Source: an uncultured Alphaproteobacteria bacterium (GTDB lineage: Bacteria > Pseudomonadota > Alphaproteobacteria > RF32 > CAG-239). From it: 64,000 nucleotides of DNA. Within the stretch, counting starts at the first letter, position 1; each line of letters begins with the position of its first letter. Below the pieces are notes generated by a model, which saw only the letters and a list, made by a program, of their open reading frames with translations, made no database searches and had not been told where the DNA came from. The DNA is taken from positions 83,928 through 147,927 of the forward strand of contig CAXHMA010000001.1 of the NCBI GenBank assembly GCA_964017825.1, in the 5' to 3' direction. Shown here one piece after another: positions 1-64,000 of the stretch. The translations under genes were made by a program, and so were the position numbers.

Positions 1-977
1 TCATCGGCTCAAATTTTATTCCTTATTTTATGGCGCATCATCCTGACTATAAAATCGTCAATCTCGACAATCTGACCTACGCCGGTAATCTTGACAACCT
101 AAAAGAGGTGGAAAACAACCCGAATTATACGTTCGTTAAGGGCGACATCTGCGATGATAAGCTCGTCAATGAGCTGTTTGACAAACATAATTTCACCGGC
201 GTCATCCACTTTGCCGCCGAAACGCATGTTGATAATTCCATTACCGGCCCGCGCCCTTTCATCAATACCAACCTCGTCGGCACGTTTAACCTCTTGGAAG
301 CCGCGCGTACCCATTGGTTTGACGCACCGAACACCCCGAAAAAGGGACTGGAACACAACCGTTTCCACCATATCTCTACCGACGAAGTTTTCGGCCAGTT
401 GGGCGCGGAAGGTTACTTCTCGGAAACGACGCCTTACGCTCCGAGCAGCCCTTATTCCGCTTCCAAAGCCGGTTCCGATTTCTTGGTTCGGGCATATCAT
501 CACACTTTCGGACTGAATGTCACAACATCAAACTGTTCAAACAACTACGGACCGAAACAGCACGGCGAAAAACTCATCCCGACCATTATCCGTAACTGCC
601 TGAATCTCTCGCCGATTCCGATTTACGGCAACGGGCAGAATATCCGCGATTGGCTTTATGTTACCGACCACGCCAAAGCGATTGATTTAATATACCATAA
701 CGGCAAATCGGGCGAAACTTACAACGTCGGCGGACACAACGAGCGTACAAATCTGGAAATCACTCATACTATCTGTGCAATTCTCGATGATATCCGCCCG
801 CGTAAAGACGGCAAAAAATACGCTGAACTCATTACCTTTGTCAAAGACCGCGCCGGACACGACCTCCGTTACGCGATTGACCCGGCAAAGATTACAAAAG
901 AGCTGGGCTACACGCCGGATGAAACCTTTGACACCGGCATCATCAAAACCGTTAAATGGTATGCAGATAAAGCATAA
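1..977 (+). CDS. rfbB: dTDP-glucose 4,6-dehydratase, 5' end truncated by window (frame continues from nt 3: IGSNF...).
   Basis: Translation matches the RfbB/short-chain dehydratase family (NLDxLTYAGN, HFAAETHVDNSI, YSASKA motifs); no in-frame stop back to window start. Confidence 0.85.
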   Translation, partial: IGSNFIPYFMAHHPDYKIVNLDNLTYAGNLDNLKEVENNPNYTFVKGDICDDKLVNELFDKHNFTGVIHFAAETHVDNSITGPRPFINTNLVGTFNLLEAARTHWFDAPNTPKKGLEHNRFHHISTDEVFGQLGAEGYFSETTPYAPSSPYSASKAGSDFLVRAYHHTFGLNVTTSNCSNNYGPKQHGEKLIPTIIRNCLNLSPIPIYGNGQNIRDWLYVTDHAKAIDLIYHNGKSGETYNVGGHNERTNLEITHTICAILDDIRPRKDGKKYAELITFVKDRAGHDLRYAIDPAKITKELGYTPDETFDTGIIKTVKWYADKA

Positions 978-2358
978 ATTTTGCAAAAATAAACAAAGCC
1001 GAACCGCCTGCCAAAACATAATTCACAGCTTTCGGCAGGCTTTTTTGCGTCAGATAATTGCCAAACCATAACAATGATACAGGCAGCAATATCGCCGCAT
1101 AACGAAATTCAGTAGAACAAAAATACGGATAATCAAGCCAAAAATTTACCCATGCCGCCAAAACCGAAAACACACACACAACCGCAAACATATTAAACGC
1201 ATAGTCGTACCCGATTTTGTATCTCCATAGCGAAAAGAAAGTCATGACAAGCAGCACAGACAGCACAATACCCGAACCATACAGCACATAAGCCCAAAAC
1301 AAACCCTGCCAGCCCCATTCGCCGAACAATGCCGTTTTGACAAGCGCCAAAAAGACATTCGGTTCCAAAATCCCTGCCCGAACATCGACATATGGAATAA
1401 ACGCCGATTGCAGTGAAAAAAGCCGCTCGTTTAAAGGATAACCGGACATCGCCTGAAAACCGGCATCTTGCAGAGGAGGAACCAGCGGCAAATCATAATA
1501 AAGCAAAAACCATCCCCAGCCGAACCCGAGCACGGCACCAAGCCCGATAACGCTGATTTGTCCCCATAACCGCGATGAAAATTTGCTTTTCGTCTGCACC
1601 AACCGGCAAAGCCCGAACACACCGAGCGCGGGCACAATCATCAATCCGGAAAACTTAATCATTCCCGCCGCCAACAGTAACCCGGCAAGAATAAGCGCAT
1701 CTTTCCAACCGCCCGCCAAATACCATTGATACCCGACAAACATCATCGCCGTCATCAAAAAGTAAACCGCGGCGTCATTATTAACCAGATTCGCCAAAAT
1801 CGCATGCGCCGGAAAAAAGCAAAACAACGCAAACAAGCCCAAACAGACTCCGCGTTTAAACCCGAATGTTTCCATAAGTCGCCACAAAATAATTCCCGTT
1901 CCGCTTACAAAAAATAAATTAAGGTACCGCACGCAGTCAAAACTCTCCTCCTGCGCCGCCCCGCAAAGCATGCCGAATTTCGTTACCGCAGCAGCAATTC
2001 CACCCCACAGCGGCGGCTGAAAATAAACCGTTTGCAGATACCTTTCCGGTGCGGCAAGAAAAAATCCGTTTTGCAAAAAATAATCCGCCTGCATGACAAA
2101 ATTGTAGTAATCATACTGCCTCACATTGCCCCGTGATGCCGAAATATACCACACATTCATCAGAAAAGCCGCTGCAAAAATCCCGTCGGCCGCGGTGAAA
2201 TTCCGCCGTTGATAAATCCCGAATACCGCCGTTCCGAGTGCAGCGCCGAAAAGCGGATACGGCAACAGCAGCTGCCAGCATATCAGCCCGAGACAAAGTA
2301 AAAACATCCCTTTGAGGTTAAAGTGCAAAACCATTGCGTTTCTCCTTTTTTTCATCAT
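952..2358 (-). CDS. Polytopic membrane protein, possibly PMT/ArnT-like glycosyltransferase (GT39/GT83-like); family uncertain.
   Basis: 468-aa ORF with many TM segments and a Pro/Trp-rich periplasmic loop; context next to rfbB; 26-nt convergent overlap with rfbB. Confidence 0.45.
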   Translation of the reverse strand: MMKKRRNAMVLHFNLKGMFLLCLGLICWQLLLPYPLFGAALGTAVFGIYQRRNFTAADGIFAAAFLMNVWYISASRGNVRQYDYYNFVMQADYFLQNGFFLAAPERYLQTVYFQPPLWGGIAAAVTKFGMLCGAAQEESFDCVRYLNLFFVSGTGIILWRLMETFGFKRGVCLGLFALFCFFPAHAILANLVNNDAAVYFLMTAMMFVGYQWYLAGGWKDALILAGLLLAAGMIKFSGLMIVPALGVFGLCRLVQTKSKFSSRLWGQISVIGLGAVLGFGWGWFLLYYDLPLVPPLQDAGFQAMSGYPLNERLFSLQSAFIPYVDVRAGILEPNVFLALVKTALFGEWGWQGLFWAYVLYGSGIVLSVLLVMTFFSLWRYKIGYDYAFNMFAVVCVFSVLAAWVNFWLDYPYFCSTEFRYAAILLPVSLLWFGNYLTQKSLPKAVNYVLAGGSALFIFAKFMLYLHTI

Positions 2359-2478
2359 AAACTTTATCTTCTAAAAATTCGCTTAATAAATAAAATTCTT
2401 GCCTTTTCCGAAAAAAAGCATATACTGCCTGCAAATCATGCAATTATTTTAACATCATTATAAAATCAATTAATCATT

Positions 2479-2742
2479 ATGAACATTTACACCAGCGAAG
2501 ACATGCGGGAATTTGTCAAAGAACATCTCGCATCAGGCATCGACATTGTCAAGTGTCGCAGTAAAAATGCGCCGAATAATCGTCAAACGTTCATCTGCAT
2601 AAAAGAAACCATGGACTGCAGAATGGACTGGCGCGGCGAAACCCGTATCCTTGCTCCGGGAGACTATATCCATGCGGATCCGAATGATTTTTATCCGCTC
2701 GCGGCAGAACAATTTGCCGCCTGCTATGTCATCATAAACTGA
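2479..2742 (+). CDS. Hypothetical small protein (87 aa).
   Basis: ORF fills an otherwise empty gap; weak RBS. Confidence 0.25.
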   Translation: MNIYTSEDMREFVKEHLASGIDIVKCRSKNAPNNRQTFICIKETMDCRMDWRGETRILAPGDYIHADPNDFYPLAAEQFAACYVIIN

Positions 2743-2924
2743 TGCGGAAAATTCCGGAAACATCATGAACAAAACCGTTAAGGTGTTCGTTCATGATGTT
2801 TTTTTTTATATCTTTAAGTTTTATTGCGGAAATGTTAAGATTATTAATATAGACAAAATATTATTGACAAAAACATGGGTAAATGTTATATCTTAATTAT
2901 ACGTTAACTTTTAAGGAGTTTAAG

Positions 2925-3272
2925 ATGAAAAAATTAGCTTTACTGGCGCTTTTTTTATGTATATTGCCGCTCGGTACAGCTAATAGTGCGGATACTGAAA
3001 ACTGGTGCGGAACATATATTGAAGAACAAGGAAGAGGATATATCCGTTTGGCGCGGGCAGATTTTGGAATTGGAAGCAGTAGCTGCATTATCAGCGAATA
3101 TACCGACAGGATTGAAAAAAGCGGCGCCGCCAATGTCGGTTTAGACTTTACGCACAACGACTCAATGGTTAACAAATGGCGCAAATTCCATAATCATATC
3201 ATTGAAATCCGCGGAAAATTCCGCAACGGCTATATTGATAATGTACGTTTCGTCCGCGATATGGGCGTCTGA
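2925..3272 (+). CDS. Secreted hypothetical protein (115 aa), start placed at MKKLALLALFLCILPLGTANSA.
   Basis: AAGGAG RBS 7 nt upstream of ATG 2925; classical signal peptide. Confidence 0.5.
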   Translation: MKKLALLALFLCILPLGTANSADTENWCGTYIEEQGRGYIRLARADFGIGSSSCIISEYTDRIEKSGAANVGLDFTHNDSMVNKWRKFHNHIIEIRGKFRNGYIDNVRFVRDMGV

Positions 3273-3284
3273 TAAAATAAGGCC

Positions 3285-5120
3285 TTACTGCATAATCTCT
3301 GCCCAAATTTCAGTCGGTACGCTGCCGCCGCCGACTTCTTTCATCGGGCTGTTGTCATCATTGCCGATCCAAACAGCCGTCGTATATTTGCCGTTTGACC
3401 CGATAAACCACGCATCGCGATAATTCTGCGACGTTCCGGTTTTCCCGCGCGCCTCGGCAACTTTCGCCGCTTTCCTGCCGGTCCCTTCCAAAACAACCGA
3501 ACGAAGCAGCCGGCGGATATCCGCCAGAGCTTTTTCCGATATAACACGGACTTTTGCCGAAGCTTCATGCTGATAAAGGAGATTTCCGTCCGTATCTTTG
3601 ATATAATCCGTCCCGTACGGAAAAACGGCATATCCTCCGTTTGCCGTCGCCGCATACGCCGCCGCCATGTCAATCACCCGGACTTCCTGCGCACCGAGAA
3701 TAATTGACGGCTCATCGTTAACATCCGAAGTAATCCCCATTTTCAACGCCGTTTTAATAATGTTGTCCAAATCCAGATAGGTTGCCAAATCAACCGTCGC
3801 CACATTAAGCGACTTTGCAAATGCCTGCTTCACCGTCACCGCGCCGTAAAAACGCTTGTCATAGTTCTGCGGCGTCCAGCCGTCAATATTTATCGGCTCG
3901 TCCGACAAAACATCATCGGGAGAGATACCCTGCTCCAACGCCGTCAGATAAACAAACAGCTTAAACGAAGAGCCCGCCTGGCGCAAAGCCTGTGTTGCGC
4001 GGTTAAACTGGCTTTTACTATAATCATAACCGCCGGCCATGACTTTAATCGCACCGCTGCCGTCCAAGACGACAACGGCTCCCTGCGTCACGTTTTTGCC
4101 TTTATTGGCGCGGATATGCTTTCTTAAAATAAACTCTGTCCGTCTTTGCAAATCATAGTCAAGCGTCGAACGCACATAAACATCCTGCTTAAAATCCTCC
4201 GTCATCTGTGCCATATCGCCCATAATATAGTCGCCGAAATAGCGGATATCCGCAATCTTATCGCCGTTGGCACTGCCTACCGGCATTTTCAGCGCTTTTT
4301 TATAGTCTTCGTCTGATATGGAACCTGCACGTTTCATGAGTGACAGCACAACATCCCCGCGCGACAGCGCCTGCTTTTTGTTTTTGAAATAATTATAACG
4401 GCTCGGCGCTTTCAACGCGCCTGCCAATATCGCCGCCTCGCGCAGATTCAAACGCTTCGCGGGCTTATTGAAAAAACGTTTGGCCGCTGCATTGATGCCG
4501 TACGCGCCGCTACCGAAAAAAACGCGGTTCAGATAAATATTTAATATCTGTTTTTTGCTGAAATGTTTTTCCAGCCAGCGCGCCAAAATATACTCCTGCA
4601 CTTTGCGCTTAATGCTCTTCTCACGGGTTAAAAACAGATTTTTGGCCGCTTGTTGCGTAATGGTGGAAGCCCCCTGTGCATACCGCCTTTTAACCGCATT
4701 CACCGCCATTGCCCGCACCAGACCGACATAGTCAATACCTTTGTGTTTATAAAATCTTCTGTCTTCCGTATCAATCACCGCCTGCGCCACATATTTCGGC
4801 AGCAAATCAACATCAACGGGTTCGGCAAACAACGCACCGTAGGAGACAAGTTCCCTCCCGTCATCGGACAGAATTTTAATCCCCGGCTGCCGCTCCACAT
4901 ATGCAGCGGTAGAAAAGGCCGGCAGCGTACTGCTGCAATACCAGACATAAATCCCTGAAATAAGCGCCGCGACAACAAAACACCATAGCGCAAACATCAA
5001 CAGCCCCGCAGCCGTACGCCGCTTGCGCCCTGTTGTTTTCTTCCGCTTACGCAGCGTTTTTTTCTTAGCTTTCTCTTCTTTTAATACCGGTTTGGATTTC
5101 CTTTTTCTACCCTGTACCAT
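3285..5120 (-). CDS. Class A penicillin-binding protein (transglycosylase + transpeptidase), PBP1A family, with Lys/Arg-rich N-terminal tail.
   Basis: GT51 motifs (IDTEDRRFY, RGxSTITQQ) followed by SxxK (GSSFK), SxN (KSLN), KTG (KTGTSQ). Confidence 0.8.
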   Translation of the reverse strand: MVQGRKRKSKPVLKEEKAKKKTLRKRKKTTGRKRRTAAGLLMFALWCFVVAALISGIYVWYCSSTLPAFSTAAYVERQPGIKILSDDGRELVSYGALFAEPVDVDLLPKYVAQAVIDTEDRRFYKHKGIDYVGLVRAMAVNAVKRRYAQGASTITQQAAKNLFLTREKSIKRKVQEYILARWLEKHFSKKQILNIYLNRVFFGSGAYGINAAAKRFFNKPAKRLNLREAAILAGALKAPSRYNYFKNKKQALSRGDVVLSLMKRAGSISDEDYKKALKMPVGSANGDKIADIRYFGDYIMGDMAQMTEDFKQDVYVRSTLDYDLQRRTEFILRKHIRANKGKNVTQGAVVVLDGSGAIKVMAGGYDYSKSQFNRATQALRQAGSSFKLFVYLTALEQGISPDDVLSDEPINIDGWTPQNYDKRFYGAVTVKQAFAKSLNVATVDLATYLDLDNIIKTALKMGITSDVNDEPSIILGAQEVRVIDMAAAYAATANGGYAVFPYGTDYIKDTDGNLLYQHEASAKVRVISEKALADIRRLLRSVVLEGTGRKAAKVAEARGKTGTSQNYRDAWFIGSNGKYTTAVWIGNDDNSPMKEVGGGSVPTEIWAEIMQ

Positions 5121-5306
5121 AGTTCTTTCTGCTGAAAAAAGATATTCTTAATTAAAAAAAGAATAAGAAAAATTAGTTAGCAAAAGATTAAAATAAATCT
5201 TACAGATGTAATTTTATCGCTGAAATCCCCCGCAAAACCCTTAAAAAAACTTTGCCAAAACGAAATTTGCCGCTATATTGGAAAAAACAGCAAAGGATAT
5301 GAAATA

Positions 5307-8024
5307 ATGACAGAAAAAGTATGTTTGATAGACGGCTCGGGTTACATTTTCCGCGCCTTTTTCGCCAGCCCCAAAATGACGAACCCCGAAGGGCTGCCGG
5401 TCAATGCCGTATACGGTTTTTTGAATATGTTTTTAAGCCTGACCGCCAATATCAAATGCGATTACTGTCTGGTGCTGTTTGACGCCAAACGCCAAAACTT
5501 TCGCAATGAGTTTTTTGCCGACTATAAAGCCACCCGCCCCGAACTGCCGGAAGATTTGAAACCCCAGTTTGCACTGATACACGAAGTCGTGGAAGCCCTG
5601 AACCTGCATTGGCTCCAAATGGAAGGCTATGAAGCCGATGACCTGATTGCGACCTATGCCGACATGGCCTTAAAAGACGGCAAGGAAGTAACGATTGTCT
5701 CCGCTGACAAAGACTTAATGCAGCTTATCCGCCCCGGCGTCACCTTTTATGACAGCATGAAAAACAAATTTTTCACCCCCGAAGACGTCAAAGAAAAGTT
5801 CGGCGTTTATCCCGAACGCGTCACCGACGTACAGGCGCTGGCCGGCGACAGTACAGACAATATCCCCGGCGTCCCCGGCATCGGGCTTAAAACCGCCGCC
5901 GAGCTTGTCAACCAATTTGGCTCGCTGGAAGGCGTCTTGGAACACGCCGAAGAAATCAAGCAAAACAAACGCCGTGAACTGATTATGACGCACAAAGAAG
6001 ACGCGCTTGTTTCGCAAAAGCTCGTCACCTTAAAAGCTGACGTTCCCGTTGAGCTTCCCTTAAAAGACCTGCGCTGCATGGCGCCGCATCAGGAAGTCCT
6101 GAACGCGCTTCTTGACCGCCACGCTTTCAAAAGCCTGAAAAATAAAGCCGCCAACTGGCTTAAAAACAAATGTGCTTCTCTGCCCGAAGAACCTGTTACC
6201 GTGCCGCAGGAACTGACGCCGAACTATAAACTTATCCTGAGCGAAAAAGAACTGCCCGCCCTTTCTGCCGCCATTCAAGCCGAAAATATGTTTTCGTTCA
6301 AAGCGCATACCGTCAAAGACGAACTCATCGGACTGTCAATAAGCCTCCCGAACGCCCGCGCTTTTTACCTCCCTGTTGCTCAAACCGCACCGGCAGCAGA
6401 TTTATTTTCGGCGCCGACAGCCGCGGACGGCATAACCGCAAAACAGCTCAAACAAATTTTATCCCCTCTGTTCGCCAATTCTGCCGTTCTTAAAATATCG
6501 CTGGATATGAAAGAAAACGTCTCCCTGCTGCAAAAAGCATTTGAAATATCCGCCTATCCGTTCCCGTATGACGATGTTGCCATTATGTCATATGACCTGA
6601 ACAGTTCGTCCGTTGCTCACACTTTGCCTGCACTCGCTGCCGCATTTTTGCAAAAGAATCTTAAAACGGCCGAACCGGACTATAAAAAAGCCGATTTTAA
6701 AACCATGCCGCCGTCAGAAGCGTTAGCCTTTTTTGCCGAAGAGGCCGATTTCATCATGCGTCTGCACCGGCTCTTCCACCCGCAGCTCCTGCCCGAAAAG
6801 AAACTCTTTGTTTATGACGGTATTGACCGCCCGCTGTCTTCCGTTTTATACGATATGGAAAAGGCGGGCATTATGCTGGATACGAAAAAGCTGACCGAAC
6901 TCAACGCACTGTTTGACAAGGAGATGAACGCGCTTTCTTCCGAAATTTATAACATGGCGGAAACCGAATTTAACCTCAGTTCACCCAAGCAAATCGGCGA
7001 AATTTTATATGAAAAACTTGGCTTGAAAGGCAAAAAGCACCGCTCCGGCGCGCTTAATACCAGTGCCGAAGTGCTGGAAAAAATGGCCGAAACCCACGAG
7101 CTGCCGAAAAAGATTCTGGAATGGCGCAAATATCAGAAGCTCAAATCGACCTACACCACCGCCCTTCTGGAACTTATGGATAAAAACCACCGCGTGCATA
7201 CGACATACAGCCAGACCTCCGTCAACACCGGACGCCTGTCTTCCCTGAATCCGAACCTGCAAAACATCCCTATCCGCACCGAAATCGGGCGCGAACTGCG
7301 CAAATGTTTCATCGCCAAACCGGGGCATAAACTGATTGCCGCCGATTATTCGCAGGTGGAACTCCGCCTTTTGGCAACGATTGCCGATGTACCGTTTTTG
7401 CAGGAGGCGTTCAGAGAAAATGTTGACATTCACCGCAAAACCGCAGCCCAAGTCTTTGCTATTCCGTATGAAGAAGTTGACGCCGGCCACCGCCGCCGCG
7501 CCAAGGCAATCAACTTCGGCATTGTTTACGGCATTTCCGCATTCGGACTTTCCAAAGAAATTGACGCAACGCCCGCAGAAGCCCAGCGCTACATAGACGC
7601 TTATTTTGCCAACATGCCCGAAGTCAAAACCTATATGGAAGAAACTATTAATTTTGCCCGTCAAAACGGTTATGTCTTAACGCCTTTTAACCGCAAAATC
7701 ACTATTTTCGGCATTCAGGATAACAACAAACAGCTCGCCGCTTTTGCCGAACGGGCGGCGATTAACGCCCCGATACAAGGCGGCGCGGCAGACATAATCA
7801 AACTCGCGATGAACAAAATCCCCGCCAAATTAAAAGCAGCCGGACTGAAAGCGCAAATGCTCTTGCAGGTACATGACGAACTCGTGTTTGAAGCGCCCGA
7901 AGAAGAGGCCGAATCCGCCGCCGCACTGATAAAAAAAGAAATGGAAAACATCACCGCTATAGCACTCAAAACCCCGCTCATTGCCGAAACCGGCATCGGC
8001 GACAACTGGGACGAAGCGCACTAA
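5307..8024 (+). CDS. polA: DNA polymerase I.
   Basis: 905 aa; 5'-3' exonuclease N-domain, polymerase motifs DYSQVELR, RRxAKAINFGIVYG, QVHDELVFE. Confidence 0.95.
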   Translation: MTEKVCLIDGSGYIFRAFFASPKMTNPEGLPVNAVYGFLNMFLSLTANIKCDYCLVLFDAKRQNFRNEFFADYKATRPELPEDLKPQFALIHEVVEALNLHWLQMEGYEADDLIATYADMALKDGKEVTIVSADKDLMQLIRPGVTFYDSMKNKFFTPEDVKEKFGVYPERVTDVQALAGDSTDNIPGVPGIGLKTAAELVNQFGSLEGVLEHAEEIKQNKRRELIMTHKEDALVSQKLVTLKADVPVELPLKDLRCMAPHQEVLNALLDRHAFKSLKNKAANWLKNKCASLPEEPVTVPQELTPNYKLILSEKELPALSAAIQAENMFSFKAHTVKDELIGLSISLPNARAFYLPVAQTAPAADLFSAPTAADGITAKQLKQILSPLFANSAVLKISLDMKENVSLLQKAFEISAYPFPYDDVAIMSYDLNSSSVAHTLPALAAAFLQKNLKTAEPDYKKADFKTMPPSEALAFFAEEADFIMRLHRLFHPQLLPEKKLFVYDGIDRPLSSVLYDMEKAGIMLDTKKLTELNALFDKEMNALSSEIYNMAETEFNLSSPKQIGEILYEKLGLKGKKHRSGALNTSAEVLEKMAETHELPKKILEWRKYQKLKSTYTTALLELMDKNHRVHTTYSQTSVNTGRLSSLNPNLQNIPIRTEIGRELRKCFIAKPGHKLIAADYSQVELRLLATIADVPFLQEAFRENVDIHRKTAAQVFAIPYEEVDAGHRRRAKAINFGIVYGISAFGLSKEIDATPAEAQRYIDAYFANMPEVKTYMEETINFARQNGYVLTPFNRKITIFGIQDNNKQLAAFAERAAINAPIQGGAADIIKLAMNKIPAKLKAAGLKAQMLLQVHDELVFEAPEEEAESAAALIKKEMENITAIALKTPLIAETGIGDNWDEAH

Positions 8025-8039
8025 ATCAGCACTCTGAAT

Positions 8040-8883
8040 TTAAGCCTGCTGTTTTTCCCGATAGCGTCTGCCCAATTCAACAATGGTTTCCGTTGTCGGC
8101 AGCCACATCAGCGTAAATGGCGGCAATCCGTTTTCCGCCAGATCCCGTTGCACCCGCGATTCATGATCCTTGCTGCAAAGCACTCCTTTTTCCTGTTCAT
8201 TGCAGAAAAACTCAATATCTGCTGCCGGGAAACCATACATCACGCCATTAATTGCATTGTGCAGACTCAATAAGCTCTGCTCATTTATTTCTAATTTCTC
8301 CAACTGCGGATTAAGCCGTTTCAATTCACTCAAAACGCCTGCCAATTGCTCCCGTGCAGCCTCCGGCGCGTAATTTTTAAAATGCAAATTCTGCCACGCC
8401 CACATATAAGCCGGTTCAACGCTTTTTTCCTGCCGTCTGTCAAAAATCCGCAAATATTCCTCGCACCCGAAATCATAAAACATCTTCAAATGAAATTGCC
8501 TTGGTGACAGTCCGTCAGGAAGCTTATAATCCTCCCCGACTTTAATTCCCCAATATTCCTCGGCACATAATATAGCATGCCGCCCGTCAATCATAAAACA
8601 TCCGCATTTCTCAATCAACAAGTCCTGAATTTGCTTTTCTGAAAGCCTTTCTTCATTTTGATACTCCGGAAACAGCCGCACCATTTCGTCATAATAGCAG
8701 TCGTCCGGCAATGTTCCCGCCTTTTCAAACAGCTTTGGCAATTCCGCCCGCGCTCTTTGCTCTTCAACAAACAGCATCATACAACTGCCGGGCTCGCCGT
8801 TTTCCCCGAAACGAATCAGCATCTGATCGCCGTCGTCAGAAACAAACTTTTTTTCGTTTTCATTTTCAAAAATAACTTTCATG
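8040..8883 (-). CDS. Hypothetical cytoplasmic protein (280 aa).
   Basis: Long ORF; AAGGAG RBS before MKVIFENEN start at 8883; no recognisable family. Confidence 0.5.
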
Positions 8884-8989
8884 GCAGACTCCTTTTTACG
8901 CAAAATACAGTAAATTGCAAAAAAAGCAATATTTTATATACAAAACCGATTTTAAAGATTAAATAAATTCCTGACGAAAGGAAACACTC

Positions 8990-9622
8990 ATGCTGATATT
9001 TGATTTGGACGGAACGCTTTTAAACACGGTCAAAGACCTGCATAACGCCTTAAATTATGCGCTGAAAGCCCACGGTTTCCCCGAAAAGACCGAAGCTGAA
9101 ACGCAAATGCTTTTGGGCAACGGTATCGATATTCTCGTTGCCGGCGCAATCCCTGAGGGGAAGGATAATCCGCAGTTTCCCGAAACCTATGCGACATTCA
9201 AAGAATACTATTCGCAGCACTTAAACGACTTCACACAGCCGTATAACGGCATTCTCCCGCTGTTAAAAAAACTTAAAGGCCGCCATATCAAAACGGGCAT
9301 TGTTTCCAACAAATTCGACGAAGGCGTCAAAGCCCTTGCCAAGCAATATTTCAGCGGCTTAATTGAATATGCGCAGGGCACAAGCGACACGGTGAAAAAG
9401 AAACCTGCGCCCGACGCCGTCTTCGCGCTTATCAAAGAACAGCACGCCGAAAATGAGCGCAATATCTACATCGGCGATTCGGATGTCGATATCAACACCG
9501 CTAAAAACGCAGGCATTCCCTGTGTCAGCGTCAGCTGGGGTTTTCGCTCGCGCGCGTTTCTGGAATCCTGCGGCGCCGATCCGATTATTGACCGCCCCGA
9601 AGAGTTGTTGAACCTGCTTTAA
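8990..9622 (+). CDS. HAD-superfamily phosphatase (phosphoglycolate phosphatase-like).
   Basis: N-terminal FDLDGTL motif, KxGxVSNK, C-terminal GDSxxD. Confidence 0.8.
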   Translation: MLIFDLDGTLLNTVKDLHNALNYALKAHGFPEKTEAETQMLLGNGIDILVAGAIPEGKDNPQFPETYATFKEYYSQHLNDFTQPYNGILPLLKKLKGRHIKTGIVSNKFDEGVKALAKQYFSGLIEYAQGTSDTVKKKPAPDAVFALIKEQHAENERNIYIGDSDVDINTAKNAGIPCVSVSWGFRSRAFLESCGADPIIDRPEELLNLL

Positions 9623-10584
9623 CGTTCATCATCAAACGTTTTTAAGGGTTTGAACGGAATACGGCTGGCGGTGACGACCACGTCTCTTTCCTTATCACGT
9701 TCACTAACCAGACTCTCGGCCGTTTTCCACGCATGGTTCAGCCATTTATTCGGATGCCCGTTTTCCAACACAAACTGCCCGCCGTTTGAAAGTGCTACGG
9801 GAAGCATACTGTCTTCCGGAACATTGTTGTCCTGCATAATTTTTTTGACATCAGGGTCCGGAGATAACAGATAAAATCCTTCTTTAAATCCGACTGCGGT
9901 TATGCCGCCGTTAAATGACCATACCATATCCTGCCCTTTTGCTTTCATTTCCTCCGCCATAAGCACAAAATTGCCCAACGAATGAATCTCCCCGTCTATA
10001 CCGGAAACACAGACATTTGCATCATTGGGACCAAATAACAGATATGTGTCTTTTTCAAAAGTTAACGTAAAAGTGACGTCTTCAATAACTTTGTTTTTGG
10101 TTGTTTTCAAAGCTGAAATTTTTTCTTCAACCGCTTTTCTCTCCTCGTCATGACGTGCTTTTTCGCGGTCTTTCCTGATTTTATCCCCGAACGCCCTGAC
10201 AAAACGCCATTCAATATTCAAATCATTATTCGGACGCCCGTCGGCATAAGCAAATTCATCACCGTTTGAAAGGATAACCCCCAATCCCGTATCACTTGCA
10301 CCAATCTCCTGCATAACTTCCGCTACACGCGGATTGCGTGAAACCATATAAACGCCTTCGCTGAAATAAACAGCGTCCAAACCGTTATTATGTCCCCAGC
10401 GAAGCGGCGCGTCATATTTTTCAAGAAGCGCCTGTTCTGCCTCAAAATCAACCGCCGGATAAACCGTATCATCATACCCAAATTTCAAATAAGCTTCATC
10501 GGCCTGTTCCAAAAGAAAATATGTTCCTTTTTCTATCCCCATTTTGGTCAGTCTGTGTTCAATAAGATCTTTAACTTCTGACAT
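9619..10584 (-). CDS. Hypothetical protein with internal tandem duplication of a ~130-aa domain.
   Basis: AGGAGG RBS before MSEVKDL; two halves align (GxYFLL...GxDAVYFSEGVYMVSRNP vs DTYLLF...GITAVGFKEGFYLLSPDP). Confidence 0.5.
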   Translation of the reverse strand: MSEVKDLIEHRLTKMGIEKGTYFLLEQADEAYLKFGYDDTVYPAVDFEAEQALLEKYDAPLRWGHNNGLDAVYFSEGVYMVSRNPRVAEVMQEIGASDTGLGVILSNGDEFAYADGRPNNDLNIEWRFVRAFGDKIRKDREKARHDEERKAVEEKISALKTTKNKVIEDVTFTLTFEKDTYLLFGPNDANVCVSGIDGEIHSLGNFVLMAEEMKAKGQDMVWSFNGGITAVGFKEGFYLLSPDPDVKKIMQDNNVPEDSMLPVALSNGGQFVLENGHPNKWLNHAWKTAESLVSERDKERDVVVTASRIPFKPLKTFDDER

Positions 10585-10761
10585 GGTTTCCTCCTGAATT
10601 GTCATTTTTTGTATATTAACATAAAAAAAACATAAACACAAGCCGGAAAAGAAAGCTTCTTCTAAAAAGCCGCTTTCAGAATATTTCCGATATAAAACAC
10701 CTTGTATAATACAAAGACGAACATATCTATATCAAAAATATCTCATGAAAGGATAACAGCA

Positions 10762-11337
10762 ATGAAAATTTTCGGCACCATACTCGTTATTTTACTCATT
10801 TTATTCGGTATCTCCGCCGTCGGCGGTATCAACAGTCTCGTCCGTCAGGATGAAGAGGTCAAAGCATCCTGGGCGCAGGTCCAAAACCAATACCAACGTC
10901 GCATGGATTTAATTCCGAATTTGGTCTCCACCGTCAAAGGATATGCCGCGCATGAAAAAGAAACCTTGCAGGCCGTTATAGAAGCACGCGCCAATGCGAC
11001 CAAAGTTTCCTTAAATATTGACGACGCCAAGCAATTTCAGGAATATATGCAGGCTCAGGCCGGATTAAGCTCTGCCTTATCGCGCCTAATGGCCGTTTCC
11101 GAAAACTATCCTGACTTAAAAGCCAACCAAAACTTTATGGCGCTGCAAGACCAGCTTGAAGGCACGGAAAACCGTATTGCCGTAGCCCGCAGGGATTATA
11201 TTGCCATAGTCAAAGATTTCAACCAGCGCGTCCGCACCTTTCCGGGAATAATCTGGGCAATGATTTCCGGCCTGCGTGCCAAACCGACGTTTGATGCTGC
11301 CGCCGGCGCCGACACCGCACCTGTTGTGGCTTTTTAA
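10762..11337 (+). CDS. lemA: LemA family membrane protein.
   Basis: N-terminal TM then conserved LemA region (QxxWAQVQNQYQRRxDLIPNLVxTVKGYAxHE). Confidence 0.8.
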   Translation: MKIFGTILVILLILFGISAVGGINSLVRQDEEVKASWAQVQNQYQRRMDLIPNLVSTVKGYAAHEKETLQAVIEARANATKVSLNIDDAKQFQEYMQAQAGLSSALSRLMAVSENYPDLKANQNFMALQDQLEGTENRIAVARRDYIAIVKDFNQRVRTFPGIIWAMISGLRAKPTFDAAAGADTAPVVAF

Positions 11338-11347
11338 CGGCGCATAA

Positions 11348-12037
11348 ATGAAAAAGTTTATTCTTGCCGTCATCGTCGGACTTTTCTGCCTCATTGCACC
11401 GCTTATCGCCGAAACGTCATATCCGGCGCTAACCGGCCATGTCGTTGACGAAGCCAATATCCTCACCCCGCAAACCAAAGCCGAATTGGAAGCCCTGCTT
11501 TCCGCAGACTCTGACAATCAGGTTGTCGTCGCCGTCTTAAATGACCTGCGCGGCAGAGACGGGCGCGAATACGGCGTTGATTTGGCGCGCCGGTGGCAGC
11601 TCGGACAAAAAGGCAAAGACAACGGCGCGCTGATTTTGCTGGCAATAAAAGACCGTTACGTCGGCATAGAAGTCGGCTACGGACTGGAAAGCATTTTAAC
11701 CGACAGTATAAGCGGTAGAATTTTACAATACGAAATTCTTCCGCCCATACAACAAAATCAGGATTATAACCAAGCCATGCTCAACGGCGCCAAAGCGGTC
11801 ATGACGGTTATTTCCGGCGGAAAAATCGCGACACCTGCCGAAGAAGATGATAAGATTAATGCCCTCATCACCGCGCTCTTTTTGCTCCTGATGCTTTATG
11901 CCATGTCCAAAGGCGGCGGCGGCATATTCCCCGGCGGCGGTTTCGGAGGTGGCTTCGGAGGATTTGGCGGCAGAGGCGGCGGTTTCTTCGGCGGCGGCGG
12001 AAGCTTCGGTGGCGGCGGTGCCGGACGCAGATTTTAA
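11348..12037 (+). CDS. TPM-domain (YgcG-like) membrane protein with Gly-rich C-terminal tail.
   Basis: Signal/TM, TPM domain motifs, TM, then GGGFGGGFGG tail; typical LemA-TPM pairing. Confidence 0.7.
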   Translation: MKKFILAVIVGLFCLIAPLIAETSYPALTGHVVDEANILTPQTKAELEALLSADSDNQVVVAVLNDLRGRDGREYGVDLARRWQLGQKGKDNGALILLAIKDRYVGIEVGYGLESILTDSISGRILQYEILPPIQQNQDYNQAMLNGAKAVMTVISGGKIATPAEEDDKINALITALFLLLMLYAMSKGGGGIFPGGGFGGGFGGFGGRGGGFFGGGGSFGGGGAGRRF

Positions 12038-12040
12038 CCC

Positions 12041-13012
12041 CTAATTTTGCGTTTTCCGATACAACGCCACATTGGCATTATGCTCGCCCAAACTCTTGGC
12101 AAAACGATGTCCGCCGGTAACGCCGTCTGCCACAAAATACAAATATCCCGTCTTCGCCGGATGCGCGGCAGCCGTCATAGCCGCTTTCCCCGGGCTGCAA
12201 ATCGGCGCCGGAGGCAAACCTGCATAAACATAGGTGTTATAAGGAGAATCAAAGGCCAAATCTTTACGGTAAAGCGGGCGCCCGAGGTTCATTTGCCCGT
12301 CCGTTACCGCATAGATAACCGTCGGGTCCGTTTGCAGTTTCATACCGAGTTTAAGCCTGTTGACAAAGACAGAAGCGACCTTTGCCCGCTCATCCCCCAA
12401 ACCGGTTTCTTTTTCAATAATACTTGCAAGTACCAGCAATTCGCGCTCATCGGCAAGCGGAATATCCCCGTCGCGGGTTGCATATATATCGGCAAGCGTT
12501 TTTTTCATCGCCTGCCGCGCTTTTTTCAAAATACTGTTTCTTTCTTCCCCGCGCACAAAATGATACGTCTCCGGCAAAATATCCCCTTCTTTCAGCGCCA
12601 AAGTAATCTCGCCGCTCAAATACGGATTCTCATTAAGGATTTTTTTAATCTCAACCAGAGCTTTCCCTTCGGGGATAGTCACGCTGCGGATAACAACGTC
12701 GCCGCCCGCCAGTTTTTGCGCAATTGTTTCTAATGAGATACTGCCCGTAAAGACGTATTCGCCAGCCTTAATCTTATCCGCCAGCCCGTTTAAACGCCCG
12801 TACAGCACAAACCAGCGCGCATCCGCAACCACGCCGTTCTCCATAAGCAGCGCGGCTGTCCGGTTCAGCCCCGCCCCTTTCGGAATAATCACGTCAACCG
12901 GCGTTTTAAGCAGATAAGATTCTGAAAATTTTTTATTGATAAGCATAACAAAAGCGGCTCCCGCCAGCAATAAAATCAATATCGCTATTAAAAGCCGCTT
13001 TAATATTTTCAT
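12041..13012 (-). CDS. mltG: Endolytic murein transglycosylase MltG (YceG family).
   Basis: N-terminal TM, conserved LASIIEKETG...VNRLKLGMKLQTDPTVIYA block. Confidence 0.85.
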   Translation of the reverse strand: MKILKRLLIAILILLLAGAAFVMLINKKFSESYLLKTPVDVIIPKGAGLNRTAALLMENGVVADARWFVLYGRLNGLADKIKAGEYVFTGSISLETIAQKLAGGDVVIRSVTIPEGKALVEIKKILNENPYLSGEITLALKEGDILPETYHFVRGEERNSILKKARQAMKKTLADIYATRDGDIPLADERELLVLASIIEKETGLGDERAKVASVFVNRLKLGMKLQTDPTVIYAVTDGQMNLGRPLYRKDLAFDSPYNTYVYAGLPPAPICSPGKAAMTAAAHPAKTGYLYFVADGVTGGHRFAKSLGEHNANVALYRKTQN

Positions 13013-13029
13013 CGCAGTGCCTTTATGGC

Positions 13030-14307
13030 TCAGCCGTTATACTTCTTGAAGATAACCGAAGAGTTTGTGCCGCCGAAACCGAAAGAGTTCGACATTGCTG
13101 CTTTAATTTCCCTCTTCTTGGCTTTTAACGGAACCAAATCAAAATCACCGAGTTCGTCAGCCGGATCTTCCAAATTCAACGTCGGCGGACAAGTTTGCTC
13201 CTGAATCGCCATAATCGTGTAAACCGCTTCCACGGCACCTGCTGCCCCGAGCAAATGCCCGATAGCAGATTTTGTCGAAGACATGGAAACATTCTTAATG
13301 CCTTCATCGCCGAACAAGCGCTTAACGGCCATGGCTTCGCCCACATCACCCGCGGGGGTAGACGTGCCGTGTGCATTGATATAGCCGATGTCAGACAACT
13401 CAACGCCGTTCTCTTTGGCGTGTTCCGCCGCCATCTTCATCGCACGGTATGCACCGTCACCCGAAGGCGCCGTAATATGGTAAGCATCGCCGCTCATGCC
13501 GTAGCCGACAACTTCGGCATAAATCTTGGCGCCGCGTTTTTTCGCGTGTTCCAGTTCTTCCAGCACCAACGCGCCGCTGCCTTCGCCCATTACAAAGCCG
13601 CTGCGGCCTTTGTCCCAAGGGCGGGAAGCCTTTTCCGGTGTCTCGTTATAATCAGACGTAATCGCCTTCATGCGGGCAAATCCGGCCAAGCCCAAAACGT
13701 TCACCGCCGATTCGGCACCGCCGGCCACCATCATATCGGCATCACCGCGCGCAATCATGGCCGCCGCATCACCGATGGCGTGCGTCCCTGTTGAACAAGC
13801 CGTCACGCAGGCGTGGTTCGGACCTTTAAGCCCGTACTTAATCGAAACATTGCCTGAAATAAGGTTAATGAGAACCGACGGAATAAAAAACGGCGAAATC
13901 TTCTTCATACCGAATTCATTAAACGAGATTGCATTTTCATAAATTCCCTGCAATCCGCCGATACCTGCGCCCATCATCACGCCGGCGCGGTCTTTTTCTT
14001 CGTCGCTCGCGGTTTCCGCATTCCAGCCCGCATCTTCCAATGCATCACCGGCGGCAGCCATACCGAACATAATGAACTTATCATTCTTCTTCTGGTCTTT
14101 CGGAGCAAACACCGTGTCCGGATTAAAATCCGGCGCACTTTCACCGAACGGAACCTGTCCGGCGATTGTTACCGGAATATCTTTCAGGTCGACCCCTTCA
14201 ATCGGGCGGACACCTGATTTTCCTGCCAGCAGGGAATCCCAGTTATGCTTAACACCTCTGCCGAGCGGAGAAACAACCCCCATACCTGTAACGACAACTC
14301 TTCTCAT
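13030..14307 (-). CDS. fabF: 3-oxoacyl-ACP synthase II.
   Basis: 425 aa; KAS motifs (ACSTG active-site Cys, HGTSTPAGD, GHLLGAAG). Confidence 0.95.
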   Translation of the reverse strand: MRRVVVTGMGVVSPLGRGVKHNWDSLLAGKSGVRPIEGVDLKDIPVTIAGQVPFGESAPDFNPDTVFAPKDQKKNDKFIMFGMAAAGDALEDAGWNAETASDEEKDRAGVMMGAGIGGLQGIYENAISFNEFGMKKISPFFIPSVLINLISGNVSIKYGLKGPNHACVTACSTGTHAIGDAAAMIARGDADMMVAGGAESAVNVLGLAGFARMKAITSDYNETPEKASRPWDKGRSGFVMGEGSGALVLEELEHAKKRGAKIYAEVVGYGMSGDAYHITAPSGDGAYRAMKMAAEHAKENGVELSDIGYINAHGTSTPAGDVGEAMAVKRLFGDEGIKNVSMSSTKSAIGHLLGAAGAVEAVYTIMAIQEQTCPPTLNLEDPADELGDFDLVPLKAKKREIKAAMSNSFGFGGTNSSVIFKKYNG

Positions 14308-14387
14308 TAAATAACCTCATTCACGCTTACCCGCCCCGCACAATCCGAACCGAACCGGCACGCGGATAAATTTAATATGAAAAAACT

Positions 14388-14418
14388 CGCTTAAAACTTT
14401 TGAGCGAGTTCTAACTTA
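14388..14418 (-). terminator. Hairpin between acpP and fabF (attenuator/terminator).
   Basis: Inverted repeat ACTCGCT...GAGCGAGT just 3' of acpP stop. Confidence 0.4.
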
Positions 14419-14434
14419 TGATAATTCCAAAGAC

Positions 14435-14677
14435 TTACGCAGCTTTTGAAAGATAGTCAATAGCATCTTTTACTGTAAGAATTTTTTCTGCTGCTTCATC
14501 AGGAATTTCGCAACCAAATTCTTCTTCAAATGCCATAACCAGCTCAACAGTATCCAAGCTGTCAGCACCCAAATCATCAATAAAGTTTGCATTATCTGTT
14601 ACTTTTGTTTCTTCAACACCTAAATGTTCAGCAACAATTTTCTTAACACGATCAGCGGTATCAGTCATTAAATTCAA
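14435..14677 (-). CDS. acpP: Acyl carrier protein.
   Basis: 80 aa; [20 protein letters not shown] phosphopantetheine site; alphaproteobacterial-type sequence. Confidence 0.95.
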
Positions 14678-14930
14678 CCTCTAAATATTATTAAAACAAT
14701 TTTTAGACTAACGTCTGAGACAAACGCTACACACAAAATAATTATTTGACAAGCTTTTTTTTAAACTTTTCAACGCAGCCTCCCTGTTTACACGGATAAT
14801 TTATTATATTTCAATACGTTAAGAATGACTAAAAAAATCGTATTTTTCCCCAAATTAACACTTTATTTCTAAAAAAACACGCACTATATATACCAATGAA
14901 TTAATCGAATTTATATTTAGAGGAACAAAA

Positions 14931-15872
14931 ATGCAAATAGGTATTATCGGAACGGGAATGGTCGGCAGTGCCATTGCCTATTCACTGGCCAGCGAAGGAA
15001 CTGCCGAAAAATTAATTTTAATTGACGCCAATAAAGAGCGCGCCATAGCCGAAGCCATGGATATTTCCCACGCGGCGCCTTTCACCTTCGGCGTTAAGGT
15101 TGTTGCCGGAGACTATAAAGATTTGAGCGAAGCCGGAATCATTATCATCACCGCCGGGGCCAACCAAAAGCCCGGCGAGACCCGCCTTGACCTTTTGGAA
15201 AAGAATGTCTCCATTTTCAAAAGCATAATCCCCGAAGTCGTCAAGCATGCGCCGAATGCGATTTTAATCATCGCCGCCAACCCGGTAGACATTATGACCG
15301 AAGTTACGCTGAAACTTTCCGGCTTCCCGAAAAACAGAGTCTTCGGCACCGGTACCGTTTTGGATTCGGCGCGCTTCCGCAGTATTTTGGGCCGCCATTT
15401 GGGCGTATCGCCGAAATCCATTCACGCCAACGTTATCGGTGAACACGGCGATTCCGAAGTTTTGCTTTGGTCCAGTGCCGTTGCCGGAACATCGTGCGTG
15501 GAAAAATTTGCCGAAGAATGCGACGTCGTTTTGGATAATGTGATTAAAGCCTCCATTGATAATGAAGTTCGCAACGCTGCTTATACGATTATCAAAGGCA
15601 AAGGCTCCACCTATTTCGGCATAGCTTCCGCCACACAATACATCTGCAATTCAATCATCAGCGACAAACACGCGATATTAACCGTCAGTTCGCACCATGA
15701 CGAAGGCATCGGCGGTTATGACAATATCTGCTATGCCATGCCCTCCATTGTCAGCAAAAACGGCGTAGAAAGAGCATTGTTGCCGTCTATGTGCGGCAGC
15801 GAACTTGACGCTTTGACCAAAAGCGCCGAAACACTTTCCGAATATACAAAAAAAGCGCTTGCGATGTTGTAA
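14931..15872 (+). CDS. ldh: L-lactate dehydrogenase (LDH/MDH family, Gln at substrate-specificity position).
   Basis: GxGxVG NAD fold; GANQKPGETRLDL loop (Q not R suggests lactate); IGEHGDS catalytic His. Confidence 0.75.
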   Translation: MQIGIIGTGMVGSAIAYSLASEGTAEKLILIDANKERAIAEAMDISHAAPFTFGVKVVAGDYKDLSEAGIIIITAGANQKPGETRLDLLEKNVSIFKSIIPEVVKHAPNAILIIAANPVDIMTEVTLKLSGFPKNRVFGTGTVLDSARFRSILGRHLGVSPKSIHANVIGEHGDSEVLLWSSAVAGTSCVEKFAEECDVVLDNVIKASIDNEVRNAAYTIIKGKGSTYFGIASATQYICNSIISDKHAILTVSSHHDEGIGGYDNICYAMPSIVSKNGVERALLPSMCGSELDALTKSAETLSEYTKKALAML

Positions 15873-15888
15873 GATTACAACCCTCATT

Positions 15889-15917
15889 AAAAAGCCCGAC
15901 ATTCTCTGCCGGGCTTT
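15889..15917. terminator. Bidirectional rho-independent terminator between ldh and HTH gene.
   Basis: AAAAGCCCGACATTCTCTGCCGGGCTTTT hairpin flanked by A/T runs. Confidence 0.6.
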
Positions 15918-15921
15918 TATA

Positions 15922-16197
15922 TTACTCCTCTTTCATATCTTCTAAACGCACCACAAGCCGCTTATTATAATATTTCAGTAACTCAGCTACGGCAAACCAG
16001 TTGAATTTGCGGCGCGCCATTTCCACCATTTCAATCTTATATGGCGGCACACCGATTTTTGCGCTCAACTCTTGCGATGACGCCCGCTTTTTCATCCGTT
16101 CGTTCAGCAAAAGCGTACCTATTTGGCGTTTGACATCATTACATAATATATCGCCGTTAAGGATATACTTTTTTTCTTCTTCTAATGTTTGAAACAT
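15922..16197 (-). CDS. Small XRE-type helix-turn-helix protein (91 aa), paralog of 40686..41009.
   Basis: HTH segment LSAKIGVPPYKIEMVE; AGGAG RBS; paralogous gene 25 kb away with the same upstream noncoding module. Confidence 0.55.
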   Translation of the reverse strand: MFQTLEEEKKYILNGDILCNDVKRQIGTLLLNERMKKRASSQELSAKIGVPPYKIEMVEMARRKFNWFAVAELLKYYNKRLVVRLEDMKEE

Positions 16198-16427
16198 GAT
16201 TTTTTACTCCTTGTTAAATTAAAACAAAAGGCGCTTAAAAGCGCCAGGGAGTTCACAAATCACAAAGCTATGACTCTCTTGGCCTTCAATATATAGCCAA
16301 GAGCTCCCTGACTTACATCAAGGAAAATGCTTTGAGAGCCTGTGACAGCCCTGACGGTGTCTCCACCGACAAAAGAAGTATAAAAGAGAATTTATAAAAG
16401 TAAAGTTAATTTTTTTGTTGTGGTATC
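16198..16427 (-). repeat. Rep2 copy A: ~225-bp conserved structured noncoding module upstream of HTH gene (about 90% identical to 41011..41235).
   Basis: Near-identical sequence at both loci; contains GC hairpin + T-run 20 nt before RBS, nested inverted repeats (CTCTTGGC...GCCAAGAG, CAGGGAGCTC...GAACTCCCTG). Confidence 0.7.
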
Positions 16428-16442
16428 GCGCCGTTTTTTTAG

Positions 16443-16560
16443 AGGAGAGAAATTTTGTGAGTGAGCCTGAAATGTCCGCCAAGGGAGGGAAGTGTACATA
16501 AAAGTACATGACCCGACCGAAGTGCGGCTTCCATCCACAAATTAGTTCACAATAATTTGA
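16443..16560 (+). repeat. Rep1 copy A (dispersed ~110-bp stem-loop repeat, core GTGTACATAAAAGTACATG, tail TTCCATCCACAAATTAGTTCACAA).
   Basis: Shares head module GAGAAATTTTG[C/T]GAGTGAGCCTGAAAT, core and tail with five other copies in the window. Confidence 0.75.
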
Positions 16561-16581
16561 GATAGACATCGATGGGTTCAA

Positions 16582-16632
16582 GGGCGCTTAAAATTTTAGT
16601 GTACACAATAGTACATGAATTTTAAGCGTCCC
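16582..16632 (-). terminator. Long perfect hairpin (14-bp stem) 3' of glycosyltransferase gene; loop carries GTACAC/GTACATG like Rep1 core.
   Basis: GGGCGCTTAAAATT ... AATTTTAAGCGTCCC inverted repeat. Confidence 0.4.
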
Positions 16633-16659
16633 GCAGAAACCGCGCTGGATGCTCAAATT

Positions 16660-17685
16660 TTATCCCTCTAAACCGTTATAGTACTTATACCACAACCTTT
16701 GTAGCATATAAAAGAACTCCGTCTTCGGTATGCTGATACCCAAAGGCTTTTTGGCGGATGCAAAATGCAAAATCGTCACGGGCGCAAAAACCTGCTCAAA
16801 GTTCTGCCAATTCCGCCCGTAAAACTCATTCATCGTCTTCAAATCAATATGCTCAAAGAAGAAATTAATCGCATTGGCCTCAAACGGCAGCAGCACCGCA
16901 TCATGGCCGACCACCACATTCAGCGCATCTTGATCCATATAAGTACGGAAATTGTTGTTGGTATAGTCTTCCAGCGCTTTAACCAGATGATCATCGCGGA
17001 TTTTCTTCAAGTTCATGAGCATCACGCCGGAATTGAAGTAATAGCCGCGTTCTTCCAGCCCCAGCTCAACAACGTGCATATTTTCAAAAAACCATGACGG
17101 GTCTTTAACCGCCGCCAGATATTTCCCCTCAATATCGGTTTTAAAGATATTGTTCAAATCATGCAAAACCAACACGTCCGAATCAATATAAAGCACCTTG
17201 TCAAGATTCGGCAAAACATCGGCGATATAATATTTCAACAGCGAGGTTTTGGAAACATGCGTATCGCGGATATAGAACAAATCAACTTCTTTCTGCGGCA
17301 AAACGGTTACGGTAACGTTTTCATCCGCCATTGCTTTCAGAGCTTCCGCATCCGCATCGGAAACACCCAAAGTCATAACATAAAAATTATATTTGGAAAG
17401 CGGGCATTTGGTTTGCTTCGCCGAATTTATCGCCACGCGCGTAAAATCTATATAATTCGTATCGGTAATCAAAACCGCATCAACCGTTCCGTCCACGCCG
17501 GTGCAGTCCTCCGGTGCTAAGGCCAAATCAAAATCATACGTCTGCGCCTGTTCGGCCGTTTCAAACTGCGCGCTGCCGTTTGCCGGCGCCGTTTCATCTA
17601 TATAATTTGCCCACAGCAGCAGCCCGACCACGATAACGGCCATAACATCCGCCACAATCACCCATTTCATGCCTTTGTCTTTCAT
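16660..17685 (-). CDS. Family 8 glycosyltransferase (LPS glucosyl/galactosyltransferase-like) with N-terminal membrane anchor.
   Basis: DxD motif LYIDSDVLV, GT8 blocks (NxGVMLMNL, HFxxxxKP). Confidence 0.75.
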   Translation of the reverse strand: MKDKGMKWVIVADVMAVIVVGLLLWANYIDETAPANGSAQFETAEQAQTYDFDLALAPEDCTGVDGTVDAVLITDTNYIDFTRVAINSAKQTKCPLSKYNFYVMTLGVSDADAEALKAMADENVTVTVLPQKEVDLFYIRDTHVSKTSLLKYYIADVLPNLDKVLYIDSDVLVLHDLNNIFKTDIEGKYLAAVKDPSWFFENMHVVELGLEERGYYFNSGVMLMNLKKIRDDHLVKALEDYTNNNFRTYMDQDALNVVVGHDAVLLPFEANAINFFFEHIDLKTMNEFYGRNWQNFEQVFAPVTILHFASAKKPLGISIPKTEFFYMLQRLWYKYYNGLEG

Positions 17686-17753
17686 TGTCGTCTCCTAAAA
17701 ATCAGCTTTTGCTCAGTATGAGCGCAAAGTGGTAAAAACCGCGTTAATAAAGA

Positions 17754-19367
17754 TTAAAAACGTTCTATGGATCGCTGATATCCCAATTTCAGATAAATTG
17801 ACTTTTTCCCGACAAAAAAATAAGGGCGCGCGGGAAAATTACTAAGTCCGAGAATAAGATCCGGCGGTTCCTCAAAATCGACTTTGGCGGCAAAGAATAT
17901 TGCGCTTTCTTTATCCTCTTGCGTCAACTGCTCGTTGCCCGACAATACATAAATGAAAGTATCCTTGATAAACATCGCGTCACCCCAAATCGGATTTTCC
18001 GCTTCATACAAAAATAAACCGGCAGAGAAAATATGATGCAAAAATTTGGAGTAGCCGTACAACTCTCTCAGTCTCTCCCTGTCTTCGCCATACACATATT
18101 CGTCTCCGGTAAATTTTTCCCTGCCGTAAAACCCGCCGTGCACAAACAGACGGTAATGCTGCCCCGGAACAAGCTCCGACATAAGCTCCGAACGCACCCT
18201 GTCTGCCGTGCGCTCATCCAGTTTGTCGCCCGAAACCCAGACTTTTTGAGCCGTCAAATCAGCTTTCGCATAGCTGAGCGTCAAAACCAAAGCCAAGGCA
18301 AAAGCGGCATTGCCGAGCCATTTTCGTCCGCCCGCAGAAGCCGTGGCAAAAAGTATAGCGCCGACATAGGGAACAGAAAAGAAATGAATACGATAAGTAT
18401 AAAAGAAATCTTTCGGTGACATAAACGCCATCGTAAACGAAACATATAAAAGTCCGACAATACCGAGCAAACCCATGACAAAGCGCCGCCGGCAATATGT
18501 CGCCCAAAGAGCCGCTGCGGCAAGCCCGCAAAGGCACCAGACGACAACGTCCGAACAATAAGGAAACCCGTCGGTCAACACCCGCAAGGGCTCATCCCAC
18601 CGCTCCCGAAACTTCACCCACATATCTTTAACGGGAAGCATCTGGATATTATACATTCCCCTTGATAACCACATTTTATAACGCAGATAGGCAATAGCTC
18701 CGCGATAGAGTAACCCTGCCGCCGCTATCCATCCGCCGGCTTTTACATAAGCAAAAATCGCTGCCCTGTCTGCTTTTCTGCCCTGCATCACGTCTGCCGA
18801 AAATTTCCCGAACACCAAAACCAGCGCCAGTTCAAACGAAGCCGCATATCCCCCCATACTGATAAACAAACAAAGGCACCCGCCGAACGCGTATAAAATT
18901 TTACCCTCTTCCGCACCCTTAAAAATCAACATCATCCCGACAACGCATAAAAGCGGCCAGAACAAAACGGATATAACCGAATGCACATACCAAATCTGCG
19001 TTAACAAATAAGGGTTCAAAACAATCAGAAGCGAATACAAAACAACCGGAATATAATCCTTCCGCACACCGTACCAACAGGCGGAAAGCACCGCCGCGGC
19101 ACTGAAAAACAAAAATCCGACAAGCGCCGAAAATATCGGCAAAAGCTGACCTTCCGTCAAAATAACGGGCAACACGAACTGTGTAAAACGCCCTTCCCAA
19201 AGTCCTTCGGTCATCTTAACGCCGTACCGCATATATTTATAATCGTGATTACCGACATAAAAGCTGCCGAGATAGAAAAGAAACACCGTTGTCAATATGC
19301 CGAAAACCAACCCCAGGCAGTTAAGCCAAAAGCCGTATTTCTCTCTCCAAGTCTTTTTTTGCGTCAT
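17754..19367 (-). CDS. Large polytopic membrane protein (537 aa), family unknown; paralog of split gene at 19460..21180.
   Basis: ~10 predicted TM segments plus C-terminal soluble domain; two paralogous ORFs align to its N- and C-halves. Confidence 0.6.
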   Translation of the reverse strand: MTQKKTWREKYGFWLNCLGLVFGILTTVFLFYLGSFYVGNHDYKYMRYGVKMTEGLWEGRFTQFVLPVILTEGQLLPIFSALVGFLFFSAAAVLSACWYGVRKDYIPVVLYSLLIVLNPYLLTQIWYVHSVISVLFWPLLCVVGMMLIFKGAEEGKILYAFGGCLCLFISMGGYAASFELALVLVFGKFSADVMQGRKADRAAIFAYVKAGGWIAAAGLLYRGAIAYLRYKMWLSRGMYNIQMLPVKDMWVKFRERWDEPLRVLTDGFPYCSDVVVWCLCGLAAAALWATYCRRRFVMGLLGIVGLLYVSFTMAFMSPKDFFYTYRIHFFSVPYVGAILFATASAGGRKWLGNAAFALALVLTLSYAKADLTAQKVWVSGDKLDERTADRVRSELMSELVPGQHYRLFVHGGFYGREKFTGDEYVYGEDRERLRELYGYSKFLHHIFSAGLFLYEAENPIWGDAMFIKDTFIYVLSGNEQLTQEDKESAIFFAAKVDFEEPPDLILGLSNFPARPYFFVGKKSIYLKLGYQRSIERF

Positions 19368-19459
19368 TAAAAACGTGCTCCTTTTTTACGGATATTTTAA
19401 TCTCTGGAACAAATGTAAAAACAAAGGTGTAAAAAGCAGGTTAATATCCGCATAATGTT

Positions 19460-21180
19460 TTAATAAAGATAGCGGTGAAGCTTGCTTTTCTGAACCAAAC
19501 CGTCCGAAAACCGGATAATAATGTCTTTTGTTCCCACAAAATAATACTTTCCCGCCGGAAAAACCGATAAAGTCTCAATTGCATTGTAAACGGCGGAAAC
19601 ATCTGCCGGAATTTCATACAATTTCTCACTTTCGGCATTTCTTTGCGCTGCCGACAAATGCTCGTTGTTGTTAATGTATATCATCCCGCCGGCATAGTAA
19701 TTGGCATCGCCCGCCACCGGATTCATTGCTTCTGTCAAAAAAAAGCCGTGCGAGAAAAATATCGGCAGGTAGAAAGGGTAATATCCGTATTCCCTGACAT
19801 AGTCCGTATATTCGGGAATAAATTTATTTTCGGCAAATTTCGCCTGCCCGTAAAGGTTTCCGACAACCGCCATTCTGTAACGCTGCCCGCGGGTGATTTC
19901 CGGCAGTACGTCTTTTTTAACCCGTTCCATAATTTTCGTGTCCTGCTGATTACCCAAATACCAGACTTTCTGCACCGCCAAGTCCGCCTGCACAAAATAA
20001 AACAGCAGCAGCAAAACCATAACACGGGCTGAATTGCGCACGCACAAACCGCCACGCAGTTCCGCAACGGCAAAAAACAATGCCGCAACATACGGAAAAG
20101 AAAAAGAATTTGTCCGATAATAATGAAAAACTTCTTTAACCGCAAACCATGAAGAAACACTCATGGCAAACCCTGTCCCCAAAATGGCAAAAACAAACCA
20201 CAACCGCTCTTTCCCGCTTCTCATCGCGGCAAAAGCCGACAGCAGCAAACCGCCCGCAAGCAAAGGACTGAAAGACGGACAATACGGCATCGGGGTAAAA
20301 AACGCCCGCCACGGTTCCGCAGCACGGGTCAGAATGCGCTTAAACACATCCTCTGCCGACAGCAGCTGAACATTATACATATCAAACACCAGCCCCTTTT
20401 GTTTCAAAAAAATTATCAGCGCGGCCAAACACAAAGCAGCAACCAAAACGGCAGCCGAAATCTTAAAATATAACATAAACAGCCGTTTCAAAGACATGTC
20501 CCTGTTTAAGACATCGAGCAAAAACCGTCCCGCCAAAACAGTCAGCACCAGCTGCAAAGACGGTGCATCTTAAAAACTATATCTTTTGCCCACCGCAAGC
20601 CGGGCCTTCCAACAATGAAAAAGGCAGTAAATAACATTAAGACTACATAGACCAGCGCAAAATAGGCGAAACAAACTTATGTCACGTTTACACACTCGAC
20701 AATCTCCGACGTATTGACCGGCTTATTTTTCTGAAACCCGTCATATAATAAAACTACCCCGGAAACCGCGAGCAAATGCCAACACCCGATAGACAGTATC
20801 GTATATGTATAATAGATTTGTGAAACAATATGCGGATTTAAAACAATCAGCAACGCAAATAACAGACCGCCTTTTTTATGTTCACCCCATCCGTACCATT
20901 TTGCCGTCAAAACCGCGGCGGCGGCGTAAAATGCAAAAGCCGAAAGCATATTGATAACCGGCAGAATTTGATTGCCGCTTACAAGCCACGGAAACAAAAA
21001 CTGCGTCAGACGCCCTTCCCAGACGCCCGAATTCAAAGACATACCGTAACGCAGATACAAATAATCATGATTGCCTGAAAAGAACGTAACAATGCAAAAA
21101 GAAAAAACCGCAGCTATGGCGCCCCATACCTGAAAAAAGGTTTTTAACCAAAAATAATGCTGCTTCAAAAAGTGTATCAT
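19460..21180 (-). pseudogene. Disrupted paralog of 17754..19367: N-terminal fragment ORF 20677..21180 and C-terminal fragment ORF 19460..20557 in different frames.
   Basis: 167-aa ORF matches residues ~1-150 and 365-aa ORF matches ~200-537 of the full-length paralog; frames differ, ~120-bp gap. Confidence 0.45.
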
Positions 21181-21300
21181 TGCGGTTCATACCATATCAT
21201 TAATGTTTTAATTTAACAGGAATTTTTAATCCGTCAAAACAAGTGCATTTCCTGTCCCCAGCTTTTAAAACCAAAGGATGAAAAGCCATATATTTTTTTA

Positions 21301-21660
21301 TTGCAATTTGGAAAAATTTATTCTATACAGAATATGAATATGAGCTTGCTCATTATTCGCAGACGTTGAACGTCTGACTCGGGGCAGCAACCCCTAACAG
21401 CCGCGGTGTGTGGATATGCACCGTTAACTATATGATATAAAACAAAACAGGCTCAAAGCTTTTTGATGTTTTGTATTAACCCGTGTTAAAAAACTTTGGC
21501 AGAAACTGTTGAAGTTTCTACACACCGTTATCATATCCCCGATATGCCGTAAATTTTTATGGCCGGGGTAGTTCCGAATAAGTTTTATCAAATAAGGAAC
21601 GGCATTACGGTTGTTATGCTTGCTGTGCCCCGGCCGCTTCATTGAAGCGGTCTTTTTGTT
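21301..21660 (+). ncRNA. Candidate structured leader or sRNA: promoter-like TTGCAA-17-TATACA, multiple hairpins, intrinsic terminator at 21633..21660.
   Basis: No convincing ORF; six local hairpins plus long-range GGCCGGGG/CCCCGGCC pairing; GCCGCTTCATTGAAGCGG+TCTTTTT terminator 27 nt before lipoprotein ATG. Confidence 0.35.
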
Positions 21661-21686
21661 GTAATATACAATATGGGACTGTATTT

Positions 21687-22217
21687 ATGTATAAAATTAT
21701 TTTAGCGTTAATCATAACATCGACACTGCTGCTTGCCTGCACCTCTCTGACATTTCATGAACAGCAGGAACTTTCCGAATTACAGTATAAAGGCATCAGC
21801 ATAGACCGCGGCCCCCGCGGCTGGCAAAAACCCGCAAACCCGCCTGTCGCCGGAATGCTGAACATTCTCCCCGGCTTCGGCAATTTTTACCTTGCCAACG
21901 GCAATGCTTCCGAATCTTCGCACTGGATTTACGGCGTGCTTAACCTGCTGACCTGGCCGTTATCCATTATCTGGGGTGTTCCGGAAGCAACCATTGATGC
22001 GGACAATATCAACAAACGCGATATGTTAAATTACCTCAAATACGGCAACGGCTCCGGCACAAGGTTTAATAATCTTGAAAACATCAGTAATACGCCAAGC
22101 TATCGCACGCCGGGTTATAATCAGGATTATTCACGCCCTCAGCCCTACCGCCGGCCGTATCAACAAGCACCGCGCCGTCAGCAATATTATGATACATATC
22201 CGTCATACGGATATTAG
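21687..22217 (+). CDS. Lipoprotein with Tyr/Pro/Gln/Arg-rich low-complexity C-terminus.
   Basis: MYKIILALIITSTLLLAC lipobox; C-terminal YRTPGYNQDYSRPQPYRRPYQQ repeats. Confidence 0.55.
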   Translation: MYKIILALIITSTLLLACTSLTFHEQQELSELQYKGISIDRGPRGWQKPANPPVAGMLNILPGFGNFYLANGNASESSHWIYGVLNLLTWPLSIIWGVPEATIDADNINKRDMLNYLKYGNGSGTRFNNLENISNTPSYRTPGYNQDYSRPQPYRRPYQQAPRRQQYYDTYPSYGY

Positions 22218-22248
22218 ACCATAAAACCGCCGTTTTCGAACATCTATA

Positions 22249-22276
22249 AAGGGAGTTTATACAGCTCCCTTTTTTT
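22249..22276. terminator. Bidirectional intrinsic terminator.
   Basis: AAGGGAGTTTATACAGCTCCCTTTTTTT. Confidence 0.6.
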
Positions 22277-22295
22277 AGCCCCCTTAAAACAGAAA

Positions 22296-22505
22296 ATCGC
22301 CCCGTTACAGGAGCGATTTTGCCCACCCTTAAAGGAGAGAAATTTTGCGAGTGAGACCAATCAGACTCACTCATTAAAAATTAAAGGAGGGAAATTTTGC
22401 GAAATAATCGCAGATGTCCTGCCCTAAAGCGCAGCGTACATAGAGGTACGAGAGCATTTAGGGACAGGCCTCCATCTGCGAATTAGTTCACAACAATTTA
22501 CCCCT
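22296..22505 (+). repeat. Rep1 copy B (with duplicated head modules) abutting adhE stop codon.
   Basis: GGAGAGAAATTTTGCGAGTGAG, GGAGGGAAATTTTGCGAAATAATCGCAGATGTCCTG, core GCGTACATAGAGGTAC, tail CCTCCATCTGCGAATTAGTTCACAA. Confidence 0.75.
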
Positions 22506-25139
22506 TTAAAAGGCGGTGTCGGTATCCCCAACCCATGCCAACTCATACATCTTGCGGATTTCTTCAATCAGCGGATAACGCGGGTTGGAACCGGTGCACT
22601 GGTCGTCAAACGCCAATGTCGGCAGCGTTTCCATAGCTTTCTTGAAGTCTTCCTCGGTGTATTCGTTGCGGATGGCAAACCATTCTTTGATAGACCCCGG
22701 GATGCCGATTTTCGTCTTCAGCTCTTTAATTGCCTCTACTAACGCATTAACTTTGTCGTCATCGGTCTTGCCCTTAAAGCCCATCGCAGCCGCAAATTCG
22801 GCATAAGCCGCTTTGGCGTGCGGGAACTTATATTGCGGGAAAGCACACTGCTTCGTCGGCTTGTCGGTTGCATTATAACGGATAACCTGACAAATTAACA
22901 ATGCATTGGCTACACCGTGCGGAATGTTAAAGTGCGAACCGAGTTTGTGCGCCATCGAATGGCAAACGCCCAAGAAAGCATTCGCAAATGCCATACCGGC
23001 AAGCGTTGCCGCCGCGTGAACTTTTTCGCGGGCGTATGCGTCCGCCGTCGCATAAGACTGCGGCAGATAGTCAAATACCAGCTTGCCCGCTTCCAAAGAC
23101 AATCCGCGCGTATATTCGGTCGCCATGGAAGATACATAAGATTCAAGCGCGTGCGTCAGAATATCAATACCCGAAGCCGAGCAGAGACCTTTCGGCATGG
23201 TCAGCACCAAATCACTGTCTACAATAGCCATGGAAGGTGTCAGCGCATAGTCGGCAATCGCATATTTCACGCCCTCACCGTCGTCGGTGATAATGGAGAA
23301 CGGCGTTACCTCAGAACCCGTACCCGATGTCGTCGGAATAGCAACGAGCATAGCCTTCTCGCCAAGCGGCGGAAATTCAAAAATACGTTTGCGGATGTCC
23401 ATAAAGCGCATGGCCAAATCTTCAAACTTCAATTCCGGATGTTCATACATCAGCCACAGAATTTTGGACGCGTCAATCGGCGACCCACCGCCCAAGGCGA
23501 TAATCACATCGGGCTCAAACGAACGCAGCGTCTCAATTGCTTTGTTGACGGTCGTCAAGTCAGGATCGGGATGAACATCGGAGAAGACTTTATACTGCAC
23601 GCCGATTTGTTCCAGCACATCGGTCACCTTACGCGTCATACCCAGGTCAAACAACGGCTTGTCGGTTACGATAAACGCTTTCTTTTTGCCTTTGAGTTCT
23701 TTCAAAGCCACACCCAAAGAACCGGGTTTGAAATAGATTTTCGGAGGAACTCTGAACCATAACATATTTTCCTCGCGCTTAGCCACACTTTTAATATTCA
23801 TCAGATGTTTTACTCCTACATTTTCACTAACCGAGTTGCCGCCCCACGAACCGCAGCCCAAAGTCAGAGACGGTTCCAGACGGAAGTTGTAAATATCGCC
23901 GATAGCACCCTGCGATGCCGGACAGTTAATCATCACACGCCCCGTAATCATGAGGTGCCCGTAATATTTAATGCGGTCGTCATTCATCGGGTTGGTGTAA
24001 AGGACGGACGTATGTCCTCTGCCGCCATGCGATACCAGAGACTTCGCCAAATCAGCACCGCTCTTGAAATCATCGGCTTTATACAGCGCCAATACCGGAG
24101 ATAATTTTTCCGCCGAAAACGGTTCTTCCGCCCCGACTTTTGTGCATTCGGCAATCAAAACTTTTGTCTCAGCGGGAACGGAAATTTTTGCCATTTCGGC
24201 AATCCTGTGCGCCGGCTGTCCGACGATTGCGGCGTTCAAATGCCCGTCAATCATAATCACTTTGCCGAGTTTTTCTTTTTCTTTGGCATTCAGGATATAG
24301 GCGCCGCGTTTGATAAATTCTGCCTTAACCGCGTCATATACGTCTTTGACGGCCGTTACCGACTGCTCGGAAGCGCAAATCATGCCGTTATCAAAAGTTT
24401 TGGACATCAAAATGGAAGAAACCGCCATTTCAATATCCGCCGTTTCGTCAATCAGCGCCGGCGTATTGCCCGCGCCCACGCCCAAAGCAGGCTTACCTGA
24501 GCTGTATGCCGATTTCACCATCCCCGGACCACCGGTTGCCAAGATAATATCAACATCAGGATGTTGCATCAAATATTGCGTACGCAAAATAGACGGCTCG
24601 TCAATCCAGCCGATAATGTCTTCCGGTGCACCGGCCTTCACCGCTTCTTCCAAAATCAAACGCGCCGTTTCCACAGTGCATTTCTTGGCGCGCGGGTGCG
24701 GCGAAAAGATAATGCCGTTGCGGGTCTTCAACGCAATCAAAGACTTGAAAATCGCCGTGGATGTCGGATTCGTCGTCGGAATAACGCCGGCAATCACCCC
24801 CAGCGGTTCCGCAATCTTAATCAGCCCGTTGGCTTTGTCTTCTTCCAACACGCCGCAAGTCTTCACGCATTTGAATTTGTTATAGATATATTCAGACGCA
24901 AAATGGTTTTTAATCACCTTGTCTTCCACCACGCCCATGCCGGTTTCCTCAACCGCCATTTTCGCCAGCGGAATTCTGAGAGAGCTTAATTTCAAAGCCA
25001 CTCTGCGAAAGATATGGTCAACCTGCTCTTCCGAATATTCCGCAAACTTTTTTTGCGCCGCGGCCACTTTTTTAACCAGCGCGTCAATATATGCCTTTTC
25101 CTGTTCCTCGGTTACCTGAACCTGATTTTCTTTTGCCAT
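22506..25139 (-). CDS. adhE: Bifunctional acetaldehyde-CoA/alcohol dehydrogenase.
   Basis: 877 aa; N-terminal ALDH domain (catalytic Cys region MICASEQS), C-terminal Fe-ADH domain (GGGSPxD, His-rich metal site). Confidence 0.95.
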   Translation of the reverse strand: MAKENQVQVTEEQEKAYIDALVKKVAAAQKKFAEYSEEQVDHIFRRVALKLSSLRIPLAKMAVEETGMGVVEDKVIKNHFASEYIYNKFKCVKTCGVLEEDKANGLIKIAEPLGVIAGVIPTTNPTSTAIFKSLIALKTRNGIIFSPHPRAKKCTVETARLILEEAVKAGAPEDIIGWIDEPSILRTQYLMQHPDVDIILATGGPGMVKSAYSSGKPALGVGAGNTPALIDETADIEMAVSSILMSKTFDNGMICASEQSVTAVKDVYDAVKAEFIKRGAYILNAKEKEKLGKVIMIDGHLNAAIVGQPAHRIAEMAKISVPAETKVLIAECTKVGAEEPFSAEKLSPVLALYKADDFKSGADLAKSLVSHGGRGHTSVLYTNPMNDDRIKYYGHLMITGRVMINCPASQGAIGDIYNFRLEPSLTLGCGSWGGNSVSENVGVKHLMNIKSVAKREENMLWFRVPPKIYFKPGSLGVALKELKGKKKAFIVTDKPLFDLGMTRKVTDVLEQIGVQYKVFSDVHPDPDLTTVNKAIETLRSFEPDVIIALGGGSPIDASKILWLMYEHPELKFEDLAMRFMDIRKRIFEFPPLGEKAMLVAIPTTSGTGSEVTPFSIITDDGEGVKYAIADYALTPSMAIVDSDLVLTMPKGLCSASGIDILTHALESYVSSMATEYTRGLSLEAGKLVFDYLPQSYATADAYAREKVHAAATLAGMAFANAFLGVCHSMAHKLGSHFNIPHGVANALLICQVIRYNATDKPTKQCAFPQYKFPHAKAAYAEFAAAMGFKGKTDDDKVNALVEAIKELKTKIGIPGSIKEWFAIRNEYTEEDFKKAMETLPTLAFDDQCTGSNPRYPLIEEIRKMYELAWVGDTDTAF

Positions 25140-25254
25140 AGCTGATATTACTCCTTAAATTAACCACTATTGCCAGCATAGTAGCATTTAAAAAATTAAC
25201 AAGACGTTTAAACCCGCCGTCCCGACACAAAATATTTCCGATTGTGACGAATGT

Positions 25255-25329
25255 TTATATTTTAAAATCAAGGGCATGGAAAATTGCATCCCGGCCAATC
25301 AACAAAACGATAAGGCATAATTTTTTCAT
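25255..25329 (-). pseudogene. Remnant 5' cassette (24 aa: MKKLCLIVLLIGRD...) of the secreted-paralog family, ATGA-overlapping the stop of 25326..26087.
   Basis: Nucleotide string AAGGCATAATTTTTTCAT identical to the starts of three upstream paralogs. Confidence 0.4.
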
Positions 25330-26087
25330 GGTTCCCTGTTTTCTCCGTATTTGGCCGCCGCTTCGTTTAAAAGGGTGTCTGCGGCATGTTCCAGCAACAC
25401 ATTGGTTTTGAATTTGACTGTATATTCTCTAAGCTGATATTCCGGATTCAGATATGAATAATACTTTTTTGTTTCATCTGCCATTCTGACGAAAGCTTCT
25501 GTTACCTCTGCTGCTTTATCAGGGTAAAATTGCGTTGCGGCCGTATCAATAATTTCATAAACACACCGCTCGTAACCATCGGCATATGCTCTTTCCGCCA
25601 CATGAATTGCCTTGATGTTGCCGTCATCATCTTTCAGTTCCGAACGATAGGGGACAAAATCGCCGCACTGTTCCAATTTTTGCCGCAGTGCATTAACTGC
25701 TTCTATTCCATATGGATGTTCGGCATCTAAATATTCTTTGACTTCGGTTCGCGAAAAATCAGCACATTGAACAATGTAACCAAGATTTCGGTATATTTCA
25801 GCCTTGTCAGTCGGTATGTAAATATAAGCGATATCCGTCTCCAAGCCGTTAATATATATGAGCCTTTCCTGTATTTTATCATCGGCAATCGCCTTGACCG
25901 AAGCCGGCGCTATTTTACGCGCTTTGTTATCGCCCTGACACGTCGGACAATAATGTATCACCTCTTTGGCATTCTGTAACAGTTTGACGGCGTTTTCAGC
26001 AATGTCTGCCGTATTGTAAACGCAGATATCGGCATGCGCCGTTATCGCAGCCAAACACAGCAAAACAATAAGGCATAATTTTTTCAT
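25326..26087 (-). CDS. Secreted Cys-containing hypothetical protein (253 aa) sharing only its signal peptide with neighbours.
   Basis: Signal peptide MKKLCLIVLLCLAAITAHA; ATG start. Confidence 0.6.
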   Translation of the reverse strand: MKKLCLIVLLCLAAITAHADICVYNTADIAENAVKLLQNAKEVIHYCPTCQGDNKARKIAPASVKAIADDKIQERLIYINGLETDIAYIYIPTDKAEIYRNLGYIVQCADFSRTEVKEYLDAEHPYGIEAVNALRQKLEQCGDFVPYRSELKDDDGNIKAIHVAERAYADGYERCVYEIIDTAATQFYPDKAAEVTEAFVRMADETKKYYSYLNPEYQLREYTVKFKTNVLLEHAADTLLNEAAAKYGENREP

Positions 26088-26090
26088 GAT

Positions 26091-27014
26091 TTACTCCTCA
26101 TTTAAATCACATTTGAGGCGGTTTTGTTTTTCAAAACAATCTTTATGTACGAGATATAAATCTTTTTTATTGAAATAGTCTATATAAAGAGCATAAAAAT
26201 CATTCGGGTTAAAAGTTATTTGATGAATCAATTTGTTACGGCGGTCTAAATTAAATTCAGTATAAGGCTTTCCGTCTTTGCCGATAATCACAGAACCGTC
26301 AGCTTTAAATTCAAACGAAGCCCTGCCGCATGTAAGCTTAGGATTATCTTTCAGCCGATAATAATTCTCCGGCAATGTGCTTCCTTCCTCATATGAATGC
26401 AGTTCAATAAATCCTTTCCCTAAATCCTCATAGCAGTTTAGTTCAACGACGTTAAACTCGGGAAAGACAACCTTATCTTCATCAGCCAATATCAGTTCGT
26501 AACTGGTTTCCTCCGGTATATCCGGCATTTTATAATCATAACGGCAGTAGCTTCGGTCAGCCCCTTCATAAGCGCATCCGCGCACAAAAATTTTGCCGTC
26601 TTTTATGCCGACGGAATCATATATGCCGTCAGCTTCTCGACCGAACGGGAATAAATTGCCTAAGTATTTTTTCCCTGCATACAGCTGTACGGCCAATTTA
26701 TAGCTATATGGATATGACTGCATAAACACTGGTGTAAATTTCATTTTATATTCAACACCGTCAATAACGCAGCTTTCTTCGCGCGGTATTGGTTTTGTTT
26801 GAGTTGTTGTGACGTTATATTCGTATAATCCGTGTTTTTGTGCTCTCTGTGCCCAATCCTTATCTTCCGGTTCGGCAAAAAAATCTTTCATATCCGTACG
26901 GAATTCTTTTACATTTGGCAGACAGCTTGTTTTGTATGTATATTCATAATAACTTGTCGCATGTGCCGTTATCGCAACCAGACACAGCAATATTAAAAGG
27001 CATAATTTTTTCAT
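26091..27014 (-). CDS. Secreted Cys-rich hypothetical protein, tandem paralog A (307 aa).
   Basis: ~70% aa identity to 27014..27949; signal peptide MKKLCLLILLCLVAITAHA; start ATG overlaps upstream stop (TGATG). Confidence 0.65.
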   Translation of the reverse strand: MKKLCLLILLCLVAITAHATSYYEYTYKTSCLPNVKEFRTDMKDFFAEPEDKDWAQRAQKHGLYEYNVTTTQTKPIPREESCVIDGVEYKMKFTPVFMQSYPYSYKLAVQLYAGKKYLGNLFPFGREADGIYDSVGIKDGKIFVRGCAYEGADRSYCRYDYKMPDIPEETSYELILADEDKVVFPEFNVVELNCYEDLGKGFIELHSYEEGSTLPENYYRLKDNPKLTCGRASFEFKADGSVIIGKDGKPYTEFNLDRRNKLIHQITFNPNDFYALYIDYFNKKDLYLVHKDCFEKQNRLKCDLNEE

Positions 27015-27949
27015 CAATTTATCTCCTTAAACATATTGCAGCCGGAGCATTCTTCCTTTTCAGAGCAAAATCTGCTGTTCGAATACAGTTCCTTTTTATC
27101 AAAATATTTTATATAAAAACCCGCAAGCAAACTCGCATCAAAAGCTATTTGATAAATCTGTTTGTTACAGAGTGCCGGATTAAAGTCAGCATACGTTTTT
27201 TCATCTTTGCTGACGATGACCGAACCGTCAGCTTTAAATTTTATGGAAGCCCTGCCGCATGTAAGCTTAGGATTATCTTTCAATCGATAATAATTTTCCG
27301 GCAACTCGCTTTCTTCCTTATAAGAACGCAGCTCAACAAATCCTTTTTCCAAGTCTTCATAGCAGTTCAATTCAACGATGTTAAATTCCGGAAAGACAAC
27401 CTTGTTTTTATCAGCCAATATCAATTCATAACTGGTTTCTTCAGGCATATCCAACTCTTTATAATCATAAAGGCAATAACTTATATTGGTTGCCTCGTAA
27501 ATACAACCTCGCACAAAAATTTTGCCGTCTTTTATGCCGACGGAATCGTAGCCGTCATCATAATCCGCACCAAACGGAAAAAGGATGCCCCTATATTTTT
27601 TTCCGGCGTAAAGCTGCACAGCCGTCTCATGACGGCCATAATATTCCCGAACAAGTATAGGAATAAATTTCATTCTATATTCAACACCGTCTATGGTGCA
27701 GCTTTCTTCCCTCGGCAGCGGCTTTTCTTCATATGTATCCACATTGAGCCTGTATAATCCGTGTTTTTCAGCTTTTTGTAACCAATCTGCATCATCCCGA
27801 ACATCAAAAAAAACTTTTCTGTCTGCACGGAATTCTTTTACATTCGGCAAACAGCTTGTTTTATATGTATATTCATAATAACTTGTCGCATGTGCCTTTT
27901 TGGCAAACGCAGCCAAACACAGCAATATTAAAAGGCATAATTTTTTCAT
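27014..27949 (-). CDS. Secreted Cys-rich hypothetical protein, tandem paralog B (311 aa).
   Basis: Paralog of 26091..27014; same signal-peptide cassette. Confidence 0.65.
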   Translation of the reverse strand: MKKLCLLILLCLAAFAKKAHATSYYEYTYKTSCLPNVKEFRADRKVFFDVRDDADWLQKAEKHGLYRLNVDTYEEKPLPREESCTIDGVEYRMKFIPILVREYYGRHETAVQLYAGKKYRGILFPFGADYDDGYDSVGIKDGKIFVRGCIYEATNISYCLYDYKELDMPEETSYELILADKNKVVFPEFNIVELNCYEDLEKGFVELRSYKEESELPENYYRLKDNPKLTCGRASIKFKADGSVIVSKDEKTYADFNPALCNKQIYQIAFDASLLAGFYIKYFDKKELYSNSRFCSEKEECSGCNMFKEIN

Positions 27950-27952
27950 GAT

Positions 27953-28687
27953 TTACTCTTGTTCTAAATTAAAAACTTTTGCCGTTTCGTTCATGTACCA
28001 TGCAACCACTTTTTTAATTTCAGTATAACGGAATGCGGCAATATAATCCTCAACGACGGTGCCGTTGTCATAATTTTCCGTCGGGGTATATATATCCCGC
28101 AGCAGAGTTTCATATGCAGTCAAATAATTATCAAAATTTTTTTTATATTTATCTGCGTTATCGAGATGGCAGTTTTTAAACAATGAAGACAGTGTTTGCA
28201 AATAACATTCTTCCGCTTCTGTAAGATTACTGTTTTGTACATTGCCGTATAGTTCTTCGCATTGCTGATATCGTTTCTGCGTCTGCATAAATTTATCACG
28301 CATGGAAATATATATTTTATCAGAACCTATTTCTTTCAAAAGACGATTATCATCCGTTTTGCAACCGATTATCAGTCCTAAATTTTGATATGTTCCGGAT
28401 ATTTCAGAATAAACAAAGAAATCCGTTGCCGCATAACTGTTGTCTTTTATGCTGAAACGTCCGAACTCCAAACTGTTTTCATCTGTTGTGAAATCAATAT
28501 CGGCAAAAGAAATCTCCTGCGGTTTAGTGTTTTCAAACAGCAGAATTTCTTTTGCGGATGATAAAACATTTTCTGCTTTTTCCATTTCCTCAACGCTGAG
28601 GGCATCGCATCCGCAATAATCAGCCCGAGCCATGTATATAGGAAACAGCATTAAAACAGAGATAAAGATTAAAATTTTATTTTTCAT
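27953..28687 (-). CDS. Secreted Cys-containing hypothetical protein (244 aa).
   Basis: Signal peptide MKNKILIFISVLMLFPIYMARA; operonic with neighbours. Confidence 0.55.
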   Translation of the reverse strand: MKNKILIFISVLMLFPIYMARADYCGCDALSVEEMEKAENVLSSAKEILLFENTKPQEISFADIDFTTDENSLEFGRFSIKDNSYAATDFFVYSEISGTYQNLGLIIGCKTDDNRLLKEIGSDKIYISMRDKFMQTQKRYQQCEELYGNVQNSNLTEAEECYLQTLSSLFKNCHLDNADKYKKNFDNYLTAYETLLRDIYTPTENYDNGTVVEDYIAAFRYTEIKKVVAWYMNETAKVFNLEQE

Positions 28688-28776
28688 TTTCGCGCCCCGG
28701 ATAAATATTCCTCTTTAAGTTTTCCGAACATTTGTTCAAATTTCTCAGCACCATAATATTGCTGTTTTACCCTGCT

Positions 28777-29406
28777 TTATAAAGCAAAATCTGTGCAGTT
28801 TTTAAAATCTTCCATTGTTCCCAATGCGGCGTTTTCATAACCGTTATATGTGTAACAGTGGATTTTGTCTTTTGTTTCACGGGTACAATTTAAAGGCAAA
28901 ACTCCTTGCCGTTTAGCGCCATTCTTGTCAAAATATTCCGCAATGCAGCGGCAATCATGACACTTTTGCAAGTCTATCCGGCTGTATATTTCTGAACCTT
29001 TACATGATTTGGATATATAAACATTGTTACTTGCCGAGAAAATAAGTTCGTCATTACCGCCAATGTAACATGACGCTTTATCAAAATTATCTTTATTATT
29101 TTCCTCGCAAAAGAAAGAAACGGTTTCCTGCGCGTGGTTGGCAGTATCCTTAACAGTGCCGGAACAGCCGTGTGAGCCGCAATCCGCAAAACGAAAAGGC
29201 TCTGCCTTGTCAATCCACAGAGGGACTTCAATTTGATATGTGTCTTTTGACCCCCGATATATATATTCAACACTATCCTCATCTTCGGCAAGTAACTCAC
29301 CTTTGCTGACGGCAAATTCACCGCACGGCCAATCTTGCGGAAGAGCATTTACTGTATAACAAAACAATATACTACATACAAAAATCATATAACCTTTTTT
29401 CAACAT
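28777..29406 (-). CDS. Secreted Cys-rich small protein (209 aa), candidate cognate immunity-like partner of upstream SLT protein.
   Basis: Signal peptide; 14 Cys; 5' end overlaps 3' end of SLT-domain gene by 35 nt. Confidence 0.55.
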   Translation of the reverse strand: MLKKGYMIFVCSILFCYTVNALPQDWPCGEFAVSKGELLAEDEDSVEYIYRGSKDTYQIEVPLWIDKAEPFRFADCGSHGCSGTVKDTANHAQETVSFFCEENNKDNFDKASCYIGGNDELIFSASNNVYISKSCKGSEIYSRIDLQKCHDCRCIAEYFDKNGAKRQGVLPLNCTRETKDKIHCYTYNGYENAALGTMEDFKNCTDFAL

Positions 29407-30523
29407 TGTATAAATGTCCTCTTAAATTTTTCTCTATTTTATCATAGGGTAAACGGTATACTCCATTTTTATCTTTTTCAAGTGATTTAAAATAGGTACG
29501 GACAAAACCAAGCCCTTCGCGATGTCCGGCAGCCAGTAATCCTGACAGAGTAATATCAAAATCAACCTCTTGTTTGTTCAGAACAGCCTTTACATGCATT
29601 GTCGTTTGTGGCAAAAGGTTCATTCGTTTCAAGCGAATATAATTTAAATTCATCATATCTTTTATCGCTTTTTCTTGGACTTCGTGTGCATTATAAAAAT
29701 CTTGTGCGCTGTTTATACCGTCTTTTCCTAACCAATTTCCCTGCTTGTCAACATATCCCAAATCAATAAGAATCCCCTTACGCATTTGATATTTTCCCAG
29801 TGCCCCTATTCCTCCTCCTTCCGAATTAAAGGCATTATAATTGTTACTTGATTCTTTTTGAGCTAATAAGTTATAAAAATCATTACTCAAATAGTTGTCA
29901 ACGAATCTTAAAGATTCTTTTTGCTCTCCTTTTATCTCCATTGAAGCCAGCTTTTGTTTGGTTTCCGCGATGTGTTTTTGTATGGCTTTGTCCGTTTCAA
30001 AAAGACGGCGTTGTTCTTTTTCCTGCGCTGCGCGTTCTTTCCATTCCTTTTCCAAAGATATGCGGCCTTCTTCACTCATTCGGTGCCACACTTCGGGGGT
30101 GAAGAGCGGCGGGAAGGGAGAGGATGTCAAGCCTTTTTCTTCTTCCGATATTTTTATAAGTTCCGCGTCATCATTCTGATTTGAAAACGGATCAGGCTGT
30201 CCGGAAACAGCACGCAGGTCATTTGTTTGCAGCTGTTGTTTTCGTTCTGCCATATCAGCTCGAAACGCCTCAGTTGTGTTGCGTTGCATGAGAGATTCCT
30301 GCCTTTCAAGCTCACGGGCTGTCGCACGTTCTTTCAATACCTCACCGGCGTAACAGCGTACTGAGCAGTAATCCTGATATTCCTCGTCGGGAATTTGGTA
30401 TTCAATGTCCCAAGGGTTTTCGCCGAAACGGTCGTAATATTCATTGAGTTTTTTCTTGGCGATGGTTTTCGGATTTGGGGTCCCGAATAACGTTTTTTCC
30501 AATTCATCAGCAAAGCTGTGCAT
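29372..30523 (-). CDS. Signal-peptide-less protein with charged coiled-coil-like N-region and C-terminal lytic transglycosylase (SLT family 1-like) domain.
   Basis: GAGGAG RBS before ATG 30523 (the track ORF starts at an upstream TTG); C-terminal QKESSNNYNAFNSEGGGIGALGKYQM ... IKDMMNLNYIRL ... LLAAGHREG follows ES / GLMQ / AYL / AYNAG motif order. Confidence 0.55.
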   Translation of the reverse strand: MHSFADELEKTLFGTPNPKTIAKKKLNEYYDRFGENPWDIEYQIPDEEYQDYCSVRCYAGEVLKERATARELERQESLMQRNTTEAFRADMAERKQQLQTNDLRAVSGQPDPFSNQNDDAELIKISEEEKGLTSSPFPPLFTPEVWHRMSEEGRISLEKEWKERAAQEKEQRRLFETDKAIQKHIAETKQKLASMEIKGEQKESLRFVDNYLSNDFYNLLAQKESSNNYNAFNSEGGGIGALGKYQMRKGILIDLGYVDKQGNWLGKDGINSAQDFYNAHEVQEKAIKDMMNLNYIRLKRMNLLPQTTMHVKAVLNKQEVDFDITLSGLLAAGHREGLGFVRTYFKSLEKDKNGVYRLPYDKIEKNLRGHLYNVEKRLYDFCM

Positions 30524-30669
30524 ATCGTTCTCCTCTATAAAAAAAGACTTCAAACCGCACCGTCCGAAGTCCTGAATTAAAAATCGTATATTATAATAAA
30601 TATACTTTTGGGAGAATGTCAATACTTTCAGAGACAGAGATGTAAATATTTTTTATGGAAAAAATATGG

Positions 30670-30893
30670 CAGAAATTTTGCGAAGCAGCCGCGGGAGCCT
30701 TACCCGCGTTACGCCCCGTTACAGATGGGAAATTTTGCGAAATAACCGCGGGAACCCTGCCCCATTACAGGCGGAAAATTTTGGTAGTGAGCCTGAAATA
30801 TCCGCCAAAGGGCAGGAGTGTACATAAAGGTACATGACTGCCCTGCAGAGCGGCTTCCATTTCAGAACTCAATACCAAAATTTACCCCTGTAA
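30670..30893 (+). repeat. Rep1 copy C (three head modules + core) abutting pyk stop codon.
   Basis: GAAATTTTGCGAAGCAGCCGCGGG, GGGAAATTTTGCGAAATAACCGCGGG, GTGAGCCTGAAATATCCGCC, core GTGTACATAAAGGTACATG, tail GGCTTCCATTTC...AATTTACCCCTGTAA. Confidence 0.75.
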
Positions 30894-32315
30894 TTAAGCT
30901 TTGACGATGTGAAGAACGTTGGTAATCCCCGCCCTTCCGAACGGATAGCCTGCCGTAACGACAATATGCTCACCCGGTTGCGCAAGGCCGGAGACACGCG
31001 CAAACCCGCGCGACACCGTTTCAATGTTATCAAAACTTTCAAAAACTTTCTTGTCAATAAAGGTCTTCACACCCCAAACAAGGTTCAGACGCCGCGCGAT
31101 TTCCTCGCTCGGGTTGATAGACATAACCGGCAAAACGGGACGTTCCTGCGCCATGAGCAATGTTGTTGCGCCGGAAACCGAAAACGTCGCAATGCAGGCA
31201 ACTTTGTTCATCGTGCGCACAACCGTACTTGCCGCATGTGTGATGGCGTGCGATTCATCGCTGTAACATGCCGGCTCGCAGAAACGGTTAACATTTTCAA
31301 AATAACGCGGATCAGCTTCCACATTTTCAATCACGCCGCGCATGGTCCTGACCGTTTCAACAGGATAATTGCCTGCAGCCGTTTCCGCCGAAAGCATAAC
31401 GACATCGCAGCCGTCATAAACCGCCGTCGCCACGTCCGAAACCTCGGCTCTTGTCGGTATCGGCGCCGAAATCATCGATTCGAGCATCTGCGTCGCCACA
31501 ATCACCGGCTTGCCGTACAGACGGCATTTCGCTTCAATGCGTTTTTGCAAAACCGGCACCGTCACAATCGGACATTCCACGCCCAAATCGCCGCGCGCCA
31601 CCATAACCATATCCGAAGCTTTAACAATCGCGTCCAGCTCGTCCAAAACCTGCGGCTTTTCAAGCTTGGAAATAATCCACGCTTTTTTACCGATAATCTT
31701 ACGCGCTTCCCTGATGTCCGAAGCCCGCTGCACAAACGACAGGCAGACGCAGTCCACACCGAGCTTTAAGGCAAAATCCAAATCGCTCAAATCTTTCGGC
31801 GTCAGCGGTGAAATATTCAGCGAAGAGTTCGGCAGATTCACGCCCTTATGTCCGGAAATAATACCGCCGACCTCGACTTCGGTCTCCGCAGAATCTTTAT
31901 TGCATTTTAAAACCTTTAAGATAATGTTGCCGTCATTGACCAACAGCGTGTCGCCGGCTTTTAAAGCTTCAAAAATCTCTTTATGAGGCAGGGTAACACG
32001 AGTCTCATCACCGAGCTCATCCTTCATATCCAACGTAAACTTCTGCCCTTTTTGCAGCAGGACTTTTCCCTCTTTAAACGTACCGATTCTCAGTTTCGGC
32101 CCCTGCAAATCCGCCACAATTGTCGTATGCGCGTTTTTCTTTTTTGCGATTCTGCGCACCGTATCATATGTTTCTTTGTGTTCTTCCTGCGTACCGTGGC
32201 TGAAATTCAGACGAAACCCGTCCACGCCTGCTTCAATAAGGGCTTCAATTTTTTCTTCGCTGTTTGAAGCGGGTCCCAATGTTGCTAAAATCTTTGTACG
32301 CGTACTGATCGGCAT
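30894..32315 (-). CDS. pyk: Pyruvate kinase.
   Basis: 473 aa; PK barrel and C-domain motifs (MVARGDLGVE, TQMLESM). Confidence 0.95.
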   Translation of the reverse strand: MPISTRTKILATLGPASNSEEKIEALIEAGVDGFRLNFSHGTQEEHKETYDTVRRIAKKKNAHTTIVADLQGPKLRIGTFKEGKVLLQKGQKFTLDMKDELGDETRVTLPHKEIFEALKAGDTLLVNDGNIILKVLKCNKDSAETEVEVGGIISGHKGVNLPNSSLNISPLTPKDLSDLDFALKLGVDCVCLSFVQRASDIREARKIIGKKAWIISKLEKPQVLDELDAIVKASDMVMVARGDLGVECPIVTVPVLQKRIEAKCRLYGKPVIVATQMLESMISAPIPTRAEVSDVATAVYDGCDVVMLSAETAAGNYPVETVRTMRGVIENVEADPRYFENVNRFCEPACYSDESHAITHAASTVVRTMNKVACIATFSVSGATTLLMAQERPVLPVMSINPSEEIARRLNLVWGVKTFIDKKVFESFDNIETVSRGFARVSGLAQPGEHIVVTAGYPFGRAGITNVLHIVKA

Positions 32316-32487
32316 AATATTTCTCCATTAGTTACATTCCGTATTTCGCTTTCTTACATATATAACATAAATGTTTAATAACTTATTATTCTTTATGTTC
32401 TCCACAATTATTTCTTGTCAAAAAAAAATATCTTTGCTATGGTGTCAGCCGATATGATTTTGTAATACTAAAAATGGGAGAGACGAC

Positions 32488-32736
32488 ATGTCAGAAAATG
32501 AAGTTGGCGGCATTGACAGCACCAGATTAAATTCGCTTATTGAACGTATTGAACGCCTGGAAGAAGAAAAAAAGGGAATTTCTTCCGATATCCGCGATAT
32601 CTATGCCGAAGCCAAAGGCGTCGGTTTTGACGTTAAAATCATGAAAACAATCATCAAATTAAGAAAGATGAATCAGGCTGACCGCGATGAGCAGGAATTT
32701 TTGCTTGAAACATACCGCAAAGCGCTGAATGTTTAA
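32488..32736 (+). CDS. gapR: GapR-like nucleoid-associated protein (DUF2312/UPF0335), alphaproteobacteria-specific family.
   Basis: LNSLIERIERLEEEKKGISSDIRDIYAEAKGVGFDVKIMKTIIKLRK matches the family consensus. Confidence 0.75.
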   Translation: MSENEVGGIDSTRLNSLIERIERLEEEKKGISSDIRDIYAEAKGVGFDVKIMKTIIKLRKMNQADRDEQEFLLETYRKALNV

Positions 32737-32749
32737 AGTAGACTTTAAG

Positions 32750-32790
32750 TCAAAGAAGCTCTGTCGAGCAAAACAGAGCTTCTTTTTTAT
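32750..32790 (+). terminator. Intrinsic terminator after gapR.
   Basis: GAAGCTCTGTCGAGCAAAACAGAGCTTC + TTTTTT. Confidence 0.65.
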
Positions 32791-32834
32791 CTCTGTTACA
32801 TCAGCCTTTCTGCGTTCATAATTTTATATAAAAT

Positions 32835-32940
32835 GCGGAATTTTGCTTTAATATCGCGGGAGCCCTGCCGGGGAGGAGAGTACATTGAAGTACATGGCCC
32901 GACCGACGACAGGCCCCTCCCGCGAATTAATTTACAAAAT
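32835..32940 (+). repeat. Rep1 copy D, ends 8 nt before stop of permease gene.
   Basis: GGAATTTTGCTTTAATATCGCGGGAGCC, core GAGTACATTGAAGTACATG, tail CCCTCCCGCGAATTAATTTACAAAAT. Confidence 0.7.
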
Positions 32941-32948
32941 GACACATT

Positions 32949-34421
32949 TTATACCGCAACCAACCCTCTGGCCATGGCATAAATCGCAAACAGCGCGGCA
33001 ACCACCAATACACCGGCCGCAAAGCGTTCGCCTGCGGTAAATGCCGGTTCATGCGGCGCGTTTTGATGCCGCGCGTGAATAAAGACCGGAATACCGATGG
33101 CCATAAATATCAACGCCATCAACAAATAGTTAAGACCTGCGGCATATATCAGCCATAAGGCATACAACGAACCTAATACGGCCGAAAGCAACGCAGCGCT
33201 GCGGCGGATGTAGAAATCAGCCGGATATTCATGGTCTTCGCATAATTTCCACAAATACATCGCACTCGCGAAATACGCCGGCAGCACCATAACGCTCGTG
33301 ATGCTGAGCATCGTGTTCCACGCATTGCCCGAAAAATAAACCATAAGCATAAACAGCTGCATCAAAAAGCTTGTCACATAAAGCGAAACTGACGGTGCCT
33401 GTGCGGCATTTTCTTTGGTAAATTCTTTCGGAAACGTGCCGTTTTCAGCCGCTGCCTGCGGAATCTGCGCCGTAACCATGGTCCACGCCAGCCAGCTCGT
33501 CAAAACCGAAACCAGCAAACCGATATTCATGATATATGACCCCCATTTGCCGATAACCGCTTCCAGCACGGCCGCCGTGGAAGGATTAGGAAGTTTGGCC
33601 AATTGTTCCTGACTCATCAGACCATATGGCAAAACAGAAAGCAATACATACACCAGCAAACAACCCGAAAAACCGAGAAGCGTAGCCGTACCGACAGCCC
33701 GCGGATTTTTGGCATGTTTTGACATCACCACAGCGCCTTCAATACCGATAAATGCCCACAACGTCACAAGCATTGTGCCTTCAATCTGCTTTGTCAGGCT
33801 GCCGAGATTGGTTTCCCGCTCACCCCAAAAGTCAAATGAAAATTTATCCGAATTGAAGAACACCATTGTCACCACAATAAAGAACAACAGCGGCACAATT
33901 TTTGCTACCGTACCGATAAGGTTTACAATCGTTGCCTGTTTAATCCCTTTCAATACCAGCGCGTTAAATCCCCAGATAAGGATAGAACCGCCGATAATGG
34001 AATAAAGATTATTCCCTCCGACAAAATAAGGCGGAAAGAAATAGTTCAGCGCATCCATGGTAATAACCGCATAGCCGACATTGCCGCAGATTTGGCACAG
34101 CCAATATGACCAGCCGATTGTAAAGCCGACATATCGTCCGAACCCTGCCCGGCTGTACATATAAATACCGGCAGTCAAATCCGGCTTAACCACAGACAAA
34201 ATGCGGAAAGTATTTGCCAAAAAATAAACGCCGATACCGGTAATCAGCCACGCCAATAAGACTGCTCCGACCGAAGCGCCGGCAGCCATATTTTGCGGCA
34301 GACTGTATATGCCGCCGCCGATCATGGAACTGACCACAACGCCGGCCAAAGCCAAAACGCCGAGCTTTCCTTTATCCGGCTGTGTTGCCGGCGTTGTTTT
34401 AATGTTTTCTTGTTTTGCCAT
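32949..34421 (-). CDS. APC-superfamily amino acid/polyamine antiporter (candidate arginine:agmatine exchanger by context).
   Basis: 490 aa, 12-13 TM, APC-type glycine-rich TM1; adjacent to arginine decarboxylase. Confidence 0.7.
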   Translation of the reverse strand: MAKQENIKTTPATQPDKGKLGVLALAGVVVSSMIGGGIYSLPQNMAAGASVGAVLLAWLITGIGVYFLANTFRILSVVKPDLTAGIYMYSRAGFGRYVGFTIGWSYWLCQICGNVGYAVITMDALNYFFPPYFVGGNNLYSIIGGSILIWGFNALVLKGIKQATIVNLIGTVAKIVPLLFFIVVTMVFFNSDKFSFDFWGERETNLGSLTKQIEGTMLVTLWAFIGIEGAVVMSKHAKNPRAVGTATLLGFSGCLLVYVLLSVLPYGLMSQEQLAKLPNPSTAAVLEAVIGKWGSYIMNIGLLVSVLTSWLAWTMVTAQIPQAAAENGTFPKEFTKENAAQAPSVSLYVTSFLMQLFMLMVYFSGNAWNTMLSITSVMVLPAYFASAMYLWKLCEDHEYPADFYIRRSAALLSAVLGSLYALWLIYAAGLNYLLMALIFMAIGIPVFIHARHQNAPHEPAFTAGERFAAGVLVVAALFAIYAMARGLVAV

Positions 34422-34473
34422 ATTTTTATATCCTCTAACTAAAATTAAACCACTGACTTAGTTAAAAGACGGC

Positions 34474-35055
34474 CTAAACTTTTGCAGCCGGAGCATGTTC
34501 AAAGTTCAAAAAGCCGAGGCAGGTCAAACTGTAACCGAATTGCTGTTCAATATTCAGATAGTTATGGAACAGCTGAAATTCACTGTGTTTTTCCACACCG
34601 CGGATTTCCAATTCGTGGTTAAGAGATTTGTTAAGCCACATTTCGGCATGCCCTTTGGCAATTTCATCATCAATCTGAGTATCAAAAAACTCAACATACT
34701 CGGCAGCCCATCCGCCGATAAGTTCGCCGTTTTTATCTTTACCCCAGCAGATTCCGAGACCTGTCGCAATCGCTTTATGTTCGTCGCGGCTGGCACCGTG
34801 TCCGGCCATAATAACTTCCAATACCGCACCGTGTTTGAACTGGTTGACAACTTTGTCAACAGGAACGATGTTGCCGAATATCTCTTTCGGCAGAACGGAT
34901 GTGTAAGGAACAACGTTAAAGTTTTCAATTTTAGCTTGCAATAATGCAGAGTCATAACAAAAAGTCTCAAAAGGCTGCGGCGGAATACCTTCGTTGGCCT
35001 GGCCGACACCGCCGGTAATAAATGCTAATGTAGGAAATCTTACACCTTCTGTCAT
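34474..35055 (-). CDS. pdaD: Pyruvoyl-dependent arginine decarboxylase (PdaD/AaxB family).
   Basis: 193 aa; conserved block [25 protein letters not shown] resembling the self-cleavage region of archaeal/chlamydial PdaD. Confidence 0.55.
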
Positions 35056-35131
35056 ATTCTTCTCCTTATAAAAAATTAATTAAGCAGGAGAATACATAAC
35101 CTTTAATTTAATTTTTTAAACGCCCCAAAAA

Positions 35132-35968
35132 TCAAACTAGCCTTTTCGCTATATCAAGATACTGCACCGGCGATAAATTTTCCGCCCGCAATGTCGGCTC
35201 AATCCGTAAAGCTTCCAGATGCTCCGCAATCTGCGGAATGCCTTTCAGACTCTGCCTGATCATCTTGCGCCGCTGCCCGAAAGCCAGCCCGGTCAACATC
35301 TGCACTTTCTCCAAAATATCTTTATGCAAAGCCTCTTTTTTCGGCACAAACAATAAAACCGAAGACCAGATTTTCGGCGCCGGAACAAAACACGTCGGCG
35401 GCAGATCAAACAGACGGACAACTTCGCATTGCAGCTGCGAAATAACCGAAAGGCGCCCGTAATCCTTACAACCCGTATCCGCCAAAATCCGGTCGGCGAC
35501 TTCTTTCTGAAACATCAGCGTCAGACTTTTAAAACGCGAAATTTGTTCCAGCCAGCCGGTCAGCAAAACGACGGAAATATTATACGGCAGATTGCTGACA
35601 ATATGAAAAGCGCCGTCCACAGCGGCTTTGCCCGCCCAGTCAAATTTCAGTGCATCGCCGTTCACGATTTCCAACTGCGGATAACCTTCTTTAATTTCTT
35701 TCAAAATCTCAATGCAGCGCTCATCCATTTCTATGACGGTCATCTTCTCGGGCGATTGCCTGAGTACCGCCTGCGTCAGCCCGCCGGGCCCCGGGCCGAC
35801 TTCCGCGACACATTCACCGGCATAAGACGGAAGTTTCTGCTCGGTAAGAGACAAACGGATAATCTTGTCGGTGATGTTTCCGTCCAGCAAAAAATTCTGC
35901 CCTAATGACTTTTTCGCCAACAGCCCGTATTTATCAACAAACTCTTTTGTGCTTAAAATGTCCGCCAT
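35132..35968 (-). CDS. rsmA: 16S rRNA (adenine1518/1519-N6)-dimethyltransferase.
   Basis: KSLGQNFLLD, VGPGPGGLT SAM motif, NLPYNIS. Confidence 0.9.
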   Translation of the reverse strand: MADILSTKEFVDKYGLLAKKSLGQNFLLDGNITDKIIRLSLTEQKLPSYAGECVAEVGPGPGGLTQAVLRQSPEKMTVIEMDERCIEILKEIKEGYPQLEIVNGDALKFDWAGKAAVDGAFHIVSNLPYNISVVLLTGWLEQISRFKSLTLMFQKEVADRILADTGCKDYGRLSVISQLQCEVVRLFDLPPTCFVPAPKIWSSVLLFVPKKEALHKDILEKVQMLTGLAFGQRRKMIRQSLKGIPQIAEHLEALRIEPTLRAENLSPVQYLDIAKRLV

Positions 35969-35976
35969 ACCCGACC

Positions 35977-37083
35977 TTAAAACTTCTTTTCCACCACCGC
36001 GCGGTTGCGCAAATCGCGGATATATTTATTCGCGAGCTCGCCTGTTTTGCGCTCTTCAATAAACTTACGCACTTCGTCTTCCGTCGGGAGATTTTGCTTA
36101 TCTTTCGCCGGATTGTAAATTTTATCCATACGAAAGATATAATAGTCGGCTCTGTATGGTACGGCTTTGGAAATTTCGCCCTCTTTTAATGCCCGTACGG
36201 CCTTATCCAACGGTGCTGCCAGCTGCCCCGGAGCCACCCAGCCGAGCTTGCCGCCCGAAGGTGCGCTTGCCGACTGCGAAAACTGCGCGGCATAAAGCTC
36301 AAAGCGCGGGTCTTTTTGCAAAATGTCCACGAGCTCGCCGATGTGCTCGCCGTCTTTGCGTTTAATCACGATTTCAGAGACCATATATTTCGGTGTATTC
36401 ATGTCTTTTTTAATACGCTCCAACTCTTCCGCGATTTCCCTTTCCGAAATATAAATCCCTTGTCCCTGTTTGCGGTTGACCAGCTTGTTCCATAATAAAT
36501 TTGCTTTAATCTGGTTCATAAAAACATCTTTGCTGACATGATATTCTTTCAACACTGCGGCAAACTTTCCGGCCGGAACGCTGTTGGACTTTTCAAAATT
36601 GCGGTACGCCTGTTTGATTTCCTTATCCGTCACGCCCACGCCCTGTTTTTCGGCTTCCTGAAACTTAATCTTCTCGTCAACGGTATTTTGCAAAACTTTT
36701 TCGGCAACCATTTTTTTATTCTTATCATTAATATGAATTCCGGTTGTCAGGGCAAACAAATTGGCTCTCTCCTGCAAATCTTTGTTTGAGAGCATTTCGC
36801 CGTTGACCGTCGCCACGATTTTCAAACCGTTTCCGAACAAATTATAAGGTCGGAAAACAACCGCCTCCCGCTTTAATTTTGCCTCTCTTTCCATCCGCTC
36901 TCTGGCTTCCTCTTCTGCCCTTTCGCGCATCATTTGTTCATCATCCGCGTTGTTGCGCCGAAACATGATTGATTTGGAAGAAGAGCTCCTGAGTTCCCTG
37001 TCCAAGGTCGACATATCCAAATCTGCCGCCGCCGCATCAAACGCAAACAACATGCTAAGCAAAAACAAGGCTGATTTCATCAT
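35977..37083 (-). CDS. surA: Periplasmic chaperone/parvulin PPIase SurA-like.
   Basis: Signal peptide, charged linker, chaperone domain, parvulin domain (GGKLGWVAPGQL); conserved lptD-surA-rsmA order. Confidence 0.7.
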   Translation of the reverse strand: MMKSALFLLSMLFAFDAAAADLDMSTLDRELRSSSSKSIMFRRNNADDEQMMRERAEEEARERMEREAKLKREAVVFRPYNLFGNGLKIVATVNGEMLSNKDLQERANLFALTTGIHINDKNKKMVAEKVLQNTVDEKIKFQEAEKQGVGVTDKEIKQAYRNFEKSNSVPAGKFAAVLKEYHVSKDVFMNQIKANLLWNKLVNRKQGQGIYISEREIAEELERIKKDMNTPKYMVSEIVIKRKDGEHIGELVDILQKDPRFELYAAQFSQSASAPSGGKLGWVAPGQLAAPLDKAVRALKEGEISKAVPYRADYYIFRMDKIYNPAKDKQNLPTEDEVRKFIEERKTGELANKYIRDLRNRAVVEKKF

Positions 37084-37097
37084 TGTAATACTCCTGT

Positions 37098-39401
37098 TTA
37101 ATTTGAGCCCAAACCGCCCAAAGTTTTAAAGAAAAACGTCACGCCGATTTCATAGTCATTGTCAAGCGTCGGATCGTCATAATTATATTTCTTTACCGCA
37201 AACGAAAGCCGCAGACACTCGTCTTCATAGGTCAAATGACCGCCGTGCTCCAAAGAACCGCCGTGGTCAGTCAGGTCAATGCGGTCATAAATCCCGGCAG
37301 ACCAGTCCCGTGTCAATTTTGAGTTCAGCGACAAATAAAGCTCTTTGCGCGCATCGTTGACATAATACGAGTTCTGATTCGGCTGTAAATATATATACGA
37401 AGTATAAACATTAAATATATCGGTACCTAATCGTGCACCTAATTCATTATATTTCAGTTCAAAATTATCTTTATCCAGCCTGAATCGATAGTTCAAATCC
37501 AGATATTTATGCGGGCTGGCATACACACGCCCGACATAATCGGACAAACGGTCTTTTTCATTTACCGCGCGCATGAAAGAACTGTCATCCGAAAACTGGT
37601 ATGTCTGCGCCACAAATGCCGACGTGCGCCCCAGAATATCGCCGTACGAACTCCAATTCAAACCATAGCTGATACGGCTGCCGTCATCATTGCGGTCATA
37701 CCCGGCATAGCGGTCAAGGCTTAAAATATTGGTGTCGTCAAATTGCGCATCCACGCTGTCCGCATCGGGGATTTTTTCCGCATCATTATCATTTTTCGGC
37801 GCGAATGCCGCCACAATCACCGGCTCCAAAATCTGCCTGCTGTCGTCGCTTGCCCGTACAAACGGAAGCCGCCACTCCACGCCCGCCTGCGGAAAAATGC
37901 GTGCCAGGGTACCGTCATATTCCCTGTTCGGCCGATACATATAATCACTGACATAATACAAATCGGATTTAAGTGATGCGACAAATTTATATTGCTCGCC
38001 GTAACGGCTGGTATACGGCAGTTCCCACGAATTTATCATCGATGCCCGCTGCGATTCTTCGTCATTTTCCCGATAAACGGAAGCCGAGCTGAGATTGGTC
38101 TTGATATACGCGCCGTACTTATTCGGCGTACTGATATTTTCATATTCCATAAACGGGGCAACCAGCGGCTTACTTTTCATACGCGAACGGTATTCATCGG
38201 CATCAGCCATTTTTAAATTATAGCTCGTTAATTGGTAATGATACCCCTCTATTGCCGCATAATCGCGCCCTTCAAACCGTTCAAACGCCAGTTTGGAGGT
38301 CAGCCACGCATTGTCGCGCCCTGCCAGATTCAAATCTTTCAGATAAAACACGTCAGACGAATAATTAAAATCAAGATTGGCGACCCAATAGTCATTCAGC
38401 TCATACCGCGCATCCAGAAACAAATTGCCGCGGTGTTCCGGCCGGCTGAAACGCCGATACGGCACTTTTTCATAATTCTTGCCGTTATCTTCCAGATAGG
38501 TGCCTTCCATTTTGATATGACCGTTATAAAAATACTGCCGATACTGCCCGCCCAAAACAACATCACGGTCGGTTGTCAGATACGGCGAAAAGATAATATC
38601 CGTCTGATCCGAAATATCCCAGAAATACATCGGCTGCAAATACTGTCCGAGATAAGACGAACTTCCCATAGACGTCATCAGCAAACCGGAGCGGCGCTTA
38701 ACCTCAGGCGACGGATGACTTAAAAACGGCAGATAAAACACCGGAACATCTTTAATCCGTACCACCGCGTCATTATAGTTGATATTCTGCCCTTCCGCGT
38801 CATAGTTGACCTTGCGCGCGTCAATCTGCCACAAAGGCGAACGTCCCTCGCACATATCGCACGCCGTATAAGACGCATTGCGCATCTGTTTGTTGTCATT
38901 AGCTTTCTTAACAAATGAATCCGCCCAAATCCGCGTTTCATCGCGCATGATAACTTTGACTTTATTAATTGCCGCCCGGCTCATCTTGTCCGAAAGCTTG
39001 ATTTCATCGGTGTATAAAACGCTGCCGTCTTCTTCCACCAAAACAACATTGCCTTCCGCTGTAATCACATCACTGCGTTGATTATAATACATACGATCTG
39101 CGGTCAGCTGCAAATTTCCCCTTGTAACCACAACATTGCCTTTTGCCATAATCACGCCGTTATCTTCATTGGCTTCCAGCTCGTCTGCGGAAAAATAGAT
39201 TTCCATATCTTCTTCCGCCGTTTTCTTCTTCGTATTTAAAGCGGGAACAATATCCGTCATATTCCCCGGCGAAAACTCGGCTTTCGGAGACCTGACCGTA
39301 TCTTTGCGCACAATCGCGCCGGCATGCGGTTCGTTGACCGCCTGCGCGTTCACGGAAAGCAGTAAAAACGCTGCCATCACGGCACAAGAGCTACGCCTCA
39401 T
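37098..39401 (-). CDS. lptD: LPS-assembly outer membrane protein LptD.
   Basis: 767 aa; signal peptide, OstA N-domain, large beta-barrel with aromatic-rich strands. Confidence 0.85.
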   Translation of the reverse strand: MRRSSCAVMAAFLLLSVNAQAVNEPHAGAIVRKDTVRSPKAEFSPGNMTDIVPALNTKKKTAEEDMEIYFSADELEANEDNGVIMAKGNVVVTRGNLQLTADRMYYNQRSDVITAEGNVVLVEEDGSVLYTDEIKLSDKMSRAAINKVKVIMRDETRIWADSFVKKANDNKQMRNASYTACDMCEGRSPLWQIDARKVNYDAEGQNINYNDAVVRIKDVPVFYLPFLSHPSPEVKRRSGLLMTSMGSSSYLGQYLQPMYFWDISDQTDIIFSPYLTTDRDVVLGGQYRQYFYNGHIKMEGTYLEDNGKNYEKVPYRRFSRPEHRGNLFLDARYELNDYWVANLDFNYSSDVFYLKDLNLAGRDNAWLTSKLAFERFEGRDYAAIEGYHYQLTSYNLKMADADEYRSRMKSKPLVAPFMEYENISTPNKYGAYIKTNLSSASVYRENDEESQRASMINSWELPYTSRYGEQYKFVASLKSDLYYVSDYMYRPNREYDGTLARIFPQAGVEWRLPFVRASDDSRQILEPVIVAAFAPKNDNDAEKIPDADSVDAQFDDTNILSLDRYAGYDRNDDGSRISYGLNWSSYGDILGRTSAFVAQTYQFSDDSSFMRAVNEKDRLSDYVGRVYASPHKYLDLNYRFRLDKDNFELKYNELGARLGTDIFNVYTSYIYLQPNQNSYYVNDARKELYLSLNSKLTRDWSAGIYDRIDLTDHGGSLEHGGHLTYEDECLRLSFAVKKYNYDDPTLDNDYEIGVTFFFKTLGGLGSN

Positions 39402-40509
39402 CCGCCGCCTCCTTTCTTTTGCGTCTGAAAACCGGTGTTCTGTACAAAAGATACCCCGTAATTAAAAGCGGCAGCAAACAGTTAATATACATCAACACAA
39501 CCACCCATTCGTGTTTGCGCGCGACATTGGCAAACGTCATATCCATCGCCTGCACGAAAATCATCGCCAAAATAGAGATAAGGATAACCCTCCCCTGCCC
39601 GCGGCGGTTGAAATTCGCAATCAGCAGTCCCGTACAGGCCAGCAGTGCAAACACCAGATTATACAGCGGCGCCAAAATCCGCCTGTGTGCCTCTGCTTTA
39701 AACGCCCGCGCTTCTTTTTCCGGCGTTTCGGGCTTCGCAGCTTCGGCAAAAAGCTCGCTGATACTGCGCTCGCGCACACCTTTATTTTTGCGTTTCGCCA
39801 CCGATATATCGCCGAAATCCACAACGTAATCATCAAATGTCATGGACGAAAACTGCCCGCTTTTGCGGTTCATGACCTGACGCGTCCCGTTTTTAAGCAA
39901 AATCTTCGGCCCCGAGTCCGTATATTCCAGCTTGCCGCTTTCCGCCACCGTAATCACTTTTTCCTGCGGCTTTTTGCCGTCGCTGACCAATATCCCTTTT
40001 ACCGTACCGTCATCTTTAAACTCGTCAACAAATATGGTCATATTGTTTTTAAATGAAGTAAACGCCCCTTCACGCAGCATCATTTTCGTAAAGCTGTTTT
40101 TAACCTCAAATTCCAAATCATGAAACTTCTTTTCCGCCGCCGGAATGCCGACATTCAAAACAAACACATTGAACAGCGCCAGCGCAATCCCGACGATTAT
40201 TGCCGCCCGCGCAATCAAAACCGAACTGATGCCGACCGCTTTCATAACAATCAATTCGCTGTCCGTAATCAGGCGGTTATAAACAAACATCACTGCCACA
40301 AACAGCGCAATCGGCGACAGAATGGCAAAAACGCGCGGCATCAACAGACTCGTCATCTCCACAAACAGATACACGGGCAGCCCTTTGTCAGTGACCATTT
40401 CCACAAACCGAAGCGACTGCGTCAGCCACAGCATGGACATCAGCGACAGCGCCACCAACAGAAACCCTGTCATAATCTGTTTGGTTATATAAACATCAAG
40501 TTTTTTCAT
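39391..40509 (-). CDS. LptF/LptG family LPS export permease.
   Basis: YjgP/YjgQ architecture: 3 TM, periplasmic beta-jellyroll, 3 TM; 11-nt overlap with lptD. Confidence 0.8.
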   Translation of the reverse strand: MKKLDVYITKQIMTGFLLVALSLMSMLWLTQSLRFVEMVTDKGLPVYLFVEMTSLLMPRVFAILSPIALFVAVMFVYNRLITDSELIVMKAVGISSVLIARAAIIVGIALALFNVFVLNVGIPAAEKKFHDLEFEVKNSFTKMMLREGAFTSFKNNMTIFVDEFKDDGTVKGILVSDGKKPQEKVITVAESGKLEYTDSGPKILLKNGTRQVMNRKSGQFSSMTFDDYVVDFGDISVAKRKNKGVRERSISELFAEAAKPETPEKEARAFKAEAHRRILAPLYNLVFALLACTGLLIANFNRRGQGRVILISILAMIFVQAMDMTFANVARKHEWVVVLMYINCLLPLLITGYLLYRTPVFRRKRKEAADEA

Positions 40510-40685
40510 AAATCCAAAGTTAGCTTATTAAAACTTAAATTTCAAACTTTATTTTTATAAACTCTCCGTTTAAAATTCATTAAGAAAATCATTTAAATTA
40601 AAATATTTAGAATGTAAAAACCGCATATAACATCCTCGCGCAAAAAACCGCCCGCCGCCCTGCAATCAAACCGGCGGGCTTTTTG

Positions 40686-41009
40686 TTACTCAACAGCTTC
40701 GGTACTTGTCTCCGCTGGCGGCTCACTGCCGTATTTCAAACCCAGCGTCGGCGCATTCTCTAAACGAAGAGCCAGCGTCTTACCGTAAAAATCCAGCAAT
40801 ATCTCCACGGCTCCCCAGTGTGGCTTTTCTTTGGCGAGTTCCACCTCCTCAATCGTCCGTTCCGCCAGCCCTGTCTTGTCGCTGACCAACGTCAACCGCA
40901 GCCGACGCCGTTGCCGCTCTGCAAACAACGCCTGCCCGACCAGCTGACGCATATGCCGACAGCAAATCTCGCCGTTGCGCATAAAGTTACTAAATTCCTC
41001 ACTATTCAT
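40686..41009 (-). CDS. Small XRE-type helix-turn-helix protein (107 aa), paralog of 15922..16197.
   Basis: HTH LVSDKTGLAERTIEEVE; same upstream Rep2 module. Confidence 0.55.
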   Translation of the reverse strand: MNSEEFSNFMRNGEICCRHMRQLVGQALFAERQRRRLRLTLVSDKTGLAERTIEEVELAKEKPHWGAVEILLDFYGKTLALRLENAPTLGLKYGSEPPAETSTEAVE

Positions 41010-41010
41010 G

Positions 41011-41235
41011 ATTTTTTACTCCTTGTTTAAGTTAAAACAAAAGGCGCTTAAAAGCGCCAGGGAGTTCAGAAATCACCAAAATATGACTCTCTTAGCCTTC
41101 AATATATAGCCAAGAGCTCCCTGACTTATTATCAAGGAAAAATTATTTTGGAGAGCCTCTGACAGCCCTGACGGTGTCTCCACCGACAAAAGGAAGTATA
41201 AGGGAAGAATTATAAAAGTAAAGTTAATTTTTACT
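41011..41235 (-). repeat. Rep2 copy B (conserved structured upstream module of HTH gene).
   Basis: About 90% identical to 16198..16427 including GGCGCTTTTAAGCGCC hairpin + T-run and nested inverted repeats. Confidence 0.7.
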
Positions 41236-41517
41236 CTACGCCAAAAGACCAAAAGTAGAACAAATTTCTTGACAATAAAACCAAAGTTTTATATAACAAA
41301 AAAGCCTTGACGCGGCAACGTCTCGGCTTTTACTAACTACGGAAAGGAGTTGAACTCCCAACTTCCTACCTGATGTTAGGAAGTATAGCATAAAAATAAT
41401 AAAAGTCAACAGCTTTTTATTTTTATGTGGTAGTCAGCGTCTTTCCCAACCGCCCAAACGGGCTGAAAGACGGCCGCAACAAAAAGTGCTATAATGCACT
41501 TTTTATAAGGAGACGCA

Positions 41518-41652
41518 ATGAGGCTCAGCTTTGTGAACAAGGCGACAGCCGAAGTGAAACAAAGCGCTTGCCGGAATTGGATGTTTGATACAGTCAAAGT
41601 TTTAAGCATTCTGATTTTGATGCTTAAAATCATCATTGTCATTATAAGATAA
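41518..41652 (+). CDS. Candidate small hydrophobic peptide (44 aa: MRLSFVNKATAEVKQSACRNWMFDTVKVLSILILMLKIIIVIIR), type-I-toxin-like.
   Basis: TATAAT at 41490, AAGGAG RBS 7 nt before ATG, intrinsic terminator 41660..41694 (GGCGGAGCTTGTCAACTCCGCC+T-run). Confidence 0.35.
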   Translation: MRLSFVNKATAEVKQSACRNWMFDTVKVLSILILMLKIIIVIIR

Positions 41653-41754
41653 CTGATGAGGCGGAGCTTGTCAACTCCGCCCTTTGATTTTTACTCTGCC
41701 ACATCTCTCACTCTGACGGATTGTTAGGCGAGAAAGTGCTGTGCTGAAAGCAAA

Positions 41755-41940
41755 AGTCCCCTCCCAAACCGCAGCGTACATTTTAAAGGCAACAAGTTGC
41801 CCGTGAGCCGGCCGAAGTCAGGCCTCGTATTGTGCTGCAAATTGCGAAATAGCCGCGGATGTCCCCCGAGGAGCACGAATGTACATAGAAGTACATGACG
41901 CGACGAAGAGGGGCTTCCATCCGCAAGCTAGTTCACAATT
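41755..41940 (+). repeat. Rep1 copy E (1.5 units) abutting grpE stop codon.
   Basis: CCGCAGCGTACAT partial unit then AAATTGCGAAATAGCCGCGGATGTCC, core GAATGTACATAGAAGTACATG, tail GGCTTCCATCCGCAAGCTAGTTCACAA. Confidence 0.75.
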
Positions 41941-42480
41941 TTATCGTGCAACAACGACCATTGCTTCGCGAAGAATGCGGTCATGTATGGTATACCCCGC
42001 CTGTAATTCGGCTAAAATGGTACCGGGTTCGGCTTTTTTGTCTTCCACTTCTTGGACGACGCGTTCAAAGTTGGGGTCAAATATCTCTCCGATATGATTG
42101 AAACGTTTGATGCCGAATTTTTCAAACACTTTGGTTAATTCGTTTTGTGTCAGCTCCACGCCTTTGAGCAGGTCGGCGCACGCCTGTTCGTTGCCGGACA
42201 TGGCGGTAACCGCGCGCTCCAGATTGTCGGCGACACCTAGTAGCTCTTTGGCAAAAGATGAAATGGCAAATTTAATTGTTTTTTCGGTTTCCTGCTGCAC
42301 GCGTTTTTTCATGTTATCCATTTCGGCATACAGGCGGAGATAGTCGTCTCTAAGCTTATTATATTCTTCTATGCTTTTGGTTTCTTCCGCAGCGTCCTCT
42401 TCGGCTTCAGCGCAAACTTCTTCCTCTGCCGGCAGTTCGTCCTCGGGATTATTTTTCAACTCTTCGTTTTCAGTGCTCAT
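41941..42480 (-). CDS. grpE: Nucleotide exchange factor GrpE.
   Basis: Acidic N-tail, LRLYAEMDNMKKR, C-terminal beta domain. Confidence 0.9.
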   Translation of the reverse strand: MSTENEELKNNPEDELPAEEEVCAEAEEDAAEETKSIEEYNKLRDDYLRLYAEMDNMKKRVQQETEKTIKFAISSFAKELLGVADNLERAVTAMSGNEQACADLLKGVELTQNELTKVFEKFGIKRFNHIGEIFDPNFERVVQEVEDKKAEPGTILAELQAGYTIHDRILREAMVVVAR

Positions 42481-42573
42481 TTGACCCTCTGTAATTAAAA
42501 AAATATATCTGTCATAGATTTAGGGATTAAAAACAGTTAAGTCAAGCCTTGAAAACATTTTACGCCAAACAAA

Positions 42574-42945
42574 CTACCTGCCGAGCAAATGATGTTTATG
42601 ATGCGGCCCCCATATGTCATAAGCCAAACGTGCGGCAGCCGCTCCGCTCAAAAAATATATAAAGTTCTGCATAACGTCGCGTAAATATGAATGGCAGCAA
42701 TTCTCTCTTTGCGCCTGCTTCCATACCGCATATTTATATGCCGGCGAAACAACAACAGGCGCCCGGACAGGCTGTGGCGCCTCATGCCAAGCAGGCAAAG
42801 CAGAAATAACTCTCACCTCTTCGACTTCATCCTTTGCTGCCTCATACCCCGCCGGTGCTGTCGTAATCATCTCCATATAACTGTTGGCAAACGCCTGCGC
42901 GGGCAACAGCAAAACTGTCAACATAAACAAAGTCCGCATACGCAT
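42574..42945 (-). CDS. Secreted hypothetical protein with His-rich C-terminus (…GPHHKHHLLGR).
   Basis: Signal peptide MRMRTLFMLTVLLLPAQAFA; overlaps upstream gene start/stop. Confidence 0.45.
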   Translation of the reverse strand: MRMRTLFMLTVLLLPAQAFANSYMEMITTAPAGYEAAKDEVEEVRVISALPAWHEAPQPVRAPVVVSPAYKYAVWKQAQRENCCHSYLRDVMQNFIYFLSGAAAARLAYDIWGPHHKHHLLGR

Positions 42946-43349
42946 TACCACCGGTGATGCCACGGACGCCCCCAACGATGCGGACGCCAACCCCGTCTGT
43001 GATGATGGTGATGATAGCCGCCGTAAATCAGTCCGCCGACAACCGCCGTCGTTACCCCCGCTGCCAACGCGGCATTGGTCACATCCCTGTCGTAATAATA
43101 ACTGTTTTGAATAACAGGCGATTCTCTGACCACAGTCATCGGCGGCACCACAACCGTCGTCGGTGCTGTTGTAGTGGTAGTTGTCGATGTGGTTTTAACC
43201 GCTGTCGGTGCCGGCGTATCAAACGTGGAAGGAACGGTAAACATCTGACGTACCACGCGCCCCTCGCCGTCTATCACCACAATAGATTCAGCCTGAACAT
43301 TACCGGCCGCCAGCAGGCAAAGCCCGAACAAATAAATCACTTTTCTCAT
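42945..43349 (-). CDS. Secreted protein with Thr-rich linker, glycine-zipper segment and His/Arg/Trp-rich tail (GGYHHHHHRRGWRPHRWGRPWHHRW).
   Basis: Signal peptide MRKVIYLFGLCLLAAGNVQA; AALAAGVTTAVVGGLIYGG glycine zipper. Confidence 0.5.
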   Translation of the reverse strand: MRKVIYLFGLCLLAAGNVQAESIVVIDGEGRVVRQMFTVPSTFDTPAPTAVKTTSTTTTTTAPTTVVVPPMTVVRESPVIQNSYYYDRDVTNAALAAGVTTAVVGGLIYGGYHHHHHRRGWRPHRWGRPWHHRW

Positions 43350-43615
43350 TTTAACCTCGCTTTTAATTAACATACATACTAATATGTATATATTAATTTA
43401 TTTTGCAAGCACTTTTTTCAAAAATATACACAAATTTTGAAAATCCGTTTTCCTGTAAAAAAAAATATTATTTTTATTATATAATATATATATTTCTTTT
43501 GGTTCTTTTCTTTTAGATACAGCGTCGGTTAAGCGTCGGTGTAAAAAGTATAGCGACGCTGAAACAGCGATAAAAAAACGGAGCCCGAAGCCCCGTTTTT
43601 CCGATACCGCCTTAA

Positions 43616-44473
43616 TTAAGCAGCTTTATAATTTGCCATTAAAAGCTTTAACACGCGGTCAAGCGTTTCTTTCAAATCTTTGCGTTCAACCACAATGTCC
43701 ACCATACCGTGCTCTTTGAGATATTCCGCCGTCTGGAATCCGTCCGGCAGCTTTTCACGAATGGTTTGCTCAATCACACGCTTGCCTGCAAAACCGATTG
43801 TCGCGCCGCGCTCGGCAATATGGATGTCGCCGATCATCGCAAAAGACGCCGAAACACCGCCGGTCGTCGGATCCGAAAAAATAGAGATATACGGCAGACC
43901 TTTTTCTTTTAAGCGATTAATTGCCGCCGTCGTCCGCGCCATCTGCATGAGTGAAAGCATGCCTTCCTGCATTCTGGCACCGCCCGAAGCGCTGACAATC
44001 ACGAGCGGACAGTTATGGTCGCAGGCATATTCCGCCGCCGAAACGATTCCTTCGCCGACAGCCGTTCCCATGGATCCGCCCATAAACGAGAAATCCATCG
44101 CAGCCACGACCGTATCAATCCCGCCGGCTTTGCCCACGCCGACTTTAATCGCGTCATTATTGCCGGTTTTCTTTCGGTAAACTTTCAATCTGTCCGTATA
44201 ACGCTGCGTATCCTTAAACTTTAACGGGTCTTCCTTAACGCTGGGCAGAGACAGCGTCATATAAATACCGTCGTCAAACAGCTGCTTCAAGCGCTTGTCA
44301 ACATAAAGCCTCAGATGGTGTCCGCACTTGGTGCAGACATACAAAGACTGTTTCAATTCTTTTGAAAACAGCATCTGCCCGCATTCGGGGCATTTAACCC
44401 ACAAATCGTCAGAAATTTCTTTCGGTGTCGTTTTCTTGATTTTCGGTCTGACAATATCTGTTAACCAGTTCAT
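43616..44473 (-). CDS. accD: Acetyl-CoA carboxylase carboxyltransferase beta subunit.
   Basis: Zn-ribbon CPECGQ...CTKCGHH; CoA carboxyltransferase domain. Confidence 0.95.
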   Translation of the reverse strand: MNWLTDIVRPKIKKTTPKEISDDLWVKCPECGQMLFSKELKQSLYVCTKCGHHLRLYVDKRLKQLFDDGIYMTLSLPSVKEDPLKFKDTQRYTDRLKVYRKKTGNNDAIKVGVGKAGGIDTVVAAMDFSFMGGSMGTAVGEGIVSAAEYACDHNCPLVIVSASGGARMQEGMLSLMQMARTTAAINRLKEKGLPYISIFSDPTTGGVSASFAMIGDIHIAERGATIGFAGKRVIEQTIREKLPDGFQTAEYLKEHGMVDIVVERKDLKETLDRVLKLLMANYKAA

Positions 44474-44493
44474 TTTTTAGCCTCTTTTTATTA

Positions 44494-44886
44494 TTAATCT
44501 TCATTTGCGGATTTGGAAAACCACCCTTTGATTTTCCTGTTCAAAGAAAAGCCGGTTCCTTTGTCTGCTTTATCTGCTTCTTCCTGCAAAGTCGTAATCT
44601 GTTGGTTGAGCTTTTCATGCTCATGGTTAAGTTTTTCGTGTTCTTTGGAAAGGGCTTTATTTTGTTTCTTCTGCTGACGCAGTGTCGCGCGCAGCGGCGC
44701 GTAGGCAGACCATGCCGAAAGCCGTCCGAAAAAATACCCCAGACAGAACAATACGAAATAAACGACGCTGACGGCAATCTTCAAATCAGGAACAGGCCAT
44801 AGCGCCACCAATTCGTTATTTTGCACCAAAAACATAACGAACGCCGTCAACAACGGAAGCATAATCAATATTTTCAAAAGCCACAT
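44494..44886 (-). CDS. LapA-like (DUF1049) inner-membrane protein with coiled-coil tail.
   Basis: Two N-terminal TM helices then KEHEKLNHEHEKLNQQITTLQEE coiled coil; downstream of ihfB. Confidence 0.4.
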   Translation of the reverse strand: MWLLKILIMLPLLTAFVMFLVQNNELVALWPVPDLKIAVSVVYFVLFCLGYFFGRLSAWSAYAPLRATLRQQKKQNKALSKEHEKLNHEHEKLNQQITTLQEEADKADKGTGFSLNRKIKGWFSKSANED

Positions 44887-44913
44887 ATCCGTCTCCTCTA
44901 AAAATAATGCGGA

Positions 44914-45195
44914 TTAGTTTTCATTCAGTTTTTCATGAAATTCTTTACCGACCCTGAAATGGACAATATTGCGGTCACCGATGCTGACTTTGGCGCCTGT
45001 TCTCGGATTCTGCGCAATACGCGGCGCACGCTTATGGATTGAGAAAACGCCGAACCCGCGGAATTCCACTCTGTCGCCTTTGGCCAATGCCGAAACAATG
45101 CTTGAAAAAATAACGCTGACAATCCGTTCAATTTCGCTGATCATCAGATTCGGATTTTTCTTGGCAATATTTTCTATTAATTCAGATCTAGTCAC
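44914..45195 (-). CDS. ihfB: Integration host factor beta subunit (HU/IHF family).
   Basis: RGFGVFSIHKRAPRIAQNPRTGAKV arm motif. Confidence 0.8.
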   Translation of the reverse strand: MTRSELIENIAKKNPNLMISEIERIVSVIFSSIVSALAKGDRVEFRGFGVFSIHKRAPRIAQNPRTGAKVSIGDRNIVHFRVGKEFHEKLNEN

Positions 45196-45271
45196 GATAT
45201 ACCTCTTTCAATAAAAATAATTATTATTCAACGGTTAGCACCGATTTTGCAACATAGCTATAAAATTTTAA

Positions 45272-45928
45272 TCATTTTACACAAGCGTCTGTACCTCTTA
45301 TATACAATGGCTTGGGAAAATCAAGGGTTTTCTCAAAATATTTTTCCCTCGCAACGGCAAACAGCGCCTCCGTATTTATCATATCCGCAAGTTCCACCTG
45401 CTTTATTTGCAGCCCCGAAGAGACCGACAAAAACCGTTCAACGCCGTCGCCGATAAAACTTGTTTGATGGCTTTTCAGCTTTTTGATAATATCTTCGCGC
45501 ATCAGTGCCGCAGCCTCGCTAACTCTTTTTAAATTCTCGTCAAACAGCTGAAAATAAAAATCCTCGCGCTTTGTCTCAATAATCACCGCGTTATAACACG
45601 CCCTGTCTTCTTTCTTTAACATATGGGCATACGCTTCAAAAGCAGACACGCCGGTCAATTTCGTCTCGGGCGCCCCGATTCCCAAACCGCGCGCGAACGC
45701 CAGCCCGGCGCGCACGCCCGTAAACGACCCCGGTCCCGTACAAACACCCAAAAGCCCGATATCCTTAAAACGAAGGCCTTGTCTGTCAAGCATTTGTTTT
45801 ACACCCGAAGCCAATTCTTCCGCCTGCCCGAATTCCATTGATTTCTCACATTTATCCAAAAGCGTATCGTCTTTATAAATGCCGAGGCAGACGCCGAAAC
45901 CCGTCGTATCAAAAACCATTGTATACAT
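45272..45928 (-). CDS. tsaB: tRNA t6A biosynthesis protein TsaB.
   Basis: Inactive Kae1/YeaZ fold; GPGSFTGVR motif. Confidence 0.8.
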   Translation of the reverse strand: MYTMVFDTTGFGVCLGIYKDDTLLDKCEKSMEFGQAEELASGVKQMLDRQGLRFKDIGLLGVCTGPGSFTGVRAGLAFARGLGIGAPETKLTGVSAFEAYAHMLKKEDRACYNAVIIETKREDFYFQLFDENLKRVSEAAALMREDIIKKLKSHQTSFIGDGVERFLSVSSGLQIKQVELADMINTEALFAVAREKYFEKTLDFPKPLYIRGTDACVK

Positions 45929-46045
45929 CTTTGTTTACTCTTTCAATTTTTAATTTGCTATCGCAGGACTTATGTCTTAAAAAAGGCTATATACCAAAAT
46001 AAATAAACAGACAACCTTTATTTTCGGCTCTTGAAAGAAAACGCG

Positions 46046-47668
46046 ATGACCATTGAAACCATAACGGTATTTTTATATGTCTGGCTTTCTCTAAGCCTTG
46101 TTTTCCCGCTGTTTGCGGCGATTTTGATTAACCGTTCCCGCCGTCTCAAAAAAGAACTGGCCAAACAAAACGGCGCCAACCGTTATTATGAAGAAATGCT
46201 CTATGCGTCCAAAGACGGCTATCTGACCTTCTCGCTTTATAAAAACAAAGAATTTCAATATTGCTCGCGCCGCCTGGCAACGCTGCTTAATCTCAAAAAC
46301 GGGGAAGACAGCTCTTTCTCCGAAGTTATTTCCGTTTTTGAACGTGCCGATGCCGACAAGATAAATTCATCCCTTACCGCCTTAAAAAAAAGCGGCTCGG
46401 GCTTTGAAATCATTGCCCGCACCAAAAGCCGCAAAATCTTTGCCGTCACCGGTGTCCGCATTGATTCCGCCGATTCGGAGGTAAGCAGCAGCTGTTTATG
46501 GTTCCGCGACATCACCCGAACGACAGACTTCATTGATCGCGTTACCGAAGAGGCCTTTACCTGCCGGCAGAAACTGGAAGATTATCGGATTCTGATTGAC
46601 AATATCCCCTGCCCTGTCTGGCTGAGAAACGAAAATCTGGACATCACGCTTTTAAACCGGCACTATCTGCACCTTGTCGGACTAAAAGATTTCAAAGACG
46701 CCACCCCGGAAAACACTGTCCTGCGCGACTTAGGCAATACGACAAATCTGGCGGAGCTTGCCAAAAATGCCAAAGAGTCCAACACGTCACAAAAAAAACA
46801 AATCAATATTTTATATGACGGCGACCTGAAAAAATATGAAATCATTGAAACGCCCTATTACGACACCTCGTTGAAAACCACCCGCACCGTCGGGTCGCTG
46901 ATGGATATAACCGGTTTTGACGAAGCAAAGCGCAGCTATCAGGTACATCTTGAATCGCATCTCGATATTTTAAGCTCGCTTGATACCGCTTTTTGCATCA
47001 TAAACAACAAACACCTCTTTACATTCGGCAATGCCGCTTTCCTGAAATTATGGAACCTGCCTGATAATTTTCTTGACAACGAACCGCATTACAATCTGTT
47101 TCTGGAAAAAATACGCGAGCAAAAAACGCTGCCCGAAGTTTCGGACTTCAAAGCCTACAAAGAAGAAGAAAATAAAGCCTTTGATGCCCTGACCGAACAG
47201 CGCGAAGACCTCATGTATATTCCCGACGGCAGGACATTTCGCCGCATTCGCGCGCCGCACCCCAGCGGAACGTTAATTGCTTTTGAAGATATAACCGGAC
47301 AGCTCACCGCAGCCAGAAGACTGAGTGATTTGATTGCCGTGCAGCAGGGCATTCTGGACAATATCAGCGATTCCGTTGTTTTATTCTCACCGTCATTAAA
47401 ACTGAAATCATATAACATCGCTTTTCAAAAACTTTGGGGATTGAGCCCTTTTCAATTAGACGAAATGCCTTTCCTGCGCGAGCTTGTGGATATGCAAAAG
47501 CCGGCACTGCCCGAAATAGAAGATTGGAAATCCTTCCGCGAAGACATGTTAAAACACATCACCGCCTGCACCCCGTTTACTCTGAAACTCAAAAACAAAC
47601 AAAAAATCAATGTCACACCTGTTATTCTGCCGGACACGTCTCTGATGATTTCTTATCACAAACAATAA
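46046..47668 (+). CDS. Membrane-anchored protein with repeated PAS-like domains, no histidine-kinase catalytic domain.
   Basis: One N-terminal TM; repeated PAS-like blocks (NAAFLKLWNLP..., NIAFQKLWGLSP...); no H-box/N/G-box motifs. Confidence 0.5.
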   Translation: MTIETITVFLYVWLSLSLVFPLFAAILINRSRRLKKELAKQNGANRYYEEMLYASKDGYLTFSLYKNKEFQYCSRRLATLLNLKNGEDSSFSEVISVFERADADKINSSLTALKKSGSGFEIIARTKSRKIFAVTGVRIDSADSEVSSSCLWFRDITRTTDFIDRVTEEAFTCRQKLEDYRILIDNIPCPVWLRNENLDITLLNRHYLHLVGLKDFKDATPENTVLRDLGNTTNLAELAKNAKESNTSQKKQINILYDGDLKKYEIIETPYYDTSLKTTRTVGSLMDITGFDEAKRSYQVHLESHLDILSSLDTAFCIINNKHLFTFGNAAFLKLWNLPDNFLDNEPHYNLFLEKIREQKTLPEVSDFKAYKEEENKAFDALTEQREDLMYIPDGRTFRRIRAPHPSGTLIAFEDITGQLTAARRLSDLIAVQQGILDNISDSVVLFSPSLKLKSYNIAFQKLWGLSPFQLDEMPFLRELVDMQKPALPEIEDWKSFREDMLKHITACTPFTLKLKNKQKINVTPVILPDTSLMISYHKQ

Positions 47669-47725
47669 AAAACTTGCAGCTTAAAAAATATTTTGGCATA
47701 CTTATTTAAAACGCAGGAGAAAAAA

Positions 47726-48484
47726 ATGTCTCAAAACAGCCAAACCGATAAACACAAAGTAGTTGACTGGGAAAAAAAGTCAGGCAGCGATTCCGAACGC
47801 ATTAATAAACGAATGAAAAAGCGCAAACCCGCAGCCTGTGCCGTTCCCGATTCCTTTCCGGTAAGACCGCCGCGCGCCGTCGGACAGCCGTTGCTGCGCC
47901 TGCGCAAAAAAATAAAAGAGATTTACGAAGAAGAAGACGAAGATGAAAATGCACCTTTGTTTAATATTGAACTGTTTGAAGAAATGGATGAAAACAAACA
48001 ACAAAAAGAAGCATCCGAAACATTGCGCATCACCAAACAAATGGAATTGGCCGGAAAACTCAACCTTATCATGAATACGGCACTTGTTGCCGAACAGGCG
48101 GGACTGAACCCGAAAATGACGGCAGAAGACGCAAAACTCGCCAACACGGCAGAATATGACCTTAAAAAAATCCGCAGTAAAACGCTGAACTCAAAAGTGG
48201 AAAAACCGCTGGGTTTGAAAGGTAAACTTCCCGAACAAGACATCAGCACCGCCGTCAAAGGTATAAAAAAAGCCAAAGAAAACCTGCCGCCGGATTCTCT
48301 TGCTGATTTTCCTGCCGGTGATGCCGCAGAACTTGCCGCTTTGGACGAAGAAGACATGGCTGAATTAATCTTACGCAAATCCGGCAGAAAAGCTCCTAAA
48401 AAAAGCCTGTCGGAAATTGCCAAAGGCCTTAACAATTTAAACAGCATTGAAAACAATGAACCGGACAACAGAGAAAACGTCTGA
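47726..48484 (+). CDS. Acidic low-complexity hypothetical protein.
   Basis: AGGAG RBS before MSQNSQTD; Glu/Asp/Lys-rich. Confidence 0.45.
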   Translation: MSQNSQTDKHKVVDWEKKSGSDSERINKRMKKRKPAACAVPDSFPVRPPRAVGQPLLRLRKKIKEIYEEEDEDENAPLFNIELFEEMDENKQQKEASETLRITKQMELAGKLNLIMNTALVAEQAGLNPKMTAEDAKLANTAEYDLKKIRSKTLNSKVEKPLGLKGKLPEQDISTAVKGIKKAKENLPPDSLADFPAGDAAELAALDEEDMAELILRKSGRKAPKKSLSEIAKGLNNLNSIENNEPDNRENV

Positions 48485-48563
48485 ACCGTATAAAGCTCAT
48501 TGACACTTATAAATAATTGTGATATGCTGAATGCGTTGTAATTTGCAAAACAAAGGCCAGGCT

Positions 48564-48980
48564 ATGGAAAACCAGTATTATACTTTGATTGAAAAACAGG
48601 ATTTTTTTGAAATCATCGAAAACAAATTCGGCGAACTCGCAATTTTTATTGACGCCCGCAAAGGTGAACCTTTAAATCCCCAGCTGGAATTTGACGGTAA
48701 AGACACCGCTTTGTTAAAAAGGGATAACCGCATCGCCGTCAAAATGCAGGGAATTAATTCCGAAACCGGCGCCGTTTTGGCCGAAGCCGAGTTTGTCATG
48801 ATTGTGGAACTCAAAGGCGAAACCGTGGAAAGAACATACGGCGTTCCTGTTGATACCGTGGAGGAGTTTTCGTTCAAAGGACGCCAGACAAGGGCTGACG
48901 AACTGGAGCGGATTAAAAGCAAAGATGAAATCATCAAAGCCTTTGGCGCTGTTAAAATCTGGAAAAGCGGAGAAAAATAA
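48564..48980 (+). CDS. Hypothetical protein, first gene of EIIA-HPr-MTase operon (stop overlaps EIIA start).
   Basis: TAATG overlap with next gene; no P-loop, so not HprK. Confidence 0.45.
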   Translation: MENQYYTLIEKQDFFEIIENKFGELAIFIDARKGEPLNPQLEFDGKDTALLKRDNRIAVKMQGINSETGAVLAEAEFVMIVELKGETVERTYGVPVDTVEEFSFKGRQTRADELERIKSKDEIIKAFGAVKIWKSGEK

Positions 48981-49378
48981 TGATTGGAATAGTATTGGTC
49001 ACGCACGGTAATTTGGCTGACGAATTTCTTTCTGCCATGCAGCATGTTGTCGGACATCAGGAACAGATAGCCACAGCCTGCATCGGCCCTAATGACGATA
49101 TGAATGAACGCCGGAATGATATTTTGGCAAAAGTAGAAAAAGTTGACAGCGGCGACGGCGTTATTGTATTAACTGATATGTTCGGCGGCACCCCGTCCAA
49201 TCTGGCTATTTCCATTATGGACCGCGCCAATATTGAGGTTATTGCCGGCGTCAACCTGCCGATGCTGGTAAAATTAAATGCATTGCGCAAAGAAAAGAGC
49301 TTAAAAGAAGCGGTAACCGGTGCCAAAGAAGCCGGCATCAAATATATCACCATAGCTTCCGAATTGTTGGGAAAATAA
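48980..49378 (+). CDS. PTS EIIA component, mannose/fructose family (regulatory EIIA-Man type).
   Basis: MIGIVLVTHG with phosphorylatable His; 132 aa. Confidence 0.85.
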   Translation: MIGIVLVTHGNLADEFLSAMQHVVGHQEQIATACIGPNDDMNERRNDILAKVEKVDSGDGVIVLTDMFGGTPSNLAISIMDRANIEVIAGVNLPMLVKLNALRKEKSLKEAVTGAKEAGIKYITIASELLGK

Positions 49379-49379
49379 A

Positions 49380-49658
49380 ATGAGCGATAAAATCAGCGTA
49401 GAACTCAAAATCATAAATGAACGCGGACTGCACGCCAGAGCTGCCGCCAACTTTGTCAAAAGTATAGACGGGTTGAATGCCGATGTTGAAGTGGAACGCC
49501 TCGGTCAATGTGTCGGCGGCTGTTCCATTATGGGGTTGATGATGCTTGCCGCCGGCAAAGGAACAACGATTAAAGTTTCGGCAAGCGGCGCGGATGCCCA
49601 AAAAGCCATCAACAATATTTCTGATTTGGTAAACAATAAATTCGGCGAGGAAAAATGA
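49380..49658 (+). CDS. ptsH: Phosphocarrier protein HPr/NPr.
   Basis: GLHARAAA around His15; 92 aa. Confidence 0.85.
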   Translation: MSDKISVELKIINERGLHARAAANFVKSIDGLNADVEVERLGQCVGGCSIMGLMMLAAGKGTTIKVSASGADAQKAINNISDLVNNKFGEEK

Positions 49659-50587
49659 GCGGCACCCCTGCCCCCCGTAATAAAACCATAGTTCTGACAC
49701 CCGAAGAAACGGAACAATACGCAGCGCGTGCCGTAACGCTTACCAAAAAATCTTCATTAAAAGATATCATAGACCGCACCATTTGGCAGGATACATTCGA
49801 AGCCTTAAAATTTCTTCCCGCCAATTTCGCCGATTTGGTCGTTGTCGACCCGCCTTATAATCTGACCAAAAAATTCGGCAGCAAAGAATTCAAGTCCATG
49901 GATTGGAATGATTACAAACGCTGGATGGATAAATGGCTGGCGGAAGTGTTTATCTCTTTAAAGCCCAACGGCAGTCTGTATATCTGCTCCGATTGGAACA
50001 CATCCATCGCCGTTCCCGAAATTGCCGGCAAATATTTCCTCTTAAAAAACCGCATAACCTGGGAGCGCGAAAAAGGCAGAAGCTCCGGCAACAACTGGAA
50101 AAACTGCATTGAAGACATCTGGTTTTTTACCAAATCTCCCGAATACACGTTTAATCTGGATGCTGTCAAATTAAAGCGTCCGGTGCTCGCACCGTATAAA
50201 GACGATAACGGTACCCCGAAAGACTGGCAGGAAGATGATGAAAATGACGGTAAAAAATTCCGCCTGACAGCACCGTCAAACCTTTGGACGGATATCTCCA
50301 TTCCGTTTTGGTCAATGGCTGAAAACACATCTCATCCGACGCAAAAGCCGGAAAAACTCATTGCCAAGCTGATATTGGCTTCAAGCAATGAGGGCGACGT
50401 CGTTTTTGACCCGTTTCTCGGCTCGGGAACCACTTCCGTCACCGCGGCCAAGCTCGGACGGCACTATGTCGGCATTGAACGCGAAAAAGAATATGTAGCC
50501 TTGGCCGAAAAGAGGCTGGAAAGGGCTGCCGAAGACAAAACCATCCAAGGCTACGAAGACGGCGTTTTCAAACTCCGCCATGCTTAA
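49655..50587 (+). CDS. Beta-class N6-adenine DNA methyltransferase, CcrM-like orphan (no adjacent endonuclease).
   Basis: Motif IV DPPYN near N-terminus, motif I FDPFLGSGTT near C-terminus; ATGA overlap with HPr stop. Confidence 0.8.
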   Translation: MSGTPAPRNKTIVLTPEETEQYAARAVTLTKKSSLKDIIDRTIWQDTFEALKFLPANFADLVVVDPPYNLTKKFGSKEFKSMDWNDYKRWMDKWLAEVFISLKPNGSLYICSDWNTSIAVPEIAGKYFLLKNRITWEREKGRSSGNNWKNCIEDIWFFTKSPEYTFNLDAVKLKRPVLAPYKDDNGTPKDWQEDDENDGKKFRLTAPSNLWTDISIPFWSMAENTSHPTQKPEKLIAKLILASSNEGDVVFDPFLGSGTTSVTAAKLGRHYVGIEREKEYVALAEKRLERAAEDKTIQGYEDGVFKLRHA

Positions 50588-50645
50588 CGGCTCACCGCAC
50601 ACTATTAATAACATAGCATTTTTGCCATAAAATACAAAAAAACAG

Positions 50646-50866
50646 TTGCAAAAATAGATAATTCGTTATATAAACCATCTAAGAAGCTGCTAATAAACAG
50701 GTCCGGGGCGTCAGAAACCCTGTAAGCAATCGTTTCCATAACGAAGGACATCGCGTTTTGAGGAGTTAAAGGACGGACGTCGGCGAATAAGAGCTTGCTC
50801 AAATAAGCCGAGCCGTTGATTGCTTACGGTTTCTGAACGTCCGCCCGCCTTTTCGTGCGGGCTTTT
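50646..50866 (+). ncRNA. Candidate ~185-nt sRNA with own promoter (TTGCAA-17-TATAAA), ~25-bp imperfect closing helix and intrinsic terminator; no ATG inside.
   Basis: 5' arm GGGGCGTCAGAAACCCTGTAAGCAATC pairs with 3' arm GATTGCTTACGGTTTCTGAACGTCCGCCC; terminator GCCCGCCTTTTCGTGCGGGC+TTTTT. Confidence 0.45.
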
Positions 50867-50902
50867 TCATTTTCTGCTTGAAACATCTCAAAAATCTAAA
50901 AT

Positions 50903-50936
50903 AGCTATTGAGTTTTATGAGTTTTCCCCCTATATA
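50903..50936 (+). promoter_or_regulatory. Putative sigma70 promoter of ftsH (TTGAGT-17-TATATAAT).
   Basis: Consensus-like hexamers ~70 nt upstream of ftsH start. Confidence 0.3.
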
Positions 50937-51005
50937 ATACAGGAATGGATTGTTTGTAAAAAAAACAGTTCCCGCAATCATGCAACATATTTCTGATAGG
51001 AAACA

Positions 51006-52877
51006 TTGAGAATGAAACAGGGAAAAAATATTATCATCTGGTTGGCAGCTTTTGTTTTTCTGAGCCTTGCCTTAAACGGCCTCGCTCCCGAAAGCAGAAC
51101 CGGAACTGCCGAAAAAATCGCCTTTTCCGACTTTATGGACAGTGCGGAAGAAAACCGCGTCAATTCTGTCACCATTGTCGGCAACGATATACAGGGCACT
51201 TATAATGACGGTACCAAATTCCATACCTATGCGCCCTTTGACCCGAATATGATTGAAAGTTTAAGAAAGCTGAATATCAAAATCGAAGCCCGCCCGATAG
51301 ATACATCCGAAAGCACTTTCTGGGGCGTGCTGATTTCCTGGTTCCCGATGCTGCTTCTTATCGGCGTTTGGATATTCTTTATGCGTCAGGCCAATAGCGG
51401 CAACAATAAAGCCATGAGTTTCGGCAAATCGCGCGCCAAACTGATAGAAAACACCAAACGCGTGACTTTCGCGGACGTAGCCGGCGCGGATGAAAGCAAG
51501 CAGGAACTGGAAGAAATTATCGACTTTTTAAAAGACCCGCAGAAATTCCAGCGTCTGGGCGGCAAAATTCCGCGGGGCGTTTTGCTTGTCGGCCCTCCGG
51601 GAACAGGTAAAACCTTGTTGGCCAAAGCTGTGGCAGGCGAGGCTAACGTACCGTTTTTCTCCATTTCCGGCTCGGATTTTGTCGAAATGTTTGTCGGCGT
51701 CGGAGCTTCGCGTGTGCGTGATATGTTTGCCCAAGCCAAAAAAAACGCACCCTGCCTGCTCTTTATTGATGAGATTGATGCCGTCGGACGCCATCGCGGC
51801 GCCGGTCTCGGCGGCGGCAATGACGAACGCGAGCAAACCTTAAACCAATTGCTGGTGGAAATGGACGGTTTTGACGCCAACGAAAACGTCATCCTGATTG
51901 CCGCAACCAACCGCCCCGACGTGCTTGACCCTGCGCTTTTGCGCCCCGGGCGTTTTGACCGACAGGTAACGGTTGTGAACCCCGATGTCAAAGGGCGTGA
52001 GGAAATCTTAAAAGTACACACGCGCAAAGTGCCTTTGGCCAAAGATGTGGATTTAAGCATTGTTGCCCGCGGCACACCGGGATTTTCCGGCGCGGATTTG
52101 GCAAACCTTGTCAATGAAGCCGCACTTTTGGCTGCCCGTAAAAATAAGCTCAAAGTCAGCTCAGCCGACTTTGACGCGGCCAAAGATAAAGTCTTAATGG
52201 GCAACGAACGCAAATCCATGGCTATGGACGAGAAAGAAAAAATGCTCACGGCATATCATGAAGCCGGGCATGCTATCTGCTCGTTAAACGTCAAAGATAC
52301 CGACCCGATACATAAAGCGACAATTATCCCCCGCGGCCGCGCGCTCGGCATGGTGCAGCAGTTGCCGGAAAAAGACCGGTATTCATACACGCGCGCGCAG
52401 ATGCTTTCCCGCCTTGCCATCATGATGGGCGGACGTGTTGCCGAAGAAATGAAATTCGGTTATGACGCCGTAACATCCGGCGCTTCGTCAGACATCAACG
52501 CCGCCACCAATCTGGCGCGTGCCATGGTGACCGAATGGGGCATGAGCGATATATTGGGACCGATTCGCTATTCCGAAAACTCCAATGAAGTTTTCCTCGG
52601 GCGTTCCGTTACCCAAAACCAAAACATGAGCGAAGAAACCGCGCGCCTTGTGGATACGGAAATCAAACGCCTTGTCACTGACGGTTACGAAGAAGCGAAA
52701 AAGATTCTGCAAAAGAATAAAAAAGATTGGGAAACGCTTGCACAGGCATTAATGGAATATGAAACCTTAACCGGAGACGAAATTAAAGACGTCCTTGCCG
52801 GAAAAGAGATTGACAAGACCAAAGATGCCCCGGTTCCGGAAGAAAAGCGCACCAAATCTTCCGTACCCGAGCTGTAA
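51006..52877 (+). CDS. ftsH: ATP-dependent zinc metalloprotease FtsH.
   Basis: Two TM, AAA Walker [12 protein letters not shown], zinc site HEAGHA. Confidence 0.95.
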
Positions 52878-52883
52878 CATCAA

Positions 52884-52912
52884 CCCCCGAATCATTTCGG
52901 GGGTTTGCTTTT
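52884..52912 (+). terminator. Intrinsic terminator after ftsH.
   Basis: CCCCCGAAATCATTTCGGGGG + TTTGCTTTT. Confidence 0.7.
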
Positions 52913-53035
52913 CCCACGCCCGTTTGTTCTCATTATCCTTTCAACACTTCCATAAAAAACGCATTTAAAAGAAAAAATTAACTGATTGACATTATACTGA
53001 ACACCGCAAAACAAACTACGAAAAGAAAAAGGCAA

Positions 53036-53353
53036 ATGAAATACGTGAAATCGATTCTATTAACACTGTTGTATTTTTTATATACCGTAAAATCTTCATA
53101 CGGCTATCAGGTAATGCATACTAGTTGCGCCCGCTGCGGAAGCTCAGTGCCTCGTGTGGTCATATTTGCATTATTACTTTGGATAACAATTTTCACCAGC
53201 ATCGGTATTGTATACCAAGTAACGTTTGGCAAAAAGAAACACAAGTGGTATTTCGGCCCTTCTATTGGATTGATAATTGGCGTAATTTCCCTGGTTTCCC
53301 TGGTTATGATAATACAATTAAAAACAAGTAGAGAGATGGACCTAGGCATGTAA
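53036..53353 (+). CDS. Small membrane protein (105 aa).
   Basis: Three hydrophobic segments; AAAAGG RBS. Confidence 0.4.
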   Translation: MKYVKSILLTLLYFLYTVKSSYGYQVMHTSCARCGSSVPRVVIFALLLWITIFTSIGIVYQVTFGKKKHKWYFGPSIGLIIGVISLVSLVMIIQLKTSREMDLGM

Positions 53354-53448
53354 TACCTAACCGCATCTTATATCAGAACTACTCCTTAAAAGGCATAAAA
53401 AAGAGCAGGTTTTAACACCCGCTCTTTTTTCGTCTCCGCTCAGTCGTA

Positions 53449-53865
53449 TCAATACGACAGCATCGGATATTGGGGGCACTGCTGCCCTAATCTGAGTTTG
53501 CCGCGTTCGTCGAACATGAATGCCGACGTACCCAGCGTGAGGTTCTTCTTGCGCAAAGCGCTTTTCTGTTTCAGGGTGCCGTTTGCATCGCAGCACCACC
53601 AGCTTTTGTCTGCCAGTCTGACGAGATGGCATACCTCACTGAGAAAGATAAACCCGCGAATACCTTCGTGAACAACTGTCCCGTCAGCAGCGACAACACT
53701 CAAAGCATTGCCCTGAACGAGGTTGTAAGCTTCATCAACTTCCGGAACGCTGTCCGAAACGACCTGAAAGCCGCCGATAGTGAAGCAACCGGGAGCAGCT
53801 GCAACTTGCGGAGGCGTCATTTGTATACTACCCATAATAAAATAATGAATATATTTATAAAACAT
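53449..53865 (-). CDS. Hypothetical protein (138 aa; true start may be internal Met).
   Basis: ORF between two terminators; no family recognised. Confidence 0.35.
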   Translation of the reverse strand: MFYKYIHYFIMGSIQMTPPQVAAAPGCFTIGGFQVVSDSVPEVDEAYNLVQGNALSVVAADGTVVHEGIRGFIFLSEVCHLVRLADKSWWCCDANGTLKQKSALRKKNLTLGTSAFMFDERGKLRLGQQCPQYPMLSY

Positions 53866-53932
53866 AGATTTAATTAATCGTTATAAAGCTATCATCTAAA
53901 AAGCTATTATTCAAGCCTTTTTTCAATAAAAA

Positions 53933-53958
53933 TAAAAAAAAGGCGGTCAACCCGCCTT
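53933..53958 (-). terminator. Intrinsic terminator of membrane-protein gene 53965..54633.
   Basis: AAGGCGGGTTGACCGCC + TTTTTTTT on minus strand. Confidence 0.6.
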
Positions 53959-53964
53959 AATTAC

Positions 53965-54633
53965 TCAATTTTTTTTCAAAAGATGATACTGCCAGAGAAT
54001 TAATGCTGCCATATAAGGCAGGAACATCTCGCTCGATTCTTCCAGCAGTTGAAAGATTTCATATACCCCCTCCGGTAAAGGCACCCCGTCATGAGCCTTT
54101 TTCCAGTTAGAAGGAAAACGGTCGACAATTTTAGCGCAGACTCCGACGGTGCAAAGCACGGCAACTGACCACGTAACCGTATTGAATTTGAAAAAGGAAA
54201 AAACCAAATGTTTGGAATATTTAACAGCCAGATAAAGCACCGCGCCGAACACCAAAAGCAAAACCGCCCCGAACATGATTTTTTCACCCAGAGGATTATT
54301 CGGGTTTAAGAAAAAACGCGATTTAAACGGAGTCGTATCCGTCGTAGACAAATGATGTTGAATGCCGGCTTCCCGAAGCAGACAGCAGATGGCCAAAAAC
54401 AAATAAACGCCCCAGCTCTTAATCTTATCCTGATAATCATCCGTGACCGAAAGCAAAACGGCAATCAATACGATATATCCCATGTGGGTAATAACTTCAA
54501 TCAAAGCGCCTTCTTCCGTCAGCGCCAACACGTCATTCGGAAAACCGAAATAAACAACGCCCATAAAAGACAACCACAAAACCAAAAATGCCGCCGGCAT
54601 AAAAAACGGAGATAAAAAGATTTTCTTTAACAT
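53965..54633 (-). CDS. Polytopic membrane protein (about 220 aa), hypothetical.
   Basis: 6-7 TM segments; start placed at MLKKIFLSPFFMPAAF. Confidence 0.5.
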   Translation of the reverse strand: MLKKIFLSPFFMPAAFLVLWLSFMGVVYFGFPNDVLALTEEGALIEVITHMGYIVLIAVLLSVTDDYQDKIKSWGVYLFLAICCLLREAGIQHHLSTTDTTPFKSRFFLNPNNPLGEKIMFGAVLLLVFGAVLYLAVKYSKHLVFSFFKFNTVTWSVAVLCTVGVCAKIVDRFPSNWKKAHDGVPLPEGVYEIFQLLEESSEMFLPYMAALILWQYHLLKKN

Positions 54634-54738
54634 AGTTCTTCTTTCATTAAATATTCTGACAGTATAAATATACACATTTATATACAAACATAACCAAAAA
54701 TGAATTTTTATTAACAGTAATTCAAACCCAAAGCGTAT

Positions 54739-55326
54739 TTATAACTGCCATTTGAGCTCCGCTTCGTTTTCTAATATACCGATAATCCTCTTTAATACGC
54801 TCTGCTCAACAAATTCCCCTTTGCGCACCCAAAGCGAAGAAGTAACACCATCCAGACAGTAATATGGCGAAATCCGCCGATACTTCTTTTCCATCACGCC
54901 GACACAATCCGAGATATCTATACGCGCGCCGTCAATCCCATCTGCGGCACCATGATAAACGCAGTCAACCACAATATGCGGTTTCAACGCTTCTTTACCC
55001 GTCATGAAAAGATTATATATCTCTTCGCCGCCTGCCACATAGATATCTTCTTCCAAATCAGCCAACGCCTTTTGGGAACTGACGGCAAAATGATTCTCTT
55101 TATCCGCAGTGTCATACGCCGCGTCATGTGTCATCACAAAAACCCTGCACCCCGTAATCTGCTGCACCGGCAGGCTTTCATATGTCTTGCGCCCGCACAC
55201 CAGTGTCTGCCCGTCAACAATCTCCCAAAAGCGCCTCTTATCGCTTTTGATTTGCCAAGGCACCTTATCGCCGATACCGATAAGATTATCGCCTTCATGC
55301 CTGCACCAAATCGCCGCCACCGTCAT
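54739..55326 (-). CDS. folA: Dihydrofolate reductase-like protein.
   Basis: IAAIWC...LIGIGDKVPW...RF...VCGRKTYESLP pattern of DHFR; 4-nt overlap with rnhB. Confidence 0.55.
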   Translation of the reverse strand: MTVAAIWCRHEGDNLIGIGDKVPWQIKSDKRRFWEIVDGQTLVCGRKTYESLPVQQITGCRVFVMTHDAAYDTADKENHFAVSSQKALADLEEDIYVAGGEEIYNLFMTGKEALKPHIVVDCVYHGAADGIDGARIDISDCVGVMEKKYRRISPYYCLDGVTSSLWVRKGEFVEQSVLKRIIGILENEAELKWQL

Positions 55327-55946
55327 TTTAAGAACTCCTTAATCGGCGCATAAGATTTACGATGCTGCGGCGTCACGCCGTATTTCTTCAATCCCTCAAT
55401 ATGCGCCTTGGTACCATATCCGGCATTTTTCTCAAACCCATATCCGGGATATTGTTTTGCCATATCTTCCATCAGCCTGTCGCGGTAAACCTTTGCCAAC
55501 ACGGATGCCGCGGAAATGGAATAGCATTTGGCATCGCCTTTAATGACAGCCTTTGTCTTAAAACCGAAGTTTTTCGGTTCACGATTGCCGTCCACCAACA
55601 CCATATCCGGCTTTGCTCCGGCAGCTTCAATCGCCCGTTTCATTGCCAGGAATGACGCGTTCAGAATGTTGATATTGTCAATCTCTTCCGCACTCGCTTC
55701 ACCAATTCCGACGAGCATATTGCCTTTTGCTTTTTCGTTCAAAAGCAAATCATACAGCATTTCTCTTTTCTTTTTGGATAATTTTTTAGAATCATTCAAA
55801 TGTTGCAGCAAGCGTTCATCCACATTTCGGTTTAAGAAAACGGCACATCCGGCAACCACCGGCCCCACCCAGGGCCCGCGCCCTGCCTCGTCCACACCGG
55901 CTGCCATACCGTCAACATAGTCTTCCAATAAAAAATCAGGCATCAT
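55323..55946 (-). CDS. rnhB: Ribonuclease HII.
   Basis: DEAGRGPWVGPVVAGCAV catalytic N-terminus. Confidence 0.9.
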   Translation of the reverse strand: MMPDFLLEDYVDGMAAGVDEAGRGPWVGPVVAGCAVFLNRNVDERLLQHLNDSKKLSKKKREMLYDLLLNEKAKGNMLVGIGEASAEEIDNINILNASFLAMKRAIEAAGAKPDMVLVDGNREPKNFGFKTKAVIKGDAKCYSISAASVLAKVYRDRLMEDMAKQYPGYGFEKNAGYGTKAHIEGLKKYGVTPQHRKSYAPIKEFLK

Positions 55947-56004
55947 AACTCTCCCGTAATTGAGTTCATAATGCCTGATACAAATATAAAAAACAAGTCC
56001 TTTA

Positions 56005-56340
56005 TCAGTTTTTCAGCACTTGCAGCCCTTCATATTCCGCTTCAATAATCCCGCCGACAACAACCGCAACATTCGGATAGCCGGCCTCTTCGAATTTTTC
56101 GGCAACCTCAGACGCCACGCCGCCGGACGTACATAAAATATTCACGAGTTTTTTCCCGTTAGGGTTATATTCTGCCATAAATCTCTCGGGATCAACTTCG
56201 TCGGCTTTAATCACCACATGCGGAAGGGCCAGACGTTCCTGTGCATATTCGCTTTCGCTGCGCACATCCAAAATGATTGAGTCTTTATCCAGACTTTCAG
56301 GCTTAACAAAACGCATGTTTCCCTCCTTCTTACCTTTCAA
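56005..56340 (-). CDS. Single-domain rhodanese-like protein.
   Basis: Cys in CTSGGVAS active-site loop; 111 aa. Confidence 0.6.
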   Translation of the reverse strand: MKGKKEGNMRFVKPESLDKDSIILDVRSESEYAQERLALPHVVIKADEVDPERFMAEYNPNGKKLVNILCTSGGVASEVAEKFEEAGYPNVAVVVGGIIEAEYEGLQVLKN

Positions 56341-56442
56341 ACATAAGCCTGATACGCTTTTGTTAAACCTCTATTTTAGTTTTAACGCTATACCCCCGGG
56401 GCATAAAAGAAGCGCCTGTTTTCACAAGCGCTCGAAGAAAAG

Positions 56443-57219
56443 CTAAATGCTGTTGATTTTGTATTCTATGCCGCTGTCGCTGACATCTAAGATTTCCAAT
56501 TCTATACCGTCAATAGACACATTCTTGTCATACATCGGAAATCTGTATGTTTTTTGCTCTTCCATATCCAAATCACCGTTCGGGCGCACTGATGAATACT
56601 TAAAGACCATTTGGTAATTTTCAATTCCGGCATAACGAACTTCAAACCCGGATATAACATCTTCGTTTCCGACACGGTTTTCAACTTCGTTCTTAAAGAT
56701 GACATCCGCCGGTTCCAAAATGAAAGAAGTCTTCAACAGAGCCAGCCTGTCATTAAAAATCCGCCCCACGCGTTTGTAAATCTTCCCCTGTTTGTCAATC
56801 AAAATGACATCACCGATACTGCTCGGCTCAACAAGGCGGTAAACTTTTCCGTTAATTTCGGATTCGCCGATTGTCCTGTATACTTTCTCATCAGAAAACT
56901 CTACAGGCACGGTATAAGAAACCAAAGCGCCTTTCACACTCGGACGGACAAACTCTTCCGAATAAACATCTTTTTGCAAAATTTTCGATGAAACGACAAT
57001 TCCTCCCGGAACGGCATAACGCACAACGCCGAGCTTGTAATCGCTGACGGTTTCCGTTTCTTTGCTGACATGATCAAACGCATCCGTATCATAATATTTT
57101 ATATTATATGTATAAAAGAAGTCATTAAACGTATTGCGCCGCCCTAATGTATAATCTCCTTTAAGATACGAACAGGCCGCCACCGCCAAAACACTCAAAC
57201 CGATAAATATTTTTTTCAT
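56443..57219 (-). CDS. Lipoprotein, hypothetical.
   Basis: MKKIFIGLSVLAVAAC lipobox. Confidence 0.5.
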   Translation of the reverse strand: MKKIFIGLSVLAVAACSYLKGDYTLGRRNTFNDFFYTYNIKYYDTDAFDHVSKETETVSDYKLGVVRYAVPGGIVVSSKILQKDVYSEEFVRPSVKGALVSYTVPVEFSDEKVYRTIGESEINGKVYRLVEPSSIGDVILIDKQGKIYKRVGRIFNDRLALLKTSFILEPADVIFKNEVENRVGNEDVISGFEVRYAGIENYQMVFKYSSVRPNGDLDMEEQKTYRFPMYDKNVSIDGIELEILDVSDSGIEYKINSI

Positions 57220-57256
57220 AATATAATCTCTTTTTAACGTTTTCCTCATTATATTT

Positions 57257-58171
57257 ATGCAACGTTATTTGAAACTTGTAAATAAAAAAGGCGAACCTAT
57301 GCATAACAATTCTCAAAGCTGCACCTTAATTAAATTTTTACCGCAGGAAACAATGCCGGAAATCGAAGCGGAATTTTTAGATGAAACTTTCGACGTCGTC
57401 GCCATCAACTACACGGATAACGGGCTGGAAGAATACGTCTGTTATGCGCCGCTGAATTTTGACGCCGAAACATTCCGCAAATCCGTTGCCGCGCAAAACT
57501 TAAATTTGCCGCCGTTTACGGTTGAAATTTTGGAAAGCAGGAACTGGCTTACCGAAAATGTTATCAAATTTGCCCCGTATGAAATCAAAGATTTCCTGAT
57601 TTACGGCATACATGAGGCAGCCTGCCCGCAAACCGATAAAATCCCCGTGCAGGTCTACGCTGCCACCGCGTTCGGCTCCGAACACCAGACAACCAAAATG
57701 TGCTTGACCGCCATCAGTGAGCTTTATCATCAGGCACCCGCCCCGAAAAACATTCTGGATATGGGAACAGGCTCAGGCATCCTTTCCATTGCCGCCGCCA
57801 AAATCTGGGAGAATAAGCCGCAGATAATCGCAGCTGATATTGACCCGGAATCGGTGGATGTCACCGCCAACAATGCCGTTACCGATAACGTCGAAACAAA
57901 CATAACCGCCGTATTGAGCGACGGTTATCAAAATCCGCTTATCCAAACCCGGGCGCCCTATGATATGATATTTGCCAATATCCTTGCCAATCCGTTAAAA
58001 GAAATGACACCCCATGCTTACCAAAGCTTAAAAGAAGGCGGTTATTATCTTATATCAGGCTTTATAGAACCGCAGGAAGCAGATATATTGGAACATCATC
58101 GCAAAGCCGGTTTTAACATCGTCAAAACTTATCAGGACGAAAATTGGCGTGCCGCCCTGCTGCAAAAATAA
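57257..58171 (+). CDS. prmA: Ribosomal protein L11 methyltransferase (start may be internal Met at 57299).
   Basis: LDMGTGSGILSIAAAK SAM motif; DIDP; C-terminal GGYYLISG. Confidence 0.75.
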   Translation: MQRYLKLVNKKGEPMHNNSQSCTLIKFLPQETMPEIEAEFLDETFDVVAINYTDNGLEEYVCYAPLNFDAETFRKSVAAQNLNLPPFTVEILESRNWLTENVIKFAPYEIKDFLIYGIHEAACPQTDKIPVQVYAATAFGSEHQTTKMCLTAISELYHQAPAPKNILDMGTGSGILSIAAAKIWENKPQIIAADIDPESVDVTANNAVTDNVETNITAVLSDGYQNPLIQTRAPYDMIFANILANPLKEMTPHAYQSLKEGGYYLISGFIEPQEADILEHHRKAGFNIVKTYQDENWRAALLQK

Positions 58172-58184
58172 AGGAGTATCTAAA

Positions 58185-59861
58185 ATGAATATAAAGAGCA
58201 TCCGGAAAAAGCTGAAAGAGGAAAGATTAAACGGCTGTCTCATTACGCTCGGCAATATGTTTATTGATGAAGACATCCTCCCCGAAGAAAACCGTATCAT
58301 GGCTCTGACCGGCTTTTCGGGCTCTTATGCCCTGCTTTTCATCACACCGGCAAAAGCTTACCTCTTTGTCGACGGGCGTTACGAAATTCAGGCTAAAAAA
58401 GAAATTAATTTCCGACAAACCGAAATCGTCAAACTCTCCGAAATCTGTTTTGCCGATTGGCTCAAAAAGAACATGCCCAAAACCAGCGCACGCATCAGTT
58501 ATAACCCGTGGACATTAAGTCTGCAAAACCTGGCCGAACTGCAAACCCGATTCCCTCAAACGGAGTTTGTTCCCGAAACCGGTGCCGATATGCTGTTAAG
58601 TCCCAAAAAGGTAAAAGTATTTGTGCACCAGAAAAAAAACGCCGGCTTATCCGTCAAAGAAAAACTCGCCCTTGTCTGCGCTTATCTCAAAAAACAAAAG
58701 CTTGACGCCTTTTTGGTCACTTCTGCTGCGGCTTCCTCCTGGTTGATAAACCTACGCTCCGACGCCCTGCCCTACACGCCGCTCCTGCGCGCTTATGTGC
58801 TGGTGGAAAAAAGCGGCGCACATAAAGTTTTCGCCGAAAATACGGATTTAAAAGAAGCTCTGCCTTTCGGCGGATTGCAAAAAGAGCTTTCCAAATATGG
58901 CAGGCTCGGCGCTGATTTTACAACGGCGCCCGCCATGCTGAAAACTATTGCCCACGAAATCATCAACACGCCGGATGAAATCATAACCCTTAAAGCCGTC
59001 AAAAACCCGACTGAACTGAAAGGCTTCCGCAATGCCCACCTGCGTGACGGCGTTGCCTTAACCAAATTTATGTATTGGCTCTCTAAAAACTATAAAGGCA
59101 AAAGCGAAACCGATATCGCCGACAAATTGCTAAACTTCCGCCAAAAAGAACTGAATTTCTTTTCCGAAAGTTTTGCAACCATTGCCGGCTTCGGCTCCAA
59201 CGCCGCCATTGTACATTATCATGCCTGCAAAGAAACCGCCGCCGAATTGAAGAAAGGCTCCGTCCTGCTTCTGGACAGCGGCGGACAATACTTTGACGGC
59301 ACCACGGACGTTACCCGCACCATTGCCCTCGGCGACCCGACACCGGATATGATAGAAAAAAACACACTGGTTCTAAAAGCTCATATAGCGCTTGCCTCCG
59401 CCGTTTTTCCTGAAAACACTGCCGGCAACGAGCTTGACCTTTTGGCACGCCAACCGCTTTTAAAACAGGGCTTGGATTATGAACACGGCACGGGGCACGG
59501 AGTCGGCTTCTTCTCCGACGTTCACGAAGGTCCTGCGCGCATCTCAATCCATGCCAAGAAAAGCGCACCGCTTGCCGCCGGCATGGTCACCTCCATCGAG
59601 CCGGGATACTATAAGGAAAACGCGTTCGGTATCCGCATTGAAAATCTTTATTATGTGAAACCAGCCAAAAATCCCAAATTCCTTAATTTTGCCGTTTTAA
59701 CGCTTGCCCTGCTTGATAAAAAGCTTATCAATAAATATCTTTTATCGGCAGACGAATTGGACTGGCTCAACCGTTATCACCGGCAGGTCTTTTTAAGCTT
59801 GAAGAAATACCTGACCAAACAGGAACTGGAATGGTTTAAAGACGCCTGCGCTCCGCTTTAA
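58185..59861 (+). CDS. pepP: M24B Xaa-Pro aminopeptidase family protein.
   Basis: AAGGAG RBS; creatinase N-domains; HGTGHGVG metal site; EPGYY. Confidence 0.8.
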   Translation: MNIKSIRKKLKEERLNGCLITLGNMFIDEDILPEENRIMALTGFSGSYALLFITPAKAYLFVDGRYEIQAKKEINFRQTEIVKLSEICFADWLKKNMPKTSARISYNPWTLSLQNLAELQTRFPQTEFVPETGADMLLSPKKVKVFVHQKKNAGLSVKEKLALVCAYLKKQKLDAFLVTSAAASSWLINLRSDALPYTPLLRAYVLVEKSGAHKVFAENTDLKEALPFGGLQKELSKYGRLGADFTTAPAMLKTIAHEIINTPDEIITLKAVKNPTELKGFRNAHLRDGVALTKFMYWLSKNYKGKSETDIADKLLNFRQKELNFFSESFATIAGFGSNAAIVHYHACKETAAELKKGSVLLLDSGGQYFDGTTDVTRTIALGDPTPDMIEKNTLVLKAHIALASAVFPENTAGNELDLLARQPLLKQGLDYEHGTGHGVGFFSDVHEGPARISIHAKKSAPLAAGMVTSIEPGYYKENAFGIRIENLYYVKPAKNPKFLNFAVLTLALLDKKLINKYLLSADELDWLNRYHRQVFLSLKKYLTKQELEWFKDACAPL

Positions 59862-59885
59862 CCCTGAGATAAAAGGTTCTCAACC

Positions 59886-60308
59886 ATGCGTTTTTGGATA
59901 GCACTCTGGACGGCTGTCGCTCTGCTTTGCCCTGTTTCTTTCGCAGAGCAGGGCACTTTGCAAAACCTCTATGTCAATCCGAAAGGCAGAACCCTGCCCG
60001 AAGCCGTCATTTTTTATAACTCGGCAAACACCTGCGAACACTGCCCCGAAGCTATAAATATGCTCATCAGCGTCTTAAAGCAAAACTACCGCGGCAGGCT
60101 CCACGCTTATCTGATAGACGTGCAGAAAAAGCCTGAGTTCATAGACGCCTTCCGTTTAAGCGGTCCGTTAAACCTTGTCGTTATCCGCATTTCCGACGGC
60201 GCCGCATTCGGCTACGATAAAATGTCGGGCTTGCAGAGCCGCATCGGCAGTCCCGAAGATTTTTCAAGAGCCGTTACTGAATTTATCAATAATTTTTTAG
60301 GCTTCTAA
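59886..60308 (+). CDS. Periplasmic thioredoxin-fold protein (CEHC).
   Basis: Signal peptide; CxxC motif. Confidence 0.5.
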   Translation: MRFWIALWTAVALLCPVSFAEQGTLQNLYVNPKGRTLPEAVIFYNSANTCEHCPEAINMLISVLKQNYRGRLHAYLIDVQKKPEFIDAFRLSGPLNLVVIRISDGAAFGYDKMSGLQSRIGSPEDFSRAVTEFINNFLGF

Positions 60309-60398
60309 ACTAAAAATTAGGATTTCAACAGCTAATGTCAAATATATTGCACCATACCGTTTTTTATGATATAATCATAAAAGGCAAAGGAGAATAGA

Positions 60399-61037
60399 AT
60401 GAACAAATTGTTTAACTGGCTCAAATCATTGGCAAACAGCGAACCGGCATACATTAAGCCGCAAAAATTCGTTGACATTAAACGCGATGCTTCGGTTGTT
60501 AATTTTATCCACCCCGGACATCCGCTGTATGACAATATCGTTGCCAAAGAGGAAAACCAGCTCCGCATTAAAGCCCCGAACGAAACGGCTTATAACGAAA
60601 CCAGTCTGACCCATAATTTTGTTGCCATTGTTACATATGACCGCCAAAATTATCTGGTAATAAATTCATTCAAGCATTTCAAAGAACAAAGCATCGGCGG
60701 CCTTTTGCAGTTTGATGAAAACATCAGCAATGTCATTCCTTTCTTTGAAAACGAAGAAGAATACCAAACCGCAAGCGATTATGTCTTTCGGGAAACCTAT
60801 GAATATGACCACCCGGTGGAACACTACGCTTTCATTGCCGAAGAAAATAACAAAAGTATTAAAATCACGCTTGACCGCGGCAAAAAGCCCGTTACCGTTA
60901 AGATGATAGACACCATGCGCGAGCTGTTTACCGCCAAACTCACACAAGAGCAGATTGAAATGTTGGACTACATTGTCATCCCGGCGCTCAATGCATATAA
61001 CGAGATTCAGGAACGCCGCAGAAAAAAAGTTTCATAA
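60399..61037 (+). CDS. Hypothetical protein (212 aa).
   Basis: AAGGAG RBS; followed by terminator. Confidence 0.5.
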   Translation: MNKLFNWLKSLANSEPAYIKPQKFVDIKRDASVVNFIHPGHPLYDNIVAKEENQLRIKAPNETAYNETSLTHNFVAIVTYDRQNYLVINSFKHFKEQSIGGLLQFDENISNVIPFFENEEEYQTASDYVFRETYEYDHPVEHYAFIAEENNKSIKITLDRGKKPVTVKMIDTMRELFTAKLTQEQIEMLDYIVIPALNAYNEIQERRRKKVS

Positions 61038-61038
61038 C

Positions 61039-61067
61039 AAAAAGGAGAGCCCGAAGCTCTCCTTTTT
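61039..61067. terminator. Bidirectional intrinsic terminator.
   Basis: AAAAAGGAGAGCCCGAAGCTCTCCTTTTT. Confidence 0.7.
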
Positions 61068-61070
61068 AAG

Positions 61071-62045
61071 TCAGATAAAGACGATACCTTTTCCCATACC
61101 GGCGCAAATAACCTTTTTGCCTTTCAAAATGTGGAAAATCTCACCGGCATAGTCCAGCATGACGTCCTCCGGCGAACAGGCTTGCAGCACGACCGGCCTT
61201 CCGTCGGCAGTCCGCCCGACGGTATCTCTGCCGCAGCTCATAAATGTACCGTATGACACAACGTTAAAAATGCCGTCTTTCACCAAACGCCCGCCGGCAA
61301 ACAGCGACCACTCCTCACCGCAGCGCTGCAAATATACACCCGACGAAGTCATCACGATACCGTCCGACCGAAAGCGAAATTTCAAACCGGTATAAACCGT
61401 CATAACGCTGCCCTCAGAGGGAGTAACGTGCAGAAATTCCGGCCCTTCAATACAAGACAGCGGCTTTTCGGCAACGGCAATGCTTCCGTCCGGCAGAAAT
61501 GCATAATAAGGAACATCAGAAAGCTCTCCCTCGAGTTTCAGCGTAAACATCGTGCGATACTGCAAAACGTTTTTTTCTCCCGAAGTCAGGATAAAGTACA
61601 ATTTGTTTCTCTGTTGCCGGACGTCAATTTCATCAGCTGAGATACAATTCGCCTTTGGAGCAACACTGTGTTTACTGACATCAAAATAACGCCATTCAGG
61701 CACGCCGCTCTGTTTCAGAAAGACCAAGGCTGTACCGTTCGCTGCAAAAACTACCGCACGGTCACCCTCGGCCCGACATTTTCCGGGGGAAAGGAAAAGT
61801 TTCCATTTTGCGCTGCCTTTTTCTCTTATCAGATGATAACCGTTAGGCGTCACCCATGCATCTTCCAAATCGCCGTAAATCTGTTGCTTACGATAATCAT
61901 ACAGTTTTACGATACCGTCTTTAAGAAGGGCATAGTACCCGGTCCCGAAAGCACGCGCCCCGTCAAAAACACCGAGGCTTTCACCGGTTTGCTGCCTCAC
62001 CACCATCTGCGGTGCAGCAAAAGGTTTAACAAATCTTGTTTCCAT
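61071..62045 (-). CDS. Hypothetical protein (324 aa).
   Basis: Long ORF, no family recognised. Confidence 0.5.
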   Translation of the reverse strand: METRFVKPFAAPQMVVRQQTGESLGVFDGARAFGTGYYALLKDGIVKLYDYRKQQIYGDLEDAWVTPNGYHLIREKGSAKWKLFLSPGKCRAEGDRAVVFAANGTALVFLKQSGVPEWRYFDVSKHSVAPKANCISADEIDVRQQRNKLYFILTSGEKNVLQYRTMFTLKLEGELSDVPYYAFLPDGSIAVAEKPLSCIEGPEFLHVTPSEGSVMTVYTGLKFRFRSDGIVMTSSGVYLQRCGEEWSLFAGGRLVKDGIFNVVSYGTFMSCGRDTVGRTADGRPVVLQACSPEDVMLDYAGEIFHILKGKKVICAGMGKGIVFI

Positions 62046-62201
62046 AAATTACATATATTTAAGATTAATAATTCACATACTGCTGTTTAATTGCTTCGTT
62101 TATAAATAAAAAATCATTCCGAGTCAAATATTTTCTACTTTAAAAACCGCGCGCAGAGATTATCTGAATCATACCGTTAATTCAATCAAAAGGAAGATAT
62201 C

Positions 62202-62279
62202 ATGAATAAAGTCATTACCTATCTCGTTTATATCTTAATCGCCGTCATCTTAATCTGGCTTATTCGCTCATTTATTTAA
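62202..62279 (+). CDS. Small hydrophobic peptide (25 aa: MNKVITYLVYILIAVILIWLIRSFI).
   Basis: AAGGAAG RBS; N-terminus paralogous to next ORF. Confidence 0.35.
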   Translation: MNKVITYLVYILIAVILIWLIRSFI

Positions 62280-62303
62280 ACACACGCCGCAAAGGAGGAA
62301 ATT

Positions 62304-62534
62304 ATGGGAAAACTCATCACCTACATTGTTTATTTTCTGGTTGCCGTCGCCATATATGTCTTAATCCGCGCGGCATATACCGGTACGATTAATTCCGACA
62401 CCACTATCGGCCAAGCCGCAACGGAAGTCAAAAACGGCAGCGTGGAAACCATCCGCGACATGAAAAACGAAGCAGCCTCAGCCATAGACAATATGGCCGC
62501 AGACAGCACCAACGCCGCCCCGCGGAATCAATAA
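62304..62534 (+). CDS. Small membrane-anchored protein (76 aa) with N-terminus paralogous to upstream peptide.
   Basis: GGAGG RBS; MGKLITYIVYFLVAVAIYVLIR TM helix. Confidence 0.45.
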   Translation: MGKLITYIVYFLVAVAIYVLIRAAYTGTINSDTTIGQAATEVKNGSVETIRDMKNEAASAIDNMAADSTNAAPRNQ

Positions 62535-62551
62535 TAACCCGACTCATAATC

Positions 62552-62585
62552 AAAAATCCCCGTGGTAATACCTCGGGGATTTTTC
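62552..62585. terminator. Bidirectional intrinsic terminator.
   Basis: AAAAATCCCCGTGGTAATACCTCGGGGATTTTT. Confidence 0.65.
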
Positions 62586-62597
62586 AAATTTTGCAAT

Positions 62598-62745
62598 CAG
62601 TTCACAAAATTACATATCCACTAAAAAACTGCGGAATTTTGCGAAATAATCGCGGATGTCCTGCGAGGGAGGGGAGTGTACAAAAGGTACATGACCCGAC
62701 CGATGACAGGCTTCCACCCGCGAATTAGTTCACAAAATTACACTG
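62598..62745 (+). repeat. Rep1 copy F flanked by 16-bp direct repeats AGTTCACAAAATTACA; 3 nt from rplQ stop.
   Basis: GGAATTTTGCGAAATAATCGCGGATGTCCTG, core GTGTACAAAAGGTACATG, tail CAGGCTTCCACCCGCGAATTAGTTCACAA. Confidence 0.75.
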
Positions 62746-62748
62746 TTT

Positions 62749-63201
62749 TTACGCGGCAGCTTCTTCGTTGCTGTTCGCAGCAGCTTCCGCAGCAGCCTTC
62801 TCTGCTTTAACGCGTTCAATGTCTTTCAAACCTTTGGCGTTAACATCTCTGTCAACCAATTCAATGATAGCCATCGGAGCGCAGTCACCGTATCTGAAAC
62901 CGGACTTCAACACGCGGGTATAACCGCCGTTGCGCTCTTTGTAACGCTCAGCCAAAACAGAAAAAAGCTTGGAAACGACTTCTTTGTCGCGCAGGAAAGA
63001 CAATGCCAAACGGCGTGAGTTCAAATCGCCTTTTTTGGCATATGTAATCATGCTTTCGGCAAAAGTTCTCAACTCTTTCGCTCTCGGCAGAGTGATTGTG
63101 ATTTGTTCGTGTGTCAACAAAGCGTTTGTCAGGTTGGCAAACAATGCTCTTCTCTGGCTTTTCGGCATATTAAAACGTCTGTGTGCGTCACCGTGTCTCA
63201 T
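62749..63201 (-). CDS. rplQ: 50S ribosomal protein L17.
   Basis: Start placed at MRHGDAHRR (the track ORF has a 47-aa spurious extension); conserved TLPRAKELRTFAESMITYAK, RVLKSGFRYGD. Confidence 0.85.
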   Translation of the reverse strand: MRHGDAHRRFNMPKSQRRALFANLTNALLTHEQITITLPRAKELRTFAESMITYAKKGDLNSRRLALSFLRDKEVVSKLFSVLAERYKERNGGYTRVLKSGFRYGDCAPMAIIELVDRDVNAKGLKDIERVKAEKAAAEAAANSNEEAAA

Positions 63202-63400
63202 ATTAGATTCCTTTCGTCTTTTTTCTGTGCTTCGGAACCCGAAGCGGATAATTACTAACGCCCGCACCACCTTCATGTATGCGGACAAACAGGAGAACCG
63301 TTGCCCCACCTCACCGACAAAACGCGGCAACATTAAGAACACCGATTCTCACAATCTGACACGGCTTATACACGATATCTTTTTATTTGTAAAGTGTTTT

Positions 63401-64000
63401 TTAACGGCTGCGACTGCTTATTGCCGCCAAAAGCGTAGGATCCATTTTACCGGTTGTGGTCGTTGTTACGCCGTCTTCACTCGTTTTTACCGTTCCATTC
63501 CCATTTTTATCAATATTTACATGCAATGTTGAAACGCTCTGATCTTCCGTTCCCGGATCGTCCTTGGTCACAGCGTTTACAGTAATGCCGCTCTCGCCGG
63601 TTTTAACCGTCCCCGCGGCAGAATACACAATATCACCGTCCCCGTCGCGTATGGTTACATTCCCGTTTATACGTGCCCCTGAACCTGTCGTCCTTCCGCT
63701 CATCTCCATCGTCATACCGTCGTGATCATCAACACGGGCAGAAAATCGACCTTGCGCATTCATATAAAAATCCATTTCTTCTTCGCCGCTCCGCGTACCG
63801 ACTCCCCTGGCCTCTCCGGTTTGCGGATTATATTGAACGGATGTTCTTTCTCCGGTATTTCCGTTTTCAAACAAATAACTATTGTCGGAATGTTGCCATC
63901 TGGAAGAACCGTTTACTATATTAACCCCTCTGTCATTATAAGAATATGCAACCGGTTCTCCGGTTTGCTCTCTTAAAACAGTTTTCAAATCATCATATTG
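63401..64000 (-). CDS. Gly/Thr/Asp-rich hypothetical protein, 5' end possibly beyond window.
   Basis: ORF open to window end; the track's start is a TTG; low-complexity GxG/T-rich repeats. Confidence 0.35.
   Translation of the reverse strand, partial: QYDDLKTVLREQTGEPVAYSYNDRGVNIVNGSSRWQHSDNSYLFENGNTGERTSVQYNPQTGEARGVGTRSGEEEMDFYMNAQGRFSARVDDHDGMTMEMSGRTTGSGARINGNVTIRDGDGDIVYSAAGTVKTGESGITVNAVTKDDPGTEDQSVSTLHVNIDKNGNGTVKTSEDGVTTTTTGKMDPTLLAAISSRSR

Follow-up and report, generated by a model that had tools for sequence, protein, structure and literature searches.

A structured leader RNA with promoter-like and terminator-like elements, apparently undescribed, precedes XRE-fold regulator genes in uncultured gut Alphaproteobacteria

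The 64-kb window (the whole stretch of DNA analysed) carries two minus-strand units, each composed of a promoter-like site, an RNA of ~150 nt, an intrinsic terminator, a ribosome-binding site and a gene for an XRE-fold helix-turn-helix (HTH) protein of 91 or 107 aa. Comparative computation on these and on more than 55 further copies reveals that the noncoding part adopts a covarying fold on one strand, between promoter-like and terminator-like sequences, that it is strictly linked to a single HTH family, and that four of its segments vary in concert among sub-families. The module is apparently an undescribed structured leader RNA with its own promoter-like site and terminator. Its anatomy is that of a transcription unit, from which we predict transcription, termination and read-through, and we lean towards interpreting it as a cis-acting attenuator or riboswitch-like leader.

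Anatomy of the two loci

A conserved block of ~220 bp extends from ~16414 (locus 1) and ~41233 (locus 2) down to the respective ATG, with conservation dropping sharply a few codons inside the coding sequence and immediately 5′ of the -35 hexamer. The features of both loci are as follows:

Locus 1
16377..16404, minus strand: promoter-like site from a consensus scan, with -35 TTTACT at 16404..16399, a 16-nt spacer and -10 TATACT at 16382..16377
~16370-16371, minus strand: predicted transcription start, at the foot of hairpin P1
16221..16370, minus strand: predicted leader RNA of ~150 nt, from P1 through the end of the U-tract (covariance model 178.2 bits, E about 1e-53)
16353..16370, minus strand: P1, 5′-terminal hairpin GUCGGUG-GAGA-CACCGUC with a GNRA-type loop
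16349..16352, minus strand: 5′ strand of P0, AGGG, whose partner is CCCU at 16246..16249
16329..16345, minus strand: 5′ strands of P2 and P3, UCACAGGCUC-U-CAAAGC
16304..16325, minus strand: hairpin P4, with P4a UUCCUUGAU at 16325..16317, a loop, and P4b GUCAGGGAG at 16312..16304
16276..16303, minus strand: hairpin P5, CUCUUGGC / GCCAAGAG, with the 12-nt loop UAUAUAUUGAAG at 16295..16284
16275..16269, minus strand: conserved junction AGUCAUA, the first part of 16253..16275
Within 16253..16275, after AGUCAUA, minus strand: 3′ strands of P3 and then P2, GCUUUG-UGAUUUGUGA
16249..16246, minus strand: 3′ strand of P0, CCCU, within the element 16221..16249
16245..16230, minus strand: terminator hairpin GGCGCU-UUUA-AGCGCC, from a terminator scan
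16229..16221, minus strand: U-tract UUUUGUUUU, directly 3′ of the terminator hairpin
16212..16206, minus strand: Shine-Dalgarno sequence AAGGAGU, part of 15922..16212 with the HTH gene
15922..16197, minus strand: coding sequence for the 91-aa XRE-fold HTH protein (ATG at 16197, stop codon ending at 15922)

Locus 2
41195..41222, minus strand: promoter-like site TTTACT-N16-TATACT, from a consensus scan
41034..41187, minus strand: predicted leader RNA (covariance model 184.6 bits; minimum free energy z = -6.3)
41187..41170, 41139..41117 and 41116..41089, minus strand: P1, P4 and P5 (P5 loop at 41108..41097)
41058..41043 and 41042..41034, minus strand: terminator and U-tract
41024..41018, minus strand: Shine-Dalgarno sequence, part of 40686..41024 with the HTH gene
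40686..41009, minus strand: coding sequence for the 107-aa XRE-fold HTH paralog

The two leaders are 89.7% identical over the aligned RNA columns and the two proteins 38% (31/82; BLASTP E=2e-16), in good agreement with the values of ~90% and ~35% given in a preliminary description of this DNA. Two module cores of 28–29 nt occur twice each in the window, where shuffles expect 0.00, and the covariance model retrieves exactly two copies from it, at loci 2 and 1, whose flanks are unrelated to each other; a weak match to the model at 50680..50872 is a different RNA. The 226-nt stretch 16195..16420 of locus 1 has a minimum free energy of -74 kcal/mol (z = -6.2 versus shuffles). We discarded a small protein or leader peptide, since the open reading frames overlapping the module differ in frame and sequence between the loci and no AUG is conserved across copies; there are no tRNAs in the window, and a tRNA or att-site remnant was likewise rejected.

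The preliminary description also tied the module to a second repeat, Rep1, through a common 9-mer and a Rep1 copy within 500 bp of each module. The 9-mer AGTTCACAA, however, occurs only at locus 1, within a covarying helix, and locus 2 has AGTTCAGAA instead, so we consider it a coincidence; the distance from the module to the Rep1 copy upstream of it is 25–150 bp at locus 1 and about 600 bp at locus 2. The window contains four other Rep1 copies, none of them near a module, and, in other genomes, the Rep1 core is found within 700 bp of only 3 of 55 modules; a link between the two is thus not supported.

Fold, covariation and strand

The RNAalifold consensus for 31 distinct copies contains 46 pairs; compensatory changes are seen in 22 of these, and 98.8% of the cells in the MAFFT alignment of these copies are paired. 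Double-change cells numbered 202, against 49.8±7.2 in shuffles (none out of 500 reached the observed value) and 12–25 in slid controls. The covariance model assigned 144–197 bits to the sense strand of intact copies versus 21–32 bits to the antisense strand and, additionally, several pairs are invariant G.U, which on the opposite strand would be C.A. This strong, strand-specific covariation bears out the early suggestion that the noncoding part is functional, and indicates that it acts as RNA.

The leader is shaped as a 5′ hairpin, P1, followed by a rod (P0-P2-P3) that leads to a three-way junction with P4 and P5, and directly after by the terminator. Changes on both sides are seen in five of the six P1 pairs, and the whole hairpin is swapped for unrelated ones in the L031 group and in L073/L079. 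Compensatory changes affect 9 of the 15 pairs in P2/P3, with 99.8% of cells paired, and even the two window copies differ there by compensated replacements (CACAG/UUGUG vs. CAGAG/UUCUG; AAAGC/GCUUU vs. AAAAUA/UAUUUU). P4 shows half-compensatory changes only in the main family; in P5, where 100% of cells are paired, five of nine pairs have compensatory changes. The loop of this hairpin does not vary in the main family or among the 31 aligned copies; the variants GUAUAUUUGAAG and GUAUAUCUGAAG were found in L075 and L077. Likewise, P0 (AGGG:CCCU) is invariant in the main family and becomes GGAG:CUCC in L079/L081 and GGUG:CACC in L073/L074, retaining the pairing.

The sequences bordering the fold are equally constant in layout. 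In essentially all copies, the distance between P1 and a -35/-10 arrangement (TTGACT or TTTACT, followed by TATACT, TAAACT or TATAGT) is constant, and the arrangement is retained in the divergent sub-families too, while the ribosome-binding site and ATG lie 20–30 nt beyond the terminator. Three of the six pairs in the terminator stem are compensatory across copies and the U-tract is present in every copy; the stem loop has insertions in some copies, with the stem base retained. The GC hairpin previously noticed ~20 nt before the ribosome-binding site of the regulator (GGCGCTTTTAAGCGCC plus TTTTGTTTT) was called as terminator-like at both loci (16245..16230 and 41058..41043). Together, a promoter-like start and a covarying intrinsic terminator upstream of a regulator gene agree with the original proposal of a terminated small RNA or attenuator.

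Other proposals fared differently. Contrary to what was expected from an operator array, conservation resides in the loops and junctions of a fold formed by one strand, with G.U pairs that are obligate, and the palindrome GGCGCTT..AAGCGCC, put forward as an operator for the HTH protein, is not conserved in sequence and instead covaries as a stem (GGCACC../..GGTGCC, GACACC../..GGTGTC). As to the inverted repeats described as nested around a TATATAT box, the inner pair, CTCTTGGC/GCCAAGAG, is indeed the covarying hairpin P5, with TATATAT in its loop, but the nesting does not hold. The outer repeat, CAGGGAG/CTCCCTG, is truly complementary, although it is not a helix of the ground state, since its arms pair in P4 and P0; from the sequence, it is a putative alternative, antiterminator pairing.

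Distribution, linkage and the encoded proteins

Using pattern scans and contig look-ups, we found the more than 55 further copies confined to metagenome-assembled genomes (MAGs) of uncultured animal-gut Alphaproteobacteria or to metagenome contigs, in at least 10 genomes and with 5–9 copies per genome. The MAGs carrying them come from mouse (MGBC103325 and MGBC117992), deer (RGIG8928 and RGIG8741) and rumen (3300028833), among others. All but one of them (L044) precede a different paralog of one HTH family, with a constant orientation and distance to the start codon, and the RNA was present upstream of every confident member of the family whose contig was examined, including distant members of 150 aa; a marginal protein match without the RNA (P0015/L072, E=1.7e-3) was treated as a non-member. 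This linkage suggests that the module acts in cis. The flanking genes are unrelated housekeeping genes (for LDH, a GT8 glycosyltransferase, LptF, GrpE, MutS, Lon, GyrA, SecY and EF-Tu), and the number of copies, genomes and unrelated flanks rebuts the notion of a segmental duplication with just two copies. No reverse transcriptase, as sought for a retron RNA, was found among the flanking genes examined. There were no matches to the module in viral contigs or in phage and plasmid collections, so an origin from a prophage, plasmid or satellite was dropped. Several contigs end beside the module, and small repeat elements are inserted in some copies.

The identity among leaders (74–79%) is nearly uncorrelated with that among the proteins (about 32%; r=0.19), indicating that the leader is under a selection of its own. 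Leaders are partly homogenised within genomes, a case of partial concerted evolution, and the promoter spacers are alike within genomes and not between orthologs; paralog-specific autoregulation at the promoter is therefore unsupported, and we rejected HTH-specific operators in the spacer because its similarity follows the genome and not the ortholog. More generally, a higher conservation of noncoding than of coding sequence between paralogs can flag RNA function.

The 91-aa protein has orthologs with 67–74% identity in other MAGs, and the protein of locus 2 has them in L023 and L028; paralogs are ~32% identical and vary in the residues of the recognition helix. The family is ancient, otherwise unannotated, small and clade-restricted, with 37 clusters at E≤1e-10 among 1.84 billion representatives and 37 full-length proteins that fall into 22 ortholog-like groups. 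Its profile matches HigA in the PDB (6af3, E=5e-5). The AF2 model of the 91-aa protein (pLDDT 88.6) contains four helices, the first spanning residues 5–36, and its top Foldseek matches, with a probability of 1.0 and TM 0.6–0.8 normalised to the target, are HipB, C.BclI, C.AhdI, ClgR and XRE regulators; ribosome-bound MBF1/EDF1 chains were also matched (ranks 24, 25, and 34). Judging from this model, the encoded proteins have a helical XRE fold. They thus resemble Cro/C1-type proteins (HipB and HigA antitoxins, controller C-proteins, ClgR) in fold and length, but differ from them in that the matches to Pfam HTH_31 fall below the curated cut-off of 27 (24.2 bits and E=4e-5 for the 107-aa protein, E=0.08 for the 91-aa protein), they form a small clade-restricted family, and the HTH genes are monocistronic, with neither a toxin nor a restriction-modification gene as partner.

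None of the 4227 families of Rfam 15 matched the whole window at gathering thresholds, and at E≤10 the region 15900..16700 gave only chance-level matches (Histone3, 16.6 bits; isrQ, 13.3 bits). Nothing relevant was retrieved from full-text literature when searching for the sequences of the motif or for XRE-associated RNA motifs, and the motif is absent from the first 200 of the 408 supplementary files of Fremin and Bhatt (2021; PMC8040213).

A putative switch, its rivals and known systems

The sub-families share the same architecture with different sequences. In the three that we compared, segments P0a, P4a, P4b, and P0b read AGGG, UUCCUUG, CAGGGAG, and CUCCCUG (main family), GGUG, UUCCAUC, GGUGGAG, and CUCCACC (L073), and GGAG, CUCCU, GGGGAG, and CUCCCC (L079). 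Because the four segments change together in each sub-family, P4b retains its complementarity to P4a as well as to P0b with the terminator base, and so this purine-rich segment has two possible partners, one within the fold and one at the foot of the terminator, as in an antiterminator arrangement. At locus 1 the second complement of P4b is CUCCCUGGC (16243..16251, minus strand). Of the four possible pairings, the cognate P4b:P0b duplex is the strongest (-12.8 to -17.8 kcal/mol). It shows cognate specificity when the main family is compared with L073, and 2–3 nt of it fall in the base of the terminator stem, beside the U-tract. Intrinsic termination requires pairing at precisely that place. 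This co-variation, as seen in three independent lineages and with a mismatch of the antiterminator in one main-family copy (L053/L058, CACCCUG), supports a switch model. In nested-structure thermodynamics, a fold constrained to contain the antiterminator lies about 12 kcal/mol (range 5–16) above the minimum free energy; according to the modelled structures it would need a pseudoknot with P2/P3, or else a factor or folding kinetics driving it. An extension of P0 (GUC:GGC), seen in a prefix fold, was rejected as the antiterminator, since its middle pair is possible in only 15 of the 31 copies and its columns covary with P1.

We propose that each locus would be a self-contained transcription unit, in which a near-consensus sigma-70-type promoter would drive a structured 5′ leader of ~150 nt. 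In the ground state, P4b (GUCAGGGAG) would pair with P4a and P0b (CCCU) with P0a, the terminator would form, and most transcripts would end as a ~150-nt RNA, leaving the regulator off. Alternatively, P4b would pair with CUCCCUGGC, which takes in P0b and the three bases that open the terminator stem; the terminator could then no longer close at its base, allowing read-through into the HTH gene. The balance might be set by an effector, either a small molecule or a protein and possibly the HTH proteins themselves, acting on the conserved junctions and loops. In this model, transcription itself, termination, read-through, the existence of an effector and the direction in which the switch works are predictions. 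As the same leader precedes every paralog, 5–9 per genome, a single signal would control an entire set of regulators with differing recognition helices. If it is a working attenuator, an apparently undescribed and well-covarying RNA family would join the cis-regulatory RNAs, from a clade of uncultured animal-gut bacteria almost without experimental genetics, and with the unusual logic of a single sensor before all the XRE regulators of a family, coordinating many regulons. The four co-varying segments provide a concrete switch model that can be tested by mutation.

The main rival to the attenuator is a terminated sibling sRNA: the ~150-nt RNA would chiefly be a stable, trans-acting sRNA produced from 5–9 sibling genes per genome, with the loop UAUAUAUUGAAG or the purine-rich segments as seed or protein site, and the HTH protein would be expressed by leaky read-through. 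We regard this as unlikely, even though a strong promoter-like site, a 5′-terminal hairpin and an efficient-looking terminator delimit a discrete RNA whose loops and junctions do not vary in sequence among copies. Additionally, the orphan RNA of L044, without an HTH gene, scores 162 bits, on par with its neighbours, and three other copies (L016, L021, and L039) are intact beside an apparently disrupted HTH gene, a hint of a possible independent role for the RNA. Several near-identical, independently terminated sRNAs per genome are also known in Qrr1-5 and in the alphaproteobacterial α-r14/CcsR “cuckoo” RNAs, and partial homogenisation within genomes occurs in some sibling sRNA families. Conversely, a near one-to-one linkage to one gene family (>54/55 copies), each copy being fused 5′ to a coding gene, is unexpected for a purely trans-acting RNA, no HTH-family member was found without the RNA among those examined, and the concerted co-variation of P4b and the terminator base has no role in a trans model. 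Moreover, outside the modules the 64-kb window has just one near-complement of the loop, a site with one mismatch, and, in contrast to those sRNAs, the module has no Rfam match and no seed repeat of the CCUCCUCCC type.

It is rather improbable that the RNA and the HTH protein are partners, be it through autogenous binding of the leader or through neutralisation or sequestration of the protein as in type III toxin-antitoxin systems. The RNA is tied exclusively to one protein family, as in the leaders for ribosomal proteins L10, L20, and S15, which are found only upstream of the genes that they regulate, and it has conserved single-stranded motifs suited to protein recognition; XRE-fold domains can contact RNA and, as indicated above, the model matches ribosome-bound chains. 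The autogenous variant is also compatible with the attenuator, the HTH protein being then its effector. However, a specific common RNA-binding surface is not evident, given a nearly invariant RNA and DNA-binding paralogs that are ~32% identical and vary in the recognition helix; to our knowledge, XRE-fold DNA-binding domains have no RNA-binding role in bacteria. The order of promoter, structured RNA, Rho-independent terminator and protein gene is that of ToxIN, CptIN, and TenpIN, where the terminator sets the RNA:protein ratio. Yet we rejected a type III system because there is no tandem repeat array (Tandem Repeats Finder returned 0 rows at both loci), the protein has an ordinary XRE DNA-binding fold, nearest to HipB, HigA and C-proteins, and is not a ToxN/AbiQ-type endoribonuclease, and these are chromosomal units beside housekeeping genes, 5–9 per genome; PADLOC matches were only weak.

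A role at the DNA level (operator array, recombination or transposition target, selfish MITE/REP-like repeat, or recent segmental duplication), which the multiple copies, contig breaks, small repeat insertions and partial homogenisation might have suggested, is very improbable and already largely refuted by covariation and census: compensatory changes and obligate G.U pairs on one strand rule out double-strand operators, the palindrome sequence is not conserved, the two window copies lie in unrelated surroundings, the module is not bordered by terminal inverted repeats, the collections of phages, plasmids and viral contigs gave no match to it, and its constant orientation and distance to one gene family in at least 10 genomes are unlike those of MITEs.

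The attenuator reading finds its closest parallel in terminating riboswitches and orphan riboswitch candidates. With these the module shares a 5′ leader lying directly after a promoter-like site; a junction of several helices, in which junction and loop nucleotides are invariant and the stems covary, forming a structured, sensor-like domain whose architecture is kept in divergent sub-families; an intrinsic terminator that directly follows the closing helix and separates the sensor from the open reading frame; and several copies per genome. A conserved complementarity over the terminator base might supply the alternative pairing. In the adenine pbuE/ydhL switch, the closing helix of the aptamer likewise competes with an intrinsic terminator. 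It differs from them in that its candidate alternative pairing would be pseudoknotted with P2/P3, and in that only one small transcription-factor family lies downstream; the usual targets of known riboswitches are genes for metabolism or transport, and not transcription factors alone. Tentatively, then, the module might represent a new class of sensor RNA, either a riboswitch for a small molecule or an RNA bound by an XRE-fold protein, dedicated to 5–9 paralogous transcription factors per genome, in which one RNA-sensed signal would fan out into many DNA-binding specificities via a four-segment strand swap that co-varies across sub-families, a layout that, as far as we know, has not been described for riboswitches.

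The two leader–HTH units and their relatives

The window contains two units, both on the minus strand, in which ORF calling identified an HTH gene and consensus scans located a promoter-like and a terminator-like site in front of it.

15922..16197, minus, locus 1 HTH ORF, 91 aa
16404..16377, minus, locus 1 promoter-like site, TTTACT-N16-TATACT
16245..16221, minus, locus 1 terminator-like site, GGCGCUUUUAAGCGCC plus UUUUGUUUU
40686..41009, minus, locus 2 HTH ORF, 107 aa, paralog of the locus 1 protein
41222..41195, minus, locus 2 promoter-like site, same as in locus 1
41058..41034, minus, locus 2 terminator-like site, same as in locus 1

The scans thus agree with the preliminary description in placing a terminator-like hairpin before the ribosome binding site (RBS) at both loci; an AAGGAGU Shine-Dalgarno sequence and then the ATG follow about 20 nt 3′ of the U-tract. 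The ca. 220 bp preceding both start codons are near-identical (89.7% over the RNA columns) and the likeness ends abruptly beyond them, whereas the proteins share 38% identity over 82 residues, confirming that the upstream DNA is far more conserved than the products. The window contains exactly two copies of each of two long module cores, with none expected by chance, and relative to shuffled sequence the ca. 230-nt stretches that begin just 5′ of the promoter and end at the ATG fold far better (z = -6.2 and -6.3). Repeat finding revealed no flank duplication around the two modules. The units stand alone among unrelated housekeeping genes, both in the window (LDH and a GT8 glycosyltransferase; GrpE and LptF) and elsewhere (MutS and Lon, GyrA, S13 and SecY, EF-Tu).

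A search of 5.8 billion sequences yielded only 8 relatives of the 91-aa protein. Each comes from a MAG with the label Alphaproteobacteria or 'Acetobacter sp.', and their contigs carry the same module upstream, with visible compensatory changes. Scanning with the exact pattern CAGGGAGCN{5,9}TATATATTGAAG retrieved 42 loci from a one-genome-per-species collection, of which 38 were judged real copies on sequence inspection, all from MAGs of uncultured gut Alphaproteobacteria (mouse, deer, buffalo and other hosts), and 20 loci from metagenomes (16 real); viral contigs gave no match to the pattern, and the module showed no similarity to phage or plasmid records. There are at least nine copies in MGBC117992, at least eight in MGBC103325, at least six in RGIG8928, and at least five each in RGIG8741 and SRP199465_co2_2; because the scans retrieve exact matches only, the counts are minima and under-represent the more divergent sub-families. 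With the exception of L044 (L-numbers denote contigs or copies fetched from other genomes or metagenomes), a short and constant distance separates every copy from a downstream RBS and gene, which encodes an 87–112-aa member of the same family, different in each case. The census of copies and downstream genes proposed in the preliminary description therefore ties the module to one HTH family, and its many copies, together with the unduplicated flanks, speak against a recent segmental duplication confined to the two loci.

A profile of the HTH family matched a HigA antitoxin structure (E=5e-5) and then other XRE proteins, and Pfam HTH_31 below its cut-off; NCBIfam and PADLOC searches with the proteins returned nothing significant. 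The AlphaFold model (mean pLDDT 88.6; four assigned helices, the first spanning residues 5–36) superposes on HipB, C.BclI and C.AhdI (controller proteins), ClgR and other XRE regulators, and is also matched by ribosome-bound MBF1/EDF1. Conserved residues are core positions and the recognition helix is variable. The 37 full-length paralogs from 10 genomes form 22 groups at ≥55% identity, and orthologs of each window protein occur in two or three further species; the paralogs are therefore old and individually conserved.

Other elements in the window and in related genomes

Several further elements were observed in the window.

16439-16558, 22319-22499, 30672-30878, 32830-32938, 41733-41944 and 62626-62741, six Rep1 copies
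41409..41382, minus, second promoter-like site (TTGACT-N16-TATACT with TG), within 41300-41409 and directly 5′ of the locus 2 module
50676-50872, plus, rod-like structured element with its own terminator (MFE -69.5 kcal/mol, z = -3.3)
25326-28687, minus, tandem array of four paralogous genes (244–311 aa)

Rep1 is a dispersed intergenic repeat of ca. 100–200 bp with cores AATTTTGCGA..., GTACAT..AAGTACATGAC and GGCTTCCATCCGCAAATTAGTTCACAA, and a similar copy occurs in another MAG (L033). Only two of the six window copies lie near an HTH module, so the previously proposed link between them is not supported; Rep1 probably belongs to the REP/MITE type of elements and has no connection with the module. 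Another palindromic repeat (AGTCATTGCGAGG ... CCTCGCAATGACT / CGTGGCAATCT) crowds the intergenic DNA of module-bearing MAGs (e.g., L022, L024, L039 and L047), often immediately 5′ of the module promoter. The site at 41409..41382 is followed by ca. 90 nt with three hairpins (MFE z = -4.5) ending in a terminator-like GACGUUGCCGCGUC..UUUUUU; its promoter region is similar to the module's (repeat family D7), and the element could be a separate small RNA. The rod-like element lies between a DNA-methyltransferase-like ORF (49655..50587) and ftsH (51006..52877), and its positions 50771..50854 score below threshold against the Rfam family sRNA-Xcc1 (RF02221; 34.6 bits, with the gathering threshold at 53; E=1.4e-4). 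The array consists of ca. 930-bp units with 72–87% identity; the N-termini of three of the four products resemble signal peptides (MKKLCL(I/L).LLCL.A), and that of the fourth (27953..28687) is hydrophobic but different. The four are probably diversifying secreted or lipoprotein paralogs.

Consensus fold and conservation of the leader

For 31 distinct copies, aligned over the span between inferred start and U-tract, RNAalifold produced a consensus of 46 pairs, 22 of them changed on both sides, with these helices:

P1, 5′-terminal hairpin, loop mostly GAGA
P0, AGGG:CCCU
P2 and P3, rod of 15 pairs; P3 is hypervariable, with complementarity always kept
P4, UUCCUUGAU:GUCAGGGAG
P5, loop UAUAUAUUGAAG, invariant in the main family
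Terminator stem

In the MAFFT alignment, standard pairs occupy 98.8% of cells, versus 85.0% after shuffling, and there are 202 double-change cells versus 49.8±7.2, a value reached in none of 500 shuffles; sliding the 3′ partners by 1–3 columns, as a control, left 38–45% pairing and 12–25 double changes. The two window copies, the only ones that the derived covariance model finds there, differ by compensated changes in P2 and P3. Intact copies score 144–197 bits in sense and 21–32 bits in antisense, and several G.U pairs, which would be C.A on the opposite strand, are invariant; selection therefore acts on the gene-sense strand folded as a single strand, and the promoter before it and the terminator after it indicate an RNA.

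Seemingly aberrant copies in other genomes were normal ones containing small inserted repeats, either in the terminator loop (L021, L022, L028, L037 and L056) or in the linker before P4 (L012). Such insertions, of ca. 80–190 bp, also occur in this variable linker in L034 and L046, and the leader tolerates them at both places. Stem bases and conserved cores remain intact; in RGIG8928, the same element occupies the same position in three leaders. The leader in L071 (86-256) has non-complementary P3 strands (CAAGAA vs ACUGUUG) and a 3′ half equal to that of L065; either two copies have recombined, or assembly has created a chimera across the repeated core.

Over all copy pairs, the mean leader identity is 74% for copies from different genomes and 79% for copies from one genome, and the mean protein identity is 32%; leader and protein identity are nearly uncorrelated (r=0.19). 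The window pair is extreme in its 89.7% leader identity; locus 1 and its ortholog L003 share only 81% in the leader and 73% in the protein. Two causes therefore act together: the RNA is under purifying selection, and leaders are to some extent homogenised within genomes, presumably by gene conversion. Promoter spacers are also alike within genomes and not between orthologs, which argues against paralog-specific operators in the module.

A four-segment pairing and its possible function

With 37 clusters at E≤1e-10 in a profile search of 1.84 billion representatives, the HTH family is a small one. Contigs fetched for distant members, including 150-aa proteins, contain weaker model matches at the same upstream position: L075 (146 bits), L077/L078 (125 and 120), L079/L080 (40.7) and L073/L074 (26.5 and 24.7). 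Their sequences are very different, and each folds by itself into P1, P0, P2, P3, P4, P5 and terminator, providing covariation for P0 and P4 that is absent within the main family.

Strands of P0 and P4 in the main family and two divergent sub-families (P0a; P4a; P4b; P0b)
Main family: AGGG; UUCCUUG; CAGGGAG; CUCCCUG
L073: GGUG; UUCCAUC; GGUGGAG; CUCCACC
L079: GGAG; CUCCU; GGGGAG; CUCCCC

The four segments change in concert across these lineages, only three in number, and in all three P0a is a substring of P4b, although neither helix alone demands it; consequently, P4b has two complements in every lineage, P4a and P0b plus the first 2–3 bases of the terminator stem. P4b:P0b has the strongest predicted energy of the four possible duplexes (-12.8 to -17.8 kcal/mol), is specific to cognate strands when the main family and L073 are compared, and overlaps the foot of the terminator, beside the U-tract. 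Pairing at this foot is essential for intrinsic termination. The complementarity of the outer inverted repeat in the preliminary description is thus real, and its role is reread here as that of a putative antiterminator, co-varying in three lineages; one copy, in L053/L058, has a mismatch in it. Forcing this helix costs ca. 12 kcal/mol in nested folding, because it excludes P2/P3, and the antiterminator would need a pseudoknot, a factor or folding kinetics to form.

We consider it somewhat likely that the module is a cis-acting transcription attenuator, either riboswitch-like or a protein-dependent leader, mainly because copies and genes of a single family are paired strictly one to one and because P4b co-varies with the base of the terminator. 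In this model, computational like the whole analysis, the promoter would fire, the RNA would adopt the P0–P5 fold and the terminator would halt most transcripts; through the conserved junctions and loops, an effector would move P4b between P4a and the terminator base, and the position of P4b would set read-through into the HTH gene. A terminated sibling small RNA with incidental read-through appears rather unlikely; in its favour are the only orphan leader, L044 (4137-4307; 162 bits, terminator intact, no HTH gene downstream), and the intact RNAs beside HTH genes that look disrupted (L016, L021 and L039). An RNA–protein partnership, by autogenous binding or resembling a type III toxin–antitoxin system, is improbable given the ordinary DNA-binding fold of the proteins, their divergence and a leader without tandem repeats. 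Strand-specific covariation and the census make a DNA-level role or mere duplication highly improbable.

No family in Rfam 15, which the preliminary description had proposed to scan, matches the attenuator candidate, and full-text literature searches for its motif sequences or for XRE-associated RNA motifs gave nothing pertinent. The motif is absent from the searchable supplements of a survey of structured RNAs in the human microbiome, which does describe HTH-XRE genes as frequent neighbours of candidate RNAs (PMC8040213). We regard the module as a candidate structured attenuating leader or orphan riboswitch, which would be unusual in having an entire paralogous family of transcription factors as its target set and in its four-segment co-varying switch.

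Follow-up and report, generated by a model that had tools for sequence, protein, structure and literature searches.

Rep1, a family of hairpin repeats at gene stop codons in uncultured gut and rumen Alphaproteobacteria

We found that a 64-kb stretch of alphaproteobacterial DNA (the window, meaning the whole of the sequence analyzed) carries six full copies of a palindromic repeat, Rep1, and that the same family sits in one orientation at the stop codons of genes in related MAGs. With about as much confidence as doubt, we read Rep1 as a set of REP/REPIN/MITE-like repeats, mobile and non-coding hairpins belonging to a clade of uncultured gut and rumen Alphaproteobacteria, spread as single-stranded DNA and transcribed with their host genes; the spread through single-stranded DNA and the co-transcription as a 3′-UTR hairpin are probable. 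Rep1 looks like an apparently new, unusually strict relative of the known small palindromic repeats. The reason for the positions of such repeats in bacteria is mostly unknown, and the Rep1 rule is unusually clean (one orientation, at the stop codon, leading-strand genes only), which makes its targeting directly testable.

The six 103-bp cores lie at 16450-16552, 22391-22493, 30776-30878, 32836-32938, 41836-41938 and 62633-62735 (copies A to F), with the core sequence on the plus strand. Allowing up to three mismatches, the core motif matched four times in the window and not once in 100 shuffles. An unfiltered covariance-model scan of the entire window returned exactly six full copies (91-138 bits, minus-strand sense) and no further ones, along with weak reverse-complement shadows of the six and a degenerate core hairpin at 16586-16630. 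These searches bore out the six same-orientation copies of the initial annotation, whose head, core and tail strings were also correct. Its extent of ~110 bp was too short, as the palindrome measures ~123 nt across both arms of the outer stem and, in every copy but A, reaches or takes in the stop codon; the copies it placed do exist, but its starts at 22296, 30670, 41755 and 62598 take in neighboring partial modules. Four repeat families from a repeat search of the window (D2, D3, D9 and D11) overlie Rep1 places. No Rfam family matched the window at the gathering score, and around two of the copies, with E up to 10, we obtained chance-level matches only and no family.

Copy A (16442..16565, minus strand, 91 bits) is a chimera with a head arm of subfamily 2 and a tail arm of subfamily 1, and it has the weakest fold among the six (−28.4 kcal/mol, z −2.1). 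It is parted from the stop codon of the GT8 gene (16660-16662) by the degenerate copy (16586..16630, minus strand), which consists of the apical GTAC..GTAC hairpin on its own stem (17 bits, model positions 53-97). Copy B (22384..22506, minus strand, −44.9 kcal/mol, z −7.2, 129 bits) begins its outer stem at the final base of the adhE stop codon (22506-22508). Downstream of it in the adhE sense lies an intrinsic-terminator-like hairpin with a U-run (22293..22320, minus strand), and between the two a head-only short derivative (22340..22375, minus strand) forms its own 7-bp hairpin, GAGTGAG...CTCACTC. Copy C (30768..30891, minus strand, subfamily 2 arms, −44.4 kcal/mol, 118 bits) begins 2 nt past the pyk stop codon (30894-30896) and is in tandem with two additional head-arm modules (30673..30767, minus strand, starting at 30673 and 30729).

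The outer stem of copy D (32830..32950, minus strand, 94 bits) overlaps the stop codon of an amino-acid permease gene (32949-32951), in a spacer convergent with a small plus-strand gene. Copy E (41829..41951, minus strand, 117 bits) takes the grpE stop codon (41941-41943) and the final grpE codons into its outer stem, has orthologues in two other species, and is in tandem with a sister-family remnant (41733..41828, minus strand) whose outer arm reads ...CAGCACAGCACTTT. Copy F (62626..62748, minus strand, 138 bits, −50.8 kcal/mol for the full unit) starts immediately past the rplQ stop codon (62749-62751) with the outer stem UAAAAAC.../...GUUUUUU. It is followed by a mini-element (62585..62612, minus strand), in which head and tail termini are fused and the interior is missing, and then by a bidirectional terminator-like hairpin (62553..62590, AAAAATCCCCG...CGGGGATTTTT) that was found by eye and to which terminator-containing Rfam models align with sub-threshold scores.

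The initial annotation had put all copies between a stop codon and a terminator, an arrangement that is clear on the minus strand after copies B and F only; the terminators that copies D and E face belong to convergent plus-strand genes, and our terminator search found none for A or C and none separate after E. The lack of a separate terminator after A, C and E would suit a reading of the hairpins as merely unusually long intrinsic transcription terminators, as would the U-run at or past the 3′ outer arm in 18 of 45 copies. We regard this as highly improbable: most copies have a stem with no U-run, a separate conventional terminator follows or precedes copies B and F and those at loci L053, L054 and L029, and arrays with as many as five tandem units would be unexpected. 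We also rejected a reading of the outer stem as a split native terminator, which fits the A-run/U-run type of copy but not the grpE copies, whose 5′ arm is coding.

The collected set comprised 72 distinct Rep1 copies in MAGs of gut and rumen Alphaproteobacteria; these MAGs were sampled as 2-20 kb pieces with genes called by an ORF heuristic. In the first set, a co-oriented gene adjoined 46 of 48 clusters, the exceptions being a miscalled ORF (L008) and a copy behind a tRNA gene (L029). For the 64 single or gene-proximal copies of the pooled set, which spans many species, an ORF of at least 100 codons ended between 24 nt before and 8 nt after the conserved TTGTGAAC in 54 cases, versus none at the mirror end. 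With sister families included, the counts were 73/86 at the stop-codon side and 8/86 at the mirror end. The bias in orientation and position that had been put at a chance of about 1/32 is therefore real and far stronger than that.

The orientation of Rep1 is tied as closely to replication. Its mRNA-sense strand was the G-rich strand at 31/31, then 49/49 and finally 64/65 loci, with the direction of replication taken solely from the GC skew of 2-20 kb pieces; the same link held inside oppositely transcribed genes (23/27 loci). No Rep1 copy lay behind lagging-strand genes among the loci examined, matches on both strands of one locus were never seen in 71 loci, and all further clusters lay behind genes in the host orientation (probability ~8 × 10−4). 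A purely RNA-level function would predict neither this equally close tie to replication nor the lack of copies behind lagging-strand genes. Rep1 thereby pulls apart two constraints that are usually confounded, transcription direction and replication direction, and its orientation could mark local replication direction in fragmented MAGs.

By analogy with IS200/IS605 and RAYT/REP, Rep1 would spread as a hairpin of single-stranded DNA that the lagging-strand template exposes, and this intermediate would fix the orientation of Rep1 relative to replication. Copies would land or survive only within a ~20-nt window around stop codons; the mechanism that places them there lies outside this explanation. 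Once co-transcribed, Rep1 would open the 3′ UTR with a ~60-bp hairpin that most likely obstructs 3′-to-5′ exonucleases, delays ribosomes at termination, or both, like E. coli REPs no more than 15 nt from a stop codon. Should these hairpins influence mRNA decay or termination, they would affect how many core genes are expressed in a widespread uncultured gut group. A bolder proposal, which we offer tentatively as a possibility, is that Rep1 homes by an undescribed mechanism to the first nucleotides past the stop codons of co-directionally replicated genes and that its interiors are exchangeable cassettes co-opted by the host. A hairpin-specific single-stranded DNA enzyme might then use the sense strand, exposed once as an R-loop at the point where transcription becomes free of ribosomes and a second time on the lagging-strand template. 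The interiors would be hairpin cassettes exchanged within a locus-specific outer stem, and the host might have co-opted them as a general 3′-UTR module that couples translation termination to mRNA 3′-end protection.

Each Rep1 unit is an imperfect palindrome of ~123-135 nt that folds as a long bulged hairpin, with predicted energies of −28 to −52 kcal/mol across copies. The AU-rich outer stem contains or touches the stop codon of the upstream gene, and its 5′ arm holds stop codons in all three frames, all of which are used. Inside it are two covarying inner stems, a conserved GAAG/A internal loop between them and a conserved apex, YGUAC-N6-GUACR. A K-turn reading of the loop was rejected by inspection, there being no tandem G.A pairs. 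The arm pairs listed at the outset are correct (GCAGATG/CATCTGC in B, GCGGATG/CATCCGC in E and GGGCAG/CTGCCC in C), and covariance analysis, which the initial annotation had suggested as a check, supports its claim that compensatory changes preserve a hairpin. Across 27 core pairs, 96.3% of cells were paired, versus 84% when shuffled and 29-45% with the partner slid; 19 of the 27 had changed on both sides, and the observed values were reached in 0 of 500 shuffles. The outer stem covaries too, and cognate arms outpaired non-cognate arms in all three tested regions (0/2000 permutations).

Pairs of the G.U type exceeded A.C (34 versus 19). The G-rich strand has a C-to-T bias that confounds this excess, and we set the excess aside as proof of RNA. 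Covariation and G.U excess fit an RNA hairpin and a same-strand single-stranded DNA hairpin alike and cannot separate the two, and in DNA palindromes arm-to-arm template switching could mimic compensatory changes.

The covariation of all stems, together with the strict stop-codon adjacency in the sense of the gene, would be expected of a purely host-selected, cis-acting 3′-UTR RNA element, now immobile, whose orientation and position were set by RNA function alone. Consistent with this, a U.G pair on the mRNA-sense strand is retained in 40/45 copies, compensatory changes in the outer stem involve synonymous grpE codons and, at carD, distinguish two strains, and some orthologous copies are far more conserved (0.89-0.98 identical) than synonymous sites (0.50-0.69 at third codon positions). 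Still, we consider it rather unlikely that host selection is the whole explanation, as it predicts neither the absence behind lagging-strand genes and the link to the G-rich strand nor the arrays, chimeras, prophage copies, post-tRNA-terminator copy, density differences and swapped interiors described below, and the element has no Rfam family. The first proposal, a selected 3′-UTR RNA element, is thus favored by position, covariation and conservation and opposed by the tie to the replication strand and by mobile-element behavior; from the sequence we infer a possible role in mRNA stability or processing. Its companion claim, that the copies are not inert debris, stands, since the bias in position and orientation, the hairpin-keeping pair changes and the conservation among orthologues argue together against debris.

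Mobile-element behavior was clear. Rep1 occurs in tandem arrays, the longest with five units, and as chimeric copies, four copies lie inside a prophage-like region, and the L029 copy sits behind a tRNA terminator. At adhE, pyk and U32 the same stop codon carries different family members, and between two strains (L053 and L054) the interior is swapped at one site within flanks that are 98-100% identical. Density differs several-fold between close relatives, with 3 matches in ~230 kb of relatives versus 6 in the 64-kb window, figures to be read with the ascertainment bias of loci mostly fetched for containing Rep1. In a search of RplQ homologues, the rplQ 3′ end was empty in a 97%-identical relative, with non-homologous DNA downstream and no definable junction; the U32 site has filled, differently filled and empty states with flanks that are not alignable. 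The RplQ-homologue search gave no clean empty site, which leaves junction chemistry and target duplication undefined. We identified no transposase and no gene flanked by inverted copies in ~0.9 Mb of loci. Two pattern scans of IMG/VR produced either no match or chance ones, which the covariance model rejected, and blastn against GenBank phages gave no Rep1 match.

Inverted-repeat arms of ~60 nt around a small non-coding body are also what a classical MITE has, and Rep1 could be a selfish, inert cut-and-paste MITE from a DDE insertion sequence (e.g., IS630/Tc1-like, TA target), its pattern the residue of purifying selection. The ends, which read TA|A...T|TA or TTAA, the modular and truncated derivatives and the three-frame stops at one end agree with this origin; such stops are known for RUP and Correia-type elements. 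We judge it quite unlikely, as double-strand cut-and-paste predicts a fixed orientation neither to the gene nor to replication, and more distal neutral positions in convergent spacers are unused, with one exception. Moreover, sister families keep the apex and differ in their termini, the reverse of a transposase-bound terminal repeat. No direct target duplication is demonstrable, the ends being palindromic themselves (TTAAA..TTTAA, TAAAAA..TTTTTA), and no cognate insertion sequence with Rep1 termini was seen in the loci examined.

The tie to the replication strand, the conserved apical direct repeat GTAC-N6-GTAC with its conserved bulges, and the cassette-like replacement of interiors inside a fixed outer stem would each suit a DNA-level chromosomal site, either a BIME-like site for gyrase or a nucleoid protein or an attC-like folded single-strand site for a tyrosine recombinase. 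Integron attC sites are imperfect hairpins of 57-141 bp right behind ORFs, in fixed orientation and with conserved unpaired bases; their structure is conserved above their sequence, and their folding as single-stranded DNA depends on the replication strand (PMC5371416). Unlike attC, Rep1 has no R boxes (R′′/R′, RYYYAAC ... GTTRRRY) in its consensus, no cassette array and no integrase that we saw, and its hosts are dispersed core housekeeping genes; membership in attC was rejected for the absence of the R boxes. A DNA-level site would also give no reason for copies to lie so few nucleotides from stop codons or to carry stops in three frames, and we hold such a site to be very unlikely.

Our preferred reading, a mobile hairpin repeat spread as single-stranded DNA, places Rep1 nearest to REP/BIME and REPIN-RAYT systems of Enterobacteria and Pseudomonas, which are likewise dispersed extragenic hairpin repeats at gene 3′ ends, co-transcribed. 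Rep1 is a long hairpin of REPIN size and persists at orthologous sites, as REPINs do over long vertical descent (bioRxiv 10.1101/2021.07.10.451892). A single-strand DNA mechanism has been proposed for RAYT/REP, in a model that includes R-loops (PMC3333891), and the part of PMC12306157 that cites Liang et al. 2015 states that in E. coli REPs no more than 15 nt from the stop codon stall ribosomes and affect translation. Unlike REPs, whose short palindromic unit of 20-40 bp has a conserved GTAG or CGTC tetranucleotide at one end, Rep1 lacks any such conserved tag in the consensus of 45 copies (GTAG occurs only in a few subfamily-2 head arms). Rep1 does not appear to be made of two short REP palindromes and its arms hold no separately conserved short one, its orientation to gene and replication is strictly single, and the stop codon lies within the stem. 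We identified no RAYT (a Y1 HUH transposase), and no gene flanked by both-strand matches, in the 2-20 kb MAG pieces.

On comparison, Rep1 would share with IS200/IS605 a single active strand, a bias to the lagging-strand template, hairpin recognition and insertion beside a short specific sequence. In IS200/IS605 the active top strand on the lagging-strand template produces a genomic orientation bias (PMC5027513), of the type seen at the 64/65 Rep1 loci with direction taken from skew only. Those elements differ in that each end has its own subterminal hairpin and terminal inverted repeats are lacking, whereas Rep1 is a single end-to-end palindrome, and we found no TnpA.

Palindromic repeats of 100-170 bp include Correia/NEMIS (Neisseria), RUP and BOX (pneumococcus), ERIC (Enterobacteria), SMAG (Stenotrophomonas) and RPE (Rickettsia), which are transcribed with neighboring genes and able to alter mRNA processing. 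The modularity of BOX resembles the repeated head modules of Rep1. Unlike Rep1, these families are found in either orientation and lie nearer to or farther from genes, and we know of none that is restricted to the stop codons of leading-strand genes. The host stop codon of Rep1 was not significantly enriched for TAA (45/56 versus 204/287 in the background). Host genes had no functional theme and were dispersed core genes, including rpoC, recA, ftsZ, grpE, pyk and adhE, and their overlap between loci is subject to the same ascertainment bias as density.

Direct reading together with a fuzzy module search identified six full copies of Rep1, a dispersed hairpin repeat family, in the window, each measuring exactly 103 bp (head to tail) and lying on the + strand: A (16450-16552), B (22391-22493), C (30776-30878), D (32836-32938), E (41836-41938) and F (62633-62735). 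The six copies reported in the initial annotation were thus confirmed, though the start coordinates given there take in neighbouring partial modules. These modules are a head-only hairpin (22340-22375), two extra head modules (starting at 30673 and 30729), a remnant of a sister family (41733-41828) and a mini-element (62585-62612); a covariance model also picked up a degenerate apical hairpin (16586-16630). Within the window, the core motif had four matches at ≤3 mismatches versus 0 in 100 shuffles, and repeat families D2, D3, D9 and D11 coincided with the reported Rep1 places. The covariance model, whose construction had been proposed as a check, was run on the whole window with filters off; it recovered on the minus strand the same six copies only (91-138 bits), and their reverse-complement shadows scored 16-33 bits.

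Beyond the window, a pattern scan of species-representative genomes yielded 44 loci, about 30 of them from gut or rumen Alphaproteobacteria MAGs (at least 10 species) and the others chance matches. A metagenome scan with the inner-domain pattern contributed 38 further loci. Using nhmmer, we obtained 130 hits at 71 loci, among them 72 full-length copies that are distinct, a sample shaped by the fact that most loci were fetched because the element was present. Rep1 matched no family in Rfam, and the viral collections searched gave no real match. Identical coding of the window's pyruvate kinase was found on a contig of MAG GCA_965648045.1, beside LptD, LptF/G and SurA genes.

Each copy, on either strand, folds as a single long bulged hairpin. 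Alignment A2, which sets out 45 copies plus flanking sequence in the upstream gene's sense, shows the palindrome reaching past the 103 bp. The AU-rich outer stem comes mainly in two forms (UUUAAAUGGGUAAAUUUUG.../...CAAAAUUUCCCGCAUUUAAA and UAAAAACNGUGUAAUUUUG.../...CAAAAUUCCGCGGUUUUUA); inside it lies stem P1 (UUGUGAA/UUCGCAA), where 40/45 copies retain a U.G pair, and next inward stem P2 (for example, CGCGGAUG/CAUCCGCG). Beyond P2, GAAG faces A across an asymmetric loop that is conserved; then come a stem of 4-5 bp, an inner stem that is variable, and the apex UCA-YGUAC-N6-GUACR-CUC, which is again conserved. Full units folded at -41 to -52 kcal/mol, and the foot of the stem holds the stop codon. 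Sister families have the inner GGAAGCC / GTAC..GTAC domain in common with Rep1 and differ in their outer arms (AGTRCTGTCA ... CAGCACAGCRCTT); they occur in tandem directly behind stop codons (window 41733-41828 and, at other loci, L047 3620-3990, L055 9670-9960 and L002 5539-5604).

RNAalifold and pair counting defined 27 core pairs, 19 of which showed changes on both sides. Core cells were paired in 96.3% of cases, compared with 84.1% when shuffled and 29-45% with the partner slid, and the covariation score (0.384 versus 0.161) was reached in 0/500 shuffles, with the caveat that cells are not independent events. The outer stem, 72% paired in fixed register, covaries too, and cognate arms formed better duplexes than non-cognate ones in each of three regions (outer, middle, inner; 0/2000 permutations each). 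The same covariation pattern could arise without selection if template switching occurred between the arms of a DNA palindrome. G.U exceeded A.C in P1-P4 (34 versus 19), an excess that a C-to-T bias of the G-rich strand would yield anyway. Signs of constraint came from orthologous genes, which still carry an element though their third codon positions are only 0.34-0.70 identical between species. In three ortholog pairs, similarity of the element far exceeded that of synonymous sites: lepB (0.98 versus 0.69), sua5 (0.96 versus 0.61) and grpE (0.89 versus 0.50). The last codons of grpE (MVVVAR*) pair with the 3' outer arm, and between two species two pairs were, by eye, altered on both sides at synonymous sites; one two-sided pair change also distinguishes the carD alleles of L053 and L054.

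In a first census of position, the stop codon of the tail-side gene faced the element in 46/48 clusters, usually 2-22 nt away. On the head side, 22 clusters had a co-directional gene and another 22 a convergent one. One of the two apparent exceptions reflects an ORF-calling error, as a 126-aa gene in fact ends 16 nt before the element; the other is an element behind tRNA-Ser and its terminator. We also performed a gene-caller-free test on 64 single or array-proximal copies from the pooled set. On the tail side, an open frame of 60 codons or more was present in 56/64 copies and one of 100 codons or more in 54/64, its stop codon starting -24 to +8 nt relative to the initial U of UUGUGAAC; at the mirror (head) end, 0/64 copies had a frame of 100 codons or more. 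The rest were truncated by a contig end, preceded by a degenerate copy (window copy A) or ambiguous. Stop offsets clustered in three groups (-20 to -13, -10 to -4, and +3/+8). They match the stop codons that the 5' arm carries, one frame per group, and the stop that ends the gene is thus often internal to the unit. When sister families were included, an ORF of at least 100 codons ended at the 5' boundary in 73/86 clusters, versus 8/86 at the mirror end. Host genes showed no functional theme: they encode GrpE, LepB, Sua5, an amino-acid permease, Pyk, AccD, GT8, AdhE, PepF, RNase E/G, PGI, RlmE, RecA, RpoC, Era, FtsZ, MetRS, CorA, RplQ, U32 peptidase and CarD, as well as phage portal and phage terminase proteins.

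Orientation also followed replication strand, as judged from GC skew. The window's + strand has a skew of about -0.15, also over + strand genes, except at 48001-52000, where it is about 0; this segment may be inverted or recently acquired. The element's mRNA-sense strand was the G-rich strand in 31/31 loci, in 49/49 loci with a full copy after metagenome loci were added, and in 64/65 loci counting all hits, the exception being a 1.7-kb contig. The sign of the skew persisted within oppositely transcribed genes in 23/27 loci, and ribosomal-protein operons, as a control, gave the same sign. None of the 71 loci had hits on both strands, and all additional clusters lay behind host-orientation genes (chance ~8e-4 given the local gene-strand mix). 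Together with gene abutment, these data indicate that orientation is bound to both gene and G-rich strand, and that lagging-strand genes are unused. The earlier reading of Rep1 as a selected RNA element in 3' UTRs is partly supported, but the strand rule is not predicted by RNA function alone; conversely, a replication-only account does not predict gene abutment.

Rep1 shows signs of mobility and of turnover at its sites. Tandem arrays contain 2-5 units, and in the window copy A is a chimera and truncated derivatives are present. A prophage-like region that includes genes for a portal and a large terminase (L039 1-8000) holds four copies, all oriented as the phage genes. A small GC-rich palindrome (CCCGTGGCGCTGCCAC), which may be a second, smaller mobile hairpin, is nested in two Rep1 copies of MAG MGBC103325 (L018 2855-2970 and L041 955-1071), and a similar one occurs in L047. 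Relatives with 84-97% identical RplQ had three model hits in ~230 kb around rplQ, versus six in the 64-kb window. Across species, the same stop codon carries different family members at adhE (window versus L009) and pyk (three copies); behind the stop codon of the U32 peptidase gene lies Rep1, either of two sister families or nothing. At carD, two assemblies of one species (L053 13809-13945 and L054 15532-15658) have 98-100% identical flanks and a common 18-bp outer stem around unalignable interiors of ~100 nt; both fold, and the L054 interior is from a further, unsampled family.

Rep1 is best explained as a mobile hairpin repeat for which one strand, when single-stranded, is the active form. 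IS200/IS605 and RAYT/REP elements work in this way (PMC5027513, PMC3333891), and by analogy we infer that Rep1 would move through such a form; its mobility, both orientation rules and the structure we regard as shown. Copies end up within a ~20-nt window at stop codons, where they would open the transcribed 3' UTR. Its likely effects there would be 3' exonuclease protection and/or slower termination, as suggested by REP stabilisers generally and by REPs within 15 nt of stop codons (PMC12306157, citing Liang et al. 2015). Rep1 is not a GTAG/CGTC REP because the tag is absent, not an IS200/IS605 end because it is a single palindrome, not an attC site because it has no R boxes or cassette arrays, and not an intrinsic terminator because only 18/45 copies have a U-run. 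It fits a loose definition of a MITE (small, non-coding, with inverted arms); neither a target duplication nor a parent element could be shown for it. We filed Rep1 with small dispersed palindromic repeats, a known kind, among which its double orientation rule, the stop codon within the stem, and an apex kept across sister families with differing termini are distinctive.

Several other features were observed. In most relatives, rplQ and rpoA are separated (window 62749-63342 and loci L046-L057). RplQ has an Ala/Glu-rich C-terminal tail of variable length, and the U32 peptidase C-terminus is also variable where elements abut it, a pattern suggesting that protein C-termini are remodelled when elements insert. 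Two non-coding leaders of ~215 nt (16198-16415 and 41010-41232, minus-strand sense) are ~94% identical, each directly 5' of a small HTH-like gene; the two encoded proteins share only 38% identity. The similarity between the leaders begins at a promoter-like site, continues across a terminator-like hairpin (GGCGCTTTTAAGCGCC plus U-run) and an AAGGAG site, and ends exactly at the ATG; they have no Rfam match and, from sequence, are a candidate attenuator or riboregulator. At 30544-30622 on the minus strand, 5' of the gene ending at 29372, a strong promoter-like site (11/12 matches) has a terminator-like hairpin within 20 nt after it, a possible leader or attenuator. At 25326-28687, four paralogous genes are arranged in tandem, repeating every ~930 bp (repeat families D1, D4, D5 and D7), and a 42-nt tandem repeat at 11933-12016 encodes a Gly-rich stretch.

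Follow-up and report, generated by a model that had tools for sequence, protein, structure and literature searches.

The island located at positions 25255-30622 (minus strand) of the window, that is, of the whole 64,000-nucleotide stretch of DNA analysed here, is probably an allele of a polymorphic locus for toxin and immunity in uncultured Alphaproteobacteria of the gut. It is flanked by the pyruvate kinase (pyk) and adhE genes, and encodes a 383-residue protein lacking a signal peptide (hereafter, the putative toxin), five proteins carrying signal peptides, and a 24-residue remnant. As judged from sequence comparisons, the marks of polymorphic toxin/immunity systems (module swapping, partner tracking, locus polymorphism, orphan immunities and signs of recombination) all appear to be present.

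Composition and Polymorphism of the Island

With a GC content of 38.9% versus 46.2% in the remaining window, the island is compositionally distinct and foreign-looking. The break falls within the toxin gene (29372-30523, minus strand), codons 1-205 being host-genome-like (46.0%) and the catalytic part having 34% GC, and the genes for the secreted proteins A, B244 and C range between 35 and 39%. The toxin gene starts at an ATG placed 7 nt after a GGAG ribosome-binding site; the N-termini of homologues give no support to a longer TTG-start ORF (416). A candidate promoter, TTGACA-18-TATTAT (30593..30622, minus strand), recognised by its match to the consensus (11/12 positions), lies some 70 nt ahead of the toxin gene. 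The presumed 5' leader contains a hairpin with a T-run directly before the GGAG (30544..30573, minus strand), whose folding z of -1.5 is not significant and which matched no family in an Rfam search.

Cassette content at the pyk-adjacent site differs among the window and five related loci (L001, L081, L086, L008 and L010), and also differs at the adhE end in L080. The flanks are conserved, Pyk being 86-92% and AdhE 97% identical between close relatives. The GC break in the toxin gene, a fusion of A and B sequences (A::B) in L080, and repeats at junctions and signal peptides are signs of cassette exchange. These observations bear on whether the genes form a housekeeping or autolytic wall-remodelling enzyme with its periplasmic regulators, or else a decaying, non-functional insertion. 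Lytic transglycosylases are normal wall enzymes, some of them controlled by periplasmic inhibitors such as Ivy, and the truncated 24-codon remnant denotes some decay. Nonetheless, the enzyme has neither signal peptide nor lipobox, its family is extremely rare and patchy, and the locus is both foreign in composition and polymorphic among close relatives, which carry different cassettes between flanking proteins 86-97% identical. A conserved housekeeping operon, named beforehand as an outcome contrary to the original prediction, was thus not what relatives displayed. Moreover, none of the six island ORFs is disrupted, a second assembly carries all of them at 100% identity, and the tight overlap between the toxin and A genes is conserved. 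Both variants of this explanation are therefore considered very improbable.

The Putative Toxin Combines a New N-Terminal Module with a Lysozyme-Like Domain

The putative toxin was confirmed to lack a signal peptide; no lipobox was found either, its N-terminus is not hydrophobic (maximum Kyte-Doolittle value of 0.05 for 11-residue windows), and no stretch of the protein resembles a transmembrane (TM) segment. The charged N-terminal region, originally put at ~250 residues, spans ~205. It begins with what we call the type-1 module (codons 1-85; 30269..30523, minus strand), with the pattern MxSxxDE..FG..NPK..AKKKLNE.YDRFGE...EY.DY...EVL.ER and AF2 pLDDT values above 90 for residues 20-80. A search for further copies of the module retrieved it in only nine cluster representatives among 1.84 billion; in other proteins it is joined to GH108 and GH24/pesticin-like domains. 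The module had no match in Pfam (MIX, FIX, PAAR and Rhs included), PHROG or IMG/VR. Codons 86-205 (29909..30268, minus strand) encode a charged, partly disordered helical linker that differs in length and sequence between homologues. Its helical, hairpin-like arrangement is compatible with a receptor-binding domain, without being diagnostic of one.

The catalytic domain (codons 206-383 plus stop; 29372..29908, minus strand) is predicted to adopt a lysozyme-like alpha-helical fold whose top matches are lytic transglycosylases. Failure of the C-terminal domain to model as such a fold had been named beforehand as a refuting outcome, and it did not occur. E224-S225 sits at the C-terminal end of helix 214-225, as the catalytic Glu-Ser pair of family-1 lytic transglycosylases does, E224 being the putative catalytic residue. 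With regard to the lytic-transglycosylase motif order initially noticed, E224-S225 is invariant across homologues, G243-K-Y-Q246 is invariant in 13 and in 10 homologues, and H334/G337 are nearly invariant, but the 'NYIRL' element is not conserved. The expected SLT/GH23 assignment by Pfam did not materialize: among the models for SLT, Lysozyme and transglycosylase domains in Pfam (PF01464 included) and NCBIfam, none matched the toxin even at E<=1. PDB sequences likewise gave no match in single-sequence and profile searches, and the sole curated model matching the catalytic domain is phrog_27932 (tail lysozyme). The family is very rare, with 13 cluster matches among 5.8 billion proteins. On the basis of the modelled fold, the 383-residue protein is regarded as a putative peptidoglycan glycosidase, either a lytic transglycosylase, which would release 1,6-anhydroMurNAc by cleaving without hydrolysis, or a muramidase.

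Five Secreted Proteins Belong to Three Families

Each of the five proteins encoded downstream opens with a signal peptide made up of a K-rich n-region, an h-region with a score of 2.5-3.6 and a cleavage site of the AxA type, in agreement with their predicted secretion. They fall into three families: A alone, C311/C308 and B244/B253. Mature proteins contain 12 (A), 8-10 (C, with 10 in C311) and 5-6 (B) cysteines, so the Cys-rich character attributed to all five is marked in A and C but modest in B.

Protein A (209 residues, 14 Cys; 28777..29406, minus strand) is the candidate cognate immunity protein or inhibitor. Its reading frame overlaps the toxin gene by exactly the 35 nt first reported. 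The protein is beta-rich, its mature N-terminus is LPQDWPC, and 10 Cys are invariant in the family alignment; its single-sequence structure model was unusable (pLDDT 34).

Next comes B244 (27953..28687, minus strand), a secreted sequence ORFan that matched only itself among 5.8 billion proteins. Its distant paralogue B253 (25326..26087, minus strand), recognised by sequence comparison, is 26% identical to it (E 0.002). Over its C-terminal 85 residues, B244 shares 33% identity with the C-terminal half of the A::B fusion, and hhalign gives a probability of 58% for a relationship between family B and the family partnering GH108 toxins. These similarities suggest a weak tie of family B to any toxin, and B244 is accordingly a weak candidate for an orphan immunity.

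Secreted C311 (27014..27949, minus strand) and its paralogue C308 (26091..27014, minus strand; 307 residues counted from ATG, with an identical gene call in the second assembly) are 66% identical. Between C311 and the C-family genes placed after GH24-like toxins in L086 and L080, identity ranges from 38 to 56%; in L086, such a gene lies directly 3' of a GH24-like toxin bearing the type-1 module. Because the C family directly follows a GH24-like toxin elsewhere, the two C genes of the window look like orphan immunities for toxins of that kind. The string of orphan partners originally proposed is supported for family C and weakly so for family B.

The island ends with the 24-codon remnant of a further cassette, MKKLCLIVLLIGRDAIFHALDFKI plus stop (25255..25329, minus strand), which begins inside an ATGA overlap with the B253 stop and where a copy of repeat family D4 occurs (25300-25340). 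The signal-peptide cassette, first described as nucleotide-identical, has four copies that are identical over their first 18 nt (ATGAAAAAATTATGCCTT) but only 68-87% identical over 41-62 nt. This MKKLCL cassette, found in B253, is common to members of different partner families.

Partners Track the Toxin Domain across Related Loci

Among the 21 non-redundant related loci, 18 have gene A directly 3' of the SLT-like domain. This pairing holds whether the N-terminus is of type 1, 2, 3 or short, and the two genes usually overlap, by 11-44 nt. The N-termini, in turn, are exchanged among catalytic domains. Type 1 is found on SLT-like, GH24/pesticin-like and GH108 domains, the GH108 protein showing 44% identity to the module over 71 residues (E 7e-10) and matching PF05838 (E 1.9e-22); type 2 occurs on SLT-like, SAA-like and Tlde1 domains (PF10908, E 2.5e-10); and type 3 is joined, within one locus, to GH108, SLT-like and one unassigned domain. 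At least three unrelated types of ~85 residues are in use, and types 1-3 match no Pfam or PHROG family.

The downstream partner follows the type of toxin domain and not the N-terminus: A accompanies SLT-like domains, C GH24-like ones, and a secreted protein of 153 residues comes directly after GH108 toxins at three loci, while the unassigned type-3 C-terminal domain is followed by a 116-residue TM protein. As many as three or four cassettes can sit in a single locus, some of them with non-glycosidase domains that precede TM proteins. The layout of a polymorphic effector/immunity locus originally proposed is borne out by the tracking of the SLT-like domain by A, by the presence of the type-1 module on three lysozyme types and by the polymorphism of the site. 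These data support the effector/immunity interpretation, of which toxicity, neutralization and the export route are the putative elements.

Phage and Secretion Contexts

Neither export machinery nor an adaptor, holin or lysis gene was detected in the island or within ~25 kb, and the window contains no phage genes. The island does not look like a phage lysis cassette, having no TM-only ORF and no adjacent holin. A spanin-like role for A was discarded, given its cleavable signal peptide, its beta-rich, Cys-rich nature and its lack of a C-terminal TM segment or coiled coil.

Only five of the 21 related loci are in a phage context. In L036, genes for a major head protein (E 3e-90) and a tail collar fibre precede the SLT-like toxin and A, and L012 and L014 have phage genes in common with it. 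In L011, the pair adjoins a tail tubular protein resembling T7 gp11 (phrog_394, E 4e-38) and is preceded by two TM proteins, this being the sole locus with such proteins. L018 adjoins a tail fibre as well as a paired holin and GH108 endolysin. The closest outside relatives of the catalytic domain are tail-spike lysozymes of phages: at 43 IMG/VR loci, they form C-terminal or internal domains within gp5/VgrG-like hub and tail proteins of 650-1560 residues. Such features would be expected if the SLT-like protein were a virion-associated or lysis hydrolase of podovirus-like prophages and the island a detached remnant, with A, B and C blocking lysins of incoming related phages, that is, acting in superinfection exclusion or anti-phage defence and not in interbacterial killing. 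In addition, every type-1 C-terminal domain is a peptidoglycan glycosidase, when a general toxin family should show a broader range; this restriction counts against the toxin/immunity reading and also fits modular phage lysins. On the contrary, N-terminal types 1 and 2 are missing from IMG/VR and PHROGs, the A family appears in one viral contig only, no phage gene turns up within 10-25 kb in the window and in the majority of other loci, and L018 possesses its own separate holin and endolysin. Multi-cassette loci that include non-glycosidase domains followed by TM proteins, and an intact, promoter-bearing toxin gene that would have no role absent a virion, further argue against a phage-derived lysin, which is hence deemed unlikely.

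Regarding secretion systems, Pfam annotations of the window and of the loci examined contain no vgrG, hcp, PAAR, adaptor or Tss gene, consistent with the initial observation that no secretion-system gene lies in the annotated parts of the window. Orphan effector-immunity islands are common and often far from their apparatus. The island might then be one of them, its toxin being cargo of a known system whose genes lie elsewhere in the genome; this would be a T6SS or, with lower likelihood, a killing T4SS or an eCIS. Glycosidase effectors that act in the periplasm and are paired with periplasmic immunities belong to the standard repertoire of T6SS, and the type-2 module carries Tlde1, a domain described in an effector of that system. 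Besides the lack of T6SS genes in these annotations, however, no neighbour family other than A recurs among ~35 loci, and the N-terminal modules match neither MIX, FIX, PAAR, Rhs nor any other Pfam family, making such an origin quite unlikely.

Proposed Mechanism

As a polymorphic toxin/immunity allele, the island would encode a modular toxin in which a helical linker of variable sequence and length joins a trafficking or recognition module of ~85 residues to a peptidoglycan glycosidase at the C-terminus. The toxin would be made in the cytoplasm and be harmful only on reaching the periplasm from outside; since it lacks a signal peptide, the producer's own wall is out of its reach by Sec. A, translationally coupled to the toxin gene, would be exported to the periplasm, where it may bind and block the catalytic cleft, so that the producing cell would be protected along with its kin. 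C311 and C308 (possibly also B244 and B253) would be immunity genes retained without their toxin, guarding against the GH24-like (possibly GH108) toxins of close relatives at the same site. New cassettes would come by recombination, some breakpoints falling inside the toxin gene, downstream of its N-terminal region, and others at the shared signal-peptide or junction repeats. In this scheme, we infer that the protein is toxic, that A inhibits it and that export and import take place.

The most likely candidates for export are phage-derived particles or lysis-linked release and delivery, or else pesticin-like bacteriocin uptake, and a known secretion system whose genes lie in another part of the genome is a possible route. 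Several observations were counted against the toxin/immunity reading: no export gene lies within ~25 kb, five relatives sit amid phage structural genes, the family is rare, A, B and C are unlike known immunity and inhibitor families, and the link between B and toxins is weak. More tentatively, the N-terminal modules could perhaps be trafficking domains of a delivery route not yet described for periplasm-acting Gram-negative toxins, such as loading into, or release with, phage-derived particles, or receptor-mediated uptake unrelated to colicins. Were that so, the secreted Cys-rich arrays would constitute a new set of lysozyme/lytic-transglycosylase inhibitor folds.

Comparison with Known Systems

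What appears new, from these comparisons, are the N-terminal modules and the immunity-like families, A, B and C having no match among known immunity and lysozyme-inhibitor families. Pesticin of Yersinia pestis is a colicin-like lysozyme bacteriocin whose periplasmic immunity protein, Pim, is specific for the lysozyme-like activity domain (PMC3390615). What the island has in common with this pair is a signal-less protein of about 360 residues (383 in the island), an N-terminal part for delivery and a C-terminal phage-lysozyme-like muramidase, both putative here, and a periplasmic immunity, here a candidate one, specific for the activity domain; some type-1 alleles even carry a pesticin/GH24-like domain. 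On the other hand, inspection by eye of N-terminal types 1-3 revealed no evident TonB-box-like motif, there is no plasmid or receptor context, the activity domain in the window is GH23/SLT-like and not GH24, and the immunity-like gene is co-directional, overlapping, Cys-rich and followed by an array of further partners.

T6SS glycosidase effectors (Tge/Tgi, such as Tse3-Tsi3, VgrG3-TsiV3 and TssI2-TsiI2) include TssI2, a pesticin-domain effector with periplasmic immunity TsiI2 (PMC9620997). They share with the island signal-less cytoplasmic synthesis, a putative peptidoglycan glycosidase destined for the target periplasm, a candidate Sec-exported cognate immunity encoded immediately 3' and candidate orphan immunity genes. 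Membership is not supported, however, as the window and the loci examined show neither T6SS linkage nor a T6SS-type N-terminal marker (MIX, FIX, PAAR or Rhs), and the island type has N-terminal modules and immunity-like families of its own.

Prophage-encoded polymorphic toxins of gut bacteria, the MuF family and Bxa (PMC5576092, PMC11699363), similarly join a conserved N-terminal module to C-terminal toxins that can be exchanged and that have small immunity ORFs behind them, with some loci inside prophage structural regions. Here, the N-termini are not MuF, with no Pfam or PHROG match, and the hosts are Alphaproteobacteria; the predicted site of action of the toxins is the wall or periplasm, their partners are secreted, and most loci, including the phage-gene-free window, are outside prophages. 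Membership in this group was thus rejected. Finally, the putative toxin is not Sec-exported, lipid-anchored or fused to a tail spike, and, unlike family-1 lytic transglycosylases, matches neither the Pfam SLT model nor any PDB sequence, but it shares with MltE, MltC, Slt70, phiKZ gp144 and gp5-type spike lysozymes the fold, the helix-end Glu-Ser and the G-x-x-Q motif.

Organization and composition of the island

The genes between adhE (22506-25139) and the pyruvate kinase gene pyk (30894-32315) all lie on the minus strand, with a GC content of 38.9% (25255-30893) versus 46.2% in the remaining window. They are best explained, with somewhat better than even confidence, as an island for a polymorphic peptidoglycan-glycosidase toxin, its translationally coupled periplasmic immunity protein and a set of orphan immunity genes. 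The first, putative toxin gene (29372-30523, 383 aa) begins with ATG behind a GGAG ribosome-binding site, and its product has neither a hydrophobic N-terminus nor a transmembrane segment, in line with the original prediction that it carries no signal peptide. The predicted overlap of 35 nt with a 14-Cys gene is also found, this gene being A (28777-29406, 209 aa), followed on the same strand by B244, C311, C308, B253 and a 24-codon remnant (25255-25329). The five downstream proteins show, as anticipated, classical signal peptides with AxA-type cleavage sites in all of them, and group into three families: A alone, C311 with C308 (66% identical), and B244 with B253 (26%, E 0.002). The signal-peptide cassette described as nucleotide-identical is so in its four copies over the first 18 nt only (ATGAAAAAATTATGCCTT), identity being 68-87% over 41-62 nt. 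Searches of the six island proteins against Pfam, NCBIfam and PADLOC returned nothing usable, an Rfam scan of island and whole window gave no usable match, and the tRNA scan gave no tRNA. From inside the first gene, where the contig of a second assembly (GCA_965648045.1) starts, through B253, the island is 100% identical in both assemblies.

Upstream of the first gene, a promoter-like site matches the consensus (TTGACA-18-TATTAT, 30622-30593, minus strand), and a terminator-like hairpin with a T-run (30573-30544, minus strand; folding z-score -1.5; no Rfam match) lies between this predicted promoter and the toxin-gene ribosome-binding site, where it could act as an attenuator. Just upstream of the promoter-like site, two 34-nt direct repeats (30672-30705 and 30729-30762, 82% identical, 57 nt apart; GAAATTTTGCGAAnnnnCCGCGGGAnCC...) belong to a ~2.5-copy repeat seen by eye, and may serve as an operator or be the scar of a recombination event.

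The catalytic domain of the first protein

The C-terminal domain, here residues 206-383, had been read as SLT-like from its motif order, a reading that family databases do not return, as no wall-hydrolase family of Pfam or NCBIfam was matched. PDB sequence searches with the first protein and with its profile also gave no match. Residues 215-344 match phrog_27932, 'baseplate hub subunit and tail lysozyme', in PHROGs (E 1.8e-11), and AF2, run on 13 homologues, models residues 206-383 with pLDDT >90 throughout. Helix 214-225 ends in E224-S225, G243-K-Y-Q246 is invariant, and H334 and G337 are nearly so. Thus, the lytic-transglycosylase motif order originally proposed is right in all but 'NYIRL', which is not conserved. 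The domain would be a lytic transglycosylase or a muramidase, two activities that its sequence does not separate. Roles as a specialised lytic transglycosylase, whether flagellar, T4SS VirB1-like or other, were considered and rejected, no such genes being found nearby.

Beyond its own small family, the closest relatives of this domain are phage proteins. It occurs in 43 IMG/VR loci, mostly at C-terminal or internal positions of gp5/VgrG-like spike and tail proteins of 650-1560 aa, and its best BFVD structural match is also a gp5/VgrG-like phage spike/tail protein (E 1.3e-5). The SLT-like family itself is rare, a search of 5.8 billion proteins giving only 13 matching clusters. When one genome per species was scanned, 28 loci emerged, nearly all in uncultured Alphaproteobacteria of deer, reindeer and human guts, together with a more distant set in soil Alphaproteobacteria. 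The GapR, GcrA, LptD, SurA and LolA genes flanking the island are consistent with a diderm alphaproteobacterium.

A as partner of the catalytic domain

In 18 of the 21 non-redundant gut loci (tblastn, ORF maps), the SLT-like gene is followed directly by a homologue of A, which usually overlaps it by 11-44 nt and is sometimes duplicated, and ORF clustering over ~35 loci left A as the only recurrent neighbour. Such linkage is independent of the N-terminal region of the enzyme, and so supports the proposal that A is its cognate partner. These relatives were detected by tblastn on related loci, while a word-indexed homologue search with A returned only itself. All 18 aligned sequences share ten invariant Cys and an invariant CG.SGC.G motif, and the signal peptide closes with a conserved AxA before the mature N-terminus, LPQDWPC. 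This conserved site, together with a lipobox that is inconsistent among homologues, led to rejection of A as a lipoprotein; a spanin or holin was likewise rejected, A having a cleavable signal peptide and neither a transmembrane segment nor a coiled coil. A single-sequence model of A (pLDDT 34) was discarded.

Divergent SLT-like subfamilies (L005, L023 and the soil loci) have other secreted proteins in the place of A, those of the soil loci being conserved, Cys-containing and of 176-217 aa. In L031 and L032 (~10480-14070), loci of distant soil Alphaproteobacteria, paralogous secreted proteins of 306-327 aa, unrelated to A, form arrays downstream of the SLT-like gene; the toxin-plus-array layout thus recurs with entirely different partner families.

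Variable cassettes at the pyk-adhE site

The content of the island varies among related genomes even though their Pyk and AdhE are 86-92% and 97% identical, respectively, to the window proteins, which speaks against a conserved housekeeping operon. The window order is SLT-A-B-C-C-B, whereas L001 carries a GH108 gene with a 153-aa protein, SLT with A, a C-like gene, an A-like gene and then sugar-modifying genes. In L081 pyk is followed by a GH24-like toxin, and in L086 by a GH24-like toxin and three C-family genes. In L080 the order is a GH24-like toxin, a protein of 232 aa, one C gene (sharing 56-61% identity with those of the window), an A::B fusion and adhE, and all secreted proteins of this locus begin with MKKLCL, as in the window. 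At the 3' end of pyk, L008 and L010 carry SLT-A-A' inverted. Two rhamnosyltransferase genes of the RgpF type and one acetyltransferase gene also lie in the L001 island (14673-17792), indicating that the hotspot gathers surface-polysaccharide genes too.

Composition changes within the window toxin gene itself, where GC falls from 46.0% (codons 1-205) to 33.9% in the catalytic part, A, B244 and the C genes being at 35-39%. This is the pattern expected if C-terminal toxin-plus-immunity cassettes swap behind a resident 5' module.

The claim of diversified orphan partners fares differently for the two remaining families. C-family proteins directly follow a GH24-like toxin in L086 and are present in L080; as the window has two C genes and no such toxin, these are best read as putative orphan immunities, directed at toxin alleles that circulate at this site. 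Support is weak for B. In the word-indexed search B244, a sequence ORFan, retrieved only itself, its last 85 residues match the second half of the A::B fusion of L080 with 33% identity, and a link to the GH108 partner is tentative by both BLAST and hhalign, the profile comparison with small helical secreted proteins, this partner included, giving 58% probability (E 1e-4).

N-terminal modules

Over residues 1-71, within its type 1 module, the window protein shares 44% identity (E 7e-10) with the N-terminal end of the 346-aa GH108 protein in the L001 island. When 1.84 billion representatives were searched in full with HMMER, using residues 1-105, type 1 turned up in only nine proteins. Among them are SLT-like ones and also four (P0015, P0016, P0020 and P0021) with GH24/T4-lysozyme/pesticin-like C-termini, whose Pfam matches are weak and in which an E-x8-D-x5-T motif is visible. 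An SLT-like protein of L010 (8265-9452) bears the module in tandem, residues 1-84 and ~94-175 being nearly identical, direct evidence that type 1 recombines as a unit.

Type 2 (MD.Y.KY.SPFGY..IDSYGV.H.GF.TRDE.EYQ.ARQQREN) is found on SLT-like proteins in several loci, and in L033 it heads a cassette array of an SLT fragment with A, two serum-amyloid-A-like proteins and a Tlde1-domain protein (PF10908, E 2.5e-10), after which come two paralogous transmembrane proteins. The two serum-amyloid-A-like proteins (11145-11630 and 12120-12518; PF00277, E 1e-13 to 3e-14) stand behind type 2 N-terminal fragments, and their domain may be an undescribed toxin domain. Type 3 heads three adjacent L018 proteins, namely a GH108 protein, an SLT-like one with A, and one with an unknown Gly/Ala-rich domain, which a 116-aa transmembrane protein follows. 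Types 1-3 have no match in Pfam or PHROGs, and JGI metagenomes added only two loci, both of them copies of the known GH108 pair.

Delivery route and phage context

As originally stated, no secretion-system gene accompanies the island: precomputed Pfam annotations for ~25 kb on either side hold housekeeping genes only (LptD, SurA, KsgA, a permease, GapR, FabF, YceG, PolA, PBP, FtsH and PTS components among them), with no tRNA, integrase, holin or secretion-system gene. A secretion system beside the distant soil loci was also rejected, the conserved neighbours being housekeeping (FAD oxidase, DUF924, hydrolase).

Five relatives are located inside phage structural regions, which indicates that the cassettes are at least sometimes carried by prophages. 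L036 has a major head protein (E 3e-90), a tail collar fibre and an 817-aa tail protein before SLT and A; L011 has two transmembrane proteins, SLT with A and a T7 gp11-like protein (E 4e-38); L018 has a tail fibre, a BppU_N-like protein and a holin-like protein with a GH108 endolysin; and L012 and L014 have phage genes in common with L036. The main rival explanation, a phage lysin with periplasmic inhibitors acting in superinfection exclusion, draws on these loci, but types 1 and 2 find no match in IMG/VR and many loci are phage-free, which argues against a simple virion component. This alternative is rather improbable. Export by a known secretion system encoded elsewhere ranks after it and is also unlikely. 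A polymorphic toxin with its immunities remains the favored reading, with precedents in the MuF and Bxa polymorphic toxins (PMC5576092, PMC11699363) and in the bacteriocin pesticin with Pim (PMC3390615). The principle is already known; novelty lies in the N-terminal modules, in the subfamily of SLT-like enzymes, in partner families A, B and C, and in the host group.

Implications

Gut Alphaproteobacteria like this one are uncultured, and to our knowledge nothing is known about their competition; the locus provides a concrete, testable candidate antagonism system with three cell-wall glycosidase classes on one chassis. Should the N-terminal modules turn out to define a new route, they would add to the short list of mechanisms for passing proteins into the periplasm of a neighbor. 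If A and C are inhibitors, they would represent new lytic-transglycosylase and lysozyme inhibitor families with defined cognate enzymes, pairs useful as reagents and for studying how specificity evolves. The phage-embedded relatives, in turn, offer a handle on module exchange between interbacterial toxins and phage entry lysins, and on whether 'immunity' genes double as phage defence.

Other features of the window

A ~225-nt intergenic element without Rfam match occurs twice (16195-16414 and 41007-41232, 91% identical). On the minus strand at 17754-21180, beside a GT8 glycosyltransferase, lie two neighbouring genes for paralogous polytopic membrane proteins (~537-539 aa) that belong to no Pfam family. 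The second gene is split into ORFs 19460-20557 and 20677-21180 because of a ~141-nt segment (20569-20709) that measures ~40 nt in the otherwise 100% identical GCA_965648045.1, a length difference due either to a segment that varies or to the assembly.

Follow-up and report, generated by a model that had tools for sequence, protein, structure and literature searches.

The 64-kb window (the whole stretch of DNA under analysis) carries a gene for a pyruvoyl-type decarboxylase followed, on the same strand, by one for an amino acid antiporter. With a probability of about 0.82 the two form an arginine:agmatine exchange module orthologous to the chlamydial aaxB-aaxC pair. Arginine:agmatine exchange is the function of the AAX system (PMC2720952), and the aaxABC version in Chlamydia pneumoniae is the one with which comparison is most direct (Giles & Graham 2007; Smith & Graham 2008; reviewed in PMC2720952). 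The likeness extends to gene order, with aaxB ahead of aaxC, to strand, to identities of 75% for AaxB and 60% for AaxC, and to the retention of catalytic residues; a first-pass annotation that had described an aaxB-aaxC-type module was well founded in this respect. The enzymatic and transport activities are predicted from those levels of identity to characterized proteins, and the physiological role is likewise a prediction. In public annotation the decarboxylase has already been named as such, with no link to AaxC or to an aax system. Proteins identical to those of the window are present in NCBI assembly GCA_965648045.1.

The decarboxylase and the antiporter

The ORF listing bears out two reading frames, of 193 and 490 aa, both on the minus strand and separated by a gap of 52 nt (Table 1). 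A Shine-Dalgarno sequence is present ahead of each.

Table 1. Features of the aaxB-aaxC locus, in window coordinates
Feature	Position	Strand	Basis
Predicted aaxB-type pyruvoyl-dependent arginine decarboxylase proenzyme, 193 aa, ATG start	34474..35055	-	Pfam PF01862, AaxB identity
Predicted aaxC-type arginine:agmatine antiporter, APC superfamily, 490 aa	32949..34421	-	TIGR00905, AaxC identity, tree
Thr52-Ser53 codons, predicted self-cleavage site; Ser53 would give the pyruvoyl group	34897..34902	-	Alignment and PMC2720952
Putative sigma-70-like promoter of the pair, TTTAAA-16 nt-TATGTA	35093..35120	-	Predicted; within the 76-nt spacer after rsmA
Dispersed intergenic hairpin repeat copy ('Rep1'), 3' of aaxC	32830..32940	.	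Repeat families, folding
Palindromic terminator-like hairpin between convergent aaxC and gapR	32752..32785	.	13-bp stem, then a T-run

Residues 8-147 of the smaller protein match the Pfam family PvlArgDC (PF01862) at 90.4 bits, against a gathering cut-off of 22.7. Its full-length alignment with C. pneumoniae AaxB (194 aa) has 75% identity and 87% positives, and identity to AaxB of C. felis is 73% from end to end. The chlamydial sequences used for comparison are database entries that bear the name AaxB, from species that include C. felis, C. trachomatis and C. pneumoniae; that of C. pneumoniae (AAD19169.1) belongs to an aaxA-aaxB-aaxC locus. When 28 diverse homologues are aligned, N47, Y51 and S53 are invariant and E119 is nearly so, and D35, T52-S53 and G114-G115 are also kept in the window protein. 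In AaxB self-cleavage occurs at Ser53, and Gly115 is needed for it (PMC2720952). The peptide earlier put forward as a PdaD/AaxB-like self-processing region corresponds to residues 32-56 of the 193-aa protein and, as that description supposed, keeps the Thr52-Ser53 site.

A plain phmmer comparison of the decarboxylase with PDB gave no match and a profile was required, that of the 28 homologues reaching the M. jannaschii PdaD structures at E 2e-12. The AlphaFold model is of moderate confidence (pLDDT 76.8), residues 29-52 being of low confidence, and the significant Foldseek matches of this predicted fold in PDB are to PdaD only (E 1e-7 to 3e-6, TM 0.52-0.71), with pyruvoyl histidine decarboxylase coming next. 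The PdaD structures of relevance (1MT1, 1N13, 1N2M, 2QQD) share with the window protein its Pfam family, its fold (Foldseek E 1e-7) and the aligned residues N47, S53 and E109, the last corresponding to E119. The differences are an identity of only about 20%, seven inserted residues ('GIPPQPF') and an extended C-terminal half in the window protein, together with genomic setting: PdaD is biosynthetic and has no linked antiporter, whereas the window decarboxylase adjoins one. Archaeal PdaD is an enzyme of the polyamine pathway.

The archaeal-type NCBIfam equivalogs TIGR00286 and NF009064 are missed by the window decarboxylase (34.3 and 34.5 bits against cut-offs of 106.95 and 207, respectively), and, as a calibration, the characterized C. 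pneumoniae AaxB misses both as well (29.9 and 29.6 bits), which puts the AaxB subfamily outside the range of the two models. By its sequence the 193-aa protein is a divergent PvlArgDC of that subfamily. Identity as an S-adenosylmethionine decarboxylase, the alternative named in the first-pass annotation, is rejected, there being no match to such a family in Pfam or NCBIfam.

For the 490-aa protein the Pfam match is to AA_permease_2, at 193.8 bits, and in NCBIfam it passes TIGR00905, the model for basic amino acid/polyamine antiporters, with 566 bits (cut-off 409). Identity is 60% to AaxC of C. pneumoniae (485 aa) and 61% to that of C. felis (469-485 aa range). The score on the ArcD model TIGR03810 is nearly as high but below cut-off (503 bits against 591); those on the HdcP-2 model, for a histidine-histamine antiporter type-2 (461 bits), and on the AdiC equivalog NF007929 (165 bits against 574) are likewise below. 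C. pneumoniae AaxC gives the same NCBIfam pattern, passing TIGR00905 and scoring about 500 for ArcD, about 450 for HdcP-2 and about 167 for AdiC, all below the cut-offs.

The closest solved structure to the window transporter is that of E. coli AdiC (E 4e-36). The residues of AdiC that are matched identically (Y93, N101, W202, I205, E208, W293 and Y365), binding and gating positions of that protein, are the same in AaxC, and the departures from AdiC, S357 being replaced by Met and a GSG motif by GGG, are exactly those of AaxC. With the E. coli AdiA/AdiC system (AR3) there is thus a likeness in logic, a decarboxylase with an Arg/Agm APC antiporter, and in most of the AdiC binding and gating residues, but the decarboxylases are unrelated, AdiA being a large PLP enzyme, and the AdiC model is missed by a wide interval, as given above. 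The arginine:ornithine antiporter of the arginine deiminase pathway, ArcD, is also within TIGR00905, and that of Azospirillum brasilense is about 46% identical to the window transporter. However, the latter is below the ArcD cut-off, has none of arcA, arcB or arcC adjacent to it (window ORFs, Pfam), and belongs to an AaxC clade outside which ArcD falls.

The locus and its relatives

The neighbors upstream are housekeeping genes (lptF/G, lptD, surA and rsmA), with gapR and pyruvate kinase downstream. The alphaproteobacterial context originally ascribed to the pair is borne out by the adjoining GapR, RsmA, SurA, LptD and LptF/G and by the Alphaproteobacteria label carried by the closest genomes. 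Promoter-like boxes in relatives (TTGAAA or TTTAAA, a spacing of about 16-17 nt, and a TAT-rich hexamer) lie about 40-80 nt upstream of aaxB, behind different upstream genes. Because they recur ahead of aaxB despite the unrelated nature of those genes, the sequence suggests that aaxB and aaxC are an autonomous two-gene operon. The candidate in the window itself, TTTAAA-16 nt-TATGTA, was left unflagged by an automated promoter scan, and an Rfam scan of positions 32300-35300 yielded a single chance-level match (E 0.16), with no known riboswitch or leader.

Chlamydial loci have an OprB porin gene (aaxA), then the PvlArgDC gene (aaxB), then the APC gene (aaxC). Relative to that of C. pneumoniae, the window locus has rsmA upstream and no aaxA, its two genes are 52 nt apart where the chlamydial ones are separated by about 10 nt, and Gln127 of its decarboxylase stands where AaxB has Trp128; Thr52-Ser53, Gly115 and the catalytic Glu are common to both, and the NCBIfam score profiles are alike. 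The hosts also differ, an extracellular gut alphaproteobacterium in the one case and an obligate intracellular pathogen in the other.

A porin of the aaxA type, for which the first-pass annotation had advised looking nearby, is absent: tblastn of the 64-kb window with chlamydial AaxA and a related-locus porin as queries found no aaxA-like or OprB porin. Seven related genomes do carry one beside the pair. In these (7 of 80 related loci) an OprB-family porin gene is directly upstream of aaxB and divergently transcribed. A porin from a related locus matches PF04966 at 62 bits and has 37% identity with the AaxA of C. felis (E 6e-76); the sole NCBIfam model that it matches is 'porin AaxA', where it scores 307 bits and the cut-off is 600. 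(OprB matches were returned for 14 loci; 7 are real, and the other 7 were discarded as artefacts, the ORF concerned having been extended too far, into an antisense overlap with aaxB.) In C. pneumoniae the system is stimulated by AaxA.

The earlier description of the system as rare outside archaea and Chlamydiae does not hold, since a profile scan with one genome per GTDB species detects an AaxB-type protein in 550 species-level genomes. Each of the best 80 of these 550 (identity of 86% or more) is a MAG of gut, rumen or faecal origin, the hosts being mouse, human, ruminants, rabbit and chicken, which agrees with the host-associated lifestyle previously proposed, and nearly all are labeled Alphaproteobacteria. 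To judge by their names, CAG:495 and 'Azospirillum sp. 51_20' for example, they probably belong to GTDB order RF32. Genomes of RF32 are reduced, to about 1.6 Mb, and have lost capacities for amino-acid biosynthesis (PMC8199421). Searches within one literature library found nothing relevant that links RF32 or Alphaproteobacteria to agmatine or to pyruvoyl arginine decarboxylase, and no published account of an aax system in gut Alphaproteobacteria.

Within the best 80 loci the antiporter gene follows the decarboxylase gene on the same strand in 79, the contig of the 80th stopping first. The flanking genes, by comparison, have at least 10 arrangements, with the lptD-surA-rsmA context of the window present in about 26. 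Further afield, AaxB-type genes occur across several phyla and on one plasmid. In Cetobacterium the gene for a 75%-identical enzyme has aguA and aguB (agmatine deiminase and a CN-hydrolase) after it and lacks an antiporter gene, and a Lichenicola plasmid carries an AaxB-type gene together with aguB and aguA. Such adjacency to genes for the use of agmatine supports conversion of arginine to agmatine as the reaction of the subfamily.

These same loci are what sustains the main rival role, that of polyamine biosynthesis, in which the agmatine would go to internal putrescine synthesis and the permease would only import arginine or export polyamine. By analogy with them an AaxB-type enzyme can feed putrescine synthesis elsewhere, and archaeal PdaD does work in a polyamine pathway. 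Against such a role here, the window has no homologue of aguA or aguB, no agu gene is a recurrent neighbor across the 80 related loci, the antiporter being the sole constant there, and the closest characterized relative of the transporter is the exchanger AaxC. With agu genes lacking nearby and linkage to the antiporter so strict, a biosynthetic role is weakened and must be considered unlikely.

Orthology to the chlamydial exchange pair is also what the trees indicate, and the protein comparison and phylogeny recommended at the outset turn out in its favor. By neighbor-joining, the gut and chlamydial AaxB sequences are one clade, with 100% bootstrap, relative to more distant PvlArgDC proteins. 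Within it the chlamydial sequences are only weakly placed, as sister to the gut clade or nested in it (bootstraps of 48% and 29%), and AaxC was used for the phylogeny instead. The root of its neighbor-joining tree was set by A. brasilense ArcD and two further APC proteins of plasmid origin, and these outgroups fall outside the AaxC clade. The gut alphaproteobacterial clade has 100% support and the chlamydial-type clade 79%, and the two are sisters at 97%. Both are simple distance trees from a biased sample, and what they show is orthology and not the direction of transfer. On this sequence evidence the window pair is orthologous to chlamydial aaxB-aaxC.

A native and highly constrained pair

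The first-pass annotation had suggested that the pair was acquired horizontally, with the repeat 'Rep1' at the 3' end of aaxC as a sign of this, and had advised a comparison of GC and codon usage with the flanks. That comparison is without a foreign signal. For the two genes GC is 0.445 and 0.488 (window mean 0.461), GC3 is 0.435 and 0.549 (window mean 0.507) and codon-usage z is +0.9 and -0.8; in GC, GC3 and codon-usage likelihood neither aaxB nor aaxC departs by more than about 1 sd from the 49 genes of the window. A block of genes of clearly deviant composition sits elsewhere in the window, at 25.3-30.6 kb.

Divergence among relatives is also pertinent. Nucleotide identity to the closest genome is only 85-86% for the pair (86% for aaxB). 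The proportions of synonymous differences (pS) in aaxB and aaxC are 0.52-0.62 relative to the closest genome and 0.52-0.65 relative to the three closest, those of flanking genes being 0.57-0.80, and synonymous saturation of the pair is accordingly within or just below that of its flanks. At the protein level AaxB is 86-99% identical across species where RsmA, SurA and LptD are 48-81% (LptD alone 54-79%), and dN/dS, at about 0.005-0.02 in aaxB and 0.03-0.06 in aaxC, is below the 0.08-0.16 of rsmA, surA and lptD. From the typical composition, the flank-like synonymous divergence, the low dN/dS and the linkage in 79 of 80 relatives, the pair is native, old, vertically inherited and under very strong purifying selection, with no recent insertion.

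The repeat has proved to be of another nature. 'Rep1' occurs at least 6 times in the intergenic DNA of the window, and relatives have it too; copies of the repeat families concerned (D2, D3, D6, D11, D12 and D20) are near 16440-16560, 22320-22500, 30670-30880, 32830-32940, 41730-41945 and 62626-62741. The one at the 3' end of aaxC folds at -43 kcal/mol (z -4.1). A search with the 'Rep1' 28-mer, exact or with 3 mismatches, matched its own copy only, the family being too divergent. 'Rep1' is a dispersed, hairpin-forming intergenic repeat that is uninformative about the aaxBC module.

A recently acquired island marked by that repeat is consequently very improbable. Some circumstances are of the kind that such an origin would predict: the Chlamydiaceae ancestor is inferred to have gained aaxABC by horizontal transfer (PMC2720952), AaxB-type genes are found in several phyla and on a plasmid, and the genes that flank the pair vary among related genomes. 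However, in addition to the near-average composition, the flank-like pS, the 85-86% nucleotide identity to the closest genome and the dispersal of the repeat, the AaxC clade of gut Alphaproteobacteria is monophyletic with full bootstrap support, and no near-identical copy in an unrelated genome, no flanking direct repeats, no integrase genes and no absence from a sister species were seen. That the same folds serve another substrate, as a histidine/histamine or ornithine/putrescine decarboxylation-antiport pair for instance, is similarly far-fetched, for while APC-family specificity shifts easily and the transporter reaches 461 bits on the histidine-histamine type-2 model and 503 on that for ArcD, both scores are below cut-off with AaxC showing the same pattern, the decarboxylase has 75% identity with an arginine-specific enzyme and keeps D35 and E119, and all genomic partners of the AaxB-type subfamily are agmatine enzymes.

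The predicted cycle and what it would mean

In the exchange cycle envisaged, AaxC would bring in L-arginine as agmatine leaves. The proenzyme of AaxB, after cutting itself between Thr52 and Ser53 to create its pyruvoyl cofactor, would decarboxylate the arginine to agmatine and CO2, using up one cytoplasmic proton. As arginine carries a charge of +1 and agmatine +2, each exchange would amount to net export of positive charge. Proton consumption and charge export would therefore raise internal pH and build proton-motive force, with acid resistance, energy conservation or both as the outcome, and the agmatine would be released into the gut.

No new mechanism is involved; the system is of a known type, and the lineage that carries it has been little studied. 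What is extended is the range of aax exchange, studied only in Chlamydiaceae, to widespread uncultured Alphaproteobacteria of gut and rumen, in which aaxBC is among the most conserved of the loci examined. A more tentative, two-part proposal, doubtful when both parts are taken jointly, is that the gut-alphaproteobacterial lineage or a close relative was the partner in the transfer that gave aaxABC to the ancestor of Chlamydiaceae, and that in these reduced-genome fermenters aaxBC is a central energy-conserving pathway, beyond a device for stress. The sister relationship to chlamydial aaxBC, together with an AaxA-like porin in some members, is what points to the lineage as a possible partner, and the extreme constraint, seen in AaxB identity against that of LptD and in the dN/dS of aaxB, is what points to a central pathway. 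If the latter were true these bacteria would be notable producers of agmatine in the gut.

The pair also makes AaxB and AaxC available from outside Chlamydia, in a form that may be easier to work with, and provides outgroup sampling for revisiting where Chlamydia obtained aaxABC. For the gut and rumen lineage itself, it offers a testable route by which microbial agmatine may be produced in the gut.

A porin gene beside aaxB, and companions of the decarboxylase elsewhere

In seven of the loci around AaxB-type genes in related genomes, a gene for an OprB-family porin with 37% identity to AaxA of Chlamydia felis lies immediately 5' of aaxB and is divergently transcribed, so that a full aaxA/B/C gene set is present in seven gut alphaproteobacterial species. 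On the other side of the pair, a conserved ORF of approximately 165-178 aa follows just 3' of aaxC on the same strand in 16 related loci (L016, L017, L020, L021, L025-L027, L029, L032, L033, L039-L041, L063, L068 and L076); no Pfam family matches it, and the window lacks it.

Agmatine deiminase and N-carbamoylputrescine amidase genes adjoin an AaxB-type decarboxylase gene both in Cetobacterium sp. (locus L086, 5001-10585; decarboxylase 75% identical to AaxB) and on a Lichenicola cladoniae plasmid (L088, NZ_CP053710.1; decarboxylase 71.5% identical to the window protein). The Cetobacterium locus also encodes a pyruvoyl histidine decarboxylase close by, and the Lichenicola cluster also holds genes for an APC antiporter (47% identical), a PLP Orn/Lys/Arg decarboxylase and an outer-membrane barrel protein. 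More distant PvlArgDC relatives, with 33-52% identity (database proteins P0132, P0135, P0139, P0140, P0146, P0150, P0163 and P0228; P0136, P0137 and P0142), have signal-peptide or lipoprotein-like N-terminal extensions, or are fusions in proteins of 390-480 aa, and may be exported pyruvoyl decarboxylases.

Taxon labels of related loci

Locus L085 (protein P0293) carries the NCBI name 'MAG: Victivallaceae bacterium', and its gene order, aroC-aroB-aroDE-OprB-aaxB-aaxC-DAO-x-ldh-pgi, is that of Chlamydia felis and C. pneumoniae; most likely the genome is chlamydial or the bin was mislabelled. Four further loci (L042, L043, L048 and L056) have titles naming Bacteroidaceae, [Ruminococcus] gnavus or Eubacteriales. 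Flanking genes are held in common with loci labelled Alphaproteobacteria, by L042 and L043 with L047, by L056 with L066, and by L048 with L046, and the non-alphaproteobacterial titles are likely bin-labelling errors.

Surroundings of the pair in the window

Features of the window and of related loci
Feature	Coordinates	Strand	Remark
OprB-family porin gene	about 5550-6900 in L031, L036, L055, L058, L062, L067, L069	-	
Rep1 copies	window ~16440-16560, 22320-22500, 30670-30880, 32830-32940, 41730-41945, 62626-62741		intergenic
AdhE-type bifunctional aldehyde/alcohol dehydrogenase	window 22506-25139	-	877 aa
Low-GC ORF block	window 25326-30622	-	six ORFs in a row, of 253, 308, 311, 244, 209 and 416 aa

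The dispersed repeat that the first-pass annotation had named Rep1 is a hairpin-forming unit of approximately 100 nt, scattered between genes and REP/MITE-like in type. One copy akin to it also occurs 3' of aaxC in related locus L002 (9251-9334).

Within the window, it is the low-GC block that looks compositionally foreign, with GC of 0.35-0.43 (z down to -2.8 relative to the window's genes), and none of its six ORFs has a Pfam match at E<=0.01. Repeated segments are common to three successive ORFs (25326-26087, 26091-27017 and 27014-27949), the latter two being tandem paralogues with 72-87% nucleotide identity over those segments. The presence of the AdhE-type dehydrogenase is consistent with a fermentative anaerobic lifestyle.
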